NCBI GenBank assembly: GCA_051294905.1 | Contig: CM119372.1 | Location: 29,698,001 to 29,762,000 of the forward strand | Direction: 5' to 3' | From: Botryllus schlosseri | Taxonomy: Eukaryota | Length of the DNA stretch: 64,000 bases | Shown: positions 1-64,000 of the stretch, piece after piece | Layout of the letters: every line of letters begins with the position of its first letter | Numbering within the stretch: the first letter of the stretch is position 1 | Notes under the pieces: generated by a model | Database searches by the model: none | Seen by the model: only the letters and a program-made list of their open reading frames with translations | What the model was told of the DNA's origin: nothing | Position numbers and translations under genes: made by a program

Positions 1-7
1 AGAGTTG

Positions 8-30
8 GGTACTTGTGAAATAAGTGCCCG
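8..30 (+). repeat. Left terminal inverted repeat (23 bp, starts GG)
   Basis: GGTACTTGTGAAATAAGTGCCCG, immediately after agagttg; imperfect inverted match to 38988-39010. Confidence 0.8.
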
Positions 31-296
31 GAGGTCTAGGCGGCAATAGTTGTTGCACCATAAAATGGGTGTGTAGTAGGATAGTAAGTGTTTTACATGT
101 ACATTGAAATGAGGGTGAAAAAATAACTAGGTCTGGTAAGGAACAAGTGAAAAAAATAACCCTGTCATAAGAATAACACGGGATTAAAATATGAGAGAGT
201 CAGTACACATGAAACGACAAGAAAAAGGGGGGTTTGATCCGCTAAAGACGATGGGGAGTTGATCGACGCCACATGTCGTATTATTTACTTGCGCAG

Positions 297-1246
297 ATAC
301 GCGGAAAAGAACATACAATGTGTTGAGTTTGGTCGAATCGGGTGCACTACTAAACACACAAGATTGTGTACTATTTCTGAGAAATCACGGGTTGTTGGTG
401 CAGAAGATGAAATGCAAGCGATGTAAAAAAATAATGAAAGAAGAAAATACGTCGACAGGCGACGATGGGTTTAGGTGGCGATGCAACCCCTGCGATACTA
501 CGGCGACTATAAGGAAACACTCGATATTCGCAGGAAGCAAGGTAGAACTTCCCAAATTGTTAATATTATTCTACTTTTGGGCCCATGACGCGTTGCAAAC
601 CCAAATTGCGCATGAAGCCGAGATTAGCCAGCGTTCAACGGTAACCTGGTGCGGCCGATTGCGAAAACTTTGTACGGCCGAATTTCACAGGAATAAGCGA
701 CGTTTGGGAAATGAAGGCGGCTGTGTGGTCATTGACGAAACGCACTTAGCTAAACGCCGGACTGCCTCAGACAAGGGACCAGCCGTTAAAGCCATTTGGG
801 CGTTTGGGGGCATAGATAAAGCTACCGGAGAAATGTTCATTGAGATAACTTCTGACAGGACTGCCGAAGTATTTCGAAAACTCATAGTAGAAAATGTGGC
901 GGAGGGGTCCACAATTCTAACCGATGCTTACCCTTCTTACAAGGGCATAGAGAGCTGGGGGAAGGGTTATATACACGGTGTAGTGGACCACTCCCGTTGG
1001 TTTAAGGACCCTCGGACAGCTTTTTGTACTAATGAAATCGAGGGGGCCTGGGGCCAGCTTAAATATCACTTACATAGGTCTCGTGGGTTAGCACGTCACC
1101 TTTTGGCCGATTACGTAGGGGAGTTTTTGTGGAAACGTCAACATCAAAAGACTGACCGATTCTTGGCACTCCTGCGCACCATACACAATGACCCACGGTA
1201 TAATTTTGACAAATTTGATGGGTCTCCTGTATTACCACAATTGTGA
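297..1246 (+). CDS. Merlin/IS1595 (ISXO2-like) DDE transposase 1
   Basis: Zn-ribbon CKRC...WRCNPC, HTH-like segment, catalytic VVIDETH / ILTDAYPSY / HGVVDH...TNEIEGAW, all intact. The frame is open upstream of 320 (TRKRTYNVLSL resembles RKRRNLFNL of transposase 2) but has no ATG before 407. Acceptor-like ttatttacttgcgcAG ends at 296. Confidence 0.92.
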
Positions 1247-1375
1247 ACCCCGCTATAAGGTTCCAGGACGGAAATGACGACATCTGTTATTTTGTGTTTT
1301 TACAGACGGTAGTCTAGGGCTAGTGCGCGATTATATTTAATTCATGACGGGGCGAGAACCACCACTATCCGTACC

Positions 1376-3892
1376 ATGGACCTCCTTCCTCATTCTCTGT
1401 CTATCCTTATTGGTATCATTTGTACATCTGATTTGTTGCTGCATACGGCGGCGAAAGGCATGCACGGACTCGCAGATCCTGTAACAGGTAGAGCACGATC
1501 TTTCACTCAGGGGACGCTAGGTGAACTACGGGGACCCCTGCCTGATGAATGGATCACCTTAAATGATACACAATGGGAGGACTATCACTTGATGAGCATC
1601 TTCAATAAAACGGCGGAGCGACATGTATATAGACGGCCTGAGTTGTTTTACAGTAAGTCATTTGGTTACGTAGTGGCTGAACGATTTTCATTACAACAAA
1701 TGGCGTTTCCACATGGAAGATATTGGTCAAGCGTACAAGAATTTGAACGCACCTGTCTATGTCAGCGGCACCTGGGTCAAATTACGCCCAACATTTCCTA
1801 TGATGTTCTTAAACAAACGAACCTGTTCGTGCGCCCAATAGGATCTTATAGGATTCGCTGGTTCTGGAATGGGGACCAATACATGTCGTTTCATGACCTT
1901 GGCAAGAATTACTCTATGTTTGCTCTTACCAAATTTAAACTAATTATGATGAGACTATTCGAAAGTTATTCAGCTGTTGAAGCTTCATGCCGTCAAAAGC
2001 CAATGGGAGATCGGGACAGAGCCGAAATGAATGAATTGAATAAGTATAATGCCAGTAGCAATAGTTTTACACAATGCTGGCATCTAGTACAAAAAAGAGC
2101 CTACCGGGGCACCTATTGGCAACAATTGTACTCCTGGAGGGAAAAAGGTATCATAATAGGAATCTGTACAAGGTGTGATTTTAGAGGAGTTATCTCTGCC
2201 CTGGAACCAAATAAGGCAGATATAATCATCCAAGAAATAGTAATGACTACAGTAAGTGATTGGCAGTATGTGCGCAGTCCGTTGATACCATGCCGGGCCC
2301 AGGGGGGATGGATTAATCAGGATTGGTTTGAGCACTTATGGCCAGGGGGTGCTGTAATAGCCCATTCGTGCAACTTCTGGCCAGGAATGAATACCACTCT
2401 ATGGGGTGATCTACCAACGACAAATTTCCCCCCCAGAGTAAAATGGATACAACCGTCTTTTCCAAATCTGGATCACAGTGTGTATGCTAATCATGGCAAT
2501 CAGGGCATGAGGTGGAATAACCTTTTTGATGGTGTGCCGACTAGGTTTAGGGCATCTACATCAACATGGGTACCTTTTTCCAGGCCTATGTGGAAATACT
2601 TCCCCTCTCTTACTGCATCGGATGAAGCATGTAAAAATAGAATATCACATAACCAGGATTTGTGTCGCGACCCTGTGGGTGGACCCATTTTGAAGGCAGC
2701 CTTTTGGGACCATGTTCATTTTGATCCGGAGCTAAACTGACCACGCTTTCCAGGGGGTCCAATAGAAATTAAAGGTGAATTGGTATCAGGAAATACCGCA
2801 CAACGGGGAACGCGTAGAAGGCGTAAAAGGTTCCTGTCCGGACTGATATGTTTAGTATTCGCTGTGATATCCACGATCGCCGTCGTTGCGACAGTTTCAT
2901 CCCAGTTACATGAAGAGACGGTGGATCTTAGCCGACAAATAAATAATAGAATGACACAGGCCACGCAGAGGTCCACTGCACTAGGAAGGAAGATTAACGA
3001 ACTCTCTCTACTGCAAACAGCTCAACGACAAAAACTGGATCAAACGATCGCTACCATGGAAGTAAGGGCATCACTAACAAATAAACGACTTGTACTAATG
3101 GAAAAGTACATTGAAAGAAACCGACAAATGATAGTACGACAAGCCACAGCATCTCTGACCTCTTTTCAGAACTATAAGGAAATGAGTGACGCCGAACTAG
3201 CCATCGACCGATTGGTTTTGGACGAATTGGCTAATTTAACTGGCAAGTTAATATTTGACTCCAGCAAAGTATATCTCACTAAAATCCGACAAGGAACATT
3301 GCGGATAAAAGAACATGCTCAGCAATTAACAGCCTATAGGGACTCTTACATCAATGAGACGAATGACATTGGTATGGAACTACGTGCTAATCGTATCAGT
3401 CTAGATCAAGCCCAACAGAATGTGGATTTGGGTTTACAAGTTTGGAGAGAAGATCTGAATAAGAGTGTGTACATGAACATTTCTGACTGGCGATATGAGA
3501 ATATTACAGTGAAGCCTTTCGAATTTGTTGGAGGAGAAGAATTTATGAAGAACTTTGGCCAGACAATAGAAGAAATTTCACAAAATGCCGGCAGTTTGAT
3601 AAAAACGATAGGAGATAGCACAGGAGATCTACTACAAGATGGACTTGGCTCGGTCGGTGGTATATTTAGTAAGGGATTGAGTGGTCTTTTTTCCGGATTG
3701 GGGTCCGTGTTAATGCCGGTGATTTTGATATTGGGGGCTGGGATCATCCTGTTTTGTTGCTGTCGTTATAGCAATCTCTGCTGTCCTAAGTTGAAATCTA
3801 AGGTACAAAGGCGGAACACGAATACTCAGTTGACAATGTACATATCATCGGTACCAACCTCCGTTAAAACAGCCAAATCGACAAGAATGTAG
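1376..3892 (+). pseudogene. env: Envelope/fusion glycoprotein (SU-TM), one reading frame interrupted by a single TGA at 2738-2740
   Basis: ORFs 1376-2740 and 2780-3892 are in the same frame. N-terminal hydrophobic signal, N-glycosylation sequons, RRRRKR furin site followed by hydrophobic FLSGLICLVFAVISTIAVVA, heptad-rich region, Gly-rich membrane-proximal segment, TM VLMPVILILGAGIILF and CCC. Confidence 0.8.
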
Positions 3893-3978
3893 TGCACGCA
3901 TATGTACTCAAAGATTTTACTTTTATAAAATTTAATTTTTTCATAAGTCCACAGATATACTAACTAATTTATAATAAT

Positions 3979-6900
3979 ATGAATCGTTACCTTAAAATAT
4001 GGATGGTGCTGGCAATAACCTTAACACTACACCGAGGATATCTGCAAACTCAGGGCCAATTATTGCCCCTATCTGCCATGCGTGTGGTTCCCAGGATAGC
4101 ATTTAATCTTACAGGATGGACAACGTTCCGGTATCAAGGTCTCAGATACATCCGCCTTAATCGACTATTCAAATTAAACGAGAGTTGGCCAATAGGTGAA
4201 ACGGAAAATAATTTTCCAATATACGAAGAGACGCCCGAATTTGGTCCAACACGAGCTAGCCAAGATCGATTGTACAAGTTATTTGCACCCTCGGGGTCTG
4301 ACAAGAGGTATTGGAACAATGTTAGACAATACGAAAGAGAATGCGGGTGCAATCGGAAACTATCAAGAATATCTCCCGATATTACGTTGGCAGCCTTTAC
4401 CAGAACCACAACATATCGTCGAAAGAATAACTTTGGTTCAGTACATACATGGAAGTATGTAGTAGGAAGGGAAGCACACGGCACTATGGCTGTGCCAGGT
4501 CCGATCCTTCGGATGATCTCTCCTAATGCTACTCCACAAGTTACTATACACCAGCTGTTGACAGTTTACAAGTTATCAGTAATGAACCTCTTGGCACAAT
4601 ATGCAACAGTAACAGCAAGGTGTCAACAGCATTCGGAAGGAATCGAGGGGTGGAAGGTCGACAAAGGCGAATTTAGTGTATGCGTACTCGAAAATATTGG
4701 CGGGATGCGATGTATAGGATGTGCATATTATCCAGACAATCGGGCAGTGAATACACTGTCCAGAGACTTTGTGTTCATGGAAATAGATAACAGCATTAGA
4801 GGACCAGGAACAAGAATGCAGGAAACCTATTCTTACAGTCAATGGCCAGCGGGAGTCAAGCTACCCAGGCTACATCATGATATAATTTGGCTGAAAGCTC
4901 GCAACGAAACAGGCCCCAGGGAGAGGCCAGCAAACTTTGATGGTCATACTTGGTTTAGATTGAGGATTTACGCCCTTCGCGAACATCTAAATAATGATAC
5001 TCAACGGATAATGGGGAAGAAAAATTTTCCGACTATGTTGCAAGGCAGCATAGAATGTGAACGCAAGAAAAATAAGAAGGTTTGTCGTAATTCAATAGGA
5101 AGTTTGAAGACGGCCTTGGCCTTTAAGGAAGTGTTATATGATCCATATACAAATCAATCCGTGTATGCAGATCATAGCAATGGTCGCTTACAAATTGCAT
5201 CCCCAATACCTGCAGGTCAGGAATCTCCACTCAAAGTATGGCCTAAGAATCTACCCGATTGTAAGCAACCCGGTAGATTAGGCAACCTTATCCTGACTGC
5301 ATCATTCAAAAGCAATGGGCAAAACACAAGGAATATTGACTATTATCTAGCCCGCCTAGGAATGTTTTACGTAGAAGTAACGAAAAGGCGTTTACGCCAG
5401 TTATCTTTGCCCATATATAAAATGCGAAAAAACCTGGGGAGGTTGGACAGGTCCATAACTGGTAAAGAGATGGAGTCTCTAAGTCAGGCGCTACGGTCAG
5501 CGTTGACACCTCAGAAACTGAGTAGGATAAATAAAGAGTTACTGAGCTATATGTCAACGCGCAAGCTCATAGAGGCGCAGCTTCATGATATACGGATGTT
5601 CCGACCTGGTGTGGCCTACAAAGCCATAATATGCGCTGGAATATTGGTGTATACGCCTTATGCCTATAATGACAATAACGAAGTCAGAACTAACTCTGAA
5701 ATGCCATTAAGTACCGCGGAATCAATAACGACAAAGGCTGTAAGTTACGAAGGAACCACTCGAAAAGTGTCTCCTAGCTCCGTAATGCCACGAAGTAACG
5801 CGGAAGCAATAACGACAAGGACTGTAAGTTACGAGGGAACCACTCGAGAAGTGTCTCCTAGTAGCGAGACTGGTATATGGTTTAATTTCACTCCTGTTGT
5901 AACGACTCCAGAACCCACTGCGACAATGGTAAAAACCATAACAATTGCTGAGGAAAGTGTAAGAATGACGAATCAATACGATACTAACCACTATAACTAC
6001 GATTATATAGAAGGTTATGACGAAGGATTTGACTATGCCGGTTATGACAATAATACTAGTTTTCAAGACTCTGGAAATTACTACTACAATTATTATGACG
6101 AAGACGTAGAATATGATGGTTCATTAACACGCAGGCCCATACCCGTAGCTTATACTACGAATTCCACAAATATTATTGAAACTACAATGGCGTTACCAAT
6201 GATTGAAACTCCAACGTCGACCAAAAATACTCAATATACGATCGAGTTAACAACGGATACAACAATTTCCACGCCAAGAACGTCTGCACATGCGTTGGAT
6301 AGCATTACGACCGCATTATCAACTACTACAATCACACCAAATACTAGAGAGTTGACATCGGCCATTGTTATTTCCGGAACGACTTCATCGACACCACTCC
6401 CAGCCATATTGACTACTGTGCAGTCCTCACGCGAAAATAACACTAGCCCAAGACCAATTGCATCTATTACTACATTCTTAACTGCAGTGAAAACTGTTAG
6501 TGAGCAAGAAAGACGCAGGACGAGTCCCACAAATATTTTCACAACTGTGGAATCGTCTACGGCTATATCAACACAGATGGACGCTCAGAAAAGCATGGGT
6601 ATTGCTGCGACAGGAGTCACCTTTTCCAAAAGCGAGTTAGCAACACTTATACCAATGGGGAGCACTGCAAACTCAAGGTTACAATGGAATACCATGACTT
6701 ATCAAACACCCACAAAAAACGGTGAAATGATAGGCTCCATATCAGTGCCAATAAAGAAAACGCCCCAGATTACGCAGACACCTGAGTCTTATATACAATT
6801 GAGTCGTCACACAAATCAACTCATGGAGACGACACCGCCAAGAGCGCATGTCAATGTGCTGTTTGATACAACCCAAGTAGCAACGACAGTCGAAACGCAC

Positions 6901-7467
6901 CAAAATTTTGTCACCAGCAAGTCCCGCTCTAATACAGAACCAGATAATTTAAACAAAGAGCAAGACCTACAGGTAAAAACTAAATCAACATCAATGCTTT
7001 CATCAGGGGACTATCAGAGCGAACCCACATCAGTAAGTAAAAATGATGTGATCAGAAGTTGGAAGAGTACTTCCAATAGTGCACTTTCTTCAATTACACC
7101 CTCTATCGAAGAAGAAGGAAAAACTACACTCAGTATACCGCATACCTTACCTACGGCCAAATATGACAGACTGGACCGAATTACATTTGACTTCTATGGA
7201 CGACTACACAATCTACAAGAAATGGAACAAGGATATGCAGCAGGTAAAAATATTGTTGATATTAACAATAGAAAGGATTTAGAAAAATCACTTAACAATC
7301 ATGCCTTGATCTTTGCGGTTAGCGTAACAGCCATGGTAGAATGTATGTATTTATGTTATGCGAAATGCGGGAGAGTTGCAGCTAAAACTTATCTTAGAGA
7401 GGTTATTCGGCGGAATAACCAAAAGACGTATATTACAGCAGTAACATTGCATGAAAAACTGAGATAG
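3979..7467 (+). CDS. Type I membrane glycoprotein: env-SU paralog domain + Tyr/Asp cluster + Ser/Thr mucin stalk + C-terminal TM
   Basis: Signal peptide; RYWNNVRQYERECGCNRKLSRISPDIT aligns to env RYWSSVQEFERTCLCQRHLGQITPNIS; Thr/Ser-rich ~5680-7150; hydrophobic ALIFAVSVTAMVECMYLCY near the C-terminus. Confidence 0.75.
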   Translation: MNRYLKIWMVLAITLTLHRGYLQTQGQLLPLSAMRVVPRIAFNLTGWTTFRYQGLRYIRLNRLFKLNESWPIGETENNFPIYEETPEFGPTRASQDRLYKLFAPSGSDKRYWNNVRQYERECGCNRKLSRISPDITLAAFTRTTTYRRKNNFGSVHTWKYVVGREAHGTMAVPGPILRMISPNATPQVTIHQLLTVYKLSVMNLLAQYATVTARCQQHSEGIEGWKVDKGEFSVCVLENIGGMRCIGCAYYPDNRAVNTLSRDFVFMEIDNSIRGPGTRMQETYSYSQWPAGVKLPRLHHDIIWLKARNETGPRERPANFDGHTWFRLRIYALREHLNNDTQRIMGKKNFPTMLQGSIECERKKNKKVCRNSIGSLKTALAFKEVLYDPYTNQSVYADHSNGRLQIASPIPAGQESPLKVWPKNLPDCKQPGRLGNLILTASFKSNGQNTRNIDYYLARLGMFYVEVTKRRLRQLSLPIYKMRKNLGRLDRSITGKEMESLSQALRSALTPQKLSRINKELLSYMSTRKLIEAQLHDIRMFRPGVAYKAIICAGILVYTPYAYNDNNEVRTNSEMPLSTAESITTKAVSYEGTTRKVSPSSVMPRSNAEAITTRTVSYEGTTREVSPSSETGIWFNFTPVVTTPEPTATMVKTITIAEESVRMTNQYDTNHYNYDYIEGYDEGFDYAGYDNNTSFQDSGNYYYNYYDEDVEYDGSLTRRPIPVAYTTNSTNIIETTMALPMIETPTSTKNTQYTIELTTDTTISTPRTSAHALDSITTALSTTTITPNTRELTSAIVISGTTSSTPLPAILTTVQSSRENNTSPRPIASITTFLTAVKTVSEQERRRTSPTNIFTTVESSTAISTQMDAQKSMGIAATGVTFSKSELATLIPMGSTANSRLQWNTMTYQTPTKNGEMIGSISVPIKKTPQITQTPESYIQLSRHTNQLMETTPPRAHVNVLFDTTQVATTVETHQNFVTSKSRSNTEPDNLNKEQDLQVKTKSTSMLSSGDYQSEPTSVSKNDVIRSWKSTSNSALSSITPSIEEEGKTTLSIPHTLPTAKYDRLDRITFDFYGRLHNLQEMEQGYAAGKNIVDINNRKDLEKSLNNHALIFAVSVTAMVECMYLCYAKCGRVAAKTYLREVIRRNNQKTYITAVTLHEKLR
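5701..5862 (+). repeat. Two in-frame copies of an 84-bp (28-aa) unit in the mucin-like ORF
   Basis: MPLSTAESITTKAVSYEGTTRKVSPSSV / MPRSNAEAITTRTVSYEGTTREVSPSS. Confidence 0.9.
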
Positions 7468-7494
7468 ATTGTGAAATAATTACTGAATTATTGT

Positions 7495-7511
7495 AAAGGT
7501 AGAAGTGAGGG
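7495..7511 (+). promoter_or_regulatory. Polypurine tract (plus-strand primer) followed by LTR-like start TGTTAT at 7513
   Basis: aaaggtagaagtgaggg-t-TGTTATG, 28 bp after the last envelope-type ORF, the canonical PPT position. Confidence 0.65.
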
Positions 7512-10500
7512 TTGTTATGTGTTGTGTTGTGTTCGGTCCGTTTTTTACGGTTTAGAGTCCATGTGAAATTAACCATTAACCTAAATTTAATTCCGTTGAG
7601 ATAACATAGTTTAAAAATCATGCTGTATTTGCTTATGGAAGCTTAAAAGTGTGCGGGATTTAAGAATGTACGAGGCAAATTCGCGGTATAAAAGATGCTT
7701 ATGCAACGAATATCATTGCGAAACACATAATTGCGAAATTTTCGGATGGTATTGCTAAGCCAAATCAGGATTGAGTAATACATTACTTTGTAAAATATGG
7801 GAGCATATGGCGTGATCTTCGTAAGATGCAACCATAAATGACTGTGGGAATGTAAATTGCAATGGCATATTGACGCACAGGAAAATATAAAATTTAGCAG
7901 AAACGGCAAAATACGACCCCAATTGGTGGGTTGATCACGCCATTGCAAAACTCTTGCACAATAAGGCCACAAATGATGGTGGGAAAGGAAGCGCTACAGT
8001 GGAAAATTGACGAACAGGAAATATTTAACTACAGCAAAATGGTGAAATTTGACTGTAATGGGGGGCTTAATCATGCCGGAGTACGAAGGGTAGCGACAAA
8101 AATTTGCTTGATGAATGTTCGGATGTACGTCAGCCCCTGATTTACGAAAATAGCAAATTGCTCGTGGTGATGGGGGGCGGATGCAGGCATGTCAACGATC
8201 TTCCGCTCATAACTGAATATAACCCGAAGCGCAGGGACAGAAAATTCAGTTCACTCTACACAGAGCTGAAAGGCATGAAGAGCCTAGGAAGTTGGCAGGG
8301 TTTGAAAAAACGTTAACTGAGACTGATGACGAGTTGTTCAAATCTCATGAACAATCGCATTAGGACGTTATGTGAACGTTAGATAGAGTCTTTACTATAC
8401 GAGACAATGACTCTAACAATTAATTGTCAGCTTGGTAATTGACCAAAGATATTATAACCGTTGTTAATGCGTGATGTTAACAGTTATATAAACCCACGCT
8501 ATATAATTATAGACCAGGGGCTGGATCAGACTCAGCACGCAAAAACATCCAATCCAATAATCAGCCGTCACAAGATTAGGATCATTGTTTTATAATACTT
8601 GCCCTCCTCAGTGCTGCACTACTTGCAAAGAATGCGGTACTACTATGAGATAAGTTCTCTACATTGCACCATTATAATGTGACGTCATAGAACAAAGAGG
8701 ATTGAAGATTATCTGGGCTGAATATAAAGCGTCAGTGCTGACCAATCGAGTGCCTCTTTGTAAACTAAAAAGAACCATACTTATAAACGAGTTCAATTGG
8801 GGGACGGGAGACATATTTGGCTCCATACTGGGCCTACCATATTGTGGAAATTTGAATAAGAGGACATAGGACAAGCCTATCTATACTGTTTTATGGCACA
8901 CAGCCAGCCTGCACGGGGTGACTGACCCTAGATAAATTTCCAAAAGGCATGGTGCACCAAGACAACAAACCTGTAGTGTTTTTACCACAAGGATGAAAAC
9001 GGCTAATATAATTCTGTCTCACTAATTGAATCGCCAATATTGTTGCGCTGAATATTACCTGGAGCATTGAATCAATAGGACGAAATGATATCATCTTCTC
9101 TGTTTCCGCATTAAATCAGGTGGCTACACTTGCATTGGGCTATGAACTGAGAAATGGACTGGCAGTTCTTATCGAGAATACGAATATCGCGGACTTCTAA
9201 TTTTATAACTAACAAATAGGTATATAGCCATGCTCTCTTGCTACATTTTCAAATAACATTTGCTACTTTAGGCAAAGCAATTGGATATATGAGAGATAGG
9301 GATACATTTTAAACAAATCGATGTCTAGGAAAATTTCGACTTTACAAAAAGAAACTGATGCTCACTTTCCTATAAAGGGGAGAGAGAAAATCAACGTGGC
9401 ATTCATAACTATGATATGAAACGTGATTATATTCACCTGCTTCACTGGTAACTCTAATATACAAAAATAAATCCTAAATACTCAGTACTAATTCAATATC
9501 GACGCTAAAAACTTGTCCGTAAAAATTAAAATGAGCCTTCGGAAATGCGAGGCGGTCGGATTTGATGACGAATATTTCACACGGAGCATATTGCAATAAA
9601 GAATACAATCCTGAAATCTATCTTTATCAAATGACCAATAATGTAAGGGACACTACATTGATTTTTTAGTAGTGTGTATACGCATGTGAGCAATAGTTTC
9701 GAACAATAAAAATTTTAAAAAAAAAATAAGCTAATATCACGAGGTTTGGAAGCCTGTATGGAATAGGGTATGACTCTTGCTTCACCTGGCTTAATGCCAG
9801 AGGTCGACTATTTTTCGTAAAGCAAGCTGCATCAATTATTGCATTCGTTCTGCGTAGCTGGAGTATAAATGCTTCATGTAGCGTACTGCACACTGCACGA
9901 AGTTGACAATAGTAACTAGACTACAAGAAATGCCAATGATCTCAAATTGTACGCTGCTATACATAGGTCCATGATCTCTCGAATCACTGGCCTCAAGCAA
10001 CTTGATGTTATATGAATCGACTCGACATATCAGAAATATGAATTGACTTTTAATTCGGAGTAAAATTAGTTAACCAATTTCAAGTTATCAAATAATCAAT
10101 GTATAAAAAGATCGTTGTATCTAGCATATGTTCGGATTGTTCATGCAACATTTATATGATCCATAAAAGCGACCAATCATCCAATGGTATTGCAGTTTAT
10201 TTGGCATCCATTTGACATAGTGTCACGAACATATTGATTGCGGGTTAAGAAGTCGAAGTTAACAGCCAATGCTAGTGTAAGCTATAGTGTTTTATTCAAT
10301 TTCATCATTATTGGCTGGTATAATAAACTGTGCAAGCAATACAGCGCATTATTTGTGGACTTATTTAACTCAATATATCTTCATCGGTTAAATACCAATG
10401 ACCGCTCGATATGTATTGCAGAAAGATAGTAAAAGTACAATGATGTAATTACGTCTTATGACTGGTAAAAGCAATTCAATCCGAAACTTAGTTTGATTAG

Positions 10501-12105
10501 AGTCAACTTCACTAATCAGTTGACTTGACTCGATCAAAAACTGCAGTGACTCGAAATGACTCATGACTCGAAAGTTACAATATTGGATCAAGACATAACC
10601 AATCGGTGATTTTAATCAAAAGGTTTATTTTAGTTGCAAATATGGAAGGTGTTTCGACCCTGACTGACTACGACACTTCAGTTACTGCATGCACTACATT
10701 ATGGCATTCATTTACGTCAAGCAGGGAATACCGCTTCGGGAATCTGACCTATTGCATAAATGGCTAGTTTGAAACATGTCTTTCAACTGTAGGTACTTTA
10801 TAACATCTAACTAGAACAGTGAGTTAGGTTTACGACAAGAATAAATAACTTGTGATATTGCGACCAAACGAAATACAGTATCACATTTGAGACAACATCG
10901 TACACATACCTACCTCGGTGATAGCTGACCGTAAGCTGAGGGCAATCTTAACCTGGTACATCCATATATATTCCATTGGAAAGGTACGCCTTTTGTAAAT
11001 TCTGGTATATCCCAAGAATTACGTTATCCCGGTTGAGAAACACTAACTTACAAGTTCAAAAAATTAACTATGCCTATATACACAACTCGCCTCGTCGGTC
11101 TCAACTTAACATTGCGTCAAAGTAATTCAGTAAGCAAGCGTTTGCCACAACGAAGACGAGTCGCAAAGATGATTTCCTGTACGGTCAAACTCATATTACG
11201 CTGCGGGCCGGATAATGGTAGAATAATAACAATTCTGCTCGAGACGCAAAGTGATTGATCCACTTCAATGCTTTAAGCTACTATGACTATAATATTGGAA
11301 CCATTCTCAAAGCTCCCTTAGGTGAAGCATTACTGACATGGGCATGGTATCTAAATACTGTGTGACAAGAGCCACCCCCATTAATTGGTCCTTCTAGAAT
11401 TTCTGACATGATGGAACAATATTTGGGGTGAATCTAGTTATGCGCATTCGTATTTCGGGTCATAGTGCGTTCCCATTAGCACAATAATGACCTGTATACT
11501 GAACATTGCCTTGTTTTTTTTAGTAACTAGGGCGTGCAAACGCTGGTTATGCGCGCTCGGCGACTTGATACGGGAGTTTAAAAGATCGCGACGAAATAAT
11601 GAGATTGATTTTGATTTAATATTATGGTTTCTGTTTTCAAAATAATCTATCCGAACACGCTCGACAATACAATTCAGTACTAGTAGAAGTAATTTCGACG
11701 CCGCACTGACATATGCTATAGAAGTGAGGGGGATATTCCTATAATCTGGCTGCGAAATGCCGCGTACAACGAATTGATTTTGGCTCTAATTTAGTAAGAT
11801 TGGACAACTTGACAATTCTGACATCAGACTTGTACGTCACCACGCGCAAAGTTCATCTTGGCATGTAAGCTGCAAGAAGTTTCAAGAACCTCATATCGTG
11901 GGCCACAATGCACAGTCTATTGTCGTTGACTTACCTATGAAGAAAATTTAATTTCGAATACATGGCGTGATACTGGATTAAGAAATAGGTAATCTAAACA
12001 AAACAGATATCAATTTCGATATGGAAAATATTTTAATCCTGGCTGACTGAGTCACTTTATTTGGTATAATTACTGCATTGCGTTTTACTAAGGTAGGGTA
12101 GGAAG

Positions 12106-12638
12106 CAGTGTTGGGATGACGAGTCAATTGGGAGAAATGTTTTGACTCGTGTCGCGAAGCAAAAATTTACGAGCCAATATCAGGTCATAGAATAAACGGT
12201 GTCAAATAGACCACTATAGCTTGTGTATACTCGAATTGTTTCCTCAGATCATAAATAAATTGACCGCAGATGAAACTATCACGACTTACGCTGTCATGGT
12301 AGTTATAAGGATTATTTTAGATAACAACATCTCTCTGTTTCATTAAAGGGCTCATTGCTTACGTTGTGCAGTGCGCACCCTTCTATATTTTGGTTGATAA
12401 TGTCTGACTGTAGCATTTATCTTTACAATTACTCACGAATTTTACTTGCGCGTGATTGATACAACATCTTTTGGCGCGTATAATTAACTATATGTTTGTT
12501 ATTTAATTCAATGTAGGTGCTAAAATTCAATTTGACTCGAGTCGATGCTTGACTCATGGCTTGACTTGGCCTGACTCGATTCAGGGTCAGCCATGACTCG
12601 AGATTACTGGTGACTCGAGGGAATTGATACCAACACTG
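12106..12638. mobile_element. hAT-type MITE (CAGTGTTGG...CCAACACTG, gactcga-rich) inserted in the giant element
   Basis: TIRs plus 8-bp TSD gtaggaag/gtaagaag; same family as 52959-53927. Confidence 0.85.
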
Positions 12639-15600
12639 GTAAGAAGTACTGCTTCAAGAATTCTGTGCTAAAAAAGGCATGTTCTTCAAAATTAATTATA
12701 TTATCGAAAACTAAATAGAACCGTTGACTTGCCGCCGACGAGTAAATGAACAGGTGAAATATCACAATCGAAGGGTATAGAGTATCACATTAAAATAACA
12801 TTATACCATGTTGCTCGCTCGTCAGTGTTTCAAACCATACTGAATCATAGACCTACCTTTGCGATATCTGGTCTTAGGCTCATTGTATTACCGATCTGGT
12901 ACATCCCTATAAATCCTATTCGAAGGTTACACCGTGTTGTAAGTTCTGATACATCCTATAGTGTGCGGTAACCTTGGTGGAAGAGCTCTGGTCTATAATT
13001 CTAAAATCAACCTGTGCTTTTGCAAACGACTTGTCTTGTCTTATTCAAGTATAAACACTGAAGAACAATAAGACGACGCCAAGCTTGTACGATAGCAGGG
13101 CCGAGTCGCATAAATGACTTCCTGAATTAAAAGAACTCGTAATACATTGCAGTACCACTGTTATTGATCAATAACAATTATGTACGTTGTAACTATACGA
13201 GCTGTGAAATTGTAAATTCACTTTAAATATTTCAAGCTATGACGGACCTCGGCTTTGAAAATAAGAGTGCTTGCTAGTAGTTCTATAGTAGCATCGCCTA
13301 TTTCAAAACTAGCACGCTGGTGAACCCTGCAATGTTAACATAAATACATTCAGGATGTCAGGACATGATCAAATTCACCAGAAATAGTTTTGTGGGTATA
13401 GTAAGCTGTGTAACGGGGGTTGTCTCGATTAATGGATCCCTCCGAAATATTGGAAATGATGGAACGATTACTAGAGGCAGTTCCAGTTATACGTATTCAT
13501 TGATAAAGACAAAAATAACTTACATGATTTTTGGCACTAGGCAATTTTTTGATTAAATTACTGAGCTGAAATATTGAAATTACTGAGCTGAAATAAGACG
13601 TAGAAGGTATTGTCTCATATTATGTTTTAACTACCGTATATTTACTTATATGTAAGTACAATTGAGAGCAAAATGCAGAGTTTGTGCCCGTAACAGAGGT
13701 GATCAAACCGGTCGAATATTCCTAAAATAGAAGTAAGATTGGTCAGATTTAAATCTACTTAATTAAATAAATAGATTACAAAGTGTTACTGAGTAGAGCT
13801 TGAGCAAGGGTGGATGTTATTGCTGCGATGGCCATTAGCAAGTATGAAGAACAGGTATTTTGTTAAAAAGAGCTATTAGTGCATACCGACAGCTACAAGA
13901 GTACGTTTCAAGTATTATTGAAGACGGTGTATGAGTTATAGATACATAGGCAGCCTAAATGTTGTCCACTAATATTAGAAAATTGTGCAAAAATGATACT
14001 GACATGATACTGCTAGAATGGTTCTTTGGCTTCCGCGGATAGTGAAACCTACATTTTTGAGTTGTATTTTGATATAAGTGGTTACTCGAAACAGATTGGT
14101 TTTGTGAAAAAGATTATTAGTTCATTGATAGTGTGTTGGCATTGATGACACATGTTATTTAAAAACATAAAAACAGGTGCCGTTCTATAACAGCACAAAA
14201 TAGCGTTATATGTAGCAGTGCGCGTTTGTTATTGTGTCTTCTAGAAGGGATAGTGTGTATGGACCAAGTTTAACCTGCCATGGTCAAAGTCTAGATGTGA
14301 CCTTGTGGCAAATTGGTTGGCTGTAGGGTGCATTAAAACTTGACCATAAATCATCGGATCAAAATCAATCGGAAGGTGGCATTTAAAAATTGGTCACATT
14401 ATATTGGAAAAATATGAAACAAGTTGTCATATTCGATGGCATAATTATGCGAATAAGAACATAGTTTTGTGAATCAAAATAATTGGAAGCGCGAAAATTG
14501 ACCCATGGGCCCTCGGCGCCACTGCACTGCTGGGTTAAACTGAACAAATATGAATTTGATCGAAGTGGCGCAAATCTGAACTGTTTGCCATTTGACCATT
14601 TGCCTTGTGTTGTCTTTAACTACAGGTCTATAGCTTTGAAAATAAAAAACCAGTTGATATAACGTCCAAGTGGAATAGAACCGTAATAATAATTAGAGGT
14701 TAATGTCTAATTTGCATATATTTGGTGTAGTGCATGTGGTGATACCGTTGACGATGGACCAAAAGCAATAAAATATCTCAGGCGTGTGAAAGTAGCAACT
14801 TACTGATTAAAATATTCAGACAGACGGATATTCATTTATCAGTTAATTAAACTCAGAGATATAAAAGAACCAATTTTTGCCAGGTATGTTTGTTTTTGAC
14901 CTTTACTGCCTGAAATAAGTAATAAATACACATAGAATCTTAAATGATGGGGTTCGCCTTGTTTTAGGGATGAAATTATGGGCATAGGTACGACAAAGGG
15001 ACATGATAAATTGAGGAGCGATTATCGCCGCCAATACAGGTAGCTTACCATTAATTTGTAGATTATGTAATGACACTTGGTAGCTGAAAATGTCGGCTTT
15101 AACTGGTTGACTTTACACTGATATATCTATCAAAATAATGGTTGAATGATAGTTTATAATCAAACCGCCAACTCTCATAATTGAATAATGTGCTCCAAAA
15201 ATTTTAACAGATGGAAAACTGAACGTATATTGGGTCATAAAGAGACTAAAGGGTAGGATGCTAGTTTGCATACAAAATAATATTTCCGTCTTTTACATTT
15301 TAAGGTTAAAAATTTTTTGAATCCAATTGAGATCGTTCATTTTGTTCATTTGAGCTGTGCGGGAAAACATAGTAACGACTGCATAATTAATCGGCAAAGT
15401 TGTACTTATAATTAAATTAAGGACAAACAGCAAATTTGCAGATACCACATTTATGGAATGCGTCAGCCATATCTGACTTTCCAAATTCATTGGTGGCAAC
15501 GGGCACAATTTGTTCAGCTTTTGGGTGAGAATTACAGTGACATAAATATATAAACATTAACAATAAGTTTATCTGAACCGCAGGAACACGCACTAAATTT

Positions 15601-17138
15601 AACAATCCACGGTAACGAGTATAAAATGGTGCAAATCATTAGTATGCGTAATGGGTCATGAATAATTTGCCGCAGGCAACAGCGATGTTGCAAATTGGAA
15701 AATTGACGTTTCCAAAAAGATATCATTTCTAATTATAAGTAAATAAGGTTACTAGCTTTACACCTGTTGTCAGGGTCTATCAAGTACTTGTGAATGTCGG
15801 CCCTAAACCTATAAAAGCTCTAATCAGCTAATTGAAATTGATAATAACTTGAGGCGCTATGATCTAATTTATTTAGTTTATTCTAGATGTTTTGTCGTCT
15901 ACTGGGGTCATTAACACCAGGCTGATATTGGTCTTACTTTTCCGAAACTATCGACTTATAGCTTGACCTACCGCTCGGATTTTGTGGGACACTGCTAACA
16001 CGGCATAGCGGGTGATGAGAGGTTTTTAGTTGTCCAATATTCATAACAAACGAGAAAGTGCGCATCTAGTCAGTAATTCCTCAATTTGCGCGCAGAACAA
16101 AAGGGATACGAACCCGAAAGTTCGGCCTAATTTATTGGAATTGTCACGTGAACACTAAGCAAGTAGGCACATCCGAGTCTATTTGCGATTGATGGTGCTA
16201 GTTTGAAATTGTCAACCCTAAAGAAACAGCGCGCGCCATGCGTTGAAGCTCTATTTCATATACTGACAGTTCATGATTTTTTGGGTATTAGGCCGTGCCT
16301 ACAATGGAAGTTGGCGACTTGGTGTTTTGATGAGATAGGAGGGATAAGGTTCAATGAAACTCTTTACTATATATAAAAGATTAAAAACAAATCACGCAGT
16401 AGTTAAAGGCCAGACATATGCTCCACGTAAGTCCTGGTCAGTCAGTCGGATATATAATGATCCATTACAACCTTAATAATACATTATTTCTACGGCCTGA
16501 TTAATAGAAGTAACAACATCAATGGGTTAATATTAAATCCGCGAAATAATTGTGTTTAATAGTGGATGTACAGCCACAAACTAGATTGCAGCATAGTAAA
16601 TTCTCACTCAAATTGAGGTATGAATGATTGATAACGGAATTTGATGACTTGTACTGCACGGTGCGATGTGTGGGCATCGGCTCCTGCGCAAATAGGTGTA
16701 ATTTTGTTAAAAATCAGGTATATGAACTATATGATGGTGTTCAGATTGTAATTGCTATAAACCAGACTATAATTACGGCACTCTATGACCATCAATTGGG
16801 CGGATGGCTGGGCTCTAAAGGACCCAGAATCATTTCATGAACTAGTATTGATCGTGGATGGTGACTTTGGAAAATTAAAAAACTTTTTTCGAAAAATTTT
16901 CGTGTAGTGAATGGTTTCTAGCCGTCAAATATCTCGAATGCACTATAAATATAGCAACAAGCATGTCGTCATTTAACATTACTATGCCACAGTTTATCAA
17001 CACTCGACAAAATAAATGGAGCCTTCCTGCTGGTTACTTGGAAAATTAATGACACATGGGCTTATTGCATTTCCACAGGCCTGGTATATATAAAGCCCAG
17101 TAACCACAATACATCTCCTTGTTGGTACAATTGTGGCC

Positions 17139-17708
17139 ATGACAAGTGCTGATGCCATGGAGCCCTCTGTTCTAGATGAACAGATTTGGACCGGAAGGTG
17201 GATTGTTGTTATAAAAAATATAGATGAAATTCTCAAATCATGCCAACCAACGCCTAAAGCAGAAGATAGTGATACCGAAAAGGACGAAAATGAGGGGAAT
17301 AAACAAGAAATTGACGAGGCAACCTTAGAAAGCTACTTCGAAAGGAACCCGTCGATCTGGGGAGATGATACAGACTCGGAATTAGATCTCACTGACTCGG
17401 ATGAAAGTTCGAGTACCTTGTCTGGCTCTGGACATGACTCTGGACATGATGTTATAGAATCCTATCTTTTCCCAGATCATGAATTGAGACCTTATCCGAA
17501 TTCCGAATCCAGTGATTTGACAGATTCGAATGAGAGTCTGAATACCATACCCGATACGGGTGGCGTCCCTGAGTGGGCTGATACTGACTCTGGAGTTAAT
17601 AGTAGCGATTCCGATCTATCCTCAGATCATGAACAGTTACGATCTCTTGACGAGGCAACTCTCAGGCGCCTTGATAGAATGTTTTGGCGCCCCTGGAATA
17701 ACGAGTAA
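17139..17708 (+). CDS. Cargo ORF, acidic Asp/Ser-rich protein of unknown function
   Basis: Intact ORF with TATATATAAAG ~50 bp upstream; DEATL motif occurs twice. Confidence 0.65.
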   Translation: MTSADAMEPSVLDEQIWTGRWIVVIKNIDEILKSCQPTPKAEDSDTEKDENEGNKQEIDEATLESYFERNPSIWGDDTDSELDLTDSDESSSTLSGSGHDSGHDVIESYLFPDHELRPYPNSESSDLTDSNESLNTIPDTGGVPEWADTDSGVNSSDSDLSSDHEQLRSLDEATLRRLDRMFWRPWNNE

Positions 17709-17956
17709 ATTTGGAAAACTATGCGATCAAAATGTACAAATTGATGTGATCAGCAAAATCTTAAATGTACATTAACAATGTTGCGACTGTTACAAGATAT
17801 GTTATGTTTTCTGTGCCTCATAGTGAAACAATTACATACTGTGGACGATTGTTTTTTTGTTTGTAACTATGGAATGATGACAGGTTAGTCAGCAGATTTT
17901 AAGAGAGAAAGAACAATTAGGCTGGTATGTGATACAAAATAAAAGTTTGGTTTAGT

Positions 17957-18325
17957 CAAGGCTGGCCAACCTTTTTTTAGCCTAAGGGCCACATTAAATT
18001 GAAGAAATACTGCGCAGGCCACTACCGCGCGAAGCGCTAAAAGCTTTTGAAATTTCTAGACCAAGTATATTGTAACTTGACTGTGTTGAGGATTGCCGTA
18101 TATCATTAGGCTGAGTTTACGCGGAGCGGGCTATGCGGCGCATGGCCATATCGATAACGTAAGCTGCGACCAACATGCGTCAGTCTTTCCGTGCTTAGGA
18201 TTCATAGTCAGCGATGTTACTGCGAATGCAAACGCAAGGTCACACATGTTCAACGACACTTTTTCCCTTAATTGCGAATATAGTTAGGCTCAATAATAAA
18301 AAAAAATAAAAAAAAAATAAAAAAT
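17957..18325. mobile_element. Truncated hAT/Charlie-like MITE fragment between cargo ORFs
   Basis: Starts caaggctggccaaccttttt...agggccaca, resembling the ends of 55619-57214; no matching right end found. Confidence 0.5.
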
Positions 18326-18592
18326 TGGCCGTTTTTCCAGGGTCACAAAATGGAAATTAATTAGCCGGCCCTGAGTTAAGACAATTAAGAATTGTTAGAT
18401 TGACAAGTGGCCAAAGATGACACCTTTCTTTACCTGGTAAAGGAATAATTAACCCCAAATAGGACTAATAAAGAGTTAGCAAAATTCAGTGTTGGGAATA
18501 TCATTACCGATATCTTACAATAATCTCGGCTGAAAGAAACATTATTATTTTTTGTTAAGGTGTAAAAATAACACGGTGTCTTAAATTAAAGA

Positions 18593-19111
18593 ATGTCTGC
18601 CTCAATAACTAAAGAACAATTATGGGAGCTATCAATTGAAAATATCGAACTATGGTATGAGGTACTTCGAGGGGTGAAAAAGACAGAGAGATTACAACGA
18701 TGGAATGATTTTTTCAAGGACATTAAGAATAACACTAGACATTATGCGGAGACCTTCTTCGAAGGAATGGGAGCAAGTAATGAAAAGGTTAAAGAGTGGC
18801 CATGGCGAAATGACTATCGGAGAAAACACGTAAAAAATCGAAAGGTAGCAAAAGTAAAACCATATTCACAAAGAAAACCTGCCTCAAACAAACAGAATAG
18901 AAGGGAAGAAATAGAGACCAGCTCCTTAACATCAACAAGTAGTCCTTTCTTGACGTCCTTACTGACGCCACCTTCAACGAGCCACGACTTGCCGCATAAT
19001 AGCAATGTTATGTCAGATGGGACGTATACATCGTTTGGTAGTATCATGTTTCGGCAACAGCCACCTACTGCTCAACTTCAACCTACAACAGCATATCATG
19101 ATGATGGTTAG
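18593..19111 (+). CDS. Cargo ORF, unknown (helical N-terminus, basic middle, Ser/Thr/Pro tail)
   Basis: 172-aa intact ATG ORF, co-oriented with the cluster. Confidence 0.6.
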   Translation: MSASITKEQLWELSIENIELWYEVLRGVKKTERLQRWNDFFKDIKNNTRHYAETFFEGMGASNEKVKEWPWRNDYRRKHVKNRKVAKVKPYSQRKPASNKQNRREEIETSSLTSTSSPFLTSLLTPPSTSHDLPHNSNVMSDGTYTSFGSIMFRQQPPTAQLQPTTAYHDDG

Positions 19112-19283
19112 ATAAATTCTAGCATATTGTTTGACTCACATGATTGGTGAGGTTGTATGAATAAAAGTTGAGCTAATGTATTTTCTCTGTTTTACATTGA
19201 TTTACAATATGAACCAATCTATTGAGAGTTGTATGAATAAAAAGGAAACATTCTGTATTCTAGAGTTATAAATAGTGAACTAA

Positions 19284-20156
19284 TTGAAGAAAGAAATGTG
19301 CTACGGGCTATTGTGCGACCCTAATACGGATCACAAGGTTGTCTACGAGTGGGCAATGCAGTTCGATCTTACGCAAAGGCAGCAGATAGTAATGGAAACC
19401 ATAAAAACTGCGCCGGTTCGGGATCGTTTGATGAGTCTCTTGTTCGGCACTTGTGAGCGGGACAATCCAAGGGTACAATATTGGCAACAATGTATGTACA
19501 CCAAGGAGGACTGGACAAAAATAGGAAAGCCTTTTCACCCGGTTGGGAGCGGTGAATGTAAACAATGTTACCTTATGAGACACGTAAAACCGTATTTCAA
19601 GAATACCGGGCAGATTTTGGAACTTATGACATTATGCCATGATTATTTAAAAGAAGCTTGTAGTATGCACAAAGGACTAGATCAAAACACCGAAAGAGAT
19701 AAAGGACATATAGTGCTTTATGTGTTATATCCAGAAGCGATAATAACCGCCATAGCTCTCCTGTTGCAACAATATCGGGGGGAAAAAAACATGCGAACAT
19801 TTTGTTTTACGAGATGTCGGATGGACGCAGAATTTGAGTTTCTATTTGGGGGAAATCTAGAACAATGGAGATTTACATACGGGTCCACGAGCACGTTTGG
19901 TTATTTGGGAGGCGTTTTTATTCTACCGATTGACCAAGTGTCGGAATCAACCTTTAAAAACTCGTTAAAAAAAGAGGGAGACAAACAAATAGTCAAAAAC
20001 ACCAATTCGGAAACTACCTTGATGTTTGATATTGAATCTTCAACCAGTAGAGACAGTAGGTTTCCAAACAGACCAGAGGCTCCGACCCGAATGGTAGCTT
20101 TACGGAGACCCAGTGTAGATGGATCCCATGCTGCCTCTAGTGGTAATATGGGCTGA
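19284..20156 (+). CDS. Cargo ORF, paralog family A (first ATG at 19296)
   Basis: NPRVQYWQQ and IVLYVLYPEAIITAIA match NPRLLYWKQ and LIMWIIFPEVQIYALA of 23296-23850. Confidence 0.7.
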   Translation: MKKEMCYGLLCDPNTDHKVVYEWAMQFDLTQRQQIVMETIKTAPVRDRLMSLLFGTCERDNPRVQYWQQCMYTKEDWTKIGKPFHPVGSGECKQCYLMRHVKPYFKNTGQILELMTLCHDYLKEACSMHKGLDQNTERDKGHIVLYVLYPEAIITAIALLLQQYRGEKNMRTFCFTRCRMDAEFEFLFGGNLEQWRFTYGSTSTFGYLGGVFILPIDQVSESTFKNSLKKEGDKQIVKNTNSETTLMFDIESSTSRDSRFPNRPEAPTRMVALRRPSVDGSHAASSGNMG

Positions 20157-21517
20157 TTCCAAAATAAGCTACTATTAGTTTGATCTAGAAATTGTATTGA
20201 TTGATCTGGACTTTTAGGGCTAGCCTAAAAGATAAGCCATGATAACTGAATTATTTAGGGCTGACCGGTGGTGGTTTAGGACAACTTATCAATTCGGCAC
20301 TACTACCAAAAGGTCAAACTTAACGGAAAAAGTATAGAAGCCGGTTATAGTGAAACTTGAGATTAGCAAAAGTAGAAACTATATACCTGTATTTTACGAT
20401 ATATATATACTCAGTTATTAATACAGTTTCCCTTTTTATTAAATGATTTCGATACATTGATCAATCGCTGGGATAATTCCCACCACCACCTCCCCTAGAA
20501 TAACATCCCGGGGACTATGAGAACTTGATACTTGAATGCAAGATCGACCTATCTTTATTGCCAAAACTTTTTAAATTCGAAAAGAACTTGTTATTGTAAA
20601 TTATGAAAAACTGCACGTTTTTTGTTTACTGTTATATTGAATGTTATGTACGTATTTTCGGCTGCAATTTTCGTGTTGAAATTTAGTCTGTAATGGCCCC
20701 AGACCACCTACCCTATCACAAATCACCTCGTGTTCATACTTAAATGTTATGCTAATCGAATTATATTTTATAAAGGCTGACGTGAGCGTAATCTTTTCTG
20801 TTTTGCCCACAATTGTCGCTCTGCCAAGATCTTTTTGTATGAGCCTCACACCAAATTGCTGCTAATTGAGTTATTGCTGTTATTACAATTTTATTTGATT
20901 ATGTAATAGTTTTGTAAAGTAGTCTTTTGAAAATTACTCACATTCCTGTCTCATGGCACCCTTCCTCTAATGGTCTCTATGAGACGAAGTTGTATATTAC
21001 TTGTATAATTGACCCTTGAATTAATTAGTTTCGCCGTCCAGAGAAACTCGTGTCAAAACATGTCTTATGGAAGGGAAGGCAGGGATGATGATTAATATTA
21101 CTTTTTAATAATGTTTTAATTGATATGTTGTATAACTTTTCCCACTAAAAAAAATCTTCAAAATGATGAAATATCGGAATTTGTTTATAAGTTATAAAAA
21201 TTAATAAAAATGACTGTCAAAACCAAAAGAGAAAAGCCATATTCTAAGAAAATCTTCAAAGGAAAAAATTATATAAATAAAAACCAGAAGAAAAATTTAC
21301 AAAATAATAAAATCCCTTGTGGGGGGGAGAGAATTATTGCCTAATAAGTACTGGGTGATTAATAAATGAATAAATGTCTTTATGAGTATGGAGGATACTT
21401 TATATAAGTGCTGAATGAAAATTAAAGGCATTATATGAATCTTGAAAATTGCTATACCGAGAAAATGGAAAATTGTACATATTTTTAAGGTATTAATAAA
21501 AAATAAAAATAAAAGGA

Positions 21518-22084
21518 ATGTTGGAATTTGATTATATTGAAGGTTACGATCCATCGAATTGGTGTCTTTTGTACGATGTATATGATGAATTGGATCTATT
21601 GAATCTGAAAGAATATAACAGCGAATATGAGAGATACCAGTTAAAAGAAAGAATATGGGAATTGCTTACGGACCGAGTTGATTGGGTTAAACAAACAGAC
21701 AATGGCCTAGCAGAGGCAGCCCTAGATGAGGAAATAACCCCAGAAATTTTTGATATATTCAATCGTGTGGTAGAAGAGATATTTGAAATAAGAGCGAAAG
21801 AATACACCTCTTTTGGAAGAAGAGTCATGTTGTATGAATTGATTAGAGGACTTGTGATGAAACTTACAAACACTAATATAACAAAGGATGTGTACCAGGA
21901 GAGAGAATATTGTAAAGATCCGCCACATATGGAACAATGGAATTGTCAAAATAATTTGGGAATAAAAGGCTATTCAAGTTCAATACATTGGCGAACAAAA
22001 AGGATAAGGCGAATAGAAATACATCCTTACCCCTACGAAAGGGAAAGTGTGAACATTGACTTTATAATACCGGAACAATCATGA
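21518..22084 (+). CDS. Cargo ORF, paralog family B
   Basis: RRVMLYELIRGLVMK...QNNLGIKGY matches RRVVYEVIRGVVMK...QKNLGVKGY of 25040-25753. Confidence 0.72.
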   Translation: MLEFDYIEGYDPSNWCLLYDVYDELDLLNLKEYNSEYERYQLKERIWELLTDRVDWVKQTDNGLAEAALDEEITPEIFDIFNRVVEEIFEIRAKEYTSFGRRVMLYELIRGLVMKLTNTNITKDVYQEREYCKDPPHMEQWNCQNNLGIKGYSSSIHWRTKRIRRIEIHPYPYERESVNIDFIIPEQS

Positions 22085-22181
22085 ACAATCATGAGTAATG
22101 ACAACGAATGTAAATAAGATTTTGACTTACAAAGGGCACATTTTCCAAAGGTATAGAGTAACAAAGTGGGTTATCTAATTC

Positions 22182-23231
22182 ATGAGTAAAATGAACCGAG
22201 TGGAACTACTAGTATTATGGCTGGGTATGTGTAATGCTATTTATCCGGAAACAATAGAACAAAAGAAGTGTACAACAGATGAAAGACGAACCATGTTATA
22301 CCCGGAATGCATGCAAGGAAGCAATTTGGTACTTTGGTGTGACCATTCGAGCTATACAAGAATTCCGGATCCTGATAAGATATACCTGGCAAAATCTTGT
22401 CGGAACACAGAAAAGATATTCATCAACGACAGCTGCCTACGGGAAATAACCAAAGAACAATTGGAAAAATATAAAGACATAGAGGTGTTACATTGTGGTT
22501 GGAATAAAATCCAAATACTACAAGGAGGTGCCTTCTGCAAAAATGAAAAACTCAGGGAAATAAACTTGATGCGAAACTACATCACACAAATTGAAAAGGA
22601 AAGCTTTTCAGGCTTACACCAACTCGATAGTTTGTATTTAAGCAGTAATTTACTGGCAGAGATAGAAGGATCGATATTTTCAAGCCTGGAAAACCTAAAA
22701 AGACTATATTTGGATAACAATGTCATAAAGAGACTAAAGAACGGAACATTCAATCATCTGCGTCGTTTAAGAATACTGGATTTATCAAGAAACGCAATAA
22801 ACGTTATAGAAGAAGGGGCGTTCAAAGGACTGAGGAAACTGGAAACTTTACATTTGGATGAAAATAGACTGGTTGAATTTGATATGACAATACTCGAATC
22901 TTTATGTAATTTAGAGAGATTAACGTTGTACTATAATAACTTACGATATTTTTCTCTGTCCTCCAACATCTCGTTCAAATATCTACATACTATTGATCTT
23001 AGTTATAATCATGTTCAATTTCTTAGTGATTCCCTATTGAAAAAATTACCAGATTTGGAGGTTTTAAAATTAAAAAGAAATAATAATGAAACGTCTACCA
23101 AAAGACCCTACGTGCGTAAACAATCGAGATTATATTATGCTGAGATGAAAAGTTTATCCCATTGTGTGACTATACATTCAAAAGGTGCATTTGCCTTTAT
23201 TGTTTGGCTAGTCACTATCGACCTGATGTAA
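22182..23231 (+). CDS. Secreted or membrane-anchored leucine-rich-repeat protein, intronless
   Basis: Signal peptide, Cys-containing LRR N-cap, about eight 24-aa typical LRRs (LxxLxLxxNxIxxI...F.gL), hydrophobic C-terminus. Confidence 0.88.
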   Translation: MSKMNRVELLVLWLGMCNAIYPETIEQKKCTTDERRTMLYPECMQGSNLVLWCDHSSYTRIPDPDKIYLAKSCRNTEKIFINDSCLREITKEQLEKYKDIEVLHCGWNKIQILQGGAFCKNEKLREINLMRNYITQIEKESFSGLHQLDSLYLSSNLLAEIEGSIFSSLENLKRLYLDNNVIKRLKNGTFNHLRRLRILDLSRNAINVIEEGAFKGLRKLETLHLDENRLVEFDMTILESLCNLERLTLYYNNLRYFSLSSNISFKYLHTIDLSYNHVQFLSDSLLKKLPDLEVLKLKRNNNETSTKRPYVRKQSRLYYAEMKSLSHCVTIHSKGAFAFIVWLVTIDLM

Positions 23232-23295
23232 TTTGAAGAAAATGTGGAATTTCGAGGTATTGATTTAGTATTGTCCTCTGTTCAACTAGTAATAG

Positions 23296-23850
23296 ATGTT
23301 TAATATATTAGAATACGGTAAAAAAATTACTAAAAGTATCAAAATGTGTTTGGGATTGCGTTGTGATGATCCAGATATACAACATACGACGTGGATACCC
23401 CAAAAAGAAACACTAATAGACAACGGATTAAAGTCGCTGAAGTTTCTGTTGACAACATATTCACTGACGGATCACTTATGTGATATAATGTACGACGAAT
23501 TAAATCCACGACTACTATATTGGAAACAAAAGTATGGTGTCACAACATGCAACAATCATTGGCTTGGGAAACATCTGGTTGAAAATGAGTGGGAAGAAAT
23601 TTATACAGGAAGCATTTACCCTGAAAAACCTATACAAATGGCTTTTGCAGAAATTTGCATAAACTGGGTAACAATTTTAAAGAGAGTAAATCCTGAAATA
23701 AGGGAATTTCTAAAAAAGGGAGATTCTGAAAGAGATCTCATAATGTGGATAATCTTTCCGGAAGTTCAAATTTATGCATTGGCAAAGACGCAGGAAATAT
23801 CATTAAAGGAAGCCGATTGTAGATTTATGACTTTGAAAGTACCTGCATGA
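23296..23850 (+). CDS. Cargo ORF, paralog family A
   Basis: Shares two motifs with 19284-20156. Confidence 0.7.
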   Translation: MFNILEYGKKITKSIKMCLGLRCDDPDIQHTTWIPQKETLIDNGLKSLKFLLTTYSLTDHLCDIMYDELNPRLLYWKQKYGVTTCNNHWLGKHLVENEWEEIYTGSIYPEKPIQMAFAEICINWVTILKRVNPEIREFLKKGDSERDLIMWIIFPEVQIYALAKTQEISLKEADCRFMTLKVPA

Positions 23851-23918
23851 AACTTAACTTTCCGATGTTTATGTATACAGAAACTACTTTTAAAAAGACA
23901 ATTAAGTTTTAAATAAAT

Positions 23919-24866
23919 ATGAAGACTAAAGAACCCAGAAAAAGAAGAAATCTATTCAATCTTGCTCGATGTGGTATAATATCAAGTGAACGAAAATGTA
24001 TAAAGTTTTTGCGATCACGGAAACTCCTTGTTCAAAAGGCAACATGTTTTAAATGTGGACAACAAATGAATGAAGAAAAATGCAAAAGAACTATGGATGG
24101 ATATAGATGGAGGTGTCTGGTTTCAAAGTGCCGGACTACCACGTCCATAAGGAAAAGATCGCTATTTGAAGGAAGCAAAATAAGACTCACCCAACTTGTA
24201 ATGATGATTTATCTTTGGACCATAGATGCATCTCAACGACAAATAGCTTTTGAAGCACACGTCAGCAAGAGAACAATGGTGAATTGGACCAAGAAACTTC
24301 GTAAGATATGCTCTGGGGAGATGGAAAGAAGAGGTACTCTAATAGGGGGAATCTCACAAGGTAAATCACATGTAATTCAAATTGATGAGACGTTTGTGGC
24401 CAAAAGAAAATTTAATCGTGGAAGAATAATACGCCAACGCTGGGTTTTGGCTGGAATAGATATGAAAACGCGAGAAATGTTTGCAGAATTGGTACCTGAA
24501 GAAGGGAGAAAAACCTCTGTATTATCAGAAATAATTATGAAACACGTAAAAGAGGGATCCACTATATGGACTGATTCATTTGCCAGTTACCGCAAGTTGG
24601 AAAGCCTGGGAATGAATTATAAACATTCAATAGTTAATCATGATCGCGAATTTGTCACCCCAGAAGGCATAAATACACAATTGATCGAGGTGTCTTGGAA
24701 TTTTTTCAAAGCTGCTATTAGAAGACTGAATGGGGTATCAAGATCACATATTCCCCATTACTTACAGGAGTGGCTCTGGAAAAGAAGGGTGGCCTTGGAG
24801 GAAAGGTTTCAACTATTTTTGGAGATAATGGCCCTTGATCCTAACTTTAGGTCATTGGAACATTAA
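23919..24866 (+). CDS. Merlin/IS1595 (ISXO2-like) DDE transposase 2
   Basis: CFKC...WRCLVSKC, IQIDETF, IWTDSFASY, HSIVNH...TQLIEVSW; own ATG; clearly diverged from transposase 1; no flanking TIRs seen. Confidence 0.92.
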   Translation: MKTKEPRKRRNLFNLARCGIISSERKCIKFLRSRKLLVQKATCFKCGQQMNEEKCKRTMDGYRWRCLVSKCRTTTSIRKRSLFEGSKIRLTQLVMMIYLWTIDASQRQIAFEAHVSKRTMVNWTKKLRKICSGEMERRGTLIGGISQGKSHVIQIDETFVAKRKFNRGRIIRQRWVLAGIDMKTREMFAELVPEEGRKTSVLSEIIMKHVKEGSTIWTDSFASYRKLESLGMNYKHSIVNHDREFVTPEGINTQLIEVSWNFFKAAIRRLNGVSRSHIPHYLQEWLWKRRVALEERFQLFLEIMALDPNFRSLEH

Positions 24867-25039
24867 AACAATGTTGTCACTATGACCAGTATCATTCGAT
24901 ATAAGTGATTTGAATCTTTTGGGAAACAATATAGGCGTAGATGAGTATACTAGTGTTATAATCCACATGTTTATAAAGCTATGAAATGTTTCTATTTAAG
25001 TACATATATGAGTGAGAATTATAGAATAAGCATATTATT

Positions 25040-25753
25040 TTGTTATTGTGTCACAGTGGGATAATGTATTTATATGAAATAAGGAGTCATAATGCGACTA
25101 TTTTTCAAAACCTACTGACACAACTGGATGAGGTTGAACTAACAAAAAAACCTAAATTTCTCAGCGTCCTGATGAATGTGCTCAAGTCTTTTTTTGAAAA
25201 GGAACAAAATTGGTATAAGAGACCGAAAGCATGTGATGGTGATGAATCTTGTGCTTGGACGTCAGAAGAAGACACAGACAAAGATTCAAGCCCAGATGAA
25301 TTATATGAAACAGACTCCGAAGACTCCCAAGATTCTGCCATAGTGAAAAATTCATCTCAACAACAACGTGTAATAGTATGGAAAGAGCAGACGATACAGC
25401 CTGATGAAAATTCATGGACTATAATTACGGAAACACTATTGGGAGTAATCAGAAGAATACCACCCTCAGGAATAAGGCGAGTAGTATATGAAGTCATACG
25501 AGGAGTAGTAATGAAATATACCAGAATTTGGATATGCATAACTAATCTTGATTATGTGGAAAGTGCCAACTCCAAATGGTCATGGCACAGCCAAAAGAAT
25601 TTGGGGGTAAAAGGATATTTGGCATTGGATTATGAAACAACTGCTATGGAAGGATATATATATATTTACTCAAAAAGAGTGAATAGAGAAACTGAGTCGA
25701 TGAGACAATATCTGGAAAATTTTTATCATCTTGCTCATAATCCACATTATTAA
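25040..25753 (+). CDS. Cargo ORF, paralog family B
   Basis: See 21518-22084; carries an extra acidic stretch. Confidence 0.7.
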   Translation: MLLCHSGIMYLYEIRSHNATIFQNLLTQLDEVELTKKPKFLSVLMNVLKSFFEKEQNWYKRPKACDGDESCAWTSEEDTDKDSSPDELYETDSEDSQDSAIVKNSSQQQRVIVWKEQTIQPDENSWTIITETLLGVIRRIPPSGIRRVVYEVIRGVVMKYTRIWICITNLDYVESANSKWSWHSQKNLGVKGYLALDYETTAMEGYIYIYSKRVNRETESMRQYLENFYHLAHNPHY

Positions 25754-26014
25754 TGAGTAGGTTAAAACGCCTAAGCTATGGAATTAATGGAATCAATGTT
25801 AATTGTGAAAGTGATAAAATCCGTTATTAATGGGATAAATTTAAGATTGTGGAAAATTGAAATTCGATACATTGAAACTATTGTTATTAACATTTGTTGT
25901 TGCATGAAATTTTAATGGTCTTTGTTTTTCATTTAAGAACAGAATGTTTATGTGTTAATACTAGAATATTGGATTGGTATGATTGTATTTAACCATTTTG
26001 ATTGGTATTACTGA

Positions 26015-27765
26015 TTGCCTGTTCTGTCAAAAGCCATTATACCAAGAAGCAATCAATTTGAAACTATGGGCATTCTGATGAAAAGAGATCGTGATCCTCC
26101 TGGACATAATTGCATTTATATTCCACCTGGAGATCACCGGGTTGAGCATTACAGACTTGCAACGTTCAAACATTTTCCGAAAGAAATTCCTGTGATACCG
26201 AGTTATCTAGCCGCTGCTGGTTTCTATTGGACAGGATTTCAAGATAGAGTAAGATGTTACTGCTGTGGCGTATCTGTGGAAAAATGGGTCACTGGAGATG
26301 ATGCCTTTGATGACAAGTGGCATAAATCTACTTGTGACATGGTGACCGGACAACATGGTTATAACTTGCCTATTTCAAATTGCTCAAGGAGGCTCCTTTT
26401 TGAACAAATTAGGTGCCACCTTAACTTTACTACAAGAAGTCAGCAAACTAATCGGAATGTGCAAAAACCGACTATTAAAGAGGAAAAATGTCCATTACCG
26501 CAAACCGTGTTTGCGAACATTTGTGACCAAGAACATGAGACTTCATTGCGATCAGCAAATTTGAGAAGTGAACTAGAGAGAAGAAGAACCTTTGACAAAT
26601 GGCCTTCCTATCCTGCTCCATATTTGGTTGGGGAATTGGCAAAACAGGGATTTTTCTACCTAGGAAACCTTGACAGAGCGCAATGTTTTTCATGCTCAGG
26701 AGTACTGAGAAATTGGGCACCCACTGATAATGTTCTTGAACAACATAAAAGACATTTTATGCAAAAAAATGCAAAATGGCAAATAACGAGTATGCGGGAA
26801 ACATGTCCTTGACAGACTCCGAGAGAAATCAGGCAGATAATGAACTTAAAATAAAAATTGAAAGGTTAACTGCTAATAGGGGAGAACCTCCGGATCCATC
26901 GCCAGAAGAACAACTCCAGTTGGTGGAAAGATTCCCTTGCCTTTACCCGATAAATTTGCATATGACATCGTTACAGCAAAGAATATCTTCGTTTAATGAA
27001 AAATGGCCCAGGATCCTCGCAACAGCGGAACAATTGGCTAAAGCGGGTATGTATTATCTAGGGGATTCGGACAGAGCGAAATGCTTTTACTGCAATGGAG
27101 GACTACAAAACTGGAACTACAATGATGAGCCGTGGACAGAGCATGCAAAGTGGTTTCCTGGTTGTGAATATGTTTTGCAAATGAAAGGTATTAATTTCGT
27201 TTTACGACTAAGAGATGAACATCCCAATCTCAATCGACCATCGATAAGAAATGCAATATGTCTTGATGCACCACGAGAAGAGATACGAAGGAACCATAAT
27301 CGACCAAGGTTATCTGGACAATACATAAACAGGATGCAATTGGAAGACATGGGATTCACGAGAGATCAAATAGAAGGAACTATAAATAGACAAATTAATG
27401 ATCATTTCTCTACTGGTGACATAATCCAAGATTTACTGGAGACAGTGGATACAATCTCCACGAGTCCAATAAAAACAACACAACAACAAGTTCCCAGTAT
27501 GTCTGAAAATAAGCATGAAGTGAACAACAACAAAGAAACGAAAGAGGCAGCAGTTGCAGAAACAATGTCGGTGGATGAAATCGCGCAAAGTTTAAAAGAA
27601 ATACAAGAGGTGGTGCTTTGCAAAAATTGCAAGAGAAACAAAAGTGAAATTACTTTCATACCTTGTGGGCATTTATGTAGTTGTGAAAGATGTGCAACAA
27701 ACTCTGAGCGATGCAACATTTGTGGTGAAACAATACTGGAAAAGATAAAGGTGTATAGAGCTTGA
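26015..27765 (+). pseudogene. IAP: Inhibitor of apoptosis (3 BIR + UBA-like + RING), intronless, frameshifted at A7 run 26763-26769
   Basis: BIR1 RLATF...GFYWTGFQDRVRCYCC, BIR2 GFFYLGNLDRAQCFSC...EQH, BIR3 GMYYLGDSDRAKCFYC...TEHAKWFPGC, LEDMGF, C-terminal RING CKNC...PCGHLCSCERC...CNIC. ORFs 26015-26812 and 26776-27765 join at the end of BIR2. Confidence 0.92.
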
Positions 27766-27911
27766 TGGAGCAGGCAGGACTATTATTTTGTGGCATGAAT
27801 GCTCTTGATGCATATGTATAATACATGATGTTACTAGTTACTTTTGCGCGTATGAATCAATTATTCGTAAAATTGAACATATGATTTTAACGTACTTTAT
27901 TCTGTATTAAG

Positions 27912-28367
27912 ATGACTAGAGTATTAGAGAATTGGGAAATTACGCTAGCCAAGAAACAAATTAATGAATACTATGATGAATTTGAACAGGAATACCATCA
28001 TCAAAATTTTGAGATATGGAAAAATACCCCAAAGGAAAAATTCAAACAATTAATAAAGAAATACCTTCATCATTGTTTTGCGAATGTGACAGAAAAACTT
28101 TTTGATAAGCTTTATGACGCACATAGCGATATTGCTCGCGTTTTTGTTACAAAAGATTTTGATCTGGCCCAATATACATGGTTTGGACTTGTTCTAAAAC
28201 TACATCCGGCTCATAAATATCTACCAGAAGAATTTCTGGATGAAAGATTACCACAGATGGAATTGCAAGATTCTACAACATTACTTCTAAATGCTCGAGA
28301 ATTTGAAACTGTTGCTATTCCAATTTTAGAAGACGCTTTTTCCAAAATTGTTATACTGCACGATTAA
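27912..28367 (+). CDS. Cargo ORF, paralog family C (copy 1)
   Basis: F..Y...W...H..I...A...W...LHP...E motif shared with 28373, 30066 and 30610; closest to 30066. Confidence 0.75.
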   Translation: MTRVLENWEITLAKKQINEYYDEFEQEYHHQNFEIWKNTPKEKFKQLIKKYLHHCFANVTEKLFDKLYDAHSDIARVFVTKDFDLAQYTWFGLVLKLHPAHKYLPEEFLDERLPQMELQDSTTLLLNAREFETVAIPILEDAFSKIVILHD

Positions 28368-28372
28368 GAGGA

Positions 28373-28768
28373 ATGTCTCGAAGAACCATAAGTAACCAGG
28401 AATTATTGCAAATGGGACATGAATCTGCAGTGTGCGACTTGAAATATTATTTTGACATGTTCTGTAAATACTATGAAGAAGATGTGGAAATTTCCGACAG
28501 ATGGCAAAGATGGGCTATGACAAGACCCAATGACATTGTCAGAATGCTGACGCTGTATGTTGACAAAGTTTACGGAAGTGCCTTATCTCCTCAAGGCAAG
28601 GCTCTGGGATATCACGACGCTATTAAAGAACATAATCGGATTGCAATTATTACATTGGGAAACTATAAGGAAGCCAAATTCCTTTGGTACCAACATATTG
28701 TTCGTATGCATCCCATGAAGGAAAACGTTTCAGAACAATGGATAAAAGAATGTTTGAAAGATGATTAA
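28373..28768 (+). CDS. Cargo ORF, paralog family C (copy 2)
   Basis: GNYKEAKFLWYQHIVRMHPMKE matches GNYEKAKLLWFHYMARMHPMEN of 30610. Confidence 0.75.
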   Translation: MSRRTISNQELLQMGHESAVCDLKYYFDMFCKYYEEDVEISDRWQRWAMTRPNDIVRMLTLYVDKVYGSALSPQGKALGYHDAIKEHNRIAIITLGNYKEAKFLWYQHIVRMHPMKENVSEQWIKECLKDD

Positions 28769-28887
28769 CTAAAATTATGTATGTATTGCCTCGAATTTTC
28801 CACTACATCAATGAGTCGCATAGAATATTTCGTATAAAAAACCCTAATTTATGTAATTATGTTGGCTTGCTGATTAAGACTTGATGA

Positions 28888-29415
28888 ATGTTTAATGGTG
28901 TTTGGGTTTTTTGTGTAAGGAATTTTAAGACATTAGGAATTTATTTGATTTTTAATCGTGACATGTTGGAAGTCAATTATGAAAAGTATGAATATGTGCC
29001 CAAAGACCCACAGAAGAAAGAATTGAACCGAAAAAAGTTCAGACCGTGTCCATATCCTACGATACCTGACAGCAGAGTTGCCTGGCTAAGGATGGGAATT
29101 GTACATGAACGAATAAAAGAAAGGATCGAGAACTTTCCGACTATGACAGCCAATGACATGGAATACGTATTGAAGGATTTTCTTGTTTGGCTATACCGGG
29201 ACCATGAGGTGGTGGAACAATTGGAATGCGCCAGGAAGGTACTGAAGCGCATTGTGGAAGAAAACTTTGGAGAAAGTCCTGCATACTATTTGTATGTATT
29301 TCTACGATATGTGTTGGCTATAGCTAATGTTGACGAAGATTGGAACATTACTAGCAGAACTATTGCCGGCTTTTCACGAAATATGTATGTTATGGATAAA
29401 CGACTGAATTGGTAA
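28888..29415 (+). CDS. Cargo ORF, unknown (start may be the ATG at 28942+)
   Basis: 175-aa intact co-oriented ORF between family C copy 2 and the E2 gene. Confidence 0.6.
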   Translation: MFNGVWVFCVRNFKTLGIYLIFNRDMLEVNYEKYEYVPKDPQKKELNRKKFRPCPYPTIPDSRVAWLRMGIVHERIKERIENFPTMTANDMEYVLKDFLVWLYRDHEVVEQLECARKVLKRIVEENFGESPAYYLYVFLRYVLAIANVDEDWNITSRTIAGFSRNMYVMDKRLNW

Positions 29416-29473
29416 TGTTTCCCTTTCTTTTTATGTGTGTAAGTCTTACCGAATAATATAGAATCTACACCGA

Positions 29474-29929
29474 ATGGCAAAGCATAGATTACATTTTGAA
29501 AGGCGAAAAATCACTCAAGAAATTCAAACGAACCCTTTAATTTTACAAGCGGGGCCATTGGACGAATCGGATATCTATGTTTGGCAAGCACTTTTGCGCG
29601 GACCATCAAAGACACCATATGAAAGGGGAACATTCCTTCTGAGAGTTGAATTTCCAACGGAATATCCATTCAAACCTCCGAAGATTAAATTCGAGACCAA
29701 AATTTTCCATCCGAATATAAGCCGTAAGGGTACCATATGCATTGACATTCTTGCAAATGAATGGTCACCTGCTTTAACGTTGGGAAAAGTATTGGTCTCG
29801 ATTTCGTCATTATTGGCTTCCCCTAACCCAGAAGATCCAATGGATGTTGAGAGTGCCAGACTGTATCGGGATGACTACGAAAGTTATCAAAAGAAGGCAA
29901 TAAACTGGACTGATATGTATGCTAAGTAA
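29474..29929 (+). CDS. UBC: Ubiquitin-conjugating enzyme E2 (UBE2D/E-like), intronless
   Basis: GPSKTPYERGTF...YPFKPPKIKFETKIFHPNISRKGTICIDIL...WSPALT...PNPEDP; HPN motif and active-site Cys intact. Confidence 0.95.
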   Translation: MAKHRLHFERRKITQEIQTNPLILQAGPLDESDIYVWQALLRGPSKTPYERGTFLLRVEFPTEYPFKPPKIKFETKIFHPNISRKGTICIDILANEWSPALTLGKVLVSISSLLASPNPEDPMDVESARLYRDDYESYQKKAINWTDMYAK

Positions 29930-30065
29930 ATTGCTATGTACCTAATACGCTTATCACAATTATTGAATATTTTGGGAGTGTAATTATACTTATATGTGTT
30001 AAAAATGTTAGTAAGGAAAGTTTCCGGTCCAATAATCAACGTAAAATTCTCTATATTAAGAAAAT

Positions 30066-30521
30066 ATGGGGGATAAAATTGTTAGAGTAAAGCATGAACT
30101 TGACGTTTTCTTCGATTCCTTTGAAAAAAGATACGAACACAAAGACTTCAGCAGATGGGCTGCAACAACACGGGATGAACTGGAAACATTTATGACACCT
30201 TACTTGAGGATTTGCAACCTAAGAATATCCGATAAACTGTTCGATGCGCTATATAAAAAGCATTTAGCCATCTCCCGCATGATATTGTTTGAAAATTACG
30301 AACATGCCAAGTTTTGCTGGTTTGTTTTCTGTGTTGGATTACATCCTGCCTCGGATGTCATACCTGAAGAATGGGTGTTGGAAAGAATGCCTTGTTCTGA
30401 TAGAACCGGATTTTGTATTTATACCACTGATAAACTCTTTAATGATACTTTTCCCTCTGATGTAAGAGCTGCTATACTGATACATAAAATGAAATGTAAT
30501 GGCTGTAATTATGAACAATGA
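30066..30521 (+). CDS. Cargo ORF, paralog family C (copy 3)
   Basis: Same length (151 aa) and motifs as 27912-28367. Confidence 0.75.
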   Translation: MGDKIVRVKHELDVFFDSFEKRYEHKDFSRWAATTRDELETFMTPYLRICNLRISDKLFDALYKKHLAISRMILFENYEHAKFCWFVFCVGLHPASDVIPEEWVLERMPCSDRTGFCIYTTDKLFNDTFPSDVRAAILIHKMKCNGCNYEQ

Positions 30522-30609
30522 GTGCATGGATGGTATATTGTATTTTTTGCCAGGTTGAATGTCTATTAATCATCTGTGACGTGTATGACAACTATAGACC
30601 CTTACCTGG

Positions 30610-31089
30610 ATGATTAATTTCTTTCAGAAAATTAAAAGTATGAATAACGCGGAAGTAAATGATAAAGGTGATGTTGATGTCACCAAACTAGTTGGATCTA
30701 ATGTGGCGGAACAAGACTTGATCTTTTATTTTTGGTTATTCAAAGAACGATATGAAGCAGGAATACCTCCCTCTCATAGATGGTACGAGTGGTCAAGGAC
30801 CCCACCCAAATATATCAAACTTGGATTGAAATGTTTTTTCAAACGAGTTAAAGATACCCTTTCTGATGAGAAGCCCCTTGTTATTGACTACCAAGGAATA
30901 CTAGAAAACCATAAAATGATAAGAAACATGGCATCTGGAAATTATGAAAAGGCTAAACTTTTGTGGTTCCACTATATGGCTAGAATGCATCCTATGGAAA
31001 ACTTGATCAAGGATGAATGGGTGAAGGAACAAGCTGAATCCACGGAACCCTTTTACCCCGAGGATACTGTAAATGTCCTAGTCCTATGA
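30610..31089 (+). CDS. Cargo ORF, paralog family C (copy 4)
   Basis: Paralog of 28373-28768. Confidence 0.75.
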   Translation: MINFFQKIKSMNNAEVNDKGDVDVTKLVGSNVAEQDLIFYFWLFKERYEAGIPPSHRWYEWSRTPPKYIKLGLKCFFKRVKDTLSDEKPLVIDYQGILENHKMIRNMASGNYEKAKLLWFHYMARMHPMENLIKDEWVKEQAESTEPFYPEDTVNVLVL

Positions 31090-31380
31090 ATATGGTTAAG
31101 TTCATGAATAATATTGATTTCATGTATTCCTATTGCATGTGTATAAAGCGTTATAACTGGCCTACGGGATATAGAACGGTCAGAACCTCTATTGCGTCTT
31201 GCATAGAGTCATTTTATTGTATTTTGTCGCACAGAGAATTGATTCCGTCACGTTCACAGCTTATTGAATGGTTTGGTTAACCTACATTCAGAAATGTTTT
31301 ACAGTTTGTACTGATTATTGCCAATCGGTTGACTGCGAATTATGTTTAATACTGAGGGGCCTCGTCATCCCTACAGTATG

Positions 31381-31389
31381 TATATAAGG
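31381..31389 (+). promoter_or_regulatory. Candidate TATA box of the genomic (LTR) promoter
   Basis: TATATAAGG in the non-coding interval ~840 bp upstream of the PBS; position is plausible but unproven. Confidence 0.35.
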
Positions 31390-32224
31390 CGTTATACACT
31401 GCTACGCCCTTACCTTTAAGCAGGACCCTAGGGACCTTATCACCCCCTAGTTTAACGAAAACAAAATGCCGAACTTTACGGTGAGAATCGTTATTGAAAA
31501 AAAATAATGAAAAACAATATAAAATTTATAAAATTTTCTTTTACATAAGCCAAACATGGAATGTTTGAAGTCCATTTTTATGGAAACACTAAAATTATAC
31601 TGATAACTGAAACTATACTAGAGAACTCATCAGCAGTGTTCAACTAAGCAACACCTTGTTAAGGGTAGTATCGAACAGGCTGATTAATAGGCCTATGGTA
31701 ATAATAATTGTACTGACGATTTGACGTCCTTAATGCTGATTGTGTTCTTGTATTATGTGATGAAATATTTTTGAAAAGATCAGCTTTTCGGCAGGACAGG
31801 CCGTCGCATGAATTATATGCGTAAACAAACCTTGGAGTATTGAAAATGTTTGTTAATTGTGTATGATGATGTATAGGTTAAACCATGCCTTGTGTTATAA
31901 TTGATGAATGATGTGTATGCCAATTTTAACCAAGCTTTGCATAGAGTTACCACATTTCCGTCTGCGCAATTAACTATTGGAGTATTTGGTTGTATTAAGG
32001 TTCCAGATTATCAGTAGATAAGGGTAGATTAAAATTCTGGACCCCAGGGTCATTGTCAACTTGAGAAGAAACAATCCTACAACTGTTGTTGCTCCAATCA
32101 CCATTTACAGACGTCGTCAAGATACTAAAGCAAACGAAAGGCAACGCTTTACTAGGAAGTAACCCGAACAAGTGTGGACTACTCGCATAACAATCGTTGT
32201 GGAGCTGCACTCTAAAAACAAAAT

Positions 32225-32242
32225 TGGTGGCCAGTACGGGGA
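32225..32242 (+). promoter_or_regulatory. Primer-binding site complementary to tRNA-Ile(AAU)
   Basis: TGGTGGCCAGTACGGGGA is the 18-nt complement of the 3' end (UCCCCGUACUGGCCACCA) of animal tRNA-Ile(AAU) as I recall it; it lies after ...AACA and ~310 bp before gag. Confidence 0.88.
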
Positions 32243-32271
32243 CCTTCCGGTGTTCAGACGTTGACCAATCG

Positions 32272-32541
32272 ATGCTTTCTAAGACGACCATCGTAAAACT
32301 TGTACTTGTCGTATCCTTGCTTTCATCGTCTGTATCTCTCCTGATAATATTGGCAGCAATTTATCTGCACGTATCACCTGGAGCGCTGTCTAATCTGTTG
32401 AACGTATTTTTGGGATCTAATAGCAGCGAATCCACTGCTTACGTCCAACCCACGAATACGCCGCAGAGATCTACAATATATTTTAACGTGTCTTCGCGTG
32501 ATCTACTACCTTCTGTCAATAGTACTTTATCCGGTCAATAG
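32272..32541 (+). CDS. Small leader ORF (89 aa) with signal-anchor/TM segment between PBS and gag
   Basis: ATG at 32272; hydrophobic IVKLVLVVSLLSSSVSLLIILAAIYL; NSS/NVS/NST sequons; stops 8 nt before the gag ATG. Confidence 0.5.
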   Translation: MLSKTTIVKLVLVVSLLSSSVSLLIILAAIYLHVSPGALSNLLNVFLGSNSSESTAYVQPTNTPQRSTIYFNVSSRDLLPSVNSTLSGQ

Positions 32542-32549
32542 GAAGGGCA

Positions 32550-35500
32550 ATGCGAAGGATGTTGAAAGCATTCAAAAGGAAAAAGTCGTCAGAAGCGACG
32601 GATGAACTCAAACAAGGTATTACCTTGCTTAAAGCGACACAAAAACGCCATGAAGATGTACGGCGACAAGAAAGACAACTGGCTAAGGACGTGGCTGAAC
32701 AAACAGAACTATTAAAAGAGGTAAAAACAGCTCTGCCGGAAACCATGAAAGGGTTAGAAAAGGCAAAAAAGGAGGTTCGAAAAGCTCAAGCGGACCTCAA
32801 AGCTGTTTGTGATGCCACAACAAAAGTTAGCGGGAAAGTCTCTACCGAGGTGCTAAATGACATTCTTACTTCAGAGTTTGAGCTCGGAAAGTCGCATGCA
32901 CAAGTTACGCGAGATAAGACCCAATCTCCCGTTTCGACGGTACTTCCAAATGCACCGGAATATGACCCTCCGGCATACGTTCCCCTCGATGAGCAGATGT
33001 CGGGTTACGTAAAACAAGGGCCAACGATGACGGTTCGTAAGGGTTTGGATTGCCACACTGTAACGGCCGTCTATCCCACGCTCCCGAAGCCCGAGTCAGT
33101 CGCATTGTCCGACTCTTTAAAGGAACCAGCGTCCTGTTTCCCTGTGGGCAGTGGTGTACGCGCCAAACACAAAAATGGAAACCCGGCAACGGCGGGAACA
33201 AGGACGGAACCTGCAAAAAGTTCCTTGAGTAAAAATAGGGGATATCAAGGTGGGCAAGAACGCCGCAATTTGGAGACAGAATCCCGTATAAATGCGGACG
33301 GCGCTTCCCAACGGGTAACCTTTCATAGTCCAGTCGAGGAACAATCTGACGCAGAAGACAGTGAAGTCGATTTTAATACTCGAATAAAGCGTCTTTCCCA
33401 AGACATAAGAGATAATATAAGGTCTCTACGGGGCGGTGCCAGCTCTCTGGATTCCGCGGAAGAATCTCGCGATATCTCTCGTTCTCCTGATACACCTCGC
33501 GCTACCTCCACTCCAAAAGAGTATGGGGGGAGGACTAGGCAACAACAACAACAACTACACGAACACTCTGGTATTTCAGCCCCATTACTCAATGTGTCTG
33601 CTAAAATCCAATCAGAAAAAGAAATGCTTCAGCTTATGATGGACCCAGGAGACATGCCATTACTAAAGTGGATGGAAAATTCGATGCGAAGAATACGCCA
33701 CGGTCCTGGAAATACGGATGTGGATGTTATTTTGGCTAATGCGCTGCAGAAGAAATTGAGGGCTGCTGGCCGACACAAACAGGCTACCCAACTGGGAAAT
33801 TTTTTTAATACCAATTCGGGAGAAGCAGAATGGGAATCGGTGATGCGATCTCTTTCCTTATCCAATCCCCAGGGTTTGGTAAATGATGAAAAGATCATTG
33901 GAGAATTCCGCAGAAACTATCGCTGGGAGGATGAGCCGCTACCTCTGTTGAATAGCGCTTTGAAGCAACTAGAAATAAACATGGATAGTCTTATTGAGGA
34001 TAATCCGGATGGATTGCGTCTTTTCCGAAATTTACGACAACGCCTTCCAGAAGCGCTCAGACTGATGTTGCGAGGCTGGGAAGAGGATAAAACTTGGCGG
34101 TACGTTGCGGAGGAACTACAACTTGTTTGGAATTCCGAGTTTCTGGATGAGCAAGAAACGCGCCCCAGGTATCAGGAAACAAAAGAAGTACGTGATATGA
34201 AACCGTCCTTGCCTCCTGTACACATTTACAATGTTCAACCTGCGGGGCAAATAGTGCACAGTTATCCCACTCATGGAAACGAGGACAGACAGCTCAACAC
34301 CCCTCCTCCACCTGGTGAAACACCACCACCGCCGGTGGTACAATCACCCTCGCCCCTGCAACCACTGAATAACTTTGGGGGGTCAACATCTCCTGGACCA
34401 CCTAGAGTGACCCCACCACGCCAACCTGACAATACAGGACAGGTTCCGATACGACGTCGTAATCCACAGCGTAATGCTCGCATTAATCGACCCCCTACTC
34501 ACATCATGAACGGTAATGGACCTGGTAGACGAGGACAATACTCAAGGGCCAGGCCAGTACAACAACAGAATGGGCGTACGGCATCAACGGGACCTAACGA
34601 ACAGCCAACGAGAATAACAAGATCTTCACGTGCTAGTCAAGGACCAGGAACCTCAAACCGAAGTCCGCGAATGACAAACACACAAGATTCCGGGATGGGT
34701 ACTGACAGCTCACAGATTACTCCGTCTAGCAGCCAGGAAGCCCGCAACATTGCTGACAGCCAAGGTGAGCGATACAATTTTCTTGGAAACCCGAATATTT
34801 TCGCTCCTCTAGGCTTGTATCTAAATCCCACTCAGGGACAATCGCTGTCCGTCTGTTATTACTGTAAGGCACCGGGACATCAATCCCGTAATTGCGTGGC
34901 TAAATTCATACTTTGGCTAAACGATAAGGTCCTTGCCAAAGATGAGGAATTAGGTTGGATAATTCGGGGGCGAGCGAGACCCGTACCGCCTCATGTGAAG
35001 GCATCGGCAGAACGTAATTGGAAACCTTTTCTTGAGAGAAATGGGATTCAGACAATTGAAGGTTTGGACCGGTATCTGGCTTTACATGGCTCTCCTTCTT
35101 TCGTGCAAAGAACCGCTCTGTGCGAAGCTTATTACGATACCCGGCCAAAAAGCCGAGATAGAACCCACTGGCATGACAGGGATCAATGGGGTCCTCATGG
35201 ACCACCTGCACGTTCCTCTGGGGGAAATATCCAAGTGGCCTGGGCGAAACCTCAATATCATGAGCGCTCGCGTCGTTATGATGCTTCATATTGGACAGAC
35301 GATGAGCTAAATCAAGGGGTACGACTTTCAAAAAAACGCCATGGGGTGCTGATTGATCCGGTGAATCAGCTCCCAGACAAATTGATATTTCAACACATAA
35401 AAACTGTACATAACTCTTCTTTACCCTTATTTACATTTCTTGATATGCCGGATGACCCTCTACAGCCCGATTTTACGGAATTGTTTGGTAGCCAACTGTT

Positions 35501-36974
35501 GTATTTGGTTGATACAGCAACTGGTACGAAATTCCTAGCTGACACGGGGAGCATCCCCAATTTAATAATGAAAAAGGTCGTTATAACTAAATATCCACAA
35601 AGCTGGGAGGAACGTCAACCAATAGATATGGAATTGACTGGAATAGGCGGCTCGTCCCAAGTGGACTCCTTTGTAGTGATTGATTTTGATGGACTGTCCG
35701 TTCCCTTTGTGACCGGACCAGGAGTCCCACTTAATATCATAGGGCTGAAATGGATTGAGGAAGTCCAACAATTACCAGGCATAACTACGGAATTCAAAAC
35801 CCCGTCTAACGCAAATGTGGAGTTGTCTTTAGTATCACTACTTGAAGAGAATCTTTGTGATCAGAGTAACGGAACCAAAGTCGAAAGCAGTATTAGCTAC
35901 ACTGCAACCGACGATGGGTTGATGGATGCTGCAAATCAAAGTAGCGTGGAGCGGAAAATTGCCGCTGGCGCGAGTACCGAGATGGAAATGACCACTGGTG
36001 CGAGCGACGAGTTGACATTAGCAACTAACGTCACACATAACCCATGGGAATCTATAGGTGTTGAGACAGGAATGCCTGCTGACACCGTAAATGAAGACGT
36101 CGAGCGTGGAATCCCCGCTGGCGTAAAGTTGGACCTGCACGAGAAAACGGGTCCTAAATGCTTGCGTGGATGCACTTGTCCGAATAACCTTAATGATTCG
36201 GCCCATAGCTGCATGACGACAGCCACAGTAATGAGTACTTTCCCAGAAGGTTCAAATCAAGCAGCAATTGCCGGTCAACCGGATACACATCCGGAAATGT
36301 CCGACAAGGAGTCTGGGGATTTTAGGATGCACGTCTCCCCAGAAAAAGGGTCCCCGGCGGAAAAAGAGTCCGTCGGCGTGGCGGTAGGTGCGGGCACGCG
36401 CCGAGATCAGAGGCCTACATTGAAGGACCTCACCCTCTCTCCACCAACACCGAAAACCCGGTCATCACGAATCTCAAACCAGCCTATGGTTGGGCCAGTT
36501 ACTACGTACGTTTTACAGAAAGACACTCACTCACGCGTCAAGACGGAGCTCGAAAATCTCTGCGCACAATCTGTAGCGCTGGCCAAACTCCCATACAAAC
36601 CTCCTGATCTGACGACTCCAGAAAATACCATTATCGCTGATGATGTCTGGAAAGCTATCTACGCACCGTTCGCGTCCGAACTCGAGGACCTACGGGGCCA
36701 CCTTGGCGCTCTACAAACCATGAAATACAAATGCGACATCGAGCTTAAAGATCCCTCGACGAAACCATTTGTGTCTGGGCCTTATAATCTGAAGGGGGAG
36801 GGCCAGGCAAAGGCATTGAAAGAAGCGGTAGATAACTTCCTGGACTTGGGCGTCATTGAACGAGGTTTTGCCGAATGGAAGTTGGCTATCTTCGTGGTCC
36901 CTCAGAAAATGAATGAGAGACAAAAACAGGAGGACGGATGGAAGCAAGCCTGGAGGGTAGTACAGAATCAATAG
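32550..36974 (+). CDS. gag-pol: Gag-protease-RT N-terminus polyprotein (Ty3/gypsy- or retrovirus-like)
   Basis: N-terminal coiled coil, PPAY (32967) and YPTL (33072), CCHC knuckle CYYCKAPGHQSRNC (34854-34895), protease LADTGS (~35538), RT start PYNL...LDLGVIE...WKLAIFVVPQK...WRVVQN. Confidence 0.9.
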   Translation: MRRMLKAFKRKKSSEATDELKQGITLLKATQKRHEDVRRQERQLAKDVAEQTELLKEVKTALPETMKGLEKAKKEVRKAQADLKAVCDATTKVSGKVSTEVLNDILTSEFELGKSHAQVTRDKTQSPVSTVLPNAPEYDPPAYVPLDEQMSGYVKQGPTMTVRKGLDCHTVTAVYPTLPKPESVALSDSLKEPASCFPVGSGVRAKHKNGNPATAGTRTEPAKSSLSKNRGYQGGQERRNLETESRINADGASQRVTFHSPVEEQSDAEDSEVDFNTRIKRLSQDIRDNIRSLRGGASSLDSAEESRDISRSPDTPRATSTPKEYGGRTRQQQQQLHEHSGISAPLLNVSAKIQSEKEMLQLMMDPGDMPLLKWMENSMRRIRHGPGNTDVDVILANALQKKLRAAGRHKQATQLGNFFNTNSGEAEWESVMRSLSLSNPQGLVNDEKIIGEFRRNYRWEDEPLPLLNSALKQLEINMDSLIEDNPDGLRLFRNLRQRLPEALRLMLRGWEEDKTWRYVAEELQLVWNSEFLDEQETRPRYQETKEVRDMKPSLPPVHIYNVQPAGQIVHSYPTHGNEDRQLNTPPPPGETPPPPVVQSPSPLQPLNNFGGSTSPGPPRVTPPRQPDNTGQVPIRRRNPQRNARINRPPTHIMNGNGPGRRGQYSRARPVQQQNGRTASTGPNEQPTRITRSSRASQGPGTSNRSPRMTNTQDSGMGTDSSQITPSSSQEARNIADSQGERYNFLGNPNIFAPLGLYLNPTQGQSLSVCYYCKAPGHQSRNCVAKFILWLNDKVLAKDEELGWIIRGRARPVPPHVKASAERNWKPFLERNGIQTIEGLDRYLALHGSPSFVQRTALCEAYYDTRPKSRDRTHWHDRDQWGPHGPPARSSGGNIQVAWAKPQYHERSRRYDASYWTDDELNQGVRLSKKRHGVLIDPVNQLPDKLIFQHIKTVHNSSLPLFTFLDMPDDPLQPDFTELFGSQLLYLVDTATGTKFLADTGSIPNLIMKKVVITKYPQSWEERQPIDMELTGIGGSSQVDSFVVIDFDGLSVPFVTGPGVPLNIIGLKWIEEVQQLPGITTEFKTPSNANVELSLVSLLEENLCDQSNGTKVESSISYTATDDGLMDAANQSSVERKIAAGASTEMEMTTGASDELTLATNVTHNPWESIGVETGMPADTVNEDVERGIPAGVKLDLHEKTGPKCLRGCTCPNNLNDSAHSCMTTATVMSTFPEGSNQAAIAGQPDTHPEMSDKESGDFRMHVSPEKGSPAEKESVGVAVGAGTRRDQRPTLKDLTLSPPTPKTRSSRISNQPMVGPVTTYVLQKDTHSRVKTELENLCAQSVALAKLPYKPPDLTTPENTIIADDVWKAIYAPFASELEDLRGHLGALQTMKYKCDIELKDPSTKPFVSGPYNLKGEGQAKALKEAVDNFLDLGVIERGFAEWKLAIFVVPQKMNERQKQEDGWKQAWRVVQNQ

Positions 36975-38737
36975 AAGTACCCCCACCTCTTGTACCGGAC
37001 GTAAAGCAGCTCGCCCAAGGCAGAGAAGTGCTTTCTCTACTAGATTTGAAGAAGGCCTATTTCCACATGGATGTAACGGAAAGATCTAAACAATATGTGG
37101 GTATAGCCATCAAGGGGATGCATGTAAGATGGCGTAAAATGCCGATGGGGCTTAAAACCGCTGTGGCTCTTTGGAGTGCGAATATGCAGGAATGCGTGGT
37201 GAAACCTATCACGGAAAATTATCGTAAATACATGAAGCAAAATGGTCGGTCGGATGAGGAGAATGCGACGCCTATGGAGGCCTACATAGACGACATTTTT
37301 CTTAGCACAAAAACGGTAGAAGATCACCTAATACTACTACGCATGGTATTTGAACAACTCGCCAAGATGAAACTGACGGTAAGCATCAATAAGTGTTTCA
37401 TTGGAAAACGAAGGGTGAACCTTTTGGGGGCAACCTTGACGGGGAAAGAAATTGAGGTTCAGCCCGAACGAATAAGGGCTTTACGCGAACTCTCGCCACC
37501 CCATAATGTATACGAGTTAAGGGGGTGGATTGGCGCGCTTCGCTATATCTCGGAGCATATACCTGAGTTAAGTTTGAAGCTGGCCAAATTCGATGCGCTA
37601 ACAGGCAAGGTCCCTGCGACACAAGGACGAGTGACGCCTGTGCTATGGACCGATGAATTACTGCAGGATTTCAAAATGACACAGGCAGCTCTTGATGATG
37701 CTAAGGTCTTGTACCATCTAGATCCAAATCTTCCCATTTTTGTGGAAACAGACGCCTCAGATGTTGGATTTGGGTCAATCATTTTCCAGACGGAAAAAGG
37801 GTGTAAACCGCCTTTCGAAAAGGTTTACCCAATCGCTTATTACAGTCAGAAGTGGGTAACTCCAGCGGCAAAAGCCTATGATCCGTGCACAAAGGAATTG
37901 AAAGCATTAAAGGATTCGGTTGAAAAATGGCAGTCAATGTTGAGAGCCTTATCCTTTACAATAATCACTGATAATACTGGGGTATTTGGGCTCCTCAAAA
38001 GAATGACGGATAAAGCGAAAAATCCAAGCCCAAAACCCCTGATTCAAAGGTGGCTCAATCATCTCGCAGGATTCCAAATAAAAGAGGTAATTCATTTAAG
38101 TACGATGCAGGTATTTACGTCGGATGGATTGTCTCGATCTTATTGGATGGAAATGGCTGCGGGAGAAGATGATCCACATGTTTGGGCAACGATTCCTAAG
38201 GAAAAAAGCGTTCCGTACCAGCAAAAAATACCTCGACTGGAAAAAATACAGCACAAATTGATGGCCCATTGTCGACACGAGCCTTGTAACAAATCGGTGG
38301 ATGGGTACCACCCCTGGGAAGATATTTGTGAGATCATTAAAATAAAAATCGGGGTGGAAATGGAAATTGAAGAATTAAAAGATGTCATGAAAAGGTGCGA
38401 CAGAGCAATTGTCTCAGAAAATGGATTGGCGGCTGCCCACGGGCATACACAAGGGAAGCCTCCTCAATATTGTAAATATGAAGGTAACGAGGTGTTGTAC
38501 CACATGACGACCGAAAACAATGCAGGACAGATAATGTCCGCGGGCATTGAACGGATGAACAGGAGATTCATTCATTTGAGCAAAACGCTAACGAAGAAAA
38601 GTAAAAGGCGGAATGTGGTAATTTGCCTGAAAGCAGCAGATCTAAGGAATGAGGGACTCGTATTGCTGCAATCAAACGTACAAGACGTGGTATTGTGTGA
38701 AGGCCCTATACCACCCACGATCATACAAAAGATGTAA
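36938..38737 (+). pseudogene. pol: Remainder of pol: RT, RNase H and ~200-aa C-terminal domain; no integrase; out of frame with the upstream ORF
   Basis: LDLKKAYFHM, MPMGLKTA, YIDD (37283-37294), FVETDASDVGFG, KELKAL, ITDN, SDGLSR. No HHCC or D,D35E motif before the stop or before the right TIR. Confidence 0.9.
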
Positions 38738-38838
38738 AGCTGTTTTTGGCAGAGTGTAAATATGTGACATAATAAGGGTGAACGGACAAAATCCCTATAA
38801 TGGGAGCAAACGGACAAAACTGAAACGTCGTAACTAGA

Positions 38839-38861
38839 AAAAATGCTGAGTCAGCATTTTT
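38839..38861. promoter_or_regulatory. Palindromic Maf/AP-1 element (T-MARE) with A/T flanks; CRE TGACGTCA at 38961-38968
   Basis: aaaaaTGCTGAGTCAGCAttttt has 11-bp perfect arms and matches the T-MARE consensus TGCTGA(C/G)TCAGCA. Confidence 0.55.
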
Positions 38862-38987
38862 ATATCTCGTGTGGAAAAACGAGAGAACAAGAAGAAAAAA
38901 GGATAAGTGATAGAATAAACAAGGCGATTGAAATAAAGGATCATGGGGAATCATAATGAATGACGTCAAGTAGAGACACGAGTTAAG

Positions 38988-39010
38988 CGGGCATATACTG
39001 CACTAGTTCC
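38988..39010 (-). repeat. Right terminal inverted repeat (23 bp)
   Basis: CGGGCATATACTGCACTAGTTCC followed directly by aagagttg. Confidence 0.8.
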
Positions 39011-39018
39011 AAGAGTTG
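39011..39018. repeat. Target-site duplication, right copy (aagagttg); 7 nt of the left copy visible at 1-7
   Basis: The 7 visible bases left of the left TIR (agagttg) equal 39012-39018. The first base of the left copy lies outside the window. 8-9 bp TSDs are typical of Merlin. Confidence 0.8.
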
Positions 39019-42000
39019 TTCTGGTGCGCATTTGGTATTTGAGCACGTTCTTTAAAAATTTGGAGTAGGTTCCGGATCCGCTTTAGCCACATCACCATTC
39101 TTGATTATTGCTGACATATCACAAAGCTTATCGGAGAATTTTGCATAATGCAATCTCGCAACTAATCCTCGATTTGCATATTTTTTAAAATATCGGCATT
39201 TTGGCAAGTACAAGATCATTCACATTCTAAAACGCAAGGACCATCGTCGACTTGTCGGTACCCTCATAGAATATTGTCTTGCAACTTGACCAATAATATC
39301 CCCCTGGTTTTGTTTCGTTATAACATTTAACCGTCACTGGTTTCTTGTTTGTATTGTTTCTGAAGGAAACAGCTACCTCTGGTTGGAGTGAACTCAATAT
39401 ATATGTGTACAACTTCGATCTCTACACTGGCATCTCGCCGTTACGCTTATCAACAAGATGATAGCTTTGAAAAGTGTTGCTACATGAAGCTGCCTGTGTT
39501 CCTTCTGGTCCTGGGTAGCTTCAAGCAACTACTTACAATAGTGTCAACTGGGACTTCGTTTGCTTCTCCAAACGTATACGTAACATTGTTTCAAGATGGA
39601 TTACATCAGACTCTTCACATGACTATGCTTGGCAAATGTATAGATTATAGAAGAGTTGTCCTGTCCTATCCTTGCCTAAATATGAGACGGCCTTGTACAA
39701 CTACTTGGTAGCAGCAGCGTCCACCATCTGACATTTTACTTCAATTATTTGCTGGCATTTTTACCATGTAATAAACGAAAACAATATTATCTTTATCGAG
39801 TCTACACATTTTTTTTATTCCTTATGTCAATAGAAAGCTCATGACTTCCATAAACCTGTTCCTCGAGAGGGTCTGACTAAAAATAATGCACTCATGCCTT
39901 CACTCCTCATATGCATTCAATTTACTAGATCCAGCTCCCTCTCCCCCCGAAGAGCCATCTCGTATACCAGAGCAAAGGCCCTTTGCCCTTATACAACCCT
40001 AGTATATTAGTATGGACAATACAGATGTCCGCTTGGTCTAATGATACATTTCAAATGTCATGTCCTGTAACACACTGAGCTTCCAAAATATAATATTACA
40101 GAGCTTTGGCGACTCGGAACGAGGACGATCCACGGCCTTCTATAAGAAGGGATGTTGTTGCTAACACAGTTAGACCAAGCCGATATTAACAAAGTTCTGT
40201 TGTTACAAACGACTTTTCTACGTTTAGCAGATACATACCATTTTCAAGAATATGAAACTGCGATGCCTCAAGGTAGAAAAACTGTAATGCGTGTGTATAA
40301 CTTTTTTATTTGTACTAGATGAGTGATGAAAATCATAGGTAAGGTGGCCTACATAAAATAAATGAAAGTCAAGAAGTTTCAGCCGAACAGCGTAGGATTT
40401 GACTGAATACCAGCTCTTCAAAAATGAAAATGCGTCAAAAAGGCCAATTGTTCGTTCTAGAGTTAAAATCAGTGTTGTCGGGAAGTTCGTGTTACCGTAC
40501 CACCAAGTTACTTGTTTACGTTGGAAAACGCCATTGTGACGTCATCTTGATAAAAAGTCGCTTGCAGCCCTTGCCCCACCACCCGATATTGTCACGAGCC
40601 GCCACTGGTAACCCTAATATATTGTCACATTTTATCGGAATCGAGGAAAGCTTTTTCTGAACTGTTTTTCTTTTGGTTTATTGCCATGATATAAAGGGCT
40701 TCTTTTGCATTGTCTATTAAATACAACCAGATGAATGGAGAATGGAGACTGTTAACTAACAGCTCAACACGAAACCGGAAGTGCGTGTTACTTCACAATA
40801 GAAATAAAGATGCATCGGTTCTAGGACAGTCGATCCCTCTCGGCATAGGACATTCTGTGGCCTACACCAAATACCCCGTGTTCTATGTTAGAACACAGCC
40901 AGAGATTAGCATTGGTTAATTTCGAGGCTTTTTGTTGGTGTTTTGCATGATTAAACAACACTTCTAAATACAAAAAGCTTCACATTTTTGGTGGTTTCTG
41001 ATTTGCCGTAATATTTTACTATGATCTAGAGTCGGTCGAAGTGATCAGCGTAGCTACCCAAGTAGCACAAGTAACACCTTACTCAATTACAAGTAGAAGT
41101 AGTCATTTCGAAATTAGGTATAAGTGACCCAAAGAAGTCCTGGCGCGAAAATCGTGAAGACCAGTGTTATCGGTTTAATTATTGTCTGCGGAAAATTATA
41201 TGCGCATTGCGTTATTTTCTTGCTGCGTACCAGCAAACATGTAATTTTCAGCGGTCTGCCCAGGCCGTACGTGAAATAGGAAAGTACCAAATTTTTCAGC
41301 TCTGCAGGATCTGAAAGCGAAAGGCTGTCATGTGGGTTTCAAACCTAAAAAACATAAAATGTATTCATTGTCGAATGAATAGCGAAAAAAGAAACGAAGC
41401 AAGCAGATACTCTGCGAATCTAACAGTTTTCGAGTGTCTTATTCCCTACTGTATCTAAAAAATTATAAATACAACTTTTTTCCGCAACTTATATTGAAAT
41501 TAGTGCAACTTTCCCACGATTTAAGTGCAACTAAAACTTGCCCTACTTATTAGAGATTTAGGTGCGTGGTAACCAAGTAGGACTATATTTTAACATATAA
41601 GTCTTGTGTTCGCCGTTACCAAATCTGCCTTGTTAGTCAATCGCTTAACTCTGGACTACGTTCGCTAAGGAGAGGGTGTGTGTGTCTGTGAAATGTAAGG
41701 ATAACGATGAATTAGAGTTTGTAGAAGGGCGGGGCGTCTTGGACGATTTTAGAGTATAGTGAGCTAGTGACTCGAGCCAGATCATGAATCGAGTAATGAC
41801 AACACTGCATAAACGTAACTATGATTTTTTTTCGACGCTGCCCGAAAGTTAGATATAGGCGAATGTCTTAAGGGGCTCCCAGACCAGCGTTTTCAAGGAG
41901 ATGACAAAGTGCCGTTTCGGCCCTGGTCATGAATACAGCAACCATACATATTGTACTGCTTGCCTTTGCAGAAATCAAGTTGTAGTGGTACTTTTGATAC

Positions 42001-45000
42001 CTTGTCAGAAGAATGAAGGTCGTTTTGCCGGCAGCGTGCGTGCTATGGATTTGCTTGAGATCGGGTGAGTTTTTAAACGCTGCTCACGATCGAGTGGTAT
42101 CATACTTACATACTTGTACTCGTAGTACTGGTACATCATAATATTTAGAGAGCATAGTTGCCATTTGCCAGTAGTCTTTATCGTATAAGTCGGCAGATTG
42201 GGATTCAATAAAGGCGTATGAGTGGGTTGTAGCCTGCTTTGGTTGAGCCCGACTGTCATCAACTTGGTCATAACGAATTTGTTGGCTCACACACATAGGC
42301 TATGTGGGGAGAGATGTATAATGTCCCATTGACAAGCAGTGCTGCTACATGTTGTCGTTAATCAGCTCCCCGTTCAATCTAATTTGCTCTCATTTTCATC
42401 ATACTCTTGTTATATTGCCTTCCTTACACAATCGTTTCAGATGCATGCAACGGGGCGGCTACGTGCTACGTCAGAAAAATGCTTACTATCGTTTGGACTG
42501 CCATCACTCTCGGCGTCGTCTTGTAAAGCGTGTTCCAGTTACTTGAGTTACAATCAAGTTCAAATAAAATATTAGAGTAACTTTGTTTTCGTCGCTTTGA
42601 AGTAGGCTATACTGTATCTGAATAAAACTATGTCCGTCTAACTATATTGATCCAACGCCATCACTTATAAATTATAGCAGGATTGCAACACTTTCACACG
42701 GTGTAGCAGGCATCGCATTGTAATCGAATGTGGTCTAAAGACAAACTAGTCTGCTTATGGTCCCAACAGTTTACAGTTCCCTGGTAGAGAAGAAGCTCGA
42801 AAGTACAGTGTCTCACATATCCCATGTGTTGATACTGTCATATCGGACTTGGTTTTGATTTTAATGTGCTGAACGACATGAACTGAGACATTGGTAGAAT
42901 ATTAGCGTTAAGTCAGAGATCTGCGTGGATTATAGTCGATAGTCATGGAGTTTTTACGAGTTGTGATCTCGATCGGTTGCCACATCAGGAAATCGTGTTC
43001 TATCATAATCCATTCTTTTATCGCTCTATGGAATGCGCTACTGCCCGTCTTCCCGATTGTCGGGGGGTTTATCTAGGCTCGTACTCGATCGTCATAGTAT
43101 CCAAGATAAGTTAATTATCATGGCAAGTTTTTTTTGCAGTCAAATCCGTGGAAAGTTGTACTTATTTTTAATAAAAATTGCACTAAAAAGTTGCATTTAT
43201 TTTTCATAAACGTTGCAATAAAAAACTTCAAAAAAAATCTTCAAATAAATCAATAGCCTGAAAAAATTGACCCAGTGGAAATATAATTTTCGGCGGCCTA
43301 TCCTGTGTACGTCAAATCCGAAATGACCTCAAATTTTAACGACAGTGAAATAATGAAGCGACCTATTTACACATGGTACCGAAGAGGTCCAGTAAATATT
43401 TATAGTTGCATGAAAATTCGAAAAAGCAGCAAAACAGCATATATGGTGTTTTAAGATGTTTGGGGGTATCTTATATTGCAACTTTTTGCAACTTTTCTTC
43501 ATTTTTTTCAAGCAATTTTTTGCTGTTGTTTCGATTTTTCATGCAACTTTTTGCAACTTGTACCACATACGTACTACAAAACATCTGAGCATTTAGGAAG
43601 CTGCCGGGAGCTGTAAAAAAAGTTTTAAAAGTTGCAAAAACTTGCCCTACTGATTACTAACGAAAACCCTGATGTTCCGGCCAAGGATAATCTACTATAG
43701 GTTACTTTCCTAGTCGCTGGATATCATCTTCCCCCTAACCGCTGGATTGATCAATCCACAGATTCGACGTAAATCCAGATTTCATTATTCTACTTTTCGG
43801 CCTCGACCCAAAGATTTTCATTTACCTCTCTGGACACCTTGGAAGGTAGTCCGTGGCTTCCCAAAGGGTTCCATATATATATTCAATATTCGTCAGATTA
43901 TATTTTCATCTGAACAAGACACACACGATGTGCAATGCGATAAGACACAATGCGATGTAATGAGCAGATAGGAGGATGCCGAACAACCATAGTTGCGGTT
44001 GCAGTAGCGGTCTCTTAAACTAGCATACACCTCGGCCTAGTTGCCCGATTTCACAGTTCCTTTTTTGATGTTAGTCTCTATTCCGCGGCTCTTTCTTGCT
44101 CTTTCCATTCCTTGTGAGTGCGCTCTTTCATCGGTTCTTTTTCTGGGCTTTTTTGTCACCGTAGTACAGCGATGCGGGGAAGAGGAGCTCAGAATAACCT
44201 CCTACCGCCCGGGCGGCATGCGCTTATCATCACCACTACGCCATATCCCCCGCCATCTCATTGACCTCAATTTATTAATTTTACGTAACACACTTATGTT
44301 GTCCTATTGACTGAATATTTCCAACCTCTACACAGCCTTTTTCAACTGCAAACACAAGTCAGCCCTCAAGATTACCGGATCACGACGTGACATATTGATC
44401 TCGCCTTTCGTCACATGCCACGTCATTTGAACGCGTGTCATTTTATAATATTTCCTTTTACTTTTCACTCAGTGTGTATAGTATGCCTCCTCTTTACATT
44501 GACTAGGTCCAGGTCGGTGTTTGATTTCAAAGACTAGTCCAAGTCATGTCTACACTTTCCTTCCTTTTCATCGTATCGCTATATCGTGGTGTCTGATCAG
44601 ATGAAATTGATAATAAACGGAACTAGACAAGGCTACCAGCCGGCGACGCGGTCATTACAGAGCAGACATGGGGTCATCGCGATTAGTAATCGTAATCGAT
44701 TACGACGATTACAGCATTTTCAAGTAATCGTGATCGCAATCGATTACTTTCGAAAAAAATCCAAAGTAATCGTAATCGTAATCGACTACTTCCCATATCT
44801 AATCGATTTCTTTGGGAGAGAACGATTACTTTTTATTTGTACAAGGACTATGACATAAACTGAACAAATGAACATTCGTGAACAAAGAAGACCAGGTTAG
44901 TGATAGCACAAACGTTTAATTTTCAAACGCCACTGCTCATTATTACGTCAGAAGTATTAGACTTGCTCTTCATTGTGTAAAAAGTATCCACGTGTAGTTA

Positions 45001-46493
45001 ACAGGCATTGGATGTACAATTGTAGCTTGATTGTAAGAACATCCGCCATGCTGTATATCAGGTTATATCAATGCACTCCAGACGCTACTACCTCGCAACA
45101 GGAAAATCATCACCACTCTTCCTAGTTTCAAATAGTAACCTATGTATTGATGTTATATTATGCTTAATTAAGCTATAGATTGCTAACCCACGGCTACCGT
45201 AGGTTATTAATCTATAGTTAAACGCAGTTTGGCCGTTGCCGCTTGGCGAGCAGTGGTGTACGTACGTAAGAAAACCCGACAAAGATTTGCAATTTTGTAC
45301 TCGTCAAATGAAACATTACGATTTCCATAACGAAGCATCAATTCAACAGCTGCTGATATATATCATAACCGAGCTGTTTCTCGTAACGGCAGCTTGTATA
45401 GTATCTGTATTAAGTGAAAGGCGGAATTTTATGTTCACATTATTTTATTCTCATATGACTGTATTTGAAACGGGGCCAATCGTTACTTCGCAATTCTTTA
45501 CTCAACATTTGAACCTACTGCGATAGCCAGTCGCTTATACACCATGTTAAAGCGTGGGTTGTAGGGAGAATCAGGACCCCCGCTTTAAACGTTGGTCTTG
45601 GGCCCCCATAGGGTGGGCCTGGTCAATTCTCAAGTTAATGACTGAATTTTGTGAATAATATTGGTAACTGCATTATATTACTACTCTCACAGCCACCAAT
45701 GGTCAGATTTACCGGTTGAGCTGGGGGTACGCGCTTCATAATAATAACATCTGGTACGTTGGTATAATTATTTCATTGTACGTTGTTGATTCGTTACCTC
45801 CCGTCTGTTTTATAATCAAAAGATATTGTAGTCGCCCAAACGCAGCAGACTAAAAAAAAACTTTCGTGAGACGCACACACAAATTGCCTTGTCTTCATTC
45901 CTCTGTTGGTGCCGCGGGTGGCATTTGTTCTGTGGGGCTGAGATTGGAATGACAGGACTATTCGTCACGCCCACCCAGCGCGACTTTTTACATTGGACAC
46001 GACCAAGGTCTTTGGTAGCACACTTCGTGGAGTCGCATGTTGTCCGAAACAGCATATGTCTTTTGGAGTGTCGTGGCGCGGTAATGACCGGCACCGAAAT
46101 GTCTATTCCAATAAACCATACATGCTCTTTTATTGAGGGGGAGAGGTATGCATTTCAATATCAAGCTATTTAGAGCAGTGGTTCTCAACGTGGGGGGCGC
46201 GGAAGGCTCTCAGGGGGGCACGGGAAATTGACAAAGTCTGTATGAATTCTGACTAAACATGTGTTTCACAACCATTCTGAAAAAACGATTGTAGAAGATG
46301 AAACTTATTTGGTATTCAAGAAAGCTCGCCAAATTCAAACTCCAGCAGTCGAGATCAACGGAGTATAGACTGATTTCAACTTTGTTTCAGCAAATTTCTG
46401 ATCTTCTTTGAAGATTTAGAGCAATTCCCACGTGTACGTCATTTAATACTTCATAGCTTTGGCAGTAGCCTAAAGCTCGGTGCGCTGGGTAGC

Positions 46494-46496
<3 letters not shown>

Positions 46497-46525
<29 letters not shown>
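46497..46525. repeat. (GA)n microsatellite
   Basis: Continuous GA run. Confidence 0.95.
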
Positions 46526-46527
<2 letters not shown>

Positions 46528-46990
46528 TTTATTTTCATCGAACCAAAATACATAACAAACGGCAGTGATGGTGGTACAGAAAATATGCGTGCACAGTATT
46601 CGGTATTAGATAGGAATGATCGATAAGACCGTGAAGGTCATCTAGTCTGATCACACCAGCATCAAACAGGTACACTTGACTCTGAACAGTCTGGCTGTAA
46701 AAAAAATGTTTAGTTAAGAAAGGAAAATAGAAAAAAATTAAACAATGGTAGCAAATGATCAATGAAGCAATGTCTGGGCGAGGTAGGGCAACAGTGTTAG
46801 TGTAACGACAAGAGGTGATCAAGTAGGGCTTTTTTCAATCTATTATAAGGCAATTCACGGATATGTGGTGGTAATGCATTTTAGATGATAGGTCCCGAGT
46901 AGTCGATAGATCTCTTAGTTAGGTTGCTATTGGGCGGGGGTAATAGCTGTTAATAGCTGGCGAACTGCACTGCCTAAGGCAGACTAAGAT

Positions 46991-48069
46991 TAGGGTTACC
47001 ATATTTTTGTGACGCAAATTCCGGACACTTTTTAGCGCCCACTAGCGGATTTTAAAATGGGGTATAACATTGTCTGTCAATATGACGCCATACTAGCAAA
47101 GCATTGCCCAGAATGTAGTGCAACATAGGTCATGAATCGGGCCATCTGTAATGTGAGCTCTGGTGATTGCTACTTGCTTGAGTCTGCAATAGATTTCTTC
47201 ATGGGCCGGATGAAATCGTCTGGCAGGCCGTGTCTGGCTGCTGTCGGCATTGTGTTTGACAGCACTGGTGTATACTGTTAATTCGGTGCGGCTATCTGGT
47301 TGTGTGTTTTAATGAGGTCCGAAAAAACATTTTTCAGCCCCCTGGCCGCCCAAAAAAGTACTGATCTTGGGCTCATCATAGGGTAATCGATGTAACTTCT
47401 TGGGCACTTACTATATGCATCTGGTTGTTAAATTTTACGAATGAACTGTGTCAATAATATTGCTTCTTCCATATATTAGGCTACTAATGCACCAGCAGTT
47501 GCACATCCCGAGATTTCCAACGTTTTGCAGTCACGACTTGAAAATGTTCCGTGGCCAAGCTCAAAACTTGATAAGCTTAGTAAAAAATTTCAGCTTGCCA
47601 AAACTTACTCACGGCCTAGGGAGCTGATTACGTCCAACATCATCGCGATCCCCAGATAAAGGCGGACGACCCCAAGATTTGGAACCACTGTCTGTAACTG
47701 AAGCATCCAACCGGCTTTAGTCAACTCTAGGAATATACCGTTAGCGTATAATTGCGATGACAATTAGAGTTATTTCAGTTATTTATATTTATTTTTGATT
47801 GCAATTTTTACGAGGGCGGTGGCTGGCGCCTATACTAATATCTATATATACGTTACATTAACTCCCACGCAACGCGAAGAAAAGTTCCGAACAGCATAAA
47901 TCTGCTTGAAAATAATATACTGTAAGTTAATTTACGAAAAATGTTCGAGTCAACTCCAAAACTTCAAAATTCCGGACATTTAGGCATATCATAGAATTTC
48001 CTCCCGGACGCAGTTTTTTCAGTGAAATTCCGGACATGTCCGGGAAATTCCGGACGTATGGCAACCCTA
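46991..48069. mobile_element. hAT MITE (TAGGGTTACCATA...TATGGCAACCCTA), nested
   Basis: TIRs with repeated ttccggac subterminal motifs; TSD actaagat/acttagat. Confidence 0.85.
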
Positions 48070-48379
48070 ACTTAGATGCAATATAGGTTGCCCGGTTTCG
48101 CCCTCAATTAGGCTACCCTAAATCAGCACAATTTAATTCAATTCCAAAACTGATCAAATTTAGCAGGGCAGTACAGAACGACACCGTGCTCTCTGTAGTC
48201 ACTACCAGCATTAGGATTAGTCTCAGTGCCACCTACCTTGAAATTAATTGATGTCCTGTTCAATGTTTTTTGCCATTTTCAAACAAGTGTGGGGAAATTT
48301 GTCAGAAATGTTAAAGACTCAACAACTGGAATGCGGATTCAAACTTGGCGTAAGACATACCATATCTATACTATTAGAT

Positions 48380-49182
48380 CAGGGATGAGCAACCTGCGAC
48401 CGTAGAAGGGAAATTGCAGGGCCGTCAAAACCTACTTCAATTAGCATGTGTTGGCGGCCGTCGACGTGCAAATTGAATACGAATTCACTCCCGAATTTTT
48501 GAGAGATTTTCATTAATCTTGAATTTTTCTTCGCACTCCGTGCAATTCAACATTAGCCTACTTAATCTATCGATTTTAATATAGTAGCACCCTTCTCAAT
48601 CTGAGCCGGAATCGGAATCATGTGCTCCTCACTAACAAAATTTGTTTATGGTACGTACATTTGGGCGATTTCAATATGTTTCCACAATTTCCACTACCGA
48701 TACAATCGACAATCCTGATGGGGGCTCAAGAAATAACAGCATGCAACGAAGTGACTAATAACAATTGGCCCACCCGAATATGCATTATCATTTATAACTT
48801 GCCCTAAATTTTCGAAAGCACTATCTCCATAAACTCTACCGGCGAATCTGATCACATGGGCTGAGAAAGGATAAATATTTGACAGTAATATGTGATACTG
48901 CTATACTATTAATTATGGAATTCATTCGTGAATCTGAAAAATTTCGCGACAATGTTCAGCCCCAGCAACTCTTTATAACATTGCTACTCGCGATTTCAGT
49001 GCATACGATAGGCCGTTGTGAAAATTAGAATAGTCCGGAGTTCACCGGGAATGGATATGGACAGATCAATAAAGGTATTTTGTGGCCCATTAGTTCATTA
49101 CGGCTATGCCCGGGAATGCGGCCTTAGGCTACATAAGTAGTCGAAATGCGGCCGTGATTAGCAAAAAGGTCGCCTACCTCTG
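48380..49182. mobile_element. hAT MITE (CAGGGATGAGCAACC...GGTCGCCTACCTCTG), nested
   Basis: Degenerate TIRs; TSD tattagat/tattaaat. Confidence 0.75.
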
Positions 49183-50509
49183 TATTAAATGATGTGCTCT
49201 TGATATGACGATAAGTGCATGGGGGTCAGGGGGCGCTATTTTTTCGACCATCGCCAAGGGGGGCGCGTGTCTAAAAAGGTTGAGAACCGCTGATCTAGAG
49301 ACATTAAATCGCCAAGCTCGAAGAAAATTTTCAAATCAATTAAATCTCTCGAAAATACTCTAATTCATTGAAATATTGATATATGAAATACTTTTGAGAC
49401 CACTTCGAGCTCGCTTCCCACCCTATTGGGGGTTTAGGGTGCGACAGTTACGAACCTGGCAAGAATGCAAATCGTTGCGTGGGATAAATCGTCCTCTATA
49501 AAGTTGGGAAATGGGTACATTATGATGGAACAAGCAAATGACTATCATTTATTAAGAAAATTGTGATCTCATTAAACCTTTTCATCGCAATCCGTAATTC
49601 CTCACATTGTCTTCCAATATATCGGCCAAGATTAGTTCTGAGAAGCAAAATAAATGTAATCATGAGTAATCGTGATGACTTTTCCAATGTAATCGTAATC
49701 GTAATTGACTGCTCACTGATTTTGCTGTAATTGTAATCGTAATCGCGTGATTCAGAAGTAATCGTAATCGCAATCGATTACATTCATGAAGTAATCACCA
49801 CATGTCTGTTACAGAGCACTACTTCATGCAGATACCTAGCTTCATTATACGATGAACTCAGAAATGCATACATTCTTAGCGAAAAGTGTGTGTATTTACA
49901 CCCAAACGGTCGTAAAGGGTGATACACGAAAACAGAACCTAACTCAGAATTATATCGCAGTCATAAATCCGACGTAGCCTACCTGCGTTCCTACGTGCAT
50001 GCATAATTTGGATTATAATTTTGTAGTCGATTTATATCCCGGTATAAGTCTGATGTAGGTTCAGGTTTCGTGCATCATGGGTGCATATTCACACCTGTCT
50101 ATCAGGAGTGGTACACGGGTGGAAATGCACAGGCGCCACTGATATTATTCGCTCAGCAGAACGCAATAAGAGTATTTTATTATCGAATACGACCATACCG
50201 ATACTCCGGTATATTTGGCCAACCTGCACCAAGTGTCGCCTACAGTTGGCTGCTCGACCGTAAAAATTGAAACTTAACTAGAAATAAATATGTCCTTTCA
50301 TCTGTAACGAGTTCGGCTATGCTGTCAATTAGCCAGCTCGACCTACCGTGGATACATATTCATATACATATGAAATCTTATTGTACCGATTCAGGTCGCT
50401 GTCCAGTCGATTCTCGCTAATTGGAGGCACTGGCACTGATAATGCGAATAACTGAATTGCAAAGGAGCTAATAGGCCTAAATATTTGAAACCCCTAAATT
50501 CCCCACCGG

Positions 50510-50900
50510 TCATAATGCTCAATTGTGGCATGCTAAGGTGTCACAAGATGAAGTGTCGTAATGCGCAATTGTCGCATGATTAAATGTCACATGCGGAAGT
50601 GTCGTGATGCTCAAGTGCCGCATGTCTCCATGCTTATGTGACCCTATGCTCTTGTGTAACCAATAACCATGCTCATATGTAAACATTGTCAAATGTCCCC
50701 ATGTTCATGTGTCCCCATGCTCATATGTCCCAATGCCGATATATCCCCACGCTAATGTGTCCCCATGCTGATATGGCACCATGCAGATATATCCCCACGC
50801 TAATGTGTCGTCACACTGATGTGTCCCCACGCTGATGTGTCCCATGTTGCAGTGTCGTATGCTGATCAGTCGTTTTTCATTTTGTCGCATGCTCAATTGT
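50510..50900. repeat. Degenerate catg/atgtgtcccc short-unit array; related array at ~63640-63940
   Basis: Recurrent catgctcatatgtccc and gtgtcgcatgct units at both places; probably a dispersed non-autonomous repeat family. Confidence 0.6.
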
Positions 50901-51035
50901 CGGGCAACCATGTAAATCATCAAGCCGTTTCTGTAAACCACGATCATAAGTTGAACATTCCATCATTTCCACCCTCTTGCCTGCCGAAAACGCCCGCCAG
51001 GGAGCCACACCACCTATCTTGGGAGCCACTGATCA

Positions 51036-51113
51036 AATCTTTACTAGAGCCCGACCAACTATCGAAACGCCAATAATCTTTACTAGAGCCCGACCAACTA
51101 TCGAAACGCCAAT
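51036..51113. repeat. Perfect 39-bp tandem duplication
   Basis: aatctttactagagcccgaccaactatcgaaacgccaat x2. Confidence 0.95.
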
Positions 51114-51334
51114 AAGTCGATTTCACACTTCGAATGAAATGTCGGCATCTGTTAGAGAGAGGTAAATACTGTTGGCAATTTTCGTGACACCACGATAGCA
51201 GCGAGTTGGAGTTTTAATCTGCAACTGCAACATATCGTTCTTATTGATATCGGCTGAAAAATCTGATATCGTTGGGCTCTAGTCTGAACACTGAACACCT
51301 CCAAATGAACCTCGCATGCGCAATCGATATTTAC

Positions 51335-51600
51335 CAGGATTGTAATGACCCAATTCGAGTTATTGTGCATAACTCGAGACTCAGACCGATATCATTGTAA
51401 TTTCGAAGAGTTTAACGATACTAAACTGGAAACTGAGCCGTCAGCACAATGACTTGGACTGGAGTAATAATACCATGACTCGGACTCGACCCTCCGAATT
51501 GGACTTGACTCAGAGGTGAATTGGAAATGACTCGACTTGACTCGATTCAAAGTGAGATTGACTTGTGACTAGGAGCCGTGTGACTTGGCTACAAACCCGC
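51335..51600. mobile_element. Degenerate copy of the CAGGGTTGTAA gactc-rich MITE
   Basis: Aligns with 55195-55401; termini decayed; no clean TSD. Confidence 0.65.
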
Positions 51601-51900
51601 CTGTATGTAGTCCCCAGTATCCCCGCAATCAAATTCACAGTACCAGTAGTTACAAAGAATTGTATTACGTCTCGAAAACCGATAAGCACAGAGCGAGCAC
51701 GCGGAATAATCAGGCAGGACCACACGCGGAGCCAGAGCGGCCAACCGGCAAAAACAATACCTCCGCCGGCGATCAAGAAACATGTACAAGCCCCGAGATT
51801 CCGTACGCCATCTATCGGGACACAGGGGGAGATATCGATAGTAAAAGGTCAACGCGGCACACGCGGGATCGTCCATCTACCAGCACAAGCTTCCAATACC

Positions 51901-63149
<11,249 letters not shown>

Positions 63150-64000
63150 TCAAATTGTTAAAAAGAGAACAATACAGTAGACACATTAGTGTTGAGTAGT
63201 AGTGAGGAAAGTCTACTCTCACTATTTAACATGTGTCAAGCCTCAGCTGGTTTTCGAGTGAAGATTTTACCAAGTATCAGTTTTATGAACGCAGTGTTTC
63301 AATAGGCCTAGATTTGCATAACATTCGTGATTGAGAATGTGATAACCAGGACTGGAGAGCACAAGCCAGGGTCACGACAGTTTCGAGTTTTGGTCACTTA
63401 CGAGTCGGTAGTCAGAATCAAATTTTTCAATTTGTTATTCAAGTTGGGAGTCAGTCGCAGAATTCGATTCAAAATAGCAGCAGGCAGACTTGAAGGCGTA
63501 ATGTTCGATTGGTCGTATGGTAGCAGCCATGAGTCTTAGATTCAATTTGTGAGAGTCTCGAGTCAGACTCCCATTTGGATAGCGATATCGAAGCGACGCT
63601 TGAATTGGCATTTGGAGTCGCAATGCAGTACATAAAATGAGGTAATAGCAAGCACTTACGTGATTGCCCGACATATGAGCATGCGACACAATGGAAAACG
63701 ACAGTTCAGCATGGAACACATCAGCATGCGTCACTTCAGCAAGTGACTGTATAACCCAAAAACTTACCCCAACTCGAAACATAACCCTGAAATTAACCCT
63801 TATATATATCCGAACCTAAAGCCTAACCCTAACCTACCCCTAACCCGTCATTTAACCCACATGCTCATGTGTCGCATGCCAAATTGTCACATGCCGAAGT
63901 GTCGCATGCTGTAATGTTGCATGCTCATATGTCCACAGACCCCCTTACGTATTTACAAACGAACAGAGTTGTTAATTTGGAAATTTCGTTGCGAGCCAGG

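Follow-up and report, generated by a model that had tools for sequence, protein, structure and literature searches.

A 39-kb element of Botryllus schlosseri with Merlin-type ends and retrovirus-type genes

The inverted repeats lying 39 kb apart in the 64,000-nucleotide stretch of the Botryllus schlosseri genome analysed here (hereafter referred to as the window; GenBank assembly GCA_051294905.1, contig CM119372.1, positions 29,698,001 to 29,762,000 of the forward strand) were confirmed as the actual ends of an animal element that is 39 kb long and present in many copies. This element is likely to act as a Merlin transposon at insertion and to be pararetrovirus-like in its replication. Retrovirus-type gag, RT and env-like genes are combined with Merlin ends, in the absence of an integrase and LTRs, and this combination appears to be undescribed in the literature searched; a full-text search, with a scope excluding Repbase reports and most subscription journals, retrieved no such element. 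Known reverse-transcribing viruses either use an integrase acting at LTR ends or are episomal, and neither route seems to be that of this element. The element is not a member of Merlin, Metaviridae, Retroviridae or Caulimoviridae.

The left TIR (8–30, + strand) is identical at 17 of 23 positions to the reverse complement of 38988–39010 (right TIR, − strand). Both start with GG and have the blocks ACT.GTG and TGCCCG in common, reproducing the count and the two blocks of the first-pass annotation, which had described these repeats as imperfect 23-bp TIRs flanked by an exact duplication. The left target-site duplication is visible as seven bases (1–7, + strand), and the base preceding the window is an A, as the annotation had predicted, so the duplication has a length of 8 bp. 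The sequence AAGAGTTG is thus present at both ends of the element as an exact duplication, its right copy lying at 39011–39018 (+ strand). Host-type DNA had also been expected to the left of position 1, and the 1,499 bases on that side yielded no match to 25 element copies or 23 element proteins. The identity of the window TIRs is not in itself significant, as 6.6% of 500 shuffled versions of this 23-mer found a match of at least 17/23 somewhere in the window; the in-register 8-mer duplication has a p value of about 2e-5. The strength of the case comes from the family.

End pairs were defined as left and right matches in the correct orientation on a single contig, with at least 40 matches per end search (45 genome matches for the left-TIR pattern); unpaired left matches fell outside the duplication test, save one included among six later pairs. 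The 31 end pairs comprised 27 with an exact 8-bp duplication, one with a 9-bp duplication, one with a match at seven of eight positions and two with none. All but one of the 28 exact targets were distinct (27/28), and mispaired flanks, used as a control, matched in 2 of 930 cases. The six additional pairs all had exact 8-bp duplications, bringing the whole set for the genome to 34 of 37 (33 exact 8-bp and one 9-bp). The terminal GG was found in 31/31 pairs, and TIR positions 1–5 were invariant in the same 31. The occurrence of the same ends with different exact duplications across the family identifies the window repeats as real element ends. The proposal that these ends are the main evidence for insertion by the transposase is therefore upheld by the family, but not by the TIR identity in the window taken alone. 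For a different copy, of 8 kb, both DNA contigs and RNA reads contained an empty locus (joint 1783–9829), the comparison suggested in the first-pass annotation, with the target present once; the flank of this copy is itself a repeat, and the site may be paralogous. The 27 target sites were 75% AT, with an A-rich first half, a T-rich second half and a weak palindromic preference. Merlin elements have GG-ended TIRs, sometimes very imperfect, and 8–9 bp duplications (PMC8101967, in the part available). A fit to Merlin/IS1595 rather than to a retroviral integrase, as initially put forward, agrees with the GG ends, the 8–9 bp duplications, the PF12762 transposases and the lack of integrase and LTRs in 25 copies. 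A subterminal TIR-like motif (140–151, + strand), 132 nt inside the end, is present in 23/24 copies and at the same position in two of the four permuted sister copies described below; it is likely to be a second transposase site.

All 23 scanned ORFs of the element are on the + strand. The Merlin/IS1595-type transposase 1 (263–1246, + strand; first ATG at 407) has an intact D-D-E triad, a PF12762 match with an E value of 4e-10 and a dN/dS of 0.09. Homology begins about 30 codons ahead of the first ATG (window 263–406), and the start of this gene may therefore be non-ATG or spliced. Transposase 2, located in the cargo block (23919–24866, + strand), is 38% identical to transposase 1, has a dN/dS of 0.16 and is also found in sister lineages. 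PF12762 scored above the cut-off in both proteins, and the triad was conserved in 6/6 aligned sequences. The element was likely inserted by its own Merlin-type transposase, one of the two encoded.

Two envelope-like genes follow. Gene 1 (env1; 1376–3892, + strand), interrupted by a stop at 2738–2740 in the window copy, is a single open frame in 14 of the 15 other long copies; it has a signal peptide, an RRRRKR basic cleavage site, a fusion-peptide-like hydrophobic stretch and a C-terminal membrane anchor, an anatomy that fits a class I envelope protein. Its atlas neighbours were class I fusogens (0.89–0.90, a weak match with low recognition), weakly suggesting that env1 may be a class I envelope protein. 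Gene 2 (env2; 3979–7467, + strand) has an N-terminal part paralogous to env1, a Ser/Thr-rich stalk and a C-terminal hydrophobic stretch, with a dN/dS of 0.22. An env relative was 62% identical. The next 9.6 kb or so (7468–17093, with no strand assigned) form a spacer without long ORFs that is poorly conserved between copies, only one short ORF cluster being common to 16 copies; an Rfam search of positions 1–39100 gave no matches. Within the spacer, 8929–9868 displays a 1-kb inverted similarity (66%) to flanking DNA at 55778–56760, which suggests, at the sequence level, that a host repeat has lodged there.

The cargo block (17139–31089, + strand) consists of intronless same-strand ORFs, including those for an LRR protein (22182–23231, + strand), a BIR-RING IAP (26066–27765, + strand; split in the window copy) and a ubiquitin E2 (29474–29929, + strand), together with paralogous small ORFs of no family. 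Four paralogous ORFs of 130–160 aa, matching no Pfam or atlas family, lie between 27912 and 31089, and the ORF at 30066 had no usable atlas match. The ORF pair 21518/25064 matched Bcl-2 weakly, and the pair 19296/23296 gave a weak match to PF20886. A small membrane-protein-like ORF (32272–32541, + strand) lies upstream of gag.

The gag gene (32550–35340, end approximate, + strand) encodes a capsid-like helical domain and a CCHC knuckle; the window frames deviate from those of the other copies near 35330. The zf-CCHC match (E value of 5e-4) was just under the cut-off. When the predicted capsid model (pLDDT 84) was compared with 48,161 chains, the best-ranked were capsids of retrotransposons and retroviruses, with Z scores of only 5.6–6.4, and a Foldseek search with this model returned nothing at E≤0.001. 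These data lend modest support to a putative capsid fold and zinc knuckle. The pol gene (35330–38737, + strand) comprises a protease, an RT with a YIDD motif, an RNase H and a Tpt1/KptA domain. Its frame is broken near 36920–36970 in the window copy, and is a single frame of 1122–1205 aa in 15/15 other long copies. Four Gypsy integrase-region queries found no match in 25 copies, the Tpt1 domain being followed by a stop. Repeats of at least 60 bp spaced more than 2 kb apart were confined to two of the 25 copies and were internal there; a plain Gypsy element was rejected on the absence of integrase and LTRs. The Tpt1 domain retains the Arg-His-Arg-Arg positions of 7kw8, which we take to be catalytic.

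Fifteen further long copies, of 34–40 kb, have the same gene order and are roughly 80–95% identical. The five core frames are all open in 11 of these 15, and the env1, IAP and pol frames are broken in the window copy. Mean pairwise dN/dS values (13–16 of 16 copies) were 0.04 for RT, 0.04 for RH, 0.09 for transposase 1, 0.12 for the gag capsid, 0.20 for env1 and 0.22 for env2, and ranged from 0.09 to 0.29 for the cargo genes. Purifying selection acts on RT, transposase and env, and the low values for RT and transposase indicate that both were needed along the lineages yielding these insertions. The shortest paired copies found, of 8–14 kb, have without exception retained the primer site and the gag start; there were no miniature TIR-only copies among the paired ends. 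Eight non-autonomous copies of 10–14 kb lack transposase, env and RT; each retains the two TIRs with an 8-bp duplication of its own, as well as the leader, primer site and Tpt1 end, with an open gag N-terminal frame of about 620 aa in 7/8. By analogy, these copies resemble defective interfering genomes.

In an RT phylogeny (FastTree, without named caulimovirus or retrovirus references), the lineages of this genome and the Tpt1-type relatives formed a single clade (14 of 142 rows, SH support of 99). The RT profile of this clade gave 192 bits for Ty3, 184.5 for CaMV, 122 for foamy virus and 111 for MLV. Pol proteins ending in Tpt1 were found in other assemblies (35–45% identity), and two marine metagenome contigs among 53 loci carried close relatives, on stretches too short to include ends or a transposase. 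None of 47 IMG/VR candidates was a relative, and the whole architecture was seen in one genome only.

Footprints of an RNA stage were found between the cargo and gag. A primer-binding site (32225–32242, + strand), complementary at 18/18 positions to host tRNA-Ile(AAT) plus CCA, lies 47 nt ahead of the small membrane ORF in a block present in all copies; its 17-nt core is found in 25/25 copies and the full 18 nt in 21. The sister lineages have instead a complement of tRNA-Thr(AGT), about 250–265 nt after the leader. Between leader and gag, variability peaks in the 6-nt window at the 3' edge of the primer-binding site, with 11 haplotypes in 21 copies as against at most eight elsewhere. Plus-strand transfer is a mechanism that can leave errors at this edge, and the variability fits such errors.

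A DNA copy of the 24-nt host spliced leader (31976–31999, + strand) lies 249 nt upstream of the primer site. The 24-mer was identified as the host leader because it was found at the start of 5,292 bulk RNA reads, after an adapter-like sequence (presumably the template-switch adapter) and before unrelated sequences, and because it precedes GTAAG at 2 of 30 inspected genomic loci, as expected of leader RNA genes. We take it to match the spliced leader of stolidobranch ascidians, a match for which the portions of the literature checked held no confirmation. Of 26 element copies, 22 carry the leader without a mismatch, three match it at 21–23 positions and one lacks it, and the flanks are variable; in one copy, it is fused to the next AG, as trans-splicing would produce. 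This leader copy likely represents R, the sequence with which the genomic RNA begins at its 5' end. The genomic-length RNA of Cer1 in C. elegans is not trans-spliced (PMC3315495, as far as the text was accessible), so such use of a leader is not the rule. The genome contains 236 exact leader copies; among 30 that were inspected, many stand in front of gag genes of sister lineages, and others with unrelated flanks could be retrocopies of host mRNAs. RNA depth across gag-pol was only 0–2 in one bulk run. Among the public runs listed as containing this DNA, none was of RNA, which speaks neither for nor against expression. Single-cell 3'-type reads pile up just upstream of the leader, which fits an RNA 3' end at this position, and are few near the right TIR. 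The sense strand contains 49 AATAAA signals, two of them near the right TIR (38914 and 38932), and this number is a real problem for a single 39-kb RNA.

The copies are mosaics of one another, and the pattern of linkage points to a circular map. In 16 copies, linkage breaks at 31–32 kb, between the last cargo gene and the leader/primer region, with four block sizes (rho of −0.39, permutation p of 0.0003; rho is −0.15 if the break is placed at the TIRs). The break was recovered in 15/16 jackknifes, the omission of one copy moving it to 24.5 kb, and its value was reached by 1 of 600 linear TIR-to-TIR simulations. The pol and transposase/env genes, 36 kb apart on the chromosome, behave as map neighbours; part of this signal could reflect co-adaptation of the core genes. 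The neighbourhood of pol and transposase/env is directly visible in a 14.7-kb copy with a deletion stopping a few bases ahead of the primer site: RH, Tpt1, transposase and env differ by 0.3–1.4% from one long copy, and gag and RT by 5–16%.

Sister lineages in the same genome, with RT identities of 90, 85, 63 and 47%, include four permuted copies of 38–44 kb in the order TIR-cargo-leader-gag-pol-transposase-env1-env2-TIR. These copies have GG ends and exact 8-bp duplications, and their left and right TIRs match at only 10–16 of 23 positions. Two further sisters have the gene order of the window and exact duplications, and a fifth copy, the ends of which were not located, has contiguous pol, transposase and env. 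The permuted order indicates that the same gene circle was opened at two places. In three of the four permuted copies, the transposase frame directly follows the pol stop, in frame, where Gypsy has its integrase; read-through is possible from the sequence, and this arrangement is not conserved in the others. The divergent lineage (RT 47%) has a different gene after pol and two leader-gag units face to face, with no Merlin match within 40 kb. The junction expected on a circle (right TIR, 0–20 bases, left TIR) had no pattern match in the genome assembly, and no right-to-left TIR junction was present among the 15 joints listed, of 209, in reads from four runs on the 8-kb copy.

We consider it probable that the element has the life cycle of an enveloped, reverse-transcribing virus with a circular DNA stage, and that its own transposase carries out the insertion. 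On the DNA circle, where the two TIRs would abut, transcription would begin at the spliced-leader site and yield a single long, trans-spliced RNA covering gag-pol, the TIR junction, transposase, env1, env2 and cargo. With its 3' end a little beyond the leader copy, this RNA would have the leader at both ends, as a terminal repeat. Host tRNA-Ile would prime the minus strand inside a Gag particle, and synthesis would switch templates among the RNAs packaged together. The resulting circle would have one promoter/leader/primer region; opened by the transposase where the TIRs meet, it would be inserted with duplication of 8 bp of target. The encoded enzymes would have to be active and the enveloped particles infectious. 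With somewhat less assurance, we favour a new family of animal reverse-transcribing viruses, enveloped, with a 38–44 kb RNA pregenome, the leader as terminal repeat, circular DNA and Merlin as integrase; this reading includes, at the same level of assurance, movement of the attachment site around the gene circle.

The closest competitor, which we nonetheless judge unlikely, dispenses with a transcribed circle: two RNAs from an integrated copy, one from the left end to the leader and the other from the leader to the right end, would be co-packaged and joined by template switching, and the transposase would insert the product. It needs no 39-kb RNA, and it would account for the 3'-type reads just upstream of the leader, albeit few near the right TIR, and for the poly(A) signals at 38914 and 38932. 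However, neither RNA would hold the whole outer TIR, positions 1–5 of which are nonetheless invariant in 31/31 pairs, the ends have no common direct repeat for a template switch, and pol, transposase and env are contiguous in the permuted sisters. Still less probable is a giant Merlin cut-and-paste transposon that captured Gypsy-like gag-pol and env genes and moves as DNA only, the retro genes being passengers or serving a side function. The ends and duplications are purely Merlin-type, composite transposons are known (Teratorn; PMC10175614, in the sections available), and the circle junction is absent from the assembly and from the 15 joints listed of 209, but no gene is more constrained than RT, the primer site varies together with host tRNAs, an RNA step is needed to place a spliced leader in DNA, the linkage break and permuted copies are unlike a linear DNA unit, and TIR-only miniatures are absent among the paired ends. 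Chance repeats or an assembly artefact, for which the shuffle frequency of the TIR match (6.6%) and the frame breaks of the window copy might speak, can be given almost no credence: dozens of loci share these ends but differ in their exact duplications, and public runs of nine studies contain the stretch or part of it. This explanation was rejected on the duplications across the 31 pairs and the read and contig evidence for the 8-kb copy.

The element has features of several known systems. Like Merlin/IS1595 elements, it has a PF12762 DDE transposase, GG termini, short imperfect TIRs and 8–9 bp duplications (PMC8101967, same portion). Unlike these simple single-transposase units, it spans 39 kb and encodes two transposases among more than 20 genes, with gag, RT and env-like ones in the set; its tRNA primer site, leader relic and linkage map point to an RNA stage. 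With Caulimoviridae, it shares a capsid-protease-RT-RNase H series without integrase or LTRs (PMC11363490, from the partial text), and the CaMV and Ty3 profile scores are close to each other (184.5 and 192 bits); a circular DNA stage, proposed in its case, would be a further common trait. Caulimoviridae, as portrayed in the material available, are episomal in plants and not integrated by an enzyme of their own, whereas the element has an animal host with spliced-leader trans-splicing, envelope-like genes, a transposase of its own and precise insertions of transposase type. Pfam gave no match to a movement protein in the element, and its length is, by our reckoning, about five times that of CaMV. 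The gag CCHC knuckle, the frameshifted PR-RT-RH of Ty3 type and the tRNA primer site upstream of gag recall Metaviridae; the lack of integrase and LTRs, the TIR ends, the 8-bp duplication and the position of Tpt1 after RNase H do not, and its RT forms its own clade in the sampled tree. Burro, a giant metavirid with a record size of more than 30 kb, carries env, BIR and ubiquitin-related domains (PMC6431247, in the extract available), and the element has env-like, BIR and ubiquitin-related genes too; an RNA of 39–44 kb would surpass this record. Retroviridae are separated from it by the profile scores (foamy virus 122 and MLV 111, versus 192 bits for Ty3) and by the absence of integrase and LTRs.

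Teratorn is a herpesvirus genome bounded by piggyBac TIRs, with TTAA targets and a proposed excision to a circle (PMC10175614, same sections). It is similar in having a viral-type genome between the TIRs of an inserting DNA transposase, and in the proposed circle; the element differs in its Merlin transposase, 8-bp targets and likely reverse transcription, of which Teratorn, on the same source, has none. Herpesvirus genes, piggyBac transposase and a TTAA target are all absent from the element, and Teratorn was rejected as an identity. DIRS-like elements have a tyrosine recombinase, RT-RH, inverted ends, a circular intermediate and an internal complementary region, and make no target duplication. 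The RT-RH without DDE integrase, the inverted ends and the proposed circular intermediate are reminiscent of these elements, unlike the protease and env-like genes; a DIRS-like identity was rejected on the 8-bp duplications, the absence of a recombinase from the Pfam matches of 23 ORFs and the lack of an internal complementary repeat. Kuafuorterviruses are, likewise, a distinct reverse-transcribing lineage in marine animals, described, in the part of PMC11673190 available, as having LTRs, an integrase, a 5–6 kb genome and IADD, VADD or LADD motifs; the element, with YIDD and without LTRs or integrase, was not assigned to them.

The element appears to separate the start of reverse transcription (internal leader and primer site) from the site of insertion (Merlin TIRs). 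If this is true, class I and class II transposition are united in one life cycle, and a retro-type genome can exchange one integration enzyme for another, as is often assumed in accounts of how LTR elements arose. Reverse-transcribed genomes would also have a higher size limit, a pregenome of 38–44 kb exceeding any LTR-type reverse-transcribed genome in the available part of PMC6431247. Annotation pipelines for transposable elements would split or misfile such elements. With dozens of recent copies, most of them open, every step of the proposed life cycle can be tested. Two observations concern DNA outside the element. A 791-bp inverted repeat pair, 92% identical, at 52104–54736 in the window is probably another transposon, and an 8.9-kb stretch beside the right end of one copy has a 99.99% identical duplicate 14 kb away, consistent with either a recent duplication or an assembly repeat.

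What the first reader, a model, noticed from the sequence alone, without database searches (positions are those of the whole stretch)
1..39018. Giant Merlin-retrovirus chimera: a 39-kb TIR transposon enclosing a circularly permuted, integrase-less enveloped retroelement
Seen: TIRs plus TSD enclose transposase-env-glycoprotein-PPT-[interval]-PBS-gag-pol. A normal provirus runs LTR-PBS-gag-pol-env-PPT-LTR; here the 3' half precedes the 5' half and there is only one PPT-to-PBS interval. Joining 39010 to 8 restores PBS-gag-pro-RT-RNaseH-[TIR junction]-DDE transposase-env-PPT, with the Merlin enzyme where integrase normally sits. Inference: the element replicates by reverse transcription through a one-LTR circle and integrates/excises at internal TIRs using a Merlin transposase. 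This is analogous to the piggyBac-herpesvirus fusion Teratorn but involves a retroelement. I know of no described element with this design.
Basis: partly seen in the sequence, partly recalled or inferred. Interest (0 to 1): 0.97.

Follow-up and report, generated by a model that had tools for sequence, protein, structure and literature searches.

The report
Giant Merlin transposon carrying retrovirus-like genes
A 39-kb mobile element, probably in a sea-squirt genome, sits between the end repeats of a Merlin cut-and-paste DNA transposon yet carries a full retrovirus-like gene set with no integrase and no LTRs, a combination I found described nowhere.

Summary
Window 8-39010 (39,003 bp) is bounded by imperfect inverted ends (GG...CC, 17 of 24 bases). 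These are the two best matches in all 64 kb to the left ends of related elements. They are flanked by the same 7 visible bases of an 8-bp duplication. Inside, all 21 ORFs of 150 aa or more are on the + strand: Merlin transposase, a class-I-like envelope gene, a second membrane glycoprotein, a 9.7-kb ORF-free stretch holding a host repeat, a 14-kb cargo block (LRR protein, a second Merlin transposase, IAP, E2, a small paralogue family), then gag-protease-RT-RNase H fused to a Tpt1-like domain. There is no retroviral integrase and no LTR pair. Relatives support the unit: four have the same left terminus before transposase-env, with unrelated flanks or contig ends. Transposase-free relatives read gag-pol-env. 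Not shown: the PBS, the PPT, any circular form, or any role of RT in copying the element. The "interval" is a gene block, not an LTR. Verdict: a real composite element and apparently a new design. The retro-plus-transposase life cycle is plausible (about 0.4) but unproven.

The parts
1..7 (.). left copy of the target-site duplication (7 of 8 bases; the first base lies before the window)
   Evidence: AGAGTTG equals 39012-39018
8..31 (+). left terminal inverted repeat, starts GG
   Evidence: 17/24 to the reverse complement of the right end; 16-19/24 to the left ends of L010, L004 and L011, 13/24 to L013; best TIR-family match in the window
140..163 (+). subterminal direct copy of the TIR motif
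   Evidence: third-best TIR-family match in the window; present at the same place in L004, L010 and L011
275..296 (+). conserved pyrimidine-rich stretch ending GCAG (splice-acceptor-like), 24 nt before the conserved transposase N-terminus
   Evidence: same spacing in six elements; frame open from the AG; in 4 of 6 no in-frame ATG precedes the conserved N-terminus
320..1246 (+). Merlin-type DDE transposase 1 (Cys-rich N-terminus, DDE_Tnp_IS1595 domain)
   Evidence: Pfam PF12762 E 4e-10; D139, D202 and E241 invariant in 7 sequences; relatives 54-77% identical always followed by env
1376..3892 (+). envelope gene (receptor-binding-like half, furin-type site, fusion-subunit-like half); interrupted once by an in-frame stop in this copy
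   Evidence: signal peptide, RRRRKR, hydrophobic fusion-peptide-like stretch, C-terminal anchor; one uninterrupted 791-aa ORF in L003; homologous to the env of L001; no Pfam family
3979..7467 (+). second membrane glycoprotein (1162 aa), N-terminus paralogous to the first half of env
   Evidence: signal peptide, C-terminal anchor, 10 N-glycosylation sequons; paralogy E 3e-10; same position in L003
7468..17132 (.). stretch without long ORFs
   Evidence: no ORF of 80 aa or more other than the edges of its two neighbours and one 109-aa minus-strand ORF at 7643-7972
8929..10575 (-). nested host repeat
   Evidence: 66-80% identical, inverted, to the flank at 52980-56760
17133..31089 (+). cargo block of about 15 close-packed, intron-free ORFs, all on +
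22182..23231 (+). leucine-rich-repeat protein
   Evidence: LRR_8 E 4e-63
23919..24866 (+). Merlin-type DDE transposase 2, internal, with no TIR nearby
   Evidence: PF12762 E 3e-18; 38% identical to transposase 1; 72% orthologue P0175 in another sample; no TIR motif near it
26015..27765 (+). IAP gene (three BIR domains and a RING); read in two overlapping frames here (one frameshift)
   Evidence: BIR E 2e-34 and 2e-22, RING E 2e-9; best named relatives are tunicate (Styela clava 44%, Ciona 36%); a single ORF in L044
27912..28768 (+). two members of a four-member family of small proteins
   Evidence: paralogy E 1e-24 and 5e-21 with the two ORFs at 30066-31089
29474..29929 (+). ubiquitin-conjugating enzyme E2
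   Evidence: UQ_con E 2e-47; an E2 also lies next to the transposase in L044
30066..31089 (+). the other two members of the small-protein family
31090..32549 (+). leader before gag, with two TATA-like motifs (31142, 31381), a small hydrophobic ORF (32197-32541) and a PBS-like 18-mer starting TGG at 32225-32242
   Evidence: consensus-level matches only, function not shown
32550..38737 (+). gag-protease-RT-RNase H-Tpt1-like gene; read in two overlapping frames (one frameshift, inside the RT domain)
   Evidence: L001 has protease to Tpt1 in one ORF
34854..34895 (+). CCHC zinc knuckle of gag
   Evidence: zf-CCHC; motif found
35358..35771 (+). aspartic protease region (DTG)
   Evidence: aligns to the RVP-positive part of L001 pol; LADTGS motif
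36597..38074 (+). reverse transcriptase and RNase H
   Evidence: RVT_1, RT_RNaseH and RT_RNaseH_2; solved structures of a caulimovirus polyprotein, foamy-virus Pol and Ty3 at E 2e-16 to 4e-12; YIDD motif
38243..38704 (+). Tpt1/KptA-like (RNA 2'-phosphotransferase family) domain at the C-terminus of pol
   Evidence: PF01885 E 6e-11; Tpt1 structures E 1e-7; also in P0001-P0003
38987..39010 (-). right terminal inverted repeat, ends CC
39011..39018 (.). right copy of the 8-bp target-site duplication (AAGAGTTG)

Best explanation
Window 8-39010 is one composite mobile element. It has the ends and the enzyme of a Merlin-superfamily DNA transposon fused with the gene set of an enveloped, integrase-less, LTR-less retrovirus-like element, and it also carries host-derived genes (IAP, E2, LRR and others). 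Shown: it entered this site the Merlin way, with GG...CC inverted ends and an 8-bp duplication. The transposase-env pairing and the left terminus are conserved in relatives down to 43% transposase identity. The retroviral genes are laid out as a circular permutation of the gag-pol-env order of transposase-free relatives. Inferred: the Merlin enzyme does the job that integrase does in a retrovirus. The element probably also exists in a form with its two ends joined (circular or head-to-tail). From that form one long + strand RNA could cover every gene, serve as messenger (with splicing onto the conserved acceptor before the transposase) and be copied back into DNA by the element's own RT. My estimates: about 0.9 for one composite element, 0.85 for Merlin-type insertion, about 0.4 for the RNA/RT stage through a joined form.
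For: The two ends are the best TIR-family matches in 64 kb, and they flank a 7/7 repeat. This fits the Merlin hallmarks listed in PMC8101967: terminal GG, TIRs of 24 bp or more, often imperfect, 8-9 bp duplications, DDE_Tnp_IS1595. The left terminus recurs. L010 has 266 bp of unrelated flank and then the TIR. L011 starts exactly at the TIR and L004 two bases before it. L013 has a LINE-type RT fragment, then a TIR-like motif, transposase and env. L003 reads pol (72% identical), 190 bp, transposase (55%), env, second glycoprotein. Transposase-free relatives read gag-pol-env. No integrase and no LTRs are present. All 21 ORFs of 150 aa or more inside the element are on one strand and the cargo genes have no introns, as expected if the whole element passes through one RNA. 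The protease, RT and CCHC motifs are intact. Transposase 1 lacks its own start codon before its conserved N-terminus in 4 of 6 elements and has a conserved acceptor-like site 24 nt upstream. No conserved donor is visible in the 290 nt between the end and that site, which fits a first exon lying beyond the end, reachable only in a joined form.
Against: There is no direct sign of a circle, a junction read or RNA. L003 has no recognisable TIR pair between pol and transposase, and whether it comes from DNA or RNA is unknown. The PBS could not be tested and the PPT is not distinctive. In this copy RT carries a frameshift and env an in-frame stop. L044 has IAP-transposase-E2-bHLH-env with no pol within 5.6 kb, and L045 has the transposase with other cargo, so this Merlin lineage picks up genes readily and can do without an adjacent pol. 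Cut-and-paste alone explains the TIRs and the duplication. 39 kb would be very long for a reverse-transcribed genome. The left flank is only 7 bases because the window starts there.
Confidence: 0.6

Rival explanations
1. A giant cargo-carrying Merlin DNA transposon that moves only as DNA. It captured a retrovirus-like gene set (perhaps from a circular or tandem copy, hence the permutation) along with host genes. RT plays no part in copying the element, and gag, pol and env are passengers or serve only occasional particle formation.
For: The TIRs and the 8-bp duplication need nothing more than the transposase. The element holds two Merlin transposase genes. Related Merlins carry varied cargo without a nearby pol (L044, L045). 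RT and env each have one break in this copy. GC content differs between modules: cargo 33-39%, gag-pol 46-48%, transposase-env 42-45%.
Against: All 21 long ORFs share one strand, which DNA-only cargo capture does not predict. Transposase-env adjacency is kept across deep divergence. The pol-transposase-env contiguity in L003 matches the retroviral order. The catalytic motifs of protease and RT are kept. The transposase lacks its own start codon.
Confidence: 0.33
2. Chance juxtaposition or nesting of independent, truncated elements (a Merlin transposon, a retroelement fragment and a gene cluster) that only looks like one unit.
For: The parents exist separately: gag-pol-env without a transposase (L001, L002, L005-8) and Merlins without retroviral genes. 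9.7 kb without ORFs and a nested host repeat lie between the two halves.
Against: The only two TIR-family sites in 64 kb bracket the whole 39 kb and are flanked by the same 7 bases. Every ORF has the same orientation. L003 links pol to the transposase directly. Env follows the transposase in five relatives with a close or moderately close transposase.
Confidence: 0.04
3. An artefact of assembly or of where the window was cut: the window starts inside a tandem array or a misjoined repeat, and the true element is an ordinary gag-pol-transposase-env unit.
For: The window starts only 7 bases before the left end, which suggests a contig or scaffold break at a repeat boundary. L003 shows the unpermuted order.
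Against: Past 39018 the sequence does not run into another left end. It continues into unrelated DNA with host repeats. L010 and L013 show the same left end against unrelated flanks in other samples, and two contigs stop at that end.
Confidence: 0.03

Closest known systems
Teratorn (piggyBac-like transposon fused with an alloherpesvirus, teleost fish; PMC10175614, PMC6431247)
   Same: A giant TIR-bounded element in which a cut-and-paste DDE transposase gives a virus-like gene set a way into chromosomes. It carries extra host-like genes.
   Different: The transposase superfamily is Merlin, not piggyBac. The partner is a reverse-transcribing, gag-pol-env element, not a double-stranded DNA virus. 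The element is 39 kb rather than 41-182 kb. All genes are on one strand. The 2023 review lists no retroelement case.
Merlin superfamily DNA transposons (Feschotte 2004, as summarised in PMC8101967)
   Same: DDE_Tnp_IS1595 transposase, ends starting GG and finishing CC, imperfect TIRs, 8-bp duplication, presence in ascidians. The nearest named relative is a Ciona intestinalis protein at 33% identity.
   Different: The Merlin families in that survey are a transposase gene between TIRs. This element is 39 kb with about 20 further genes, including gag-pol-env and a second, divergent transposase.
Envelope-carrying Ty3/gypsy elements of invertebrates ('errantiviruses'; PMC13524379)
   Same: gag, protease-RT-RNase H of the Ty3/retrovirus type, and an envelope gene. 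Such elements are found in tunicates among other animals.
   Different: Those have LTRs and an integrase, with F-type or gB-type envelopes. This element has no LTRs and no integrase, has a Tpt1-like domain on pol, and its env matches no Pfam family.
Caulimoviridae (plant pararetroviruses)
   Same: No integrase, no LTRs in the DNA form, and all genes on one strand. A solved caulimovirus polyprotein is the best structural-database match to this RT-RNase H (E 2e-16). By established knowledge they are transcribed from a circular DNA into a longer-than-genome RNA.
   Different: They are plant viruses of 7-8 kb without an envelope or a transposase, and RT identity is only about 25%. A circular form is not shown here.
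DIRS-like retroelements
   Same: Retroelements without a DDE integrase and without ordinary LTRs, thought to pass through a circular DNA (established knowledge). Relative L001 is flanked by long inverted repeats.
   Different: DIRS elements use a tyrosine recombinase and make no duplication. No such enzyme was found here, and an 8-bp duplication is present.
Bacterial IS elements that insert from a circle with abutted inverted ends (copy-out, paste-in; established knowledge)
   Same: This is the working model for how a joined form with the two TIRs side by side could be inserted. Merlin is the eukaryotic kin of the IS1595/IS1016 group.
   Different: No circle junction has been seen for this element, and I know of no evidence that Merlin enzymes work this way.

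Membership tests
Merlin superfamily (DNA transposon) | DDE_Tnp_IS1595 transposase with an intact DDE | tested here: met
   PF12762 E 4e-10 and 3e-18. D139, D202 and E241 are invariant in 7 sequences, with 63 residues between the two D; the survey reports about 50-70.
Merlin superfamily (DNA transposon) | Terminal inverted repeats of 24 bp or more starting 5'-GG | tested here: met
   The ends read GG... at 8 and ...CC at 39010, with 17/24 identity. They are the two best family matches in the window.
Merlin superfamily (DNA transposon) | 8- or 9-bp target-site duplication | tested here: met
   AAGAGTTG at 39011-39018. Seven of its 8 bases are visible at 1-7 and the first is cut off by the window start. 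No empty site could be examined.
Merlin superfamily (DNA transposon) | Several copies with the same ends and different flanks | tested here: inconclusive
   Related (not identical) elements share the left end with unrelated flanks (L010, L013) or with contig ends (L004, L011). No second right end was found, and the source genome is not in the protein collection.
LTR retrotransposon / retrovirus (Ortervirales with integrase) | gag, aspartic protease, RT, RNase H | tested here: met
LTR retrotransposon / retrovirus (Ortervirales with integrase) | Long terminal direct repeats | tested here: not met
   Inside 1-39018 there is no direct repeat longer than 88 nt (one adjacent pair inside the second glycoprotein gene, at 5690-5861), and none at the ends.
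LTR retrotransposon / retrovirus (Ortervirales with integrase) | Retroviral-type (rve) integrase | tested here: not met
   No Pfam hit in any long ORF. tblastn with 17 integrase-bearing pol proteins finds only RT-RNase H.
LTR retrotransposon / retrovirus (Ortervirales with integrase) | tRNA primer-binding site next to the 5' repeat and polypurine tract next to the 3' repeat | tested here: inconclusive
   An 18-mer starting TGG lies at 32225, but no tRNA gene is present in the window or the loci for comparison. Purine runs are not distinctive.
Pararetrovirus-like (Caulimoviridae-type replication) | No integrase, no LTRs, genes on one strand | tested here: met
Pararetrovirus-like (Caulimoviridae-type replication) | Circular episomal DNA transcribed into a terminally redundant RNA | not testable with these tools
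   No reads or RNA data are on hand. L003 shows pol-transposase contiguity but no junction motif.
DIRS-like retroelements | Tyrosine recombinase; no target-site duplication | tested here: not met
   No recombinase domain in any ORF, and a duplication is present.
Transposon-virus fusion of the Teratorn kind | One TIR-bounded unit holding a DDE transposase and a near-complete virus-like gene set, kept together in relatives | tested here: met
   The superfamily and the virus type differ from Teratorn, so this is a likeness in design, not membership.

The most novel reading that the evidence does not exclude
An enveloped, reverse-transcribing virus-like element of ascidians in which a Merlin transposase has taken the place of integrase. 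The DNA copy closes on itself so that the two Merlin ends lie side by side between pol and the transposase gene. From there it is inserted into, and cut out of, chromosomes. That would be a new order of retroelement defined by its integration enzyme (as LTR, DIRS, Penelope and LINE elements are), and at about 30-39 kb one of the largest reverse-transcribed genomes.
Probability: 0.4. Interest if true: 0.95.

Novelty: categorically new. Interest (0 to 1): 0.87.

Why it matters
Retroelements are classed by the enzyme that puts their DNA copy into the genome: retroviral-type integrase, tyrosine recombinase, GIY-YIG nuclease or LINE endonuclease. A retrovirus-like gene set that travels between Merlin ends with a Merlin transposase, and has neither integrase nor LTRs, would add a fifth solution. 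It would also be the first retroelement counterpart of Teratorn, showing that viruses and cut-and-paste transposons of quite different kinds can merge. The conserved cargo (an apoptosis inhibitor, a ubiquitin-conjugating enzyme, an LRR protein) looks like the host-manipulation genes of large DNA viruses. That raises the question of how much a reverse-transcribed genome can carry. The Tpt1-like domain on pol is a second unexplained novelty, shared by the wider clade. If the RT stage turns out to be absent, the element is still a new kind of giant gene-carrying Merlin transposon.

Tried and rejected
- **Other copies in the source genome.** Exact look-ups of eleven window proteins found none in the collection. 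No further copies or empty sites could therefore be fetched.
- **TIR pair in L003.** I looked between pol and the transposase by scoring against six known ends and by local alignment to the window's ends. Nothing rose above shuffled controls. Only a weak likeness to the subterminal motif was seen.
- **PBS.** No tRNA genes are present in the window or in 11 loci. The 18-mer is not found in relatives with up to 4 mismatches.
- **PPT.** There are 13 comparable purine runs, so I rejected it as evidence.
- **Other collections.** IMG/VR gave no transposase relatives. With pol it gave only 7-8 kb contigs 22-27% identical, probably plant pararetroviruses, which I left unexamined. The bacterial and archaeal genome collection gave nothing. 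Rfam gave nothing.
- **Envelope fold.** The single-sequence AlphaFold model of the fusion-subunit-like half had pLDDT 56 and showed three long helices. It was too poor for a fold search, so none was run. A three-sequence profile against solved structures gave only non-significant hits (influenza HA2 E 0.05, coronavirus S2 E 0.13-0.2). Pfam at E up to 5 gave nothing useful.
L002's env hits the alphavirus E1 family but is not homologous to the window's env. I dropped the class II idea for the window.
- **Hidden transposase in L001.** The 200-aa ORF between pol and env in L001 is not one (hhalign probability 1.6%).
- **Ends of transposase-free relatives.** A crude search for Merlin-like ends and duplications around L002 and L006 found nothing convincing.
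- **A pol-transposase splice.** A donor overlapping the pol stop codon, spliced to the acceptor before the transposase, would not keep the reading frame. I dropped it.
- **Searches not made.** env, the second glycoprotein and gag were not searched in the large protein databases. The three searches went to pol, the transposase and the IAP.

Full report
**The observation**

The window has no N. All 21 ORFs of 150 aa or more between 1 and 39018 lie on the + strand. The 25 kb to the right holds only three such ORFs, on both strands.

The left end reads AGAGTTG then GGTACTTGTG.... The right end reads ...CACTAGTTCC then AAGAGTTG and runs on into unrelated sequence. The first 24 bases from position 8 match the reverse complement of 38987-39010 at 17 positions.

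I scored every 24-mer of the window, both strands, against the left ends of four related elements plus the window's own two ends. The two termini score 17.8 and 17.3. A subterminal copy at 140 scores 14.0, and nothing else exceeds 13. Against the other five ends alone, the right end still matches 14-18 of 24. GGWACWWGTG occurs only at the two ends.

The seven bases before the left end equal seven of the eight after the right end. The eighth would lie just before the window. These are the Merlin hallmarks as summarised in PMC8101967: terminal GG, TIRs of 24 bp or more that are often imperfect, 8-9 bp duplications and a DDE_Tnp_IS1595 transposase. That paper also lists ascidians among the hosts.

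**Contents, left to right**

- **Transposase 1.** A Merlin transposase.
- **Envelope gene.** It has a signal peptide, an RRRRKR site followed by a hydrophobic fusion-peptide-like stretch, long predicted helices and a C-terminal anchor. This is the layout of a class I fusion glycoprotein. Weak, non-significant profile hits to HA2 and coronavirus S2 point the same way.
- **Second glycoprotein.** A 1162-aa type I membrane glycoprotein whose N-terminus is paralogous to the first half of env.
- **ORF-free stretch.** 9.7 kb without long ORFs, containing an inverted copy of a repeat also found in the flank.
- **Cargo block.** About 15 close-packed ORFs: an LRR protein, a second Merlin transposase 38% identical to the first, an IAP with three BIR domains and a RING, an E2, four paralogous small proteins and several unknowns.
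- **Leader.** 1.4 kb with TATA-like motifs and an 18-mer starting TGG.
- **gag-pol.** gag with a CCHC knuckle, a protease (DTG), RT (YIDD), RNase H and a C-terminal Tpt1/KptA-like domain.

No retroviral integrase is detectable and there is no LTR pair.

**Breaks in this copy, counted only**

- env has one in-frame stop.
- gag-pol has one frameshift, inside the RT domain. L001 has that stretch in one frame, and L009 does not have this shift but has another elsewhere.
- IAP has one frameshift. It is a single ORF in L044.

All other ORFs are open.

**Relatives**

The closest pol relatives form a small clade well apart from ordinary Ty3/gypsy pols. Bit scores fall from 232 to 112.

Three kinds of relative lack any transposase and read gag-pol-env:

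- L001, whose env is homologous to the window's and which lies between inverted repeats of at least 1.4 kb.
- L002, whose env is an alphavirus-E1-like protein instead.
- L005-L008, the same element in several metagenomes, with the right flank differing between L005 and L006.

The transposase has few close relatives, all in short contigs from sequencing runs with neighbouring accession numbers. In each of them env follows the transposase. Their left ends behave like element ends:

- L010 has 266 bp of unrelated sequence and then the TIR.
- L011 begins exactly at the TIR, and L004 two bases before it.
- L013 has a transposase only 43% identical. There a LINE-type RT fragment is followed by a TIR-like motif, the transposase and env.

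L003 is different. It reads pol (72% identical to the window's), 190 bp, transposase (55%), env, second glycoprotein. That is the order obtained by joining the window's right end to its left end.

I could not find a TIR pair in those 190 bp. I also cannot tell whether L003 is DNA or RNA. It may be a junction of ends whose repeats have diverged or been lost, a transcript, or an unpermuted integrated variant.

In a rough neighbour-joining tree, L003 is sister to the group that has the terminus before the transposase. More distant branches (L013, L045) also have an end-like start before the transposase. This makes the terminus-before-transposase state the likelier ancestral one.

L044 shows a third arrangement: IAP, transposase, E2, a bHLH protein, then env, with no pol in 5.6 kb. 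The second transposase of the window has a 72% orthologue elsewhere, so it too is a maintained gene.

**Host**

The IAP's best named relatives are from the ascidians Styela clava (44%), Ciona intestinalis and Clavelina lepadiformis. The nearest named Merlin protein is from Ciona. The host is therefore probably an ascidian. I took no contig for human.

**How it most likely works**

Shown: insertion of the whole 39 kb as one unit with Merlin-type ends and duplication, and long-term linkage of the Merlin enzyme with env and, at least in L003 and the window, with pol.

Inferred: the Merlin enzyme replaces integrase.

Three observations argue that the element also passes through one long RNA and a form with joined ends:

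- Every gene is on one strand, and the cargo genes lack introns.
- In the integrated order, a transcript starting before gag would leave the element after pol and miss the transposase, env and cargo.
- In six elements a pyrimidine-rich stretch ending GCAG lies exactly 24 nt before the conserved N-terminus of the transposase. The frame is open from the AG, and in four of six no in-frame ATG precedes the conserved residues. No conserved donor is visible in the 290 nt to the left. This suggests a first exon that lies beyond the left end, which exists only if the ends are joined.

None of this is direct evidence. A DNA-only giant Merlin transposon that captured retroviral genes remains a serious rival (about one in three).

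**Comparison and novelty**

The element passes the Merlin tests. It fails two defining tests of LTR elements and retroviruses (LTRs and integrase) and the DIRS test (tyrosine recombinase, no duplication).

In design it resembles Teratorn, but with a different transposase superfamily and a reverse-transcribing partner. It resembles pararetroviruses in lacking integrase and LTRs.

Full-text searches found no description of a Merlin-retroelement fusion or of a Tpt1-like domain on a retroelement pol. [quoted passage not shown] The library is not complete, so an existing description cannot be excluded.

- These implicitly show where those genes are interrupted. They were written before or while I recognised the interruptions as breaks, and nothing was deleted.
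- I stopped, entered none of them in any tool and drew no conclusion from them.

Noticed in passing
window 38243-38704; also P0001, P0002, P0003: pol ends in a Tpt1/KptA-like domain (RNA 2'-phosphotransferase / nucleic-acid ADP-ribosyltransferase family). Of the Arg-His-Arg-Arg tetrad described in PMC6333775, the first Arg, the His and the last Arg align. The third Arg is replaced in the window and in all three Tpt1-bearing relatives aligned. I found no report of this domain on a retroelement pol.
   Followed up: partly
window 275-296 and the same place in L010, L004, L011, L012, L003: A conserved splice-acceptor-like site lies 24 nt before the transposase, and the transposase has no start codon of its own before its conserved N-terminus in 4 of 6 elements. 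The donor is unknown.
   Followed up: partly
window 219-232: The purine run AAGAAAAAGGGGGG lies in the left end, about 60 nt before the acceptor-like site. The A-rich core is shared by L010, L004 and L011. Its meaning is unknown.
   Followed up: no
L001 5993-7391 and 21338-22736: A transposase-free relative (gag, pol with a Tpt1-like domain, env) lies between inverted repeats of at least 1399 nt that are 99% complementary and are cut off by the end of the locus. No integrase or recombinase was seen. How this element integrates is unknown.
   Followed up: partly
L002 13428-14642: In another transposase-free relative the envelope gene is an alphavirus-E1-like (class II) protein (Pfam E 2e-12), not homologous to the class-I-like env of the window. 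Envelope genes have been swapped within this pol clade. The element appears to be nested in a Pao-like LTR element.
   Followed up: partly
L044 1-5665; L045 1-3572: Related Merlin transposases sit next to host-like regulators. L044 has IAP, E2 and a bHLH protein, then an env-like gene. L045 has a homeodomain protein. All are on one strand.
   Followed up: partly
window 27912-28768 and 30066-31089: Four paralogous ORFs of 131-159 aa with no Pfam family.
   Followed up: no
window 19284-20156 and 23296-23850: Two cargo ORFs give weak hits to the C-terminal domain of PWWP3A/B DNA-repair factors (E 3e-5 and 2e-3, below the Pfam cut-off).
   Followed up: no
window 50667-50842; 52104-54736; 51400-55400: The flank is repeat-rich. 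It has a 16-nt-period tandem array, a pair of 785-nt inverted repeats 92% complementary (a foldback or TIR element), and scattered GACTCGAGTC-type short repeats that also occur inside the element near 10.5 and 12.5 kb.
   Followed up: no
L005-L008: One gag-pol-env element (pol P0005, without a Tpt1-like domain) is 99.7-100% identical in four samples from three sources. L005 and L006 diverge at one point on the right (L005:11198), so it has at least two insertion contexts. No LTR or TIR was seen.
   Followed up: partly
L025-L043: IMG/VR contigs of 5-8 kb (most 7-8 kb) have RT 22-27% identical to the window's pol. They are probably plant pararetroviruses and were not examined further.
   Followed up: no

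Follow-up and report, generated by a model that had tools for sequence, protein, structure and literature searches.

Merlin DNA transposons end in short inverted repeats that start with GG and create target duplications of 8–9 bp. To our knowledge, reverse-transcribing elements integrate in one of three ways, with an integrase acting on LTR ends, with a tyrosine recombinase or through target priming, or do not integrate at all. Among them, the errantiviruses of the Metaviridae are envelope-bearing LTR retroelements; the Caulimoviridae of plants have an integrase-less reverse transcriptase (RT)–RNase H, internal tRNA-Met priming, circular DNA and terminally redundant RNA; and DIRS and other tyrosine-recombinase retrotransposons integrate through circular DNA without an integrase. 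In bacteria, the circle-junction promoters of IS3/IS911 and permuted prophages are cases in which end-joining activates or completes recombinase expression. The available text of PMC5718144 pairs the Merlin/IS1016 group with the IS1595-family DDE transposons.

The window analysed here, 64,000 nucleotides of Botryllus schlosseri DNA (assembly GCA_051294905.1, contig CM119372.1, positions 29,698,001–29,762,000, forward strand), contains a 39-kb element at 8–39010 that combines Merlin-type inverted ends with gag, an integrase-less pol and env-like genes. The joint reading that we prefer, and to which we give a probability of roughly two in three, is that its left-end genes follow conserved acceptor-type sites, that its gag-pol-transposase-env genome is circularly permuted, and that a Gag-transposase splice from 34764 to 297 is likely to form only in a circle.

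The integrated element and its copies

Homology among 30 aligned copies starts at position 8, and the boundaries of the element are as follows:

8–31, + strand: left terminal inverted repeat, imperfect, with a GG start; start of the element, pairing with 38987–39010
38987–39010, + strand: right terminal inverted repeat; in lineage P the same end adjoins ORF3, not pol
39011–39018, no strand: target-site duplication, 8 bp; its left copy is positions 0–7

Target duplications of 8 bp match in 23 of the 30 left/right pairs tested, with 9 bp in one further pair, and six right ends that had been guessed gave no pairing in this test; duplications are also present in 4 of 5 distant copies read and in all four lineage P copies. 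Copy counts throughout exclude L059 (truncated) and L051 (deleted), and L078 is without the 5' part of gag. Family sizes span 17–44 kb. No long direct repeat was found inside the element or bounding 13 related stretches, the ends being inverted repeats, and the LTR that the first-pass annotation had placed ~31 kb downstream dissolved into a single unrepeated region of leader and primer site (~31.8–32.25 kb) that belongs to no LTR pair. The interior and the right part carry these genes:

17094–31089, + strand: cargo genes (LRR, transposase 2, IAP in two frames, UBC, unknowns)
32272–32541, + strand: short hydrophobic ORF that separates gag from the primer site, with counterparts in the distant subfamily and lineages P and U
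32550–35345, + strand: gag, with a capsid-like domain at ~33600–34160 and a zinc knuckle at 34851–34895
36917–38737, + strand: RT, RNase H and Tpt1/KptA, no integrase; split from the protease part in the window copy

Both element transposases exceed the PF12762 cut-off, and transposase 2 (23919–24866) has its own ATG. The cargo is largely missing from a 25-kb subfamily and its genes are mostly without acceptors; an acceptor system common to them was rejected, as only 2 of the 17 other element genes scored fall below the 5% background. In most siblings pol is one frame of 1150–1205 codons. An integrase domain is absent from the window pol and from seven outside homologues scanned, a Pfam scan of 22 element ORFs found no tyrosine recombinase, and no pol relative was present in the viral contigs searched. 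The best solved-structure match is 8r0s, “Enzymatic polyprotein” (E 2e-16), which we take to be a caulimovirus RT, and foamy and Ty3 RTs match at 2e-12. For Gag, the capsid-like domain was modelled at pLDDT 72 and PF00098 scored below its cut-off; the top fold rows are mostly retroelement capsids at Z 6.1–6.5, which is the range of common helical matches (copia CA gave Z 6.4, rmsd 6.9 and 158 aligned), and Foldseek with the Gag model returned nothing under E 0.001.

Acceptor sites and a candidate partner donor in gag

The left end of the element contains three ORFs, each preceded by an acceptor-type site:

65–74, + strand: ATG and, behind it, a weak GT in phase 1, a rival local mini-exon
281–296, + strand: phase-1 acceptor 1, which is predicted to pair with the donor at 34765 in gag
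297–1246, + strand: transposase 1 exon, IS1595/Merlin DDE (PF12762, E 4.5e-10), no start codon before 407
1287–1305, + strand: acceptor 2, in the env 5' untranslated region, in 37/37 copies and in lineages P, Q, S, T, U and V
1344–1484, + strand: hydrophobic upstream ORF of 46 codons, conserved, running over the env start in a different frame
1376–3892, + strand: env-like glycoprotein, its frame broken by a stop at 2738–2740 in the window copy
3924–3954, + strand: TATA-like box (3924–3930) and acceptor 3, where acceptor and TATA/initiator readings overlap
3979–7467, + strand: ORF3, a second surface-glycoprotein-like gene with a Thr/Ser-rich stalk

The pyrimidine tract plus AG reported before each ORF is indeed there, with the AGs at 295–296, 1304–1305 and 3953–3954. 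With a simple acceptor score that was devised by hand rather than trained, sites 1, 2 and 3 rank 5, 1 and 4 among the 467 AG sites in 8–7467, and an equally good acceptor occurs in 9.3%, 0.9% and 8.6%, respectively, of 2000 random 120-nt host stretches. A phase-1 CAG precedes transposase 1 in 37/37 copies (30 close and 7 at ~68% identity), and phase-1 acceptor 1 recurs in lineages P, Q, U, V and T and is absent in S. The CAG of acceptor 3 is kept in 29/30 close copies and, by eye, in 7/7 distant ones. Acceptors are kept between lineages at 36–60% protein identity, and this persistence across copies and distant lineages confirms, at the level of sequence comparison, that the three sites are real.

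Codons 299–406 of transposase 1, upstream of its first ATG, are constrained (pN/pS 0.28, and 0.18 for the remainder, versus a distant copy), in agreement with the earlier claim of a conserved N terminus without an in-frame ATG before 407; as was also claimed, the in-frame ATGs at 65, 191, 209 and 251 reach stops after 3, 23, 17 and 3 codons. The frame is open in most window-family copies, and constrained. The mini-exon (ATG 65, GT 69), missed in the earlier annotation, occurs in 17/30 close copies and, by alignment, in none of the 7 distant ones. The remark that transposase 1 has no visible upstream exon can be sharpened: an upstream coding exon is needed, and the sole strong, conserved and frame-matched donor lies 34.5 kb downstream:

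34762–34770, + strand: phase-1 donor in gag (GT 34765–34766), between the capsid domain and the zinc knuckle

This donor is the best of 16 sites scoring at least 6 and the strongest GT from the primer site to the right end. It is kept in 17/17 close copies, 4/4 distant copies and 12/12 elements of six more lineages, and it persists across eight lineages whose Gags are 35–60% identical. Its third base is the only invariant one among 147 fourfold columns (39 in gag and 108 in pol) in the eight lineages, and one copy alters the donor amino acid yet retains the GT. Because the donor is invariant and equal in phase to acceptor 1, a Gag-transposase fusion is predicted, in which the gag site at 34765 is likely the partner donor of transposase 1. 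Lineage S keeps a donor-like GT and has no phase-1 acceptor, and lineage T has its own ATG 3' of the acceptor, so the GGT at the donor may be constrained for some reason other than splicing. The donor first proposed, at 31481 (31478–31486, + strand), is in phase 0 rather than the required phase 1, and only 2/14 other close loci have its GTGAGA and upstream ATG; it was dropped. A Pol-transposase fusion through a donor at the end of pol was likewise rejected, since no phase-1 GT is conserved there and the candidate at 38484 is missing in 4/4 distant copies.

Sister lineages show the same genes in another order. Transposase 1 lies directly behind pol at seven loci, and the five collinear loci that were read have a phase-1 acceptor 87–111 nt past the pol stop, with open frames on both sides and a predicted ordinary intron of 4.1–4.2 kb, which in lineage P runs, for example, from C12:25763688 to 25767813. 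Four collinear loci are 38–44-kb elements with verified duplications and a right end behind ORF3. On the transposase tree, the loci with collinear order do not group as a single clade (p-AU 0.0003). As read from these sequences, the sister order gag-pol-transposase-env corresponds to one and the same circular map, opened at a different place. The need for an upstream exon, the donor 34.5 kb downstream and the unpermuted sisters together argue for a circular or head-to-tail template for transposase 1; head-to-tail element ends had 0 matches in the assembly, which favours a circle over a tandem. The earlier proposal that all three genes are readily expressed only from a circle or tandem copy survives for transposase 1, where such a template is the best reading, and is not supported for env and ORF3, which are possibly trans-spliced.

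For env and ORF3 all three frames are closed from the acceptor to the gene's own ATG, and sites 2 and 3 lie 24–38 nt upstream of that ATG. They are acceptors without a conserved upstream cis donor in a leader-bearing host; in the window family no leader donor scoring at least 5 was found within −460/+420 of the primer site. Polycistronic units resolved by spliced leaders have acceptors directly before start codons and tightly packed genes, according to the portion of PMC3795323 available. For the acceptors of env and ORF3, a role in leader trans-splicing is the more probable one, and they may not need a circle. Since the host has a spliced leader, any upstream transcript could serve and no silence while integrated would be needed. 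The env frame is unbroken, at 820–839 codons, in 25/30 close copies; env has no Pfam hit and weakly resembles class I fusion proteins by features (score 0.89–0.90). The 46-codon upstream ORF is present in 13/16 copies shown (pN/pS 0.37 versus a distant copy), and the N terminus of ORF3 is distantly related to env (tblastn, 23–35%). A leader-env retrocopy had 0 matches in the assembly.

Signs of reverse transcription, the proposed cycle and its alternatives

Two features upstream of gag bear on replication:

31976–31999, + strand: DNA copy of the chordate spliced-leader exon, putative 5' end of the genomic RNA
32225–32242, + strand: primer-binding site, 18 nt, complementary to host tRNA-Ile(AAT)

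The leader copy, 250 nt ahead of the primer site, matches 24/25 letters of “Chordata 1” (PMC3795323, Table 1); it was found in 39 element copies, lies 215–293 nt upstream of the primer site in 35 of these, and its exact sequence occurs 236 times in the genome. A role as first exon of env, joined by cis-splicing, was rejected, a GT following in only 19/39 copies. The primer site is internal and unrepeated, and in other lineages it fits tRNA-Thr(AGT) or tRNA-Thr(CGT), making three tRNAs in total, two of which are used within lineage P by copies that are ~92–94% identical. Directly 3' of it are three spacer lengths (27 copies), versus a single length in 3/4 control intervals. The RT–RNase H has a pN/pS of 0.05. 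Rfam gave no match on 31000–32600, and of the 13 purine runs of at least 13 nt in the element, one of which follows pol at 38889, none is assignable as a polypurine tract. An internal, unrepeated, tRNA-switching primer site would require RNA that is redundant at its ends, and no linear copy could supply this; together with the leader copy, such a site points to reverse transcription of circle-derived RNA.

RNA from the left end is scarce: 14 of 12.9 million raw reads (run X24) and 38 of 22 million (X22) fall on 1–8000, none of these few joins into 297, 1306 or 3955, and none covers 1306 or 3955. A few X22 reads, probably sense, lie at 1–534 and suggest RNA upstream of acceptor 1. Contig runs X4 and X11 cover 1–8000 evenly and with many variants, are DNA-like, and have three joints, all off the acceptors. 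Linkage across the end-to-end junction is not raised (r2 0.12 versus a background of 0.131 ± 0.034) in what is a weak test with an expected excess of ~1 SD; within segments r2 is 0.15–0.19 at 100–500 nt.

In the cycle that we propose, a transposase acting in trans would excise a copy, and the ends of this copy would be joined; transposase 2 could be its source, as could a collinear sister element that shares the right end. Transcription from upstream of 31976 would give a longer-than-unit RNA with the host spliced leader at its 5' end. Splicing would remove a 4.5-kb intron, in which pol, the zinc knuckle and the joined ends all lie, and would fuse ~740 Gag codons to 316 transposase codons. This splice would be possible only in the circle, donor and acceptor standing near opposite ends of the integrated copy, and the capsid domain would carry the fused transposase in the particle irrespective of the sequence at the junction. 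Env and ORF3 would likely be freed from the long transcript by trans-splicing of the leader to 1306 and 3955, for which any upstream transcript would suffice. tRNA-primed reverse transcription would remake the circle, and the transposase would open the junction and insert it with an 8-bp duplication. The widest form of this reading, on which we are evenly divided, is of an enveloped, pararetrovirus-like animal family that switches back and forth between a permuted provirus, which is silent, and a circle, which is active; in this family a Gag-transposase fusion completed by excision replaces the integrase, the leader heads the 39-kb RNA, starts the repeat region and releases the envelope genes, and the cut point has moved at least twice.

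An unlikely alternative is that all three sites are leader trans-splice acceptors in an integrated operon, served by read-through or a weak left promoter, with transposase 1 starting at ATG 407 and no circle. The chordate leader is present in the host and carried by the element, the spacing and closed frames of sites 2 and 3 fit, lineage T has an ATG directly 3' of acceptor 1, and the few X22 reads at 1–534 would be natural. Yet the leader contains no ATG while codons 299–406 are constrained, phase 1 is fixed in all 37 copies and five more lineages, and the invariant gag donor and permuted sisters would go unexplained.

Somewhat less probable is a Gag-transposase splice made without a DNA circle, from two RNAs, from a back-spliced 35-kb read-through, or only by the collinear P and Q elements, which would then mobilize the window family in trans. 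Lineages P and Q can cis-splice when integrated and P has the same right end, no circle was observed, and junction linkage (weak as that test is) was not raised. Against this, transposase 1 of the window family is mostly open and constrained, and the primer site would still require terminally redundant RNA.

Local starts, with the mini-exon and a left-end promoter for transposase 1 and a TATA/initiator mimicking the CAG acceptor for env and ORF3, appear improbable overall and are likeliest for ORF3 alone. A TATA-like box lies 29 nt 5' of site 3 in 27/29 close copies and is not evident in distant ones; before site 2 one occurs in 0/30 close copies, 6/7 distant copies and 0/6 other lineages. There is precedent in Oikopleura, where the Tor3b/4b env genes have internal promoters (PMC4402516). 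Neither mini-exon nor TATA is common to the lineages, whereas the acceptors are.

That this is a plain Merlin transposon with captured retroelement genes, its primer site and splice-like motifs being relics, is very improbable. In its favour, the transposase, the ends and the target duplications are those of a typical Merlin element, and the two raw runs contain hardly any RNA. Against it stand the strong constraint on RT and on env (pN/pS 0.34), the change of primer tRNA, the copy of the leader, the indels at the edge of the primer site and the retention of the acceptors between distant lineages.

Comparison with known systems

Our literature search covered mainly open-access papers, and none of those listed describes, as far as the listings show, such an element. 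Ordinary cis-splicing of one linear copy could not produce the predicted junction 34764 to 297; if the proposed reading is true, a cut-and-paste transposase acts on a circle, the provirus is permuted like a prophage, and the integrating enzyme is tied to excision through a splice. The family would then be a living link from LTR retroelements to pararetroviruses, and would show how an unrelated transposase can take the place of an integrase and still be packaged.

Like Merlin, the element has a PF12762 transposase, short inverted ends starting with GG and 8–9-bp target duplications, but the elements of its family are 17–44 kb long and carry gag, RT, RNase H and env-like genes, a primer site and a transposase that has no start of its own. 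With the envelope-bearing LTR retroelements and the tunicate Tor elements (PMC4402516) it shares gag-pol-env order on the circular map, a tRNA primer site, a putative capsid-like fold and an acceptor before env, the env message of Tor3a being spliced from its 5' LTR; unlike them it lacks an LTR pair and an integrase, its pol terminates in Tpt1, its integrating enzyme would be a Merlin transposase predicted to be Gag-fused, and its integrated form is permuted. The integrase-less RT–RNase H, internal tRNA site and putative circle with terminally redundant RNA resemble those of the Caulimoviridae, a comparison made for RT by best-hit ranking, whereas the animal host, env-like genes, precise integration by an encoded transposase and Ile/Thr rather than Met primers do not. 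DIRS elements are also retroelements with a non-integrase enzyme and, as is supposed here, circular DNA, and differ from the present element in its DDE transposase with target duplication, its tRNA primer site and its env-like genes. Spliced-leader polycistronic units (PMC3795323, in the part available) likewise have acceptors near start codons in a host with a leader, whereas this element is mobile and carries a DNA copy of the leader. By analogy with IS3/IS911 and permuted prophages, end-joining would complete recombinase expression, but here, unlike in IS3/IS911, the junction would sit in a spliceosomal intron and its formation would complete a coding fusion of a eukaryotic retroelement.

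The element and its three splice acceptors

A single element spans window positions 8-39010, with imperfect inverted ends of 24 bp and a target duplication of 8 bp. Elsewhere in the genome, 30 further near-complete left ends match its own at 82–98%, and of 30 left/right pairs tested, 23 show an 8 bp duplication and one a 9 bp duplication; the six that gave no match were guessed or rearranged pairs. From left to right come transposase 1 (PF12762), an env-like gene and ORF3, then roughly 9.6 kb lacking long ORFs, followed by cargo genes and gag and finally by RT, RNase H and a Tpt1 domain; a Pfam scan of the element's ORFs found no integrase domain in pol. The window copy is defective, with a stop at 2738-2740 in the env-like gene and a break in pol between protease and RT; most siblings are open at both places.

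Several other features of the window were recorded. The Tpt1/KptA RNA 2'-phosphotransferase domain (38240-38700) closes pol where an integrase would stand, is also present in 5/7 outside homologues scanned, and perhaps acts at the tRNA primer. In this copy an IAP cargo gene (26015-27765; three BIR, RING) is divided between two frames that overlap. The host flank holds a separate element at 52104-54736 (inverted arms of 785 nt, 92% identity), and a minus-strand open frame of 305 codons at 59663-60580 has no Pfam match.

The first-pass annotation had placed a splice acceptor before each left-end gene:

296, site 1, before transposase 1
1305, site 2, before the env-like gene
3954, site 3, before ORF3

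All three motifs were confirmed, ranking 5, 1 and 4 among 467 AG sites by a simple score of our own, by which the cargo genes mostly lack acceptor motifs. Sites 1, 2 and 3 are kept in 37/37, 37/37 and 36/37 copies (30 close, 7 distant), down to ~68% identity; site 2 is also present in six further lineages (P, Q, S, T, U and V), most of which carry a weaker site 3 as well. Codons 299-406 of transposase 1 are under constraint despite having no preceding ATG; the open in-frame upstream ATGs found in 8/37 copies lie at seven different positions, so none is conserved; and three outside homologues have a translated tract-plus-AG at the matching point, each behind different upstream sequence. Because of these observations we read site 1 as a coding acceptor in phase 1. 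At sites 2 and 3 every frame closes ahead of the gene's own ATG, so these sites lie within untranslated leaders.

A likely donor in gag and a proposed circular gene order

The donor first suggested, GT 31481, fails, since it is in phase 0 after its ATG and GT and ATG are kept in only 2/14 other close loci; an LTR had been supposed to lie ~31 kb downstream, but the element has no LTR pair. From 31.9 kb to the right end, 16 GT sites reach a score of at least 6; the highest-scoring is 34765, in phase 1 inside gag, after a capsid-like domain (a fold search with its predicted model gave top rows dominated by retroelement capsids, at a modest Z of 6.1–6.5) and ahead of the zinc knuckle. This donor is kept in 4/4 distant copies and in 17/17 close copies in which the segment survives (it is missing from 3 of 20); in all 21 an upstream ATG opens a frame that runs unbroken to the donor, over 738–783 codons in most. 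G/GT stands at the aligned column in 12/12 elements from the six further lineages, whose Gag proteins are 35–60% identical, with donor scores of 10.4 in P, Q, U and V, 6.5–7.1 in S and 5.4 in T. Among the fourfold-degenerate columns of eight lineages, one representative each (39 in gag, 108 in pol), the donor glycine alone has an invariant third base. Position 34765 is thus the likely donor for transposase 1, although lineage S lacks a phase-1 acceptor and the transposase of lineage T has its own ATG. The predicted product, a Gag-transposase of about 1050 residues, could be packaged and stand in for integrase.

In the window family this splice would cross the joined element ends; a natural control comes from seven loci where a transposase-1 orthologue lies directly behind pol. 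The five loci that were read (lineages P and Q) run gag, pol, phase-1 acceptor (87–111 nt past the pol stop), transposase 1, env and ORF3, with open frames, and the same gag donor gives an ordinary predicted intron of 4075–4201 nt. Four are elements of 38.2–44.2 kb with verified target duplications, in which ORF3 is followed by a right end almost the same as the window's; no ends could be located for the fifth (Q). Because of this arrangement, the window and collinear forms are read as sharing one circular order and differing in the position of the end pair, which in the window family would sit inside the predicted intron. The collinear forms are not one clade in the transposase tree (p-AU 0.0003, for a group named after viewing a quick tree), a result that module exchange could also give. 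A block move in linear DNA may also give two gene orders, but in the window's order pol meets transposase 1 only across the joined ends.

At least four more lineages of 14–27 kb, with pol 50–80% identical, have the window's order:

C1:20.33-20.35 Mb
C8:10.40-10.42 Mb
C13:16.46-16.47 Mb
C8:10.24-10.26 Mb

A further pol lineage at ~40% identity (C3:28.68 Mb) has no transposase within 20 kb. In P-lineage left ends (e.g. C12:25736951-25737250), the first 270 nt are similar to the window's and close on a decayed acceptor-like motif, behind which there is no transposase, hinting that the window arrangement is the older.

No joint at any of the three acceptors was seen among 14 + 38 reads on 1-8000 from two raw RNA runs, read to ~6% and 3%. 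A few reads of one run (X22) fall at 1-534, and are sense if the library is of the usual droplet type. Element copies are heavily mosaic, with linkage decaying within ~500 nt, and linkage across the junction is not raised (0.12 versus 0.131 ± 0.034), a weak test that gives the circle model no help.

Primer site, leader copy and signs of reverse transcription

Positions 32225-32242 are complementary to the 3' end of host tRNA-Ile(AAT), and this primer site is kept in 20/21 close right-hand stretches, the lone exception lacking that part. Other lineages carry tRNA-Thr(AGT) or tRNA-Thr(CGT) sites at the same spot, both within lineage P. Since the primer-binding site of LTR elements is copied from the tRNA primer, these switches would imply completed reverse-transcription cycles. 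The spacer right after the site has three lengths in 27 copies, versus one length in 3/4 control intervals. With a primer site that is internal and unrepeated, the RNA would have to be terminally redundant, and no single linear copy could supply such an RNA; head-to-tail element ends were not found in the assembly.

A 24-nt motif about 250 nt upstream of the primer site is the same as the 'Chordata 1' spliced leader listed in Table 1 of PMC3795323. Of the 39 element copies that have it, a pattern search located a primer site in 35, at 215–293 nt downstream of the motif. We read the motif as the 5' end of a genomic RNA headed by the leader, copied into DNA. GT directly follows it in only 19/39, so it offers no conserved cis donor.

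In one copy (L109) the point where the leader joins lies 7 nt further along, immediately behind an AG of sibling sequence, which fits both a shifted trans-splice and a 2-nt microhomology deletion. Upstream of the leader, 31050-31950 varies among copies by many tandem duplications and indels, and in distant copies a 54-nt block recurs up to four times; the stretch is likely an enhancer or promoter region. A multi-copy non-autonomous derivative (L070, L072, L073 and further matches) has common deletions in gag (34223-35201, donor removed) and RT (36505-38272); as it retains leader, primer site and right end, it is probably copied in trans. Two short copies have internal deletions at microhomologies:

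L051, 439 to 31500
L063, 7929 to 32221, right at the primer site

Expression of env and ORF3, and relation to known systems

The circle idea stands for transposase 1, with 34765 as the likely donor; env and ORF3 probably do not need a circle. In the two window-family copies scored, the stretch from -460 to +420 around the primer site has no donor that reaches a score of 5, and none near it is common to the lineages. As the host has a leader, its trans-splicing at 1306 and 3955 is the favoured reading, at somewhat better than even odds; this requires no more than some upstream transcript, so env and ORF3 could be expressed without prior excision. A start at a TATA/initiator promoter is a live alternative for ORF3, with a TATA-like box in 27/29 close copies and internal env promoters described for Oikopleura Tor elements (PMC4402516). 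Overlapping the env start in another frame, 1344-1484 encodes a hydrophobic 46-codon ORF (Cys-Cys plus basic run), conserved at the protein level across lineages and possibly a small membrane protein read by leaky scanning.

No description of the element was found in the literature searched for it specifically. It has Merlin ends; it falls outside the LTR retroelements, which have LTRs and integrase, since it has neither, and outside the caulimoviruses on primer and host. Most likely it behaves as a pararetrovirus would, with a permuted provirus as its integrated form.

Follow-up and report, generated by a model that had tools for sequence, protein, structure and literature searches.

A 39-kb integrase-less retroelement with Merlin-type ends in Botryllus schlosseri and its proposed passage through a circle

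The genomes of Caulimoviridae are circular and use internal plus-strand primers. DIRS tyrosine-recombinase retrotransposons are reverse-transcribing elements as well, and they insert without integrase via a proposed circle. The element described here shares with Ty3/gypsy (Metaviridae) the order gag-PR-RT-RNase H, the RNase H type and a tRNA PBS placed after U5. According to the accessible part of PMC8256270, Caulimoviridae reverse-transcribe a terminally redundant RNA, have lost integrase and occur as episomal DNA; our element lacks integrase as well, and would resemble them in the redundant RNA and the episomal circle proposed for it. Its DDE_Tnp_IS1595 domain, terminal GG, imperfect repeats and 8-bp duplication are those of Merlin/IS1595 (accessible part of PMC8101967). 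Teratorn, a piggyBac-herpesvirus fusion, is alike in that its virus-like genome was endogenised through a DDE transposase and short inverted repeats (PMC6431247, accessible part), but its partner is a DNA herpesvirus, while the partner here is a reverse-transcribing element. The same part of PMC6431247 gives more than 30 kb for Burro, which has BIR and env-like parts, and 1.9-6.5 kb for Ogre LTRs. A literature search by title and start of abstract, with subscription papers, Repbase and bioRxiv supplements outside its scope, gave no described equivalent.

The window is the whole stretch of B. schlosseri DNA that was analysed, 64,000 nucleotides long. The extent and ends of the element in it are as follows.

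8 to 39010, plus strand: whole element, multi-copy, 39.0 kb; sister alignments start at window positions 2-8 and stop at 39010-39017
1 to 7, no strand: left 8-bp target duplication, its first base just outside the window
39011 to 39018, no strand: right 8-bp target duplication
8 to 30, plus strand: left imperfect terminal inverted repeat with GG start; 17/23 bases equal the right repeat
38988 to 39010, minus strand: right imperfect terminal inverted repeat

Each element end was scored at 40 places. The 19 copies with both ends read were single insertions in host flanks, and 18 of them had fixed GG ends together with 8-bp target duplications. For another copy the empty-site joint was present in reads. 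Between the GG-ended inverted repeats of the window element (8-39010) the order is transposase-env-cargo-PBS-gag-pol, and in three copies of a sister family it is cargo-SL-PBS-gag-pol-transposase-env, between ends of their own. Judged by sequence, the sister family has the same cyclic gene order as the window element, opened elsewhere. Rfam gave 0 matches on 1-39100 up to E 0.1, and one distant relative was found in viral contigs. The genes outside the cargo, and a second transposase, are listed here.

407 to 1246, plus strand: IS1595/Merlin DDE transposase (PF12762, E 3.7e-10; dN/dS 0.11 in 30 copies)
23919 to 24866, plus strand: second IS1595/Merlin transposase (about 40% identity with the first one); dN/dS 0.21
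1376 to 2740, plus strand: env-like protein A with a hydrophobic stretch at its N-terminus; no match in Pfam; dN/dS 0.30
2951 to 3892, plus strand: env-like protein B, C-terminal membrane anchor; dN/dS 0.14
3979 to 7467, plus strand: large glycoprotein-like ORF with a stalk rich in Thr/Ser; its N-part is related to protein A
32550 to 36974, plus strand: gag (CCHC knuckle) into protease and RT start; two separate frames in 7 sisters
36938 to 38737, plus strand: RT remainder (YIDD), RNase H and Tpt1-like domain; RT split over two frames in the window copy

The D, D and E motifs of the DDE_Tnp_IS1595 transposase could be read in the sequence. Proteins A and B may function as env, judging from their hydrophobic profiles and the purifying selection on them. 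The order is gag, protease, RT and RNase H, with the protease recognized from its motif and from alignment with relatives, and dN/dS of RT-RNase H was 0.049 (30 copies). The best PDB match of RT was 8r0s (E 2e-16), which we take to be the CaMV enzyme; matches toward Caulimoviridae were weak. Pfam showed no integrase domain in pol, which ends with the Tpt1-like domain, and none is listed for the five closest outside relatives either. Neither a tyrosine recombinase nor a Caulimoviridae-type movement protein had a Pfam match among the 22 ORFs searched.

The element departs from each of its likenesses. Unlike Ty3/gypsy it has no integrase, no paired LTRs and a permuted order, with transposon ends and the Tpt1-like domain after RNase H, and unlike Merlin/IS1595 it is 39 kb long, carries RT, gag, env-like and cargo genes and shows signs of RNA passage. 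From Caulimoviridae it differs firstly by its animal host, its 39 kb, env-like genes and CCHC gag, and secondly by inserting itself precisely, with inverted ends and duplications of 8 bp; from DIRS it differs by its DDE transposase, target duplications and tRNA PBS.

Several of the signs of RNA passage lie in a short region upstream of gag.

31783 to 31975, plus strand: segment common to several families; it accumulates sense reads from 3'-type single-cell libraries and is a candidate region for the RNA 3' end
31976 to 31999, plus strand: exact copy of the host spliced-leader (SL) exon, in 41/45 copies
32000 to 32224, plus strand: U5-equivalent, 225 nt between SL and PBS
32225 to 32242, plus strand: PBS for tRNA-Ile(AAU), 18/18 against the host tRNA 3' end with CCA
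32242 to 32246, plus strand: hypervariable junction at the PBS 3' edge, 14 strings

The SL exon sequence is listed as a chordate SL (PMC3795323). The template-switch adaptor was joined at 31976 in 665 reads, mostly from host mRNAs, and these reads therefore identify the leader and not the RNA start of the element. The SL copy is likely the RNA 5' end and the terminal redundancy (R). As an obligatory splice donor the SL copy was rejected, since GT comes next in only 19/41 copies. The probable RNA start at 31976, like the Merlin-type ends at 8 and 39010 and the integrase-less pol, was missed by an earlier note on this DNA. The PBS was kept in 45/45 copies examined, RT-less short ones included, all of them found by searching that region. 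Its slot holds variants for tRNA-Ile(AAU), Thr(AGU) and Thr(CGU), and for each of them the host has a matching tRNA gene; two copies that share about 95% identity differ in the tRNA type. The PBS 3' edge is also the most length-variable site, with 22/41 copies off the modal length; none of 521 other positions had more than 10 such copies.

Linkage between adjacent 70-nt segments was 0.51-0.91 in 41 copies, except across SL (0.09) and PBS (0.15), while U5 and the post-PBS sequence remained linked (0.45-0.52) when longer segments were taken. The PBS break adjoins a low-diversity segment. In 22 long copies linkage fell off as segments lay further apart along an RNA opened at SL (Spearman -0.55, the best of 16 openings) and did not do so along the integrated DNA (-0.07). 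The SL-opened decay was matched by 2/1000 shuffles, the segment pairs being non-independent, and it was uneven, with the loss concentrated in the last 6-8 kb before SL. The breaks at SL and PBS, the variability and switching of the PBS and the circular decay of linkage together point to reverse transcription of an RNA crossing the joined ends. We consider, with a probability of about 0.7, that this is a 39-kb integrase-less element of retroviral type with Merlin ends, which makes its DNA by reverse transcription of RNA copied from a circle and is inserted by one of its own DDE transposases.

The Merlin ends, the duplications, the two conserved transposases and the success of a short family without most of RT and transposase would also suit a giant Merlin DNA transposon that captured a one-LTR retroelement and moves as DNA only, its mosaicism due to gene conversion between integrated copies. 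Such a transposon is improbable in view of PBS switches between host tRNAs, breakpoints located at SL and PBS, the low dN/dS of RT and the PBS retained in every examined copy, with the search bias given above.

The cycle that we propose for the circle-passing element would begin with the joining of its two ends into a circle; an element of the IS1016 group is a precedent for circle formation (PMC12561309, accessible part). Transcription round the circle would give an RNA with the order SL-U5-PBS-gag-pol-right end-left end-transposase-env-cargo-SL. In the step that is weakest, the host would trans-splice the RNA at the AG of the SL copy and so provide its capped 5' end, perhaps its 3' end as well, which would leave R as little more than the leader. 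In Ciona operons the upstream mRNA ends at the downstream acceptor (PMC1488885, accessible part). The scars support the following step, in which a host tRNA would prime at the PBS, the strong-stop DNA would jump at SL, often to RNA from a different copy, and the plus-strand jump would take place at the PBS. Synthesis would end at a unit-length circle, so that U3-R-U5 would never be duplicated and would be free to reach tens of kb with genes. The transposase, the presumed enzyme for the observed ends, would finally open the circle at the joined ends and insert it, and the permuted gene order would result. The logic of one circle with cargo genes in the U3-equivalent part, put forward in the earlier note, is supported by these results, and a genomic RNA near 39 kb is supported indirectly.

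The same reverse transcription could use a pol-transposase RNA from head-to-tail copies, from read-through or from two joined RNAs, with no excised circle, as the scar and linkage results require only RNA in that order. The search for circle junctions found none. A right-to-left end junction with both ends within 20 nt had 0 matches in the assembly; a small contig, C125, had the right end without a left end after it. In four runs searched against a short copy with both ends, no go-back joint was among the best-supported 15 of 263, at an RNA depth on the element of mostly 0-4. For 31500-39010 no RNA record containing it was listed, which says nothing either way about expression. The lack of a junction in the assembly counts also against head-to-tail copies, as do the 19 single insertions in host flanks, and we find this source of RNA quite unlikely.

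The purine tracts and the parts of the long interval between the env-like genes and the PBS are listed next.

7495 to 7511, plus strand: purine tract of the earlier note, 15/17 purines, candidate only
216 to 232, plus strand: purine tract, second candidate plus-strand primer; in 29 long-copy left ends read, missing in 8/9 short copies
38889 to 38903, plus strand: pure purine tract, best candidate plus-strand primer, about 105 nt before the right end
7513 to 17138, no strand: non-coding variable part, 45-86% covered by each of 6 sisters
17139 to 31089, plus strand: cargo cluster, 16 ORFs, all plus strand; dN/dS 0.08-0.31
22182 to 23231, plus strand: leucine-rich-repeat protein (PF13855)
26066 to 27765, plus strand: IAP, three BIR and RING, two frames in the window copy
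29474 to 29929, plus strand: ubiquitin-conjugating enzyme (PF00179); dN/dS 0.08

The earlier note had read this interval as a possible giant LTR, running from a plus-strand primer at 7495 to the PBS 24.7 kb away. The PBS at 32225-32242, the TGTT start, the AACA end and the 15 ORFs were all confirmed: TGTT lies at 7513, AACA at 32217-32220, ending 4 nt before the PBS, and the number of plus-strand ORFs with 100 aa or more is 16, or 15 when the split IAP, a single frame in 5/6 sisters, is counted once. The spacing proved to be the family norm. A PBS was paired downstream of the tract at 28 of 34 places (36 matches minus 2 halves of split matches), with a median of 24.7 kb; 19 of these intervals measured 20-27 kb, 4 less than 10 kb and 3 more than 30 kb. 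The interval is, on the other hand, never duplicated and therefore not an LTR in the usual sense: the window element and 6/6 fully tiled sisters have one SL and one PBS each, no long direct repeat was found within the window, and two direct long terminal repeats at the element ends were absent, as was any copy with two repeats.

That the 7495 tract is a working primer was not confirmed. Tracts 17 nt or longer with no more than two pyrimidines number 77 in the element, and 14 of them end in GG. Across 16 sisters the tract shows 90% identity, compared with 97% for the sequence immediately before it and 86% for that immediately after it. None of four more distant families sharing this gene order had a G-ending tract directly after the glycoprotein stop, and the tract region was missing in 8/10 short-copy stretches. 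From these comparisons the tract does not appear distinctive. The 38889 tract was at the same place in 21/21 right ends of the window element's family, short copies included, and an equivalent lies 74-75 nt from the end in 3/3 copies of the sister family, making it the better candidate plus-strand primer. A plus strand starting at 7513, with U3-R-U5 equal to 7513-32224, would be compatible with the circle reading as one of several starts. The tract and TG stand in the usual place after the last env-like gene, the conservation of TGTT over 16 close sisters is 97%, and CA stands four bases upstream of the PBS in 39/44 copies. Such a start is still unlikely, and an LTR start there unsupported, given the losses of the tract, the better-kept one at 38889, and TG...CA ends for which we know of no role where integrase is lacking.

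All 16 cargo ORFs were under purifying selection, and 17101-32224 was 92-100% covered in 6 sisters. The preceding part, 7513-17138, had no ATG ORF of 100 aa; it holds repeat pieces occurring outside the element too. A late DNA-level insertion of the cargo into a normal short LTR, the other option of the earlier note, could draw on the variability of this part and on one copy with only about 0.4 kb between tract and PBS. That copy, however, arose by deletion at a 9-nt microhomology and has neither SL nor U5, and the examined short intervals break at different places. With the long interval as the family norm, the cargo under purifying selection and no two-repeat copy, late insertion is rejected as highly improbable.

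The closest host relatives of the E2 gene (about 80%) are likewise intronless. An acceptor-motif scan, run without control, had a match upstream of 7/20 ORFs. A joint 31999 to 21498, considered as the leader spliced onto cargo genes, was dismissed as too weak (6 reads, a 21-nt side and an A-rich target).

A wider reading, which we hold tentatively and at somewhat less than even odds, is that of an animal pararetrovirus-like lineage with a reverse-transcribed 39-kb genome, whose latent form, inserted by transposase, alternates with an episomal circle. SL would be its whole terminal redundancy, trans-splicing would define both RNA ends, and the U3-equivalent would carry about 15 conserved genes, IAP and ubiquitin E2 among them. 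If true, a circle inserted by a cut-and-paste transposase would be a third persistence route for tRNA-primed retroelements, besides the insertion of two-LTR DNA by integrase and insertion by a tyrosine recombinase. At close to 39 kb, the RNA template would exceed the ~30-kb Burro elements (accessible part of PMC6431247), and the size would be explained by a U3 free to grow when no repeat is duplicated. With a leader common to all trans-spliced RNAs, any related RNA could receive the first-strand jump; the mosaic copies, and perhaps gene capture, would be accounted for in this way.

One copy consisted of both ends and gag-pol only and still kept its 8-bp duplication; plain DNA transposition may therefore also occur.

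Sister stretches could be aligned from window positions 2-8 up to 39010-39017, and the element ends there in imperfect inverted repeats, each starting with GG. Duplications of 8 bp flanked eight of nine long copies and all ten short (shortened) copies, and the empty site of one copy was visible in reads. Such repeats with an 8-bp duplication are given as marks of Merlin/IS1595 in PMC8101967. The gene order was transposase, three env-like ORFs, interval, primer-binding site (PBS), gag, and protease-RT-RNase H-Tpt1-like domain; a domain search of the element ORFs found no integrase domain in pol. Selection on RT-RNase H (dN/dS 0.049) and on the transposase (0.11) was measured over 30 copies each, the window copy itself being defective in gag-pol and IAP. 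The features are as follows.

7495-7511, purine tract
7513, TGTT, start of the interval (7513-32224)
17139-31089, plus strand, all 16 interval ORFs
31976-31999, spliced-leader (SL) copy
32000-32224, U5-equivalent
32217-32220, AACA
32225-32242, PBS
32266-32521, small ORF in the PBS-gag gap, with a hydrophobic stretch; related families have similar ORFs
38240-38737, Tpt1/KptA RNA 2'-phosphotransferase-like domain (PF01885, E 6e-11), after RNase H in the usual place of an integrase

Outside the element, among host repeats, lies a 785-bp inverted repeat pair (52104-54736, 92% complementary). An 8-kb copy (L061, G000:C16:622400-632300) was missing from some sequenced alleles, its empty-site joint occurring in each of the four runs; the insertions are thus polymorphic.

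An earlier note had read the tract and the PBS, facing each other across 24.7 kb, as a possible giant gene-bearing LTR. All its landmarks were in place when read from the sequence, and the PBS matched the 3' end of host tRNA-Ile(AAU) at 18 of 18 positions, CCA included. Its 15 ORFs became 16 on the plus strand when those of at least 100 aa were counted, IAP being split in the window copy; besides IAP, the products comprised a second IS1595-type transposase, a ubiquitin E2, an LRR protein and unknowns, of which four are paralogues. The first 9.6 kb of the interval was variable and non-coding. The tract region had 34 matching places, of which 28 were paired with a PBS downstream. The median spacing of these pairs was 24.7 kb, 19 of them spanning 20-27 kb and 4 less than 10 kb, and the long interval is the family norm. 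The note's alternative, a secondary DNA-level insertion of the cargo into a normal LTR, predicted short, cargo-less sister intervals. It is rejected, since the short intervals examined among the 28 pairs were deletions with breakpoints differing between copies, and all 16 cargo ORFs had dN/dS of 0.08-0.31 (5-7 copies). In one unpaired copy, a 9-nt microhomology marked the fusion of window position 7929 with the PBS, and SL and U5 had been lost. At G000:C1:34.1-34.5 Mb, a tandem cluster of E2 genes without introns reached 81% identity with the cargo E2. Dispersed E2 copies (55-57%) fell into two sets of equal-scoring members, and other mobile elements may be their carriers.

The coordinates and the long interval were thereby confirmed, whereas two parts of the interpretation were not supported. 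Firstly, the interval is no LTR in the usual sense: SL and PBS were single in the window copy and in six tiled sisters, so nothing is duplicated and the name is merely formal. Secondly, the tract at 7495 did not stand out as a PPT. It was one of 77 similar tracts, 14 of them GG-ending, was conserved no better than its flanks, and was missing in four distant families and in eight of ten short-copy stretches. In 21 of 21 copies, among them short ones, a pure purine run ended 104-111 nt from the right end; in the sister family with permuted gene order the distance was 74-75 nt (3 of 3 copies). As the run was chosen as the longest in a 130-nt window, just its fixed place is informative. Should this run act as primer, the formal U3-R-U5 of a circle would measure about 32 kb and include the transposase and env genes.

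The template-switch adaptor was joined at 31976 in 665 RNA reads of one run and 93 of another, and these reads diverged into unrelated sequence past about 32007, which identifies the 24-mer as the trans-spliced leader of the host. PMC3795323 lists this sequence among chordate SLs, which points to an ascidian host. The SL occurred in 41 of 45 copies, at 218-270 nt upstream of the PBS, and also in related families. The preceding base was G in 29 of the 41, which could reflect copying of a cap, and GT followed in just 19. In two single-cell libraries, classed as 3'-type by their adaptor, sense reads concentrated in bin 31656-32182 (depth 231 and 65, versus at most 9 elsewhere); they thinned towards the leader and came from several diverged variants. 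Polyadenylated ends likely lie near the leader. The assembly held 236 exact SL matches, and of 30 read about half had gag of this element type downstream. Two stretches (L204, L221) carried partial second leaders (the last 11 bases) right after the SL, which misaligned strand transfer or re-splicing could produce.

Linkage between adjacent 70-nt segments was 0.51-0.91, except across the SL (0.09) and across the PBS (0.15, adjoining a low-diversity segment). These two positions are the strand-transfer points of tRNA-primed reverse transcription. Across the leader, each of five upstream types was combined with both downstream types. The five bases at the PBS 3' edge occurred as 14 strings, and 22 of 41 copies were off the modal length; none of 521 other positions had more than 10 such copies. 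The PBS slot held tRNA-Ile(AAU), Thr(AGU) or Thr(CGU) variants, each matching a host gene, and differed between two copies about 95% identical.

Long-range linkage was compared over 16 segments in 22 long copies. The block on the left (end, transposase, env) was linked to the one on the right (U5 to right end) at a mean r of 0.46 despite 30 kb of separation; with the intervening cargo, the two blocks were linked at 0.18 and 0.22. Linkage correlated with distance at -0.55 when the molecule was taken as open at the SL, the best of 16 openings, and at -0.07 on the integrated DNA; segment pairs are not independent, and 2 of 1000 shufflings of segment places reached the former value. The result held when the two SL-flanking segments were dropped (-0.54 versus -0.19). 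Loss of linkage was concentrated in the last 6-8 kb upstream of the SL; a possible reason is a first jump onto shorter 3'-end RNAs from other copies.

At seven places in the genome pol was directly followed by the transposase, and the four examined at length all read cargo-SL-gag-pol-transposase-env. Ends were located for three, 38-44 kb apart; their left ends were alike, and as these were located via the duplication, its count there is no independent test. A subterminal motif was common to the right ends of this permuted family and of the window element, whose gene order recurred in four more distant elements. The two openings of one cyclic map are compatible with a circular stage. A block move within a tandem dimer could also give both orders, and the lack of a joined right-left end junction in the assembly and among the read joints listed counts against a circle.

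On the circular reading, a full-length RNA with ends made by trans-splicing would be copied, synthesis would halt at a unit-length circle, and one of the two transposases, either being a candidate, would insert this form. The element would work like a pararetrovirus with a Merlin insertion step added, and belongs to neither group. As precedents, the IS1016-group element ISApl4 has a circular intermediate (PMC12561309), caulimoviruses have terminally redundant RNA and have lost integrase (PMC8256270), and in Ciona operons the poly(A) site of the upstream gene lies directly next to the acceptor of the downstream one, the authors doubting that trans-splicing itself creates the upstream 3' end (PMC1488885). 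No described equivalent was found by title and abstract, mostly among papers outside subscription, nor in the accessible part of a giant-transposon review (PMC6431247).

RT-RNase H matched five database proteins at 35-51%; three had the Tpt1-like tail, and no integrase domain was listed for any of the five. One 13.9-kb contig combined gag, integrase-less pol and an env-like ORF, arranged in the ordinary order; neither a transposase match nor a long direct repeat was found on it. The integrase-less relative (L090:1713-1870) carried a perfect 27-bp inverted repeat followed by a site similar to a PBS for initiator-Met tRNA, with a BED-finger-like ORF upstream on the opposite strand. Copies of mostly 10-14 kb with shared gag-pol deletions (L045-L058, L062-L064; contigs C1, C2, C3, C6, C7 and C13 of G000) form a non-autonomous family, which retains both ends, the PBS, the right-end purine tract and mostly the SL, and whose left 3 kb derives from another subfamily.

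Follow-up and report, generated by a model that had tools for sequence, protein, structure and literature searches.

The Caulimoviridae are plant pararetroviruses with an episomal circular DNA and a movement protein. In DIRS-type retroelements the integrase has been swapped for another enzyme, and Burro and Ogre belong to the LTR elements. The latter two are giants of 25 to over 30 kb, and Teratorn is described as a piggyBac transposon fused to an alloherpesvirus, for which excision to a circle has been proposed (PMC10175614, available part). Errantiviruses possess LTRs and an integrase, and their env has also been found in tunicates (PMC13524379, available part); Kuafuorterviruses are 5-6 kb long with LTRs, an integrase and an IADD/VADD/LADD motif (PMC11673190, available part). 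Merlin/IS1595 transposons are recognised by GG termini, 8- or 9-bp duplications and an ISXO2 DDE domain (PMC8101967, available part).

The DNA surveyed here (the window; 64,000 nucleotides of Botryllus schlosseri) contains an element of 39,003 bp (8..39010, + strand) with an 8-bp target duplication on both sides. Its ends are imperfect inverted repeats of about 23 bp (8..30, beginning GG, and 38988..39010, with CC at the end; both +), and no long direct repeat or LTR pair was found in the window. Target duplications of 8 or 9 bp were perfect in 20 of the 22 close copies, matched at 7 of 8 positions in one and were absent from one. Between the ends lie a Merlin transposase, env-like and mucin-like genes, gag, a PR-RT-RNaseH-Tpt1 region and a block of cargo genes, together with an internal region (7468..17138, no strand assigned) that has few ORFs and is variable and common to the copies. 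For the intron-rich host gene of the preliminary description, the window showed one helicase exon (62213-62458, minus strand; one match among 68 frames), located outside the element.

Two Merlin/ISXO2 DDE transposases in which the D-D-E motifs are present are encoded, the first at 263..1246 (+; dN/dS 0.09) and the second, c07, at 23919..24866 (+; dN/dS 0.15; 38% identical to the first). Both exceed the PF12762 cut-off, with the DET, TD and E motifs aligned. The terminal GG, the 8- or 9-bp duplications and the ISXO2 DDE domain are all in agreement with Merlin/IS1595; compared with that group as described in the available part of PMC8101967, however, the element is distinguished by its 39 kb, some 20 additional genes, two transposases and a strongly selected RT. 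The expectation for a Merlin transposon, namely DNA-only movement with the transposase as lone gene, fails, given that gag-pol, the primer-binding site (PBS) and the leader are under selection.

Gag with its zinc knuckle, the protease and the start of the RT occupy 32550..36974 (+), where the frames of the window copy depart from the usual gag / pro-pol split, followed by the RT, RNase H and a Tpt1-like domain at 36938..38737 (+; RT-RH dN/dS 0.05). No integrase was detected in the pols scanned, Tpt1 being the end of pol in all four subfamily pols. The element resembles the DIRS type in that its integrase is replaced, and differs in that no tyrosine recombinase was found in it. The PBS (32225..32242, +) is complementary at 18 of 18 positions to host tRNA-Ile(AAT) plus CCA and has exact copies at 43 places; no such tRNA-Ile site turned up in subfamilies B, C, E and F or in lineage D. 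Located 225 nt upstream is a 24-nt spliced-leader copy identical to the host leader (31976..31999, +), which would mark the 5' end of the genomic RNA. The non-coding stretch before it (31090..31975, +), on which single-cell reads pile up, is U3-like and may hold the promoter and the RNA 3' end. The template-switch adaptor stands immediately before 31976 in 665 reads with dissimilar tails. Across the family the leader is exact at 21 of 23 sites and identical at 23 of 24 positions in the other two, reaching a subfamily at 63% in the RT, and the flanks of the copies differ. For many copies an SL RNA gene was rejected as the identity of this sequence, the GT 3' of the leader often being missing.

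When the RT profile was compared with the PDB, the best score was obtained for 8r0s (148 bits), followed by Ty3 (128) and foamy virus (101). The structure 8r0s is presumably the RT of cauliflower mosaic virus, and the likeness to Caulimoviridae on this point is one of scores only. Further likenesses are the PR-RT-RNase H without integrase, the tRNA primer site, a putative circle and, in lineage D, permuted, ragged insertions. The differences from Caulimoviridae comprise the animal host, the env-like glycoproteins, the Tpt1 domain, a size of 15-39 kb and probable active integration by a DDE transposase, and no Pfam movement-protein family was found in the element. Gag, PR-RT-RH and a PBS are shared with Ty3/gypsy errantiviruses (PMC13524379, available part), and the env-like glycoprotein, for which no profile match to an F- or gB-type envelope was found, may correspond to their env; unlike these and retroviruses, the element has neither an integrase nor two LTRs. 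The Kuafuorterviruses also have gag, PR-RT-RH and a PBS, whereas the element has a YIDD motif in the RT and lacks integrase and LTR (PMC11673190, available part). Burro and Ogre compare in giant size but not in type, the element not being of the LTR kind. In Teratorn, and probably in the present element, a cut-and-paste transposase with its ends gives a non-integrating virus a chromosomal phase, and a circular excision product has been proposed for both; here, however, the virus part uses reverse transcription and the transposase comes from Merlin, which is unmentioned in the available part of PMC10175614. Scans of metagenome and viral contigs yielded a single relative at 51%, its contig of 4.7 kb showing only gag-pro-RT, and no description of the architecture was found in the literature outside subscription journals, Repbase and supplements.

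The env-like glycoprotein (1376..3892, +) shows, read by eye, a signal peptide, a basic cleavage site, a hydrophobic peptide, a helical region and a TM anchor, and may have fusion activity, judging by these sequence features; Pfam, PHROG and PDB searches gave no match. The window copy alone has a stop at 2738-2740; a programmed stop within env was rejected, since the frame continues in all 12 of the other copies. The gene that follows (3979..7467, +) encodes a mucin-like membrane glycoprotein whose N-terminus is weakly related to that of Env.

Between 17139 and 31089 the plus strand has 16 ORFs that open with ATG and encode 131-349 aa. Two of them (26066-26812 and 26776-27765) are a single IAP gene, split in the window copy; 15 genes rather than 16 are recognised because 21 of 25 close IAP matches form one stop-free frame of 555-583 aa. 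The 15 co-oriented genes of the preliminary description were therefore borne out, as were the short spacers it quoted (5, 64 and 58 bp, within its 5-70 bp), the full range of the 14 spacers being 5 to 1361 bp. Its AT-richness holds but is modest: at 38% GC the cargo ORFs lie below the right flank (41.5%) and gag-pol (47%). Of the 13 other close copies, 12 contain all 16 ORF regions. The dN/dS comparison among copies that it had suggested gave 0.09-0.29 for all 16 ORFs across 13 copies, compared with 0.76-2.22 in shifted frames, indicating purifying selection on every one; neither neutral evolution nor a lack of linkage at other loci, the outcomes it had named as contrary, was found. The 15 cargo genes form an accessory block, maintained by selection, of an element that is 39 kb long and present in many copies.

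Pfam identifies four cargo genes, namely an LRR protein, an IAP, a ubiquitin-conjugating enzyme (UBC, E2) and the transposase c07. The view that the recognisable genes are host-interaction factors fails for c07. All genes are on the plus strand, commencing with c01, an acidic low-complexity protein (17139..17708; dN/dS 0.28), and c02, which is basic/low-complexity (18593..19111; 0.29). The family of c03 (19296..20156; 0.26) and c06 (23296..23850; 0.15) matches PWP3A-B_C weakly, below the cut-off, which a paralogue in a distant subfamily exceeds; its profile found one outside protein, 88% identical, and no match in the PDB. The leucine-rich-repeat protein c05 (22182..23231; 0.17) has hydrophobic ends and is likely secreted or membrane-anchored. 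A second family consists of c04 (21518..22084; 0.27) and c08 (25064..25753), the latter with two alleles among copies (~55% and 96% identity). For c04 a four-helix bundle is predicted, for which a clear fold match was not found; a Bcl-2 assignment (Pfam E 0.014) is unsupported by the structure model (pLDDT 65, best Z 6.2). The IAP (26066..27765) carries three BIR domains and a RING, its frame being broken near 26765-26776 in the window copy. The helical c11 (27912..28367; 0.13), where a leader-like TATTAAG abuts the ATG, forms a family with c12 (28373..28768; 0.15), c15 (30066..30521; 0.11) and c16 (30610..31089; 0.25). For its model (pLDDT 78) Foldseek gave no hit at E<=0.001 (best Z 6.6), and the ESM Atlas returned nothing. 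Profile comparisons of the cargo families with each other and with c13 (28888..29415; 0.20) gave no match, nor did PHROGs for 14 proteins.

The E2, c14 (29474..29929; 0.09), is about 80% identical to a host tandem array that is itself intronless. The IAP lacks the introns of a host IAP, its frame running uninterrupted over the host exon junctions, and on this comparison passage through RNA is the best explanation for the intronless cargo. TTAAG occurs within 40 nt upstream of 7 of the 15 cargo starts versus 36 of 762 intergenic windows; these conserved sites are candidates for the acceptors near start codons at which genes of a leader-resolved operon would receive the leader. Read depth over the cargo is low (0-4); a single leader-to-c04 RNA joint was observed, whose shorter arm has only 21 letters, rich in A, and whose site is unconserved in other copies.

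What is observed comprises the anatomy, the ends with their target duplications, the selection on every cargo gene, the copy of the leader, the primer site and the mosaic make-up of the copies. On this basis the 39-kb integrase-less element with Merlin-type ends probably follows a pararetrovirus-like cycle, passing through an RNA headed by the leader and a circular DNA, and probably owes its insertion to its own transposase. The transposase would excise a copy whose ends are joined into a circle, from which an RNA longer than the unit would begin at the leader or receive it by trans-splicing. This RNA would read leader-PBS-gag-pol-[joined ends]-transposase-env-mucin-cargo and stop just short of the leader. 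Reverse transcription would be primed by tRNA-Ile. The short first DNA would transfer to the 3' end of the RNA, and genomes packaged together would be reshuffled by template switching. The DNA circle would then integrate at the joined ends, giving the 8-bp duplication. The cargo, at the RNA 3' end, would be expressed through subgenomic mRNAs, probably derived from long transcripts processed by host leader trans-splicing; such cutting is proposed as the reason for the short spacers. Expression from a DNA phase, as suggested earlier, is plausible. As for roles, the IAP and E2 may block cell death via ubiquitination, the LRR protein may act at the cell surface, and the three duplicated helical families are likely binders of host proteins. 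Several points count against the cycle: an RNA template of 39 kb would stand at the top of the known size range, cargo reads are scarce, the one leader-to-c04 joint is short, the circle junction sought below was not seen, the tRNA-Ile site was found in none of the other subfamilies named above, and the env-like protein has no database match.

Linkage disequilibrium (r2, 19 copies) was 0.185 at the joined ends, 0.105 at the leader and 0.184 within gag-pol, with a half-distance of about 2 kb. It was higher at the joined ends than at the leader in 25 of 25 subsamples, but only a little greater than between distant core pairs (0.165, exceeded in 20 of 25), and it is low within the 5' cargo too, so that a co-inherited core with shuffled cargo fits as well as strict adjacency of the ends. 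Selection could produce such a core-versus-cargo pattern in a giant Merlin DNA transposon moved whole by cut-and-paste, in which gag-pol-env would be a captured passenger reverse-transcribing short RNAs only and the cargo would be shuffled by chromosomal DNA recombination. The Merlin character of the ends, the duplications and the transposase is plain, and the end-to-end junction of a circle had no match in the assembly and was not seen among the 15 joints listed from four contig sets, 271 more lying beyond the listing; a joint at 882-8928 was rejected as a circle, being an empty site. This explanation is nonetheless unlikely. Cargo identity among 19 copies is 98.2% for the closest pair with a median of 90%, yet the frames are open, and the RT, PBS and leader are strongly selected. 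Subfamily B is moreover circularly permuted (cargo-gag-pol-transposase-env-end), with 8-bp duplications in two of three copies. In a tree in which no caulimovirid was included, the subfamilies with a transposase group as a single clade, outside which lies the transposase-less lineage D. In this deeper relative, three of four copies are ordered pol-env-cargo-leader-gag with differing break points, and the insertions are ragged and permuted. No transposase is detectable in lineage D, a 233-aa ORF having no transposase-profile match and nothing in the ESM Atlas. Inverted pieces that are 100% identical occur inside D copies and could be assembly or repair products.

The linkage and permutation could also be accounted for without free circles if unit-length RNA were transcribed from chromosomal copies arranged in tandem or nested in one another, and if a linear cDNA or a concatemer were then cut at the inverted repeats for insertion. 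Some copies are indeed adjacent or nested, but the assembly contains no head-to-tail junction and nearly all inspected copies are single, each with its own duplication, making this route improbable. Least probable, and largely refuted, is an origin of the cluster in a large DNA virus or Polinton, a piece of which would have been inserted in the element, or in a group of host genes retained because they benefit the host. IAP and E2 genes are present in further repeated elements of the host genome, which would suit such an origin; against it, no DNA polymerase, capsid or packaging gene was found by Pfam among the 22 element ORFs, structure searches found no viral fold match for the cargo proteins, 59 of 59 c11-family matches lie, by coordinates, at loci of the element family, and homologues of c11, c12 and c04 also occur in lineage D. 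The likeness to a large-DNA-virus accessory region in the preliminary description was accordingly sound as to a virus-like, element-linked block under purifying selection and mistaken as to the carrier; its choice between virus and transposon cargo was a false one, the carrier being an element that is reverse-transcribing and yet has the ends of a transposon.

A broader history is offered tentatively, its chances being a little short of even: a new family of enveloped, integrase-less animal reverse-transcribing viruses may have had a pararetrovirus-like form of about 15 kb, and one of its branches may have acquired a Merlin transposase together with the transposon ends, turned into a true integrating provirus, grown to a 39-kb RNA genome headed by the host spliced leader and built its 15-gene accessory operon by retro-capture and duplication.

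If the proposed cycle is true, the element would represent a new kind of animal reverse-transcribing virus, and pararetrovirus-like replication would reach the chordates. Its reverse-transcribed genome of about 39 kb would lie at the known size limit, with an accessory set akin to that of large DNA viruses. Loss and replacement of the integrase would be visible in one genome, where transposase-less and transposase-bearing forms of one RT lineage stand side by side, which would bear on the relation between pararetroviruses and integrating retroelements. The cargo itself supplies three helical protein families without assigned function, and points to apoptosis, ubiquitin and the cell surface as host pathways under pressure.

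Sixteen plus-strand ORFs of 131-349 aa (c01-c16) were recognized by an ORF scan of the window between 17139 and 31089. Two are halves of one IAP gene, broken in the window copy and open over 555-583 aa in 21 of 25 close matches, so the block holds 15 genes, and the co-oriented cluster of 15 genes claimed in the preliminary description is borne out. Intergenic spacers range from 5 to 1361 bp, and GC content is 38% compared with 41.5% in the flank. Pfam assignments were obtained for an LRR protein, a Merlin/ISXO2 transposase, the IAP and an E2 enzyme. Eight of the 11 genes without a Pfam name fall into the paralogue families c11/c12/c15/c16, c03/c06 and c04/c08; c01, c02 and c13 are singletons with no paralogue family within the cargo. 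The structures predicted for c11 and c04 are helical bundles, with a convincing match for neither.

Across the cargo, pairwise dN/dS runs from 0.09 to 0.29; shifted frames give 0.76-2.22, and four non-coding controls, which align poorly, give 0.49-1.37. The pairs are not independent. Stop codons occur in 0-2 copies per ORF. All 16 ORF regions were found in 12 of the 13 other close copies (host loci of the same family) among those listed, partly deleted in some; the block is absent from the thirteenth. Judged by eye from coordinates, all 59 matches to the c11 family (65 candidates) and all 26 E2 matches with 87% identity or more sit at family loci. Given these dN/dS values and the positions of the c11-family matches, the ORFs are neither neutral nor unlinked to the element. 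Cargo order is conserved in the sister subfamily at 53-76% identity, and the remaining subfamilies carry smaller, partly different sets; the cargo is thus accessory and variable.

The interpretation in the preliminary description was partly supported: the virus-like accessory character of the cargo, under selection and linked to the element, stood, but a large DNA virus as its carrier did not, the carrier being a reverse-transcribing element with Merlin ends. Comparison with other loci placed the element at 8-39010, with imperfect inverted terminal repeats ending in GG and a flanking 8-bp duplication. The gene order is transposase, env-like, mucin-like, some 10 kb poor in ORFs, cargo, gag and PR-RT-RNase H-Tpt1. 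A Pfam search found no integrase in the element, and there is no long direct repeat within the window. Among 22 close copies whose two ends could be read, the target duplication is a perfect 8 bp in 19, 9 bp in one, 7/8 in one and missing in one. GG termini with 8-9-bp duplications are the Merlin signature (PMC8101967), and the element's own ends match it. An RT search, with 121 of 1210 candidates scored, gave at least 53 near-full matches at ≥83% identity and at least 32 at ≥94%. An unclassified reverse-transcribing element that has Merlin ends and lacks integrase thus carries the cargo block as its accessory region; the freely accessible literature searched gave no description of this combination.

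Several further features were noted. Derivatives of 10-14 kb without RT (L099-L100 and other end pairs) retain both ends, leader and primer site, as elements mobilized in trans would. One copy (L013, G000:C4:10618955) has a 24-kb internal deletion stopping 4 nt short of the primer site, and at L081:882-8928 contigs of run X1 connect both flanks, which suggests an empty allele, although the flank is itself a repeat. A small hydrophobic ORF (32272-32541) lies between primer site and gag, also in the sister subfamily (L186). Elsewhere the window holds a 785-bp inverted repeat pair (52104-54736), an ORF with a weak GIY-YIG match (59663-60373) and a minus-strand helicase exon (62213-62458).

In a quick IQ-TREE analysis (58 RT-RH rows, none from a caulimovirid or retrovirus; SH-aLRT only, midpoint root), eight host rows and eight outside proteins form one long-stemmed group (SH-aLRT 99). 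Within it the seven transposase-bearing rows cluster (100), and the more distant lineage D falls outside them. Integrase domains were found in 20 of the 22 rows scanned among the other 41 and in none of the group's outside relatives, several of which end in Tpt1; in one, P0010, an Exo_endo_phos domain is fused behind Tpt1. PDB profile comparison gave 8r0s a higher score than Ty3 or foamy virus and confirmed the Tpt1 domain.

The primer site, 18 nt at 32225-32242, is fully complementary to the end of the host tRNA-Ile(AAT), and its sequence has 43 exact copies. Differing TGG-starting, AT-rich candidate primer sites occur in other subfamilies (L064, L097, L186). Upstream, the 24-mer at 31976-31999, presumably an ascidian spliced leader, serves many host mRNAs as their capped leader: in 665 reads the template-switch adaptor lies immediately 5' of it, followed by sequence unlike the element. 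Of 236 exact genome copies, the first 30 include 19 with family gag downstream and two more of lineage D. At 21 of 23 family sites the leader is exact, and at the other two it matches 23/24; the letters flanking it on both sides vary, and GT is often missing after it. On this sequence pattern, the leader copy is read as a putative copied 5' end of genomic RNA. Single-cell reads form a one-strand pile at 31659-32275 (depth 198, against ≤4 in other bins) that, depending on the library chemistry, may fit a poly(A) site. Partial tandem repeats of the leader 3' end directly follow it at L064:6950, L091:5331 and L109, like relics of repeated copying; L127 and L128, with GTAAG directly 3' of the leader, are candidate true SL RNA genes.

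Reads over the cargo are scarce (depth 0-4, with 3-6% of two runs read). TTAAG, the leader end, lies within 40 nt upstream of 7 of 15 cargo starts; of 762 overlapping intergenic windows, 36 contain it (p 2e-6). At c02, c07, c11, c12, c13 and c15 the AG of this motif is conserved in 14-19 of the 17-19 copies, and at c11 a 9-nt leader-end match lies upstream in the window's subfamily and lineage D alike. These sites may serve as acceptors, may be remnants of captured mRNAs that began with the leader, or may be both; one weak RNA joint links the leader to c04. A host IAP has exons bounded by GT and AG ends, and the element IAP is continuous through at least two host exon junctions, those directly readable. 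The element E2 shows about 80% identity to a tandem array of intronless host genes and has only the coding region in common with it, so transfer may have run either way. At G000:C1:34.12-34.49 Mb (L180-L183) such an array comprises about 20 E2 genes without introns, whose identity to the element's gene is 50-81%, and at L184 (G000:C2:36.47 Mb) a repeated E2 (57% identity) adjoins ORFs of Polinton-like look by eye. Dozens of loci (e.g. G000:C4:10590980-10593669) have IAP genes without introns as inverted pairs whose members are 2-15 kb apart; the pairs probably belong to the ends of a different mobile element.

Linkage disequilibrium across 19 copies (2209 informative sites) falls from 0.34 below 250 bp to 0.17 at 1-2 kb and 0.12 at 8-24 kb, and between the two ends is back up to 0.17. 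By blocks it is 0.185 across the joined ends compared with 0.105 across the leader, an order kept in 25/25 subsamples. Among the cut points scanned, 32000 gave the best linear order, with rho -0.41; the DNA order gave -0.04, and cuts at 24-26 kb were nearly equal to the best. Co-selection of the core is a possible source of this pattern, because distant core pairs reach 0.165. Gene order bears on the same question. Subfamily B has the element's right end and the order cargo-gag-pol-transposase-env-mucin; two of its three copies carry 8-bp duplications, and the left end of the third is beyond the DNA examined. Lineage D, with RT identity of 48-49% and a unit of about 15 kb, retains gag, pol-Tpt1, env, c04, c11, c12 and leader, with no transposase detected; its four copies break at different places within gag or pol, three of them with the order pol-env-cargo-leader-gag. 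Its pol bears a G-patch domain, and L169 has a 233-aa ORF (4946-5647), not matched by the transposase profile, in the transposase position of other subfamilies and a basic 236-aa ORF (906-1616). No circle junction was found directly in the assembly or among 15 joints from four contig sets. A cycle of circle and RNA is nonetheless the best-supported mechanism and, on indirect evidence, probably the right one: in the RNA phase the leader would form the 5' end of the genomic RNA, with tRNA-Ile at the primer site, and in the DNA phase the element would become a circle through its joined ends.

Follow-up and report, generated by a model that had tools for sequence, protein, structure and literature searches.

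Why does a mobile element that has a transposase gene next to one of its ends carry a second, complete one among its internal genes? The question is raised by a 64,000-nt stretch of Botryllus schlosseri DNA (the window, to which all positions refer), in which one large element codes for two transposases of the Merlin type. The first (T1) lies near the left end of the element, and the second (T2) is embedded in a group of cargo genes. The initial annotation of the window proposed that the two enzymes divide the labour: T2, expressible from the integrated form, would excise the element, and T1, whose production would depend on splicing, would integrate it.

Organization of the element

The element spans positions 8-39010 (about 39 kb), and all of its genes are on the forward strand. 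A scan that tolerates mismatches found terminal inverted repeats of 23 bp at 8-30 (+) and 38988-39010 (-). Both start with GG and they are complementary at 17/23 positions, which leaves 6/23 bases at which the two ends differ; the 23-bp ends named in the initial annotation thus exist. The window begins inside the left target-site duplication, whose visible part (1-7) recurs at 39012-39018 in the right duplication (39011-39018; 8 bp inferred, 7 checkable). Internal copies of the ends do not exceed 16/23, and none of them adjoins T2. A 23-nt hairpin at 7-29 was also considered as an element end and discarded, as no second copy was found at three or fewer mismatches.

From left to right, the element contains T1 (about 297-1246; PF12762; 74-77% identical to its relatives P0003-P0005), three open reading frames without a Pfam match (1376-2740, 2951-3892, and 3979-7467), about 9 kb poor in open reading frames, the cargo array, a spliced-leader exon copy, a primer-binding-site-like (PBS-like) sequence, a gag-protease gene (32550-36974), and a frame for reverse transcriptase (RT), RNase H, and Tpt1/KptA (36938-38737). 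Two of the three left-hand frames, 1376-2740 and 3979-7467, are paralogous (27% identity over 137 aa). The cargo array consists of a leucine-rich-repeat gene (22182-23231; PF13855, E 4e-63), T2 (23919-24866), an IAP gene with BIR and RING domains by Pfam (26066-27765), an E2 ubiquitin-conjugating gene (29474-29929; PF00179, E 1.6e-47), and small paralogous genes. T2 is preceded by a cargo frame with a weak PF20886 match (23296-23850) and followed by another at 25064-25753.

The GG-starting inverted repeats and the duplication, of which 7/8 bases are checkable, fit Merlin elements, for which the available text of PMC8101967 gives GG ends and 8-9-bp duplications. The two transposases, the gag gene, and the RT-RNase H region depart from a plain Merlin with its DNA-only cycle, as does a DNA copy of part of T2 that lacks an intron-like segment. 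Conversely, gag, RT, and RNase H are those of an LTR retroelement, whereas the Pfam scan of the element frames found no integrase domain, and positions 1-45 kb hold no long terminal direct repeats, with an 84-bp tandem unit as the sole exception. The element is therefore neither an LTR retroelement nor a plain Merlin. We infer that its gene order is permuted, as if a retroelement had been opened between pol and T1.

T2 is an intact gene without ends of its own

The T2 frame (+) runs uninterrupted from ATG to TAA and codes for 315 aa. Its product matches DDE_Tnp_IS1595 (PF12762) with an E value of 2.6e-18 and 66.9 bits, against a curated cut-off of 27. The triad D156, D219, and E257 occupies columns that are nearly invariant in an alignment of 94 sequences. 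T2 keeps 56/64 Merlin-conserved columns, defined as those kept in at least 70% of the 86 other rows, and this number equals the median of those rows. One change at a family-conserved position, G178A, is common to T2 and P0001. The predicted structure of T2 has a mean pLDDT of 94.6, and its best PDB matches are the cores of retroviral integrases; no Merlin/IS1595 structure surfaced in this PDB search with the T2 model. The domain, the D-D-E triad with the conserved blocks, and the integrase-type fold are those of a Merlin/IS1595 protein and, judged by its sequence, T2 alone is an ordinary Merlin transposase. T1 keeps 49/64 of the conserved columns. K164R, V192T, and W221Y (T2 numbering) are common to T1 and all five of its relatives, and most of these rows also have L202F and N240D; the last 42 residues of T1, at its C-terminus, are conserved at 90-98% in three relatives. 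T2 gives the impression of a functional, canonical enzyme, and T1 that of the derived one.

No sign of terminal repeats was found around T2. In the flanks (23700-23930 against 24850-25110), the best inverted pair matches at 14/20 positions, does not start with GG, and comes without a duplication. Between 17000 and 31950, T2 is bracketed by 1798 pairs of exact 8-bp duplications, and the best inverted match among them is only 13/20. As a transposon of its own, T2 thus lacks both the inverted repeats and the 8-9-bp duplication. The initial annotation was right that the gene is intact, with its own ATG and full D-D-E triad, and that flanking repeats are absent; its spacing holds in part. The upstream frame is 68 bp away as stated, but the position 173 bp downstream is an in-frame TTG at 25040, and the next ATG follows at 197 bp. 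The GC3 of T2 (0.33) fits that of the cargo genes (0.23-0.43), compared with 0.47 for T1 and 0.46 for pol. Intact Merlin frames without inverted repeats are described in the available text of PMC8101967, where they are read as host domestication; unlike those, T2 is in a mobile element beside another Merlin enzyme.

Relationship between T2 and T1

T2 is divergent from T1, which has its own D-D-E triad, as the initial annotation held: the proteins are 38.6% identical over 308 aa and 44% identical in the HTH region. This distance rules out T2 as a recent duplicate of T1. T2 is closer to P0002 (Styela clava, 43%) and P0006 (45%) than to T1, and its best named match is from Styela clava. It has one close relative, P0001 (72%), whose contig is at most 1791 bp long and whose DDE core, at 76% identity, is as similar as any other part; T1-type relatives number five (56-77%). 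No shorter T2-type protein occurs among 201 candidates. The viral-contig scans with T2, T1, and pol as queries and two metagenome scans gave no genomic locus for the relatives, and the phage collection gave only two IS-like matches of 25-27%.

A quick tree was built from 61/160 proteins and the main tree from 22 rows; P0010, P0011, P0012, P0014, and other multi-domain or short rows were left out. In the 22-row tree, T2 groups with P0001 (100/99), and the end branches of this clade (0.2) are like those among the T1 relatives. The T1 group is a separate 100/99 clade, which is not the sister of T2 in the best tree, and the two clades meet in an unresolved node with P0002 and five other rows. The phylogeny thus places T2 in a separate lineage in the best tree, although a clade uniting T1 with T2 is not rejected (p-AU 0.259). 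Among the rows left out, the repeated pieces in the pseudoscorpion proteins P0010 and P0011 and the three domains in the krill proteins P0012 and P0014 were considered as precedents for two enzymes in one element and rejected.

These distances bear on a reading in which T2 is a passenger: it would belong to an independent Merlin family, would have entered as an mRNA or a nested copy, and would not act on the element ends. The closer matches outside the element and the position of T2 away from T1 in the best tree suit this reading. The joint clade that the test retains and the absence of any trace of T2 ends or of a duplication speak against it.

T2 in other copies of the element

Four sequencing runs were aligned to 19257-39236: X1 (DNA), X6 (labelled as another organism), X22, and X24 (both RNA). 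The summed depth is not a copy number, it counts only copies that are at least 85% alike, and T1 lies outside this stretch. In X1, the T2 bin has a depth of 1549, the cargo bins a median of 1145 (17 bins, 275-1670), and the gag-pol bins a median of 1765 (9 bins). T2 thus stands at 1.35 times the cargo median and 0.88 times the gag-pol median. The frame downstream of T2 (25064-25753) has a depth of only 275-564, so a variable gene is visible to this measure. Of the 17 joints in X1, 15 are listed, and not one of these skips T2. The initial annotation had named two outcomes that would speak against its proposal, the absence of T2 from most copies and its membership in an independent Merlin family with TIRs elsewhere. 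In the depths of this one DNA run, neither a shortage of T2 nor a large excess of it is seen.

X6, at a depth of 2, contains T2 gap-free and 97.9% identical, next to the same upstream gene (98.2%); the other listed pieces are 88-94% identical, and the IAP-E2 block is without cover. Homology ends 9 nt past the T2 stop codon and leaves the copies without a downstream end in common. The cover pattern indicates that the cargo is modular and that T2 stays with its upstream neighbour, with the qualification that the X6 contigs could derive from different element copies. From their high identity, T2 and this neighbour may have moved recently between lineages. Besides the spliced contig described below, a second contig has another internal T2 deletion, of 116 nt, which indicates that some T2 copies are dead. 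Judged by the X1 depth, the X1 joints, and the X6 contigs, T2 follows the pattern of an element gene.

The passenger reading finds some room here, as the pair of genes in X6 looks as it would after a recent transfer and the depth, at 1.35 times the cargo median, would allow further copies elsewhere. Against this, the T2 depth lies inside the cargo range and below that of gag-pol, and the X6 copy is intact and gap-free. We consider it unlikely that T2 is only a passenger.

Transcription and splicing of T2

One X1 contig lacks positions 24361-24767 (+), a 407-nt intron-like GT-AG segment inside T2. Its joint has a depth of 11.3, like other single joints, and 42 letters on the short side. Its two boundaries are the donor and the acceptor that score best within T2; by rough scores, these rank 14/1035 and 2/1277 in 17-39 kb. 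The chance of finding a plain GT-AG among 12 deletions is 12%, and far lower at sites this good. The simplest reading of this loss is a spliced T2 transcript copied back into DNA, by the RT of the element or by another one. The segment holds the whole catalytic triad, and the spliced form would keep 147 residues followed by about 22 out of frame. P0001 does not retain the acceptor codon, so this may be a cryptic splice. Another X1 deletion begins with the GT that follows the leader exon but does not end at a clean acceptor.

In the RNA runs, of which 3 (X22) and 6 (X24) in 100 were read, T2 is sparsely covered. Its bin has about 9 sense reads and no antisense reads in X22, a 3'-biased library, and a depth of 0.07 in the bulk run X24. 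The cargo bins of X22 have sense reads, and the gag-pol bins stand at 0-0.23. Joints from 31999 to 21498 in X24 were considered as element splices and rejected, as they represent host leader-bearing mRNAs (21-letter side).

T1 and its start

The initial annotation described T1 as splice-dependent. This is supported in that homology to its relatives begins only after an AG acceptor at 295-296, while the first in-frame ATG inside it is at 407, and acceptor-like residues stand at the start of homology in P0003, P0004, and P0005 as well. The supposition that T1 can be made only from an end-joined circle does not follow. The best phase-compatible pair of ATG and donor, at 65-70, lies inside the left end of the element, belongs to the top 3% of donors, and outranks the candidates in gag or in the right end; a splice-dependent T1 is therefore not a circle-dependent one. 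An in-frame ATG at 191 is also present upstream, closed only by a stop codon at 260; the predicted N-terminus of P0003 resembles 191-262, and its frame is open there. For T2, expression from the integrated form agrees with its own ATG and the few sense reads. However, T2 is upstream of the leader and PBS region, so it too needs an internal promoter.

Role of T2 in the element

Our preferred reading, which we hold tentatively, is that T2 is a captured auxiliary transposase that is owned by the element and may act on its 23-bp ends. It is favoured because T2 has no ends of its own, has 0.88 of the gag-pol depth, keeps its neighbour in X6, occurs in an intron-less contig, is conserved, has the GC3 of cargo, and yields sense reads. 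T2 would descend from a separate Merlin lineage of ascidians or from a very old duplication, would have lost its ends, and would since have been copied as part of the element RNA and kept under selection. Since the integrated element is permuted, a full genome RNA would need an end-joined template. With T1, the other frames, and the cargo placed before the leader, PBS, gag, and pol, integrated copies would have to be cut out; only after departure from the chromosome can a permuted retroelement give a full genome RNA, which makes T2 the obvious candidate for the excision step. Translated from an internal transcript of the cargo, T2 would raise mobilisation through the 23-bp ends, with a role that overlaps that of T1 and is not strictly required; lineages without T2 would rely on T1 or on T2 supplied in trans. 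The spliced form, lacking the catalytic core, would be a protein of about 170 aa that only binds DNA, and it could damp the activity. The auxiliary role is limited by the HTH regions, which are only 44% alike between T2 and T1, and by P0001, which may be a free Merlin.

The strict division of labour, in which T2 from the integrated copy excises and T1, made only from the end-joined form, integrates, is in our view improbable. The permuted layout, if correctly inferred, requires an excision step, and T2 is canonical whereas T1 has 49/64 columns and three changes found throughout the six T1-type rows, as would befit a specialised enzyme. The acceptor-like start of T1 and the sense-covered cargo bins of the 3'-biased X22 library also suit it. 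On the other side stand the phase-compatible ATG and donor within the left end, the single T2-type relative against five of the T1 type, and the place of T2 among genes exchanged between copies. In Teratorn, moreover, a single enzyme excises and reintegrates, according to the available text of PMC10175614. An extension of the same idea joins three steps into a provirus-like cycle of on and off states, driven by two Merlin DDE enzymes in a reverse-transcribing element. T2 from the integrated copy would cut out the element and join its ends, T1 would replace the integrase and insert the reverse-transcribed circle, and splicing of T2 to the non-catalytic form would set latency. We regard this joint scheme as doubtful.

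Less likely again, T2 would be a partner or regulator of T1, either as a subunit of a mixed transpososome or as a competitor that represses movement through its short, spliced form. The spliced form without the triad and the 6/23 differing bases of the ends are compatible with this role. A predicted T2-T1 complex gives it weak support, with a score of 0.60 against 0.00 for the best of three controls, agreement between runs in at least 91% of contacts, and a partner pLDDT of at least 78. Neither chain was folded with an alignment, and T1 was included only from ATG 407. The mark is reached by 51/78 solved pairs and 2/108 mismatched pairs, but scores of 0.60 or less comprise only 5/78 solved pairs and all 4 mismatches that passed, so passes at this level are more often wrong than right. 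Paralogues from a self-associating family can also pass on likeness, and a pure regulator needs no intact triad, yet the triad is kept in both T2 and P0001.

Comparison with known systems

Two proteins divide the recombination steps in the TnsA/TnsB heteromer of Tn7 and in phage Int/Xis, and splicing of the P-element repressor gives a non-catalytic, DNA-binding form. Those partners either differ in fold or are isoforms from a single gene, whereas the element described here has two DDE paralogues of the same fold. It resembles Merlin/IS1595 elements in the DDE_Tnp_IS1595 domain with its triad, the imperfect GG ends, and the 8-bp-type duplication; the IS1595-family members described in the available text of PMC8101967 each carry one gene for a transposase, and the present element has gag and RT in addition to its two.

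Teratorn, a fusion of piggyBac and a herpesvirus (PMC10175614), is alike in that a DNA transposase integrates a virus-like genome and in that one clade has the transposase gene in mid-element with the inverted repeats at the far ends. Its excision to a circle has been proposed in the same paper. Teratorn differs in using one enzyme for both steps and in being a DNA virus without reverse transcription, and the available sections of PMC10175614 describe no second, divergent transposase. The Burro elements of planarians are giant LTR retrotransposons that likewise have BIR-type accessory domains, and they also have env homology (PMC6431247). In the available text of PMC6431247 they keep an integrase, whereas no integrase was found in the present element, which has two Merlin enzymes and inverted ends.

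Full-text searches of openly accessible papers listed nothing, by title or abstract, about a retroelement integrated by a Merlin enzyme or a Merlin with two transposases. The novelty is in the system and not in the protein. Two DDE enzymes of the same fold with one pair of short ends offer a direct test of the directionality of excision and integration, and even if T2 is only a passenger, a retroelement has captured a DNA-transposase gene as cargo.

Additional features of the locus

The PBS-like site at 32225-32242 (+) presumably resembles the 3' end of tRNA-Ile; ARAGORN and Rfam scans found nothing. Upstream of this site, positions 31976-31999 (+) are an exact copy of the 24-nt spliced-leader exon of the host, followed by GT ('Chordata 1' in Table 1 of PMC3795323). 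Run X24 has adapter-capped 5' ends at this exon, and the copy may give element RNAs a host-type leader. Close by, a 65-bp segment (31783-31847) shows a pile-up of sense single-cell reads (bin depth 166) with dissimilar sequence on either side; it is a motif common to other transcribed repeats or subfamilies.

At the end of the pol frame, a Tpt1/KptA RNA 2'-phosphotransferase domain (PF01885, E 5.8e-11; 38243-38705) occupies the place where an integrase is expected. The IAP gene (26066-27765) and the gag/pol junction (36938-36974) each consist of two overlapping frames in the present copy. Between 17139 and 31089, diverged cargo paralogues form several sets (27912/28373/30066/30610, with 20-33% identity; 21518/25064; 19296/23296), indicating that duplication inside the element is common. 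The stretch of about 9 kb without long open reading frames (7500-17100) has repeats in common with host DNA at 53-57 kb, which represent nested host repeats. Outside the element, a foldback at 52104-54736 has arms of 785 nt that are 92% complementary, and a 236-aa frame at 59663-60373 (-) looks by eye like what we take to be the GIY-YIG end of a Penelope-type element.

Follow-up and report, generated by a model that had tools for sequence, protein, structure and literature searches.

The window, which is the whole 64,000-nucleotide stretch of Botryllus schlosseri DNA that we analyzed, carries an IAP gene and an E2 gene, both on the plus strand, as are all other genes of their carrier element described below. 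The IAP gene (26066..27765) has the layout BIR1-BIR2-BIR3-UBA-like-RING and forms a single exon, with an ATG at 26066 in a frame that is open from 26015 and a stop codon that ends at 27765. In the window copy the frame is broken and the gene is split into ORFs of 248 and 329 amino acids, in which a Pfam search detected two BIR domains and then one BIR domain and the RING; in a natural open copy, Pfam detected three BIR stretches (E value of 3.9e-59) and the RING. BIR1 (26144..26341) shows the shortened, ascidian-type H-x3-C spacing that is common to most ascidian BIR1 rows of the alignment, BIR2 (26564..26770) has the frame break at its end, and BIR3 (26965..27174) has canonical spacing and keeps the motif GGLxNW...D..W.EH..WFP, which we take to be the peptide-binding groove. 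According to the alignment, the groove motifs are kept in both BIR2 and BIR3. The C-terminal C3HC4 RING (27616..27726; PF13920) retains all zinc ligands and ends with a terminal aromatic residue, and its best solved matches are the RINGs of cIAP2, cIAP1, and XIAP.

A UBA-like three-helix domain (27307..27456) is suggested between BIR3 and the RING, where Pfam gave no UBA match in either the window or the natural open copy. Its MGF..LL segment aligns with UBA-bearing ascidian IAPs, it scores 15.1 bits against a profile of seven ascidian UBA regions (the best of 500 shuffles reached 7.4), and residues 413 to 462 form three helices in the predicted structure. With weak-to-moderate confidence, the region may be regarded as a UBA domain. 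No CARD was detected by Pfam, and the predicted structure places a 40-residue low-confidence spacer between the UBA and the RING; the layout is therefore XIAP-like and not cIAP-like. The initial annotation, which described a 3-BIR/UBA/RING protein of the cIAP/XIAP type, was thus borne out in its domain composition, with the BIRs and RING recovered by Pfam and the UBA-like part by alignment, profile, and model, and in the XIAP-like half of its label, whereas the cIAP half was ruled out.

The frame break lies at approximately 26760-26770, and the first ORF consequently loses the last zinc ligand of BIR2. It had been tentatively ascribed to a sequencing error or slippage in an A7 run. However, each of the 22 other measurable copies is shorter at this site, by several bases, than the copy in the window (the site was covered at all but 5 of the 28 loci), which rules out a one-base homopolymer slip. 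The window's form was also absent from every contig bridging the site in runs X2, X5, X8, and X6. The break represents either a private insertion or an assembly error, two options that these contigs do not separate because contigs drop rare variants.

The E2 gene (29474..29929) encodes a single-exon protein of 151 amino acids (UQ_con, E value of 1.6e-47) that consists of the UBC core only. With the class I E2s of the UBE2D (UbcH5/Ubc4) type it shares this core, the HPN motif, the catalytic Cys89 (codon 29738-29740), and the YPFKPP and WSPAL loops, which are presumably the RING-docking loops; the HPN motif, the cysteine, and both loops are invariant across all 25 open copies. Unlike UBE2D proper, it belongs to an expanded divergent clade with an altered first helix, shares just about 50% identity with the canonical UBE2D of the host, and carries Gln at the position of UBE2D Ser22, a site to which we ascribe a role in binding backside ubiquitin. 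The best solved relatives are UBE2D2 structures and a UBE2E-type N-terminal extension is missing, and of the proposed UBE2D/E-like identity only the UBE2D-like part was therefore retained.

The two genes had been placed 1.7 kb apart, and the measured gap is 1,708 bp, with three other ORFs inside. Two of these (27912..28768; 151 and 131 amino acids) belong to an all-helical orphan family of four paralogs, whose other two members (30066..31089; 151 and 159 amino acids) lie downstream of the E2 gene. The family gave no Atlas match and no fold match, and four relatives were found among 1.84 billion proteins; rows for Bcl-xL and Mcl-1 (TM of about 0.2, E value of >2) were discarded as noise. The third ORF in the gap (28888..29415), also an orphan, is 149 to 188 amino acids long depending on the copy, is open in 25 of 26 whole copies, and has a dN/dS of 0.18.

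The carrier element and its cargo

Both genes reside on a dispersed 39-kb element (8..39010) with imperfect inverted ends of about 10 bp (GG...CC). The ends were set by homology, the start being shared with four other copies and the end with five. The right copy of an 8-bp target-site duplication occupies 39011..39018, the left copy comprises one base before the window plus positions 1-7, and such a duplication was seen in all five carrier copies for which both ends were in hand. The first ORF of the element encodes an ISXO2/IS1595 (Merlin-type) DDE transposase (407..1246; PF12762, E value of 3.7e-10), and a second transposase of the ISXO2/Merlin type lies at 23919..24866 (PF12762, E value of 2.6e-18). 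The carrier thus combines an ISXO2-type DDE transposase with inverted ends and an 8-bp target duplication, as expected of Merlin/IS1595 elements; we take the 8-bp duplication and the GG ends to be typical of Merlin.

The ORF lists further revealed two membrane protein genes (1376..7467), the first of which is split in the window copy and open over 838 amino acids in four of four others. Their signal-like N termini and C-terminal hydrophobic stretches suggest an env-like nature; a Pfam search of both gave no match. A leucine-rich-repeat accessory gene follows at 22182..23231 (LRR_8, E value of 4e-63), and the segment at 32550..38737 encodes gag with a CCHC knuckle, a protease-like motif, RT (YIDD), RNase H, and Tpt1/KptA, as identified by Pfam on pol. 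The 120 longer database proteins among the matches listed share no more than 29% identity with the RT-RNase H part. Pfam found no retroviral integrase (rve) in the window's pol, and self-comparison of six regions revealed no terminal direct repeats. An LTR retrotransposon or Metaviridae identity of the carrier was ruled out, since it has neither LTRs nor a retroviral integrase.

A DNA comparison yielded 44 matches, 21 of them near full length at 89-100% identity, which, together with the element ends and the 8-bp duplications, demonstrates that both genes are true cargo of the 39-kb element. Rather than being dead in all copies, both genes mostly keep an open frame, the IAP gene in 20 of 24 whole copies and the E2 gene in 25 of 26. 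Within subfamily A, dN/dS is 0.18 for the IAP and 0.10 for the E2; between subfamilies A and B, dN is 0.13-0.21 and dS is 1.3-1.8. Both genes are hence under purifying selection, and their description as genes that ride an RT-bearing element was confirmed. Among the parts of the IAP, BIR2 is the most constrained (0.09), BIR3 is among the most constrained (0.13), and BIR1, the UBA, and the RING (0.17) are each constrained as well. RNA support is thin: the 3-4% of two single-cell runs that was read gave 52 and 170 reads. Bulk RNA reads were rejected as proof of E2 expression from the element: reads in the middle of the gene show variants of the host array that are present in none of 25 element copies, and 47 of 52 reads fit only in part.

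Origins of the two genes

The element IAP shares three BIRs, a UBA-like domain, and a RING with cellular XIAP/DIAP2-type IAPs and with the IAPs of a styelid ascidian clade (Styela clava P0003-P0007 and the host gene on C12), from which it differs in being intronless, multicopy, and element-borne and in its Gly or Asp linchpin. In the tree it is sister to the C12 gene (support 96/93), to which it is 59% identical, compared with 41-45% for the Styela proteins. The C12 gene has nine exons and eight GT-AG introns; the initial coding exon, which would hold its start codon, was not located. All eight introns are missing from the element IAP. This clean loss is direct evidence of a spliced-RNA intermediate, a finding relevant to how the carrier gains genes, and the element IAP therefore derives, as a processed copy, from a spliced mRNA of the host.

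The reverse transcriptase behind this copy may have been the element's own or that of a host LINE. The initial annotation had favored the former, but IAPs on Mavericks also run uninterrupted across the six host intron positions that they span, and no RT gene was found on the IAP-bearing Mavericks, leaving capture by the element's own RT unsupported. Dating of the captures of both genes failed because synonymous sites are at or near saturation in comparison with the host genes.

The element E2 nests among intronless genes of a host tandem array on C1, the nearest of which are 79-82% identical, and in 0% of 200 bootstrap trees did the host array stand alone on one side of a branch. The host's canonical UBE2D genes, which are also intronless, form their own starred clade, and this excludes the element E2 as a UBE2D ortholog proper. 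The E2 thus comes from a host gene array that itself has no introns, and the absence of introns in the element gene is uninformative as to the route of capture. Retro-capture was proposed for both genes on the grounds that they are intronless, and this ground accordingly holds for the IAP only; the host relatives of the E2 are themselves intronless but are not syntenic here, so that the refuting condition named in the initial annotation applies by half. Neither a poly(A) remnant nor a shared flank was found at the E2, and the homolog search, with 80 candidates examined, named no ascidian E2 homologs. Maverick E2s and element E2s do not form one clade (AU test, P = 0.0003), which rules out a single shared origin.

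Paired or separate roles

The IAP and the E2 had been proposed to act as a matched E3-E2 pair. The linchpin residue after the last zinc ligand of the RING is Gly in 20 of 20 open copies; at this position subfamily B has Asp, the host C12 gene Lys, and cIAP2 Arg. The residue before the second Cys is Asn in 19 copies and His in 1, where cIAP2 and XIAP have Val/Ile, and the last CxxC contains Asn in all 20 instead of the Pro of cIAP2 and XIAP; both positions presumably contact the E2. The cationic linchpin, the Ile/Val, and the Pro of a canonical UBE2D-using RING are thus all absent. According to PMC12326332, Arg works best of all linchpin residues when UBE2D2 is the E2, although XIAP likewise lacks the linchpin Arg and is a ligase nonetheless.

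Each gene also travels alone. Two Maverick families carry the E2 clade and have no IAP between their ends, a RING-less three-BIR IAP occurs at two Maverick loci and three foldback loci, and other RT subfamilies contain IAP remnants and no E2 in the seven stretches read. Nor are IAP and E2 alleles co-inherited beyond the level of neighbors: across 16 copies, their distance correlation is 0.44, against 0.32-0.63 for the IAP with five other neighboring genes. The donors lie on different chromosomes (C12 for the IAP and C1 for the E2), and no shared flanks were found beyond about 14 bases. The idea of a matched pair is thus weakly founded.

With a probability of roughly 0.55, we favor the reading that two host genes were captured separately and that both are selected, the IAP probably for cell survival through BIR2 and BIR3 and the E2 probably for serving other ligases. 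The intron-free IAP would likely keep the element's host cell alive by binding caspases or IAP antagonists, the RING may be a weak ligase kept for dimerization, with less self-ubiquitination and a more stable protein as the result, and the E2 could feed host ligases other than the element IAP. Element-borne IAPs tend toward RING loss or weakening, which points to the BIR domains as the selected part. On the other side, constraint is no weaker on the RING than on the BIRs, the retained YPFKPP and WSPAL loops of the E2 may speak for RING docking, and tunicates are described as lacking caspase-9 and Apaf-1 in PMC13159474.

The constraint on the RING (dN/dS of 0.17) would also suit a noncanonical pair, in which divergent host RING and E2 clades fit each other and were both taken for private ubiquitination of death or defense proteins. 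The noncanonical RING type is common to the Styela IAPs and the host C12 gene, and the E2 with its altered first helix also stems from a divergent host clade. Subfamilies A and B show the same gene order although a dS of 1.3-1.8 separates their copies, implying that the two genes have been kept together for long. Among the RT-bearing stretches read, no E2 was present outside the sublineage with a full-length IAP; an E2 match lies within 15 kb upstream at 28 of 54 RT matches of at least 83% identity (hand count), and none of 10 other sampled RT relatives has one. We nevertheless consider such a pair rather unlikely, as the element linchpin (Gly, Asp) is further from a cation than that of the host gene (Lys), Mavericks take the E2 clade alone while RING-less IAPs are widely spread, the alleles show no special co-inheritance, and three unrelated ORFs separate the genes. 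More doubtful is a bolder version, a new type of enveloped, integrase-less, reverse-transcribing virus that integrates by a Merlin transposase and runs its own ubiquitination circuit of a noncanonical IAP RING and a divergent E2, which would be drawn from two host loci, function solely with one another, and thus operate outside the UBE2D pool of the host; if true, an E2 and an E3 of its own would be a first for a retroelement.

Alternatively, both genes could tune innate-immune (NF-κB-type) signaling instead of apoptosis, the IAP as a scaffold or dominant negative through BIR1, the UBA, and the RING, and the E2 by redirecting host ligases as does the E2 that African swine fever virus (ASFV) encodes. 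The constraint on these three domains and the LRR gene in the same block would fit this, as would Drosophila DIAP2, also a three-BIR-RING protein, which is linked mainly to NF-κB-related immunity in the account of PMC13159474, and the ASFV E2 I215L, which acts via host ligases against interferon signaling in that of PMC10459248. Yet the strongest constraint falls on BIR2, with BIR3 close to it, and other elements spread RING-less versions with three BIRs only, making an immune role improbable. Neutral hitchhiking, in which genes picked up by chance are merely copied along, could explain the absence of the genes from roughly one in two close RT-bearing relatives and the decay of IAP remnants in other subfamilies, but it is largely refuted by the low dN/dS within subfamily A and the low dN relative to dS between A and B, and we regard it as very improbable.

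Relation to known systems

Capture of anti-death genes is already known from DNA viruses, Mavericks, and the planarian Burro elements. The giant Gypsy-like LTR retrotransposons named Burro are likewise giant RT elements, with env homology and apoptosis- and ubiquitin-related domains (BIR, BCL2-like, MATH/TRAF, and RING); as described in PMC6431247, they possess LTRs and an integrase and encode most such domains in one polyprotein, and the description consulted names no E2. By contrast, our carrier, which lacks LTRs and integrase, has separate genes for a complete three-BIR-UBA-RING IAP and for a stand-alone E2. The ASFV genome resembles it in combining an IAP homolog (A224L) with an E2 (I215L) on one mobile genome but is that of a large DNA virus. 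Caspase-3 is bound by A224L, whereas I215L acts together with ligases of the host (PMC10459248, PMC7771050), and the interactions given in the consulted part of PMC10459248 include none between the two proteins, a precedent for co-carriage without pairing. Adintoviruses/Mavericks with IAP and Bcl2 homologs are also virus-like animal elements bearing host anti-apoptotic genes (as outlined in PMC8502044) but replicate as DNA, and those found here carry either a RING-less IAP or an E2, not both. Teratorn, a fusion of herpesvirus and piggyBac, shares with the carrier virus-like genes, a cut-and-paste transposase, short inverted ends, and captured host genes; in the outline given by PMC6431247 it is a DNA virus with piggyBac, whereas the carrier combines gag-RT-RNase H with a Merlin/IS1595-type transposase and 8-bp duplications.

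In our literature searches, no RT element combining a complete IAP gene with a stand-alone E2 was found. The genome amounts to a natural experiment, in which unrelated mobile elements acquired one IAP clade, and likewise one E2 clade, more than once, and this repeated uptake points to a benefit, so far unexplained, that mobile DNA draws from a single divergent E2 clade.

Structure and host origin of the IAP gene

The IAP gene of the element starts with an ATG at window position 26066, ends with a stop at 27765, and is divided into two ORFs of 248 and 329 amino acids. Pfam detected two BIRs in the first ORF and a BIR plus a RING in the second, and an open natural copy at another genomic site encodes 564 amino acids with three BIRs and the RING. 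Pfam returned no match for a UBA; the corresponding region aligns with UBA-bearing ascidian IAPs, scores 15.1 bits against the UBA profile (500 shuffled versions reached at most 7.4) and is modeled as three helices at residues 413 to 462. The closest relatives are ascidian, Styela clava first (41 to 45%), which makes a stolidobranch sea squirt very likely as the host. Since no CARD was found, the layout is XIAP-like. The initial annotation had regarded the break as possible slippage or a possible sequencing error in an A run. However, the window copy exceeds each of the 22 other measured copies by several bases at this site, so the break is not a one-base slip, and every site-bridging contig of sequencing runs X2, X5, X8, and X6 carries the common form. 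The break is private to the window copy and is either a private insertion or an assembly error, which the bridging contigs do not separate.

The host IAP gene on chromosome C12 contains nine exons that match the element IAP protein in order, with eight introns, all GT-AG; the search did not recover its first coding exon, which would hold the start codon. The element IAP is uninterrupted at all eight intron positions, and in a tree of 29 proteins five element IAPs were sister to the C12 gene (96/93). It follows from the missing introns together with the sister position that the element IAP is a processed copy of a spliced host mRNA. The reverse transcriptase that made it may have been the element's own, as proposed earlier, or that of a host LINE: IAPs on Mavericks and foldback elements, on which no RT gene was found, are equally uninterrupted at the six host intron positions they cover. 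LINE-1 is described as writing spliced host genes into poxviruses (PMC9973261), and dispersed intronless IAP duplicates as common in animals (PMC13159474).

IAPs with three BIRs and no RING (L102 to L104, L109, L105, L106) lie on Mavericks and, as inverted pairs, on foldback elements in dozens of copies; they form the sister group to the C12 gene plus the element IAP. IAP remnants lie just upstream of gag in other RT subfamilies (L095, L118, L160, L162, L164, L166, L168, L169). Mostly internally deleted, with the BIR1 start fused to the UBA and RING, they score slightly higher against the C12 gene than against the element IAP and possibly represent a separate capture.

The E2 gene and its host relatives

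The E2 gene (29474 to 29929) encodes a bare UBC core of 151 amino acids whose best solved relatives are UBE2D2. The gap to the IAP is 1,708 bp, as annotated (1.7 kb), and contains three other ORFs.

On chromosome C1 (34.12 to 34.50 Mb of G000), a tandem array (L063 to L069, L073 to L086) comprises about 20 intronless, divergent UBE2D-like genes, 52 to 82% identical to the element E2; introns are likewise missing from the canonical host UBE2D genes (C6 and C9). The lack of introns, which had been taken as a sign of capture for both genes, is therefore telling for the IAP and uninformative for the E2. As for host orthologs intronless and syntenic here, the alternative named in the initial annotation, the first half applies to the E2 through the array. 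The element E2s clustered with genes at one array end in a 48-protein tree (88/90, unstarred), and none of 200 bootstrap trees set the array apart on one side of a branch. Similarity between element and array E2s stops no more than about 14 bases outside the coding sequence; no poly(A) remnant was found at the E2. The simplest reading of these comparisons is that the E2 was captured from the array; the genes at the array end may instead derive from the element E2.

Two Maverick families (about 11 and 9 to 12 near-identical copies) also carry an E2 of the element clade near one end (L093:319-795, L099:447-926); both encode an integrase-chromo protein and one an A32 ATPase. Mobile elements thus appear to have taken genes from the array on at least two separate occasions.

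Maintenance of the two genes and their relationship

Of 28 loci of subfamily A, 20 have an open IAP, 4 a broken one, and 3 a partial one, and 1 lacks it; 25 have an open E2 and 1 a broken one, and 2 have none. Pairwise dN/dS among open copies was 0.18 for the IAP (BIR2, 0.09; BIR3, 0.13; UBA-like region, 0.13; RING, 0.17; spacer, 0.41). The E2 gave 0.10, compared with 0.13 to 0.23 for six neighboring genes. In both copies of the diverged subfamily B, at a dS of 1.3 to 1.8 from subfamily A, the two genes are open and their order is unchanged.

In the 3 to 4% of two single-cell runs that was sampled, 52 and 170 reads fell on positions 25000 to 31300 at ≥88% identity, with the second mate mostly on the coding strand and a small pile directly beyond the IAP stop. 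Because the C12 gene is only 68 to 70% identical to the element IAP in DNA, the IAP reads do not derive from it, and the element IAP is likely transcribed at a low level. Reads in the middle of the E2 share four variants that occur jointly in 0 of 25 element copies and are present in three of the five nearest array or haplotig genes checked and in one more distant host gene; these are therefore host reads, and transcription of the element E2 rests on a few 3′-end reads.

We favor separate captures, each retained as useful to the element (probability of roughly 0.55). The IAP would protect the cell through BIR2 and BIR3, its RING being kept mainly for dimerization with weak self-ubiquitination, and the E2 would serve ligases other than the element IAP. 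In line with this reading, the IAPs borne by elements in this genome have a lost or weakened RING. The matched E3-E2 pair of the initial annotation, which would now have to be non-canonical, is less likely but still a live alternative: the genes stay together across both subfamilies, the RING is under constraint, and the E2 retains the loops that dock on RINGs. Moreover, an E2 match lies within 15 kb upstream of 28 of 54 RT matches at ≥83% (one further at 35 kb; hand count) and in none of 10 other RT relatives sampled over 20 kb each. Against a pair, two E2-contacting positions of the RING carry Asn in place of the Val/Ile and Pro found in cIAP2 and XIAP, and the linchpin is Gly in all 20 open copies, Asp in subfamily B, Lys in the C12 gene, and Arg in cIAP2. 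Arg is reported as the most effective linchpin residue with UBE2D2, while XIAP works with Tyr (PMC12326332).

The genes also travel apart: no IAP lies within the ends of the E2-bearing Mavericks, whose E2s do not form one clade with those of the element (AU P = 0.0003), RING-less IAPs ride on other Mavericks and foldback elements, and no E2 accompanied the IAP remnants in seven stretches of other RT subfamilies. The IAP-E2 distance correlation (0.44) among 16 copies with all seven genes open falls within the 0.32 to 0.63 found for the IAP and other neighbors, a weak test given subfamily A alleles that barely differ at the interface. Control of immune signaling is less likely still but also live. 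Caspase-9 and Apaf-1 are reported missing in tunicates (PMC13159474). Neutral carriage is nearly excluded.

The carrier element

The carrier is more unusual than its cargo. Its ends, located by comparing it with five other copies, lie at 8 and 39010, with imperfect inverted termini of about 10 bp, an 8-bp target duplication in all five copies with both ends available, and no LTRs; 21 of 44 matches in its own genome were near full length at 89 to 100%. Its genes specify two transposases of the ISXO2/Merlin type, two env-like proteins, an LRR protein, and a gag-RT-RNase H pol whose RT-RNase H shares no more than 29% identity with any of the 120 longer database proteins listed. Pfam found no integrase in pol; a Tpt1/KptA RNA 2′-phosphotransferase domain (38240 to 38737; PF01885, E value of 5.8 × 10−11) ends it in the usual integrase place after RNase H. 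Among precedents, Burro likewise has BIR, BCL2-like, and ubiquitin-related domains but differs in its LTRs and integrase (PMC6431247), ASFV has genes for an IAP as well as an E2, between which the passages available list no interaction (PMC10459248), and adintoviruses carry IAP homologs (PMC8502044). In the literature searched, mostly without subscription papers, we found neither this carrier nor a precedent for a whole IAP and a stand-alone E2 on one RT element.

The genes follow the retroviral order in circularly permuted form: read from the long non-coding stretch, the circle gives accessory genes, gag-pol, the element ends, transposase, and env-like genes, which would suit a circular DNA intermediate that is opened at the inverted ends. 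That stretch (7468 to 17138; ~9.7 kb) lacks ATG-started ORFs of ≥80 amino acids and is conserved among copies only in blocks at 68 to 92%. The copies (L002 to L010, L130 to L147) are mosaics, with neighboring-gene distance correlations of only −0.04 to 0.63, suggesting frequent recombination. The E2 is flanked by four paralogs of an all-helical orphan family (27912 to 28768, 30066 to 31089); the model is confident (pLDDT of 90) yet resembles no solved fold, and 1.84 billion proteins yielded only 4 relatives. Accessory ORFs at 19296 to 20156 and 23296 to 23850 show weak, below-cutoff matches to the PWWP3A/B C-terminal domain (PF20886), and those at 21518 and 25064 are paralogs of one another. 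Outside the carrier, a foldback element of the host occupies positions 52104 to 54736; its 785-bp arms are 92% identical.
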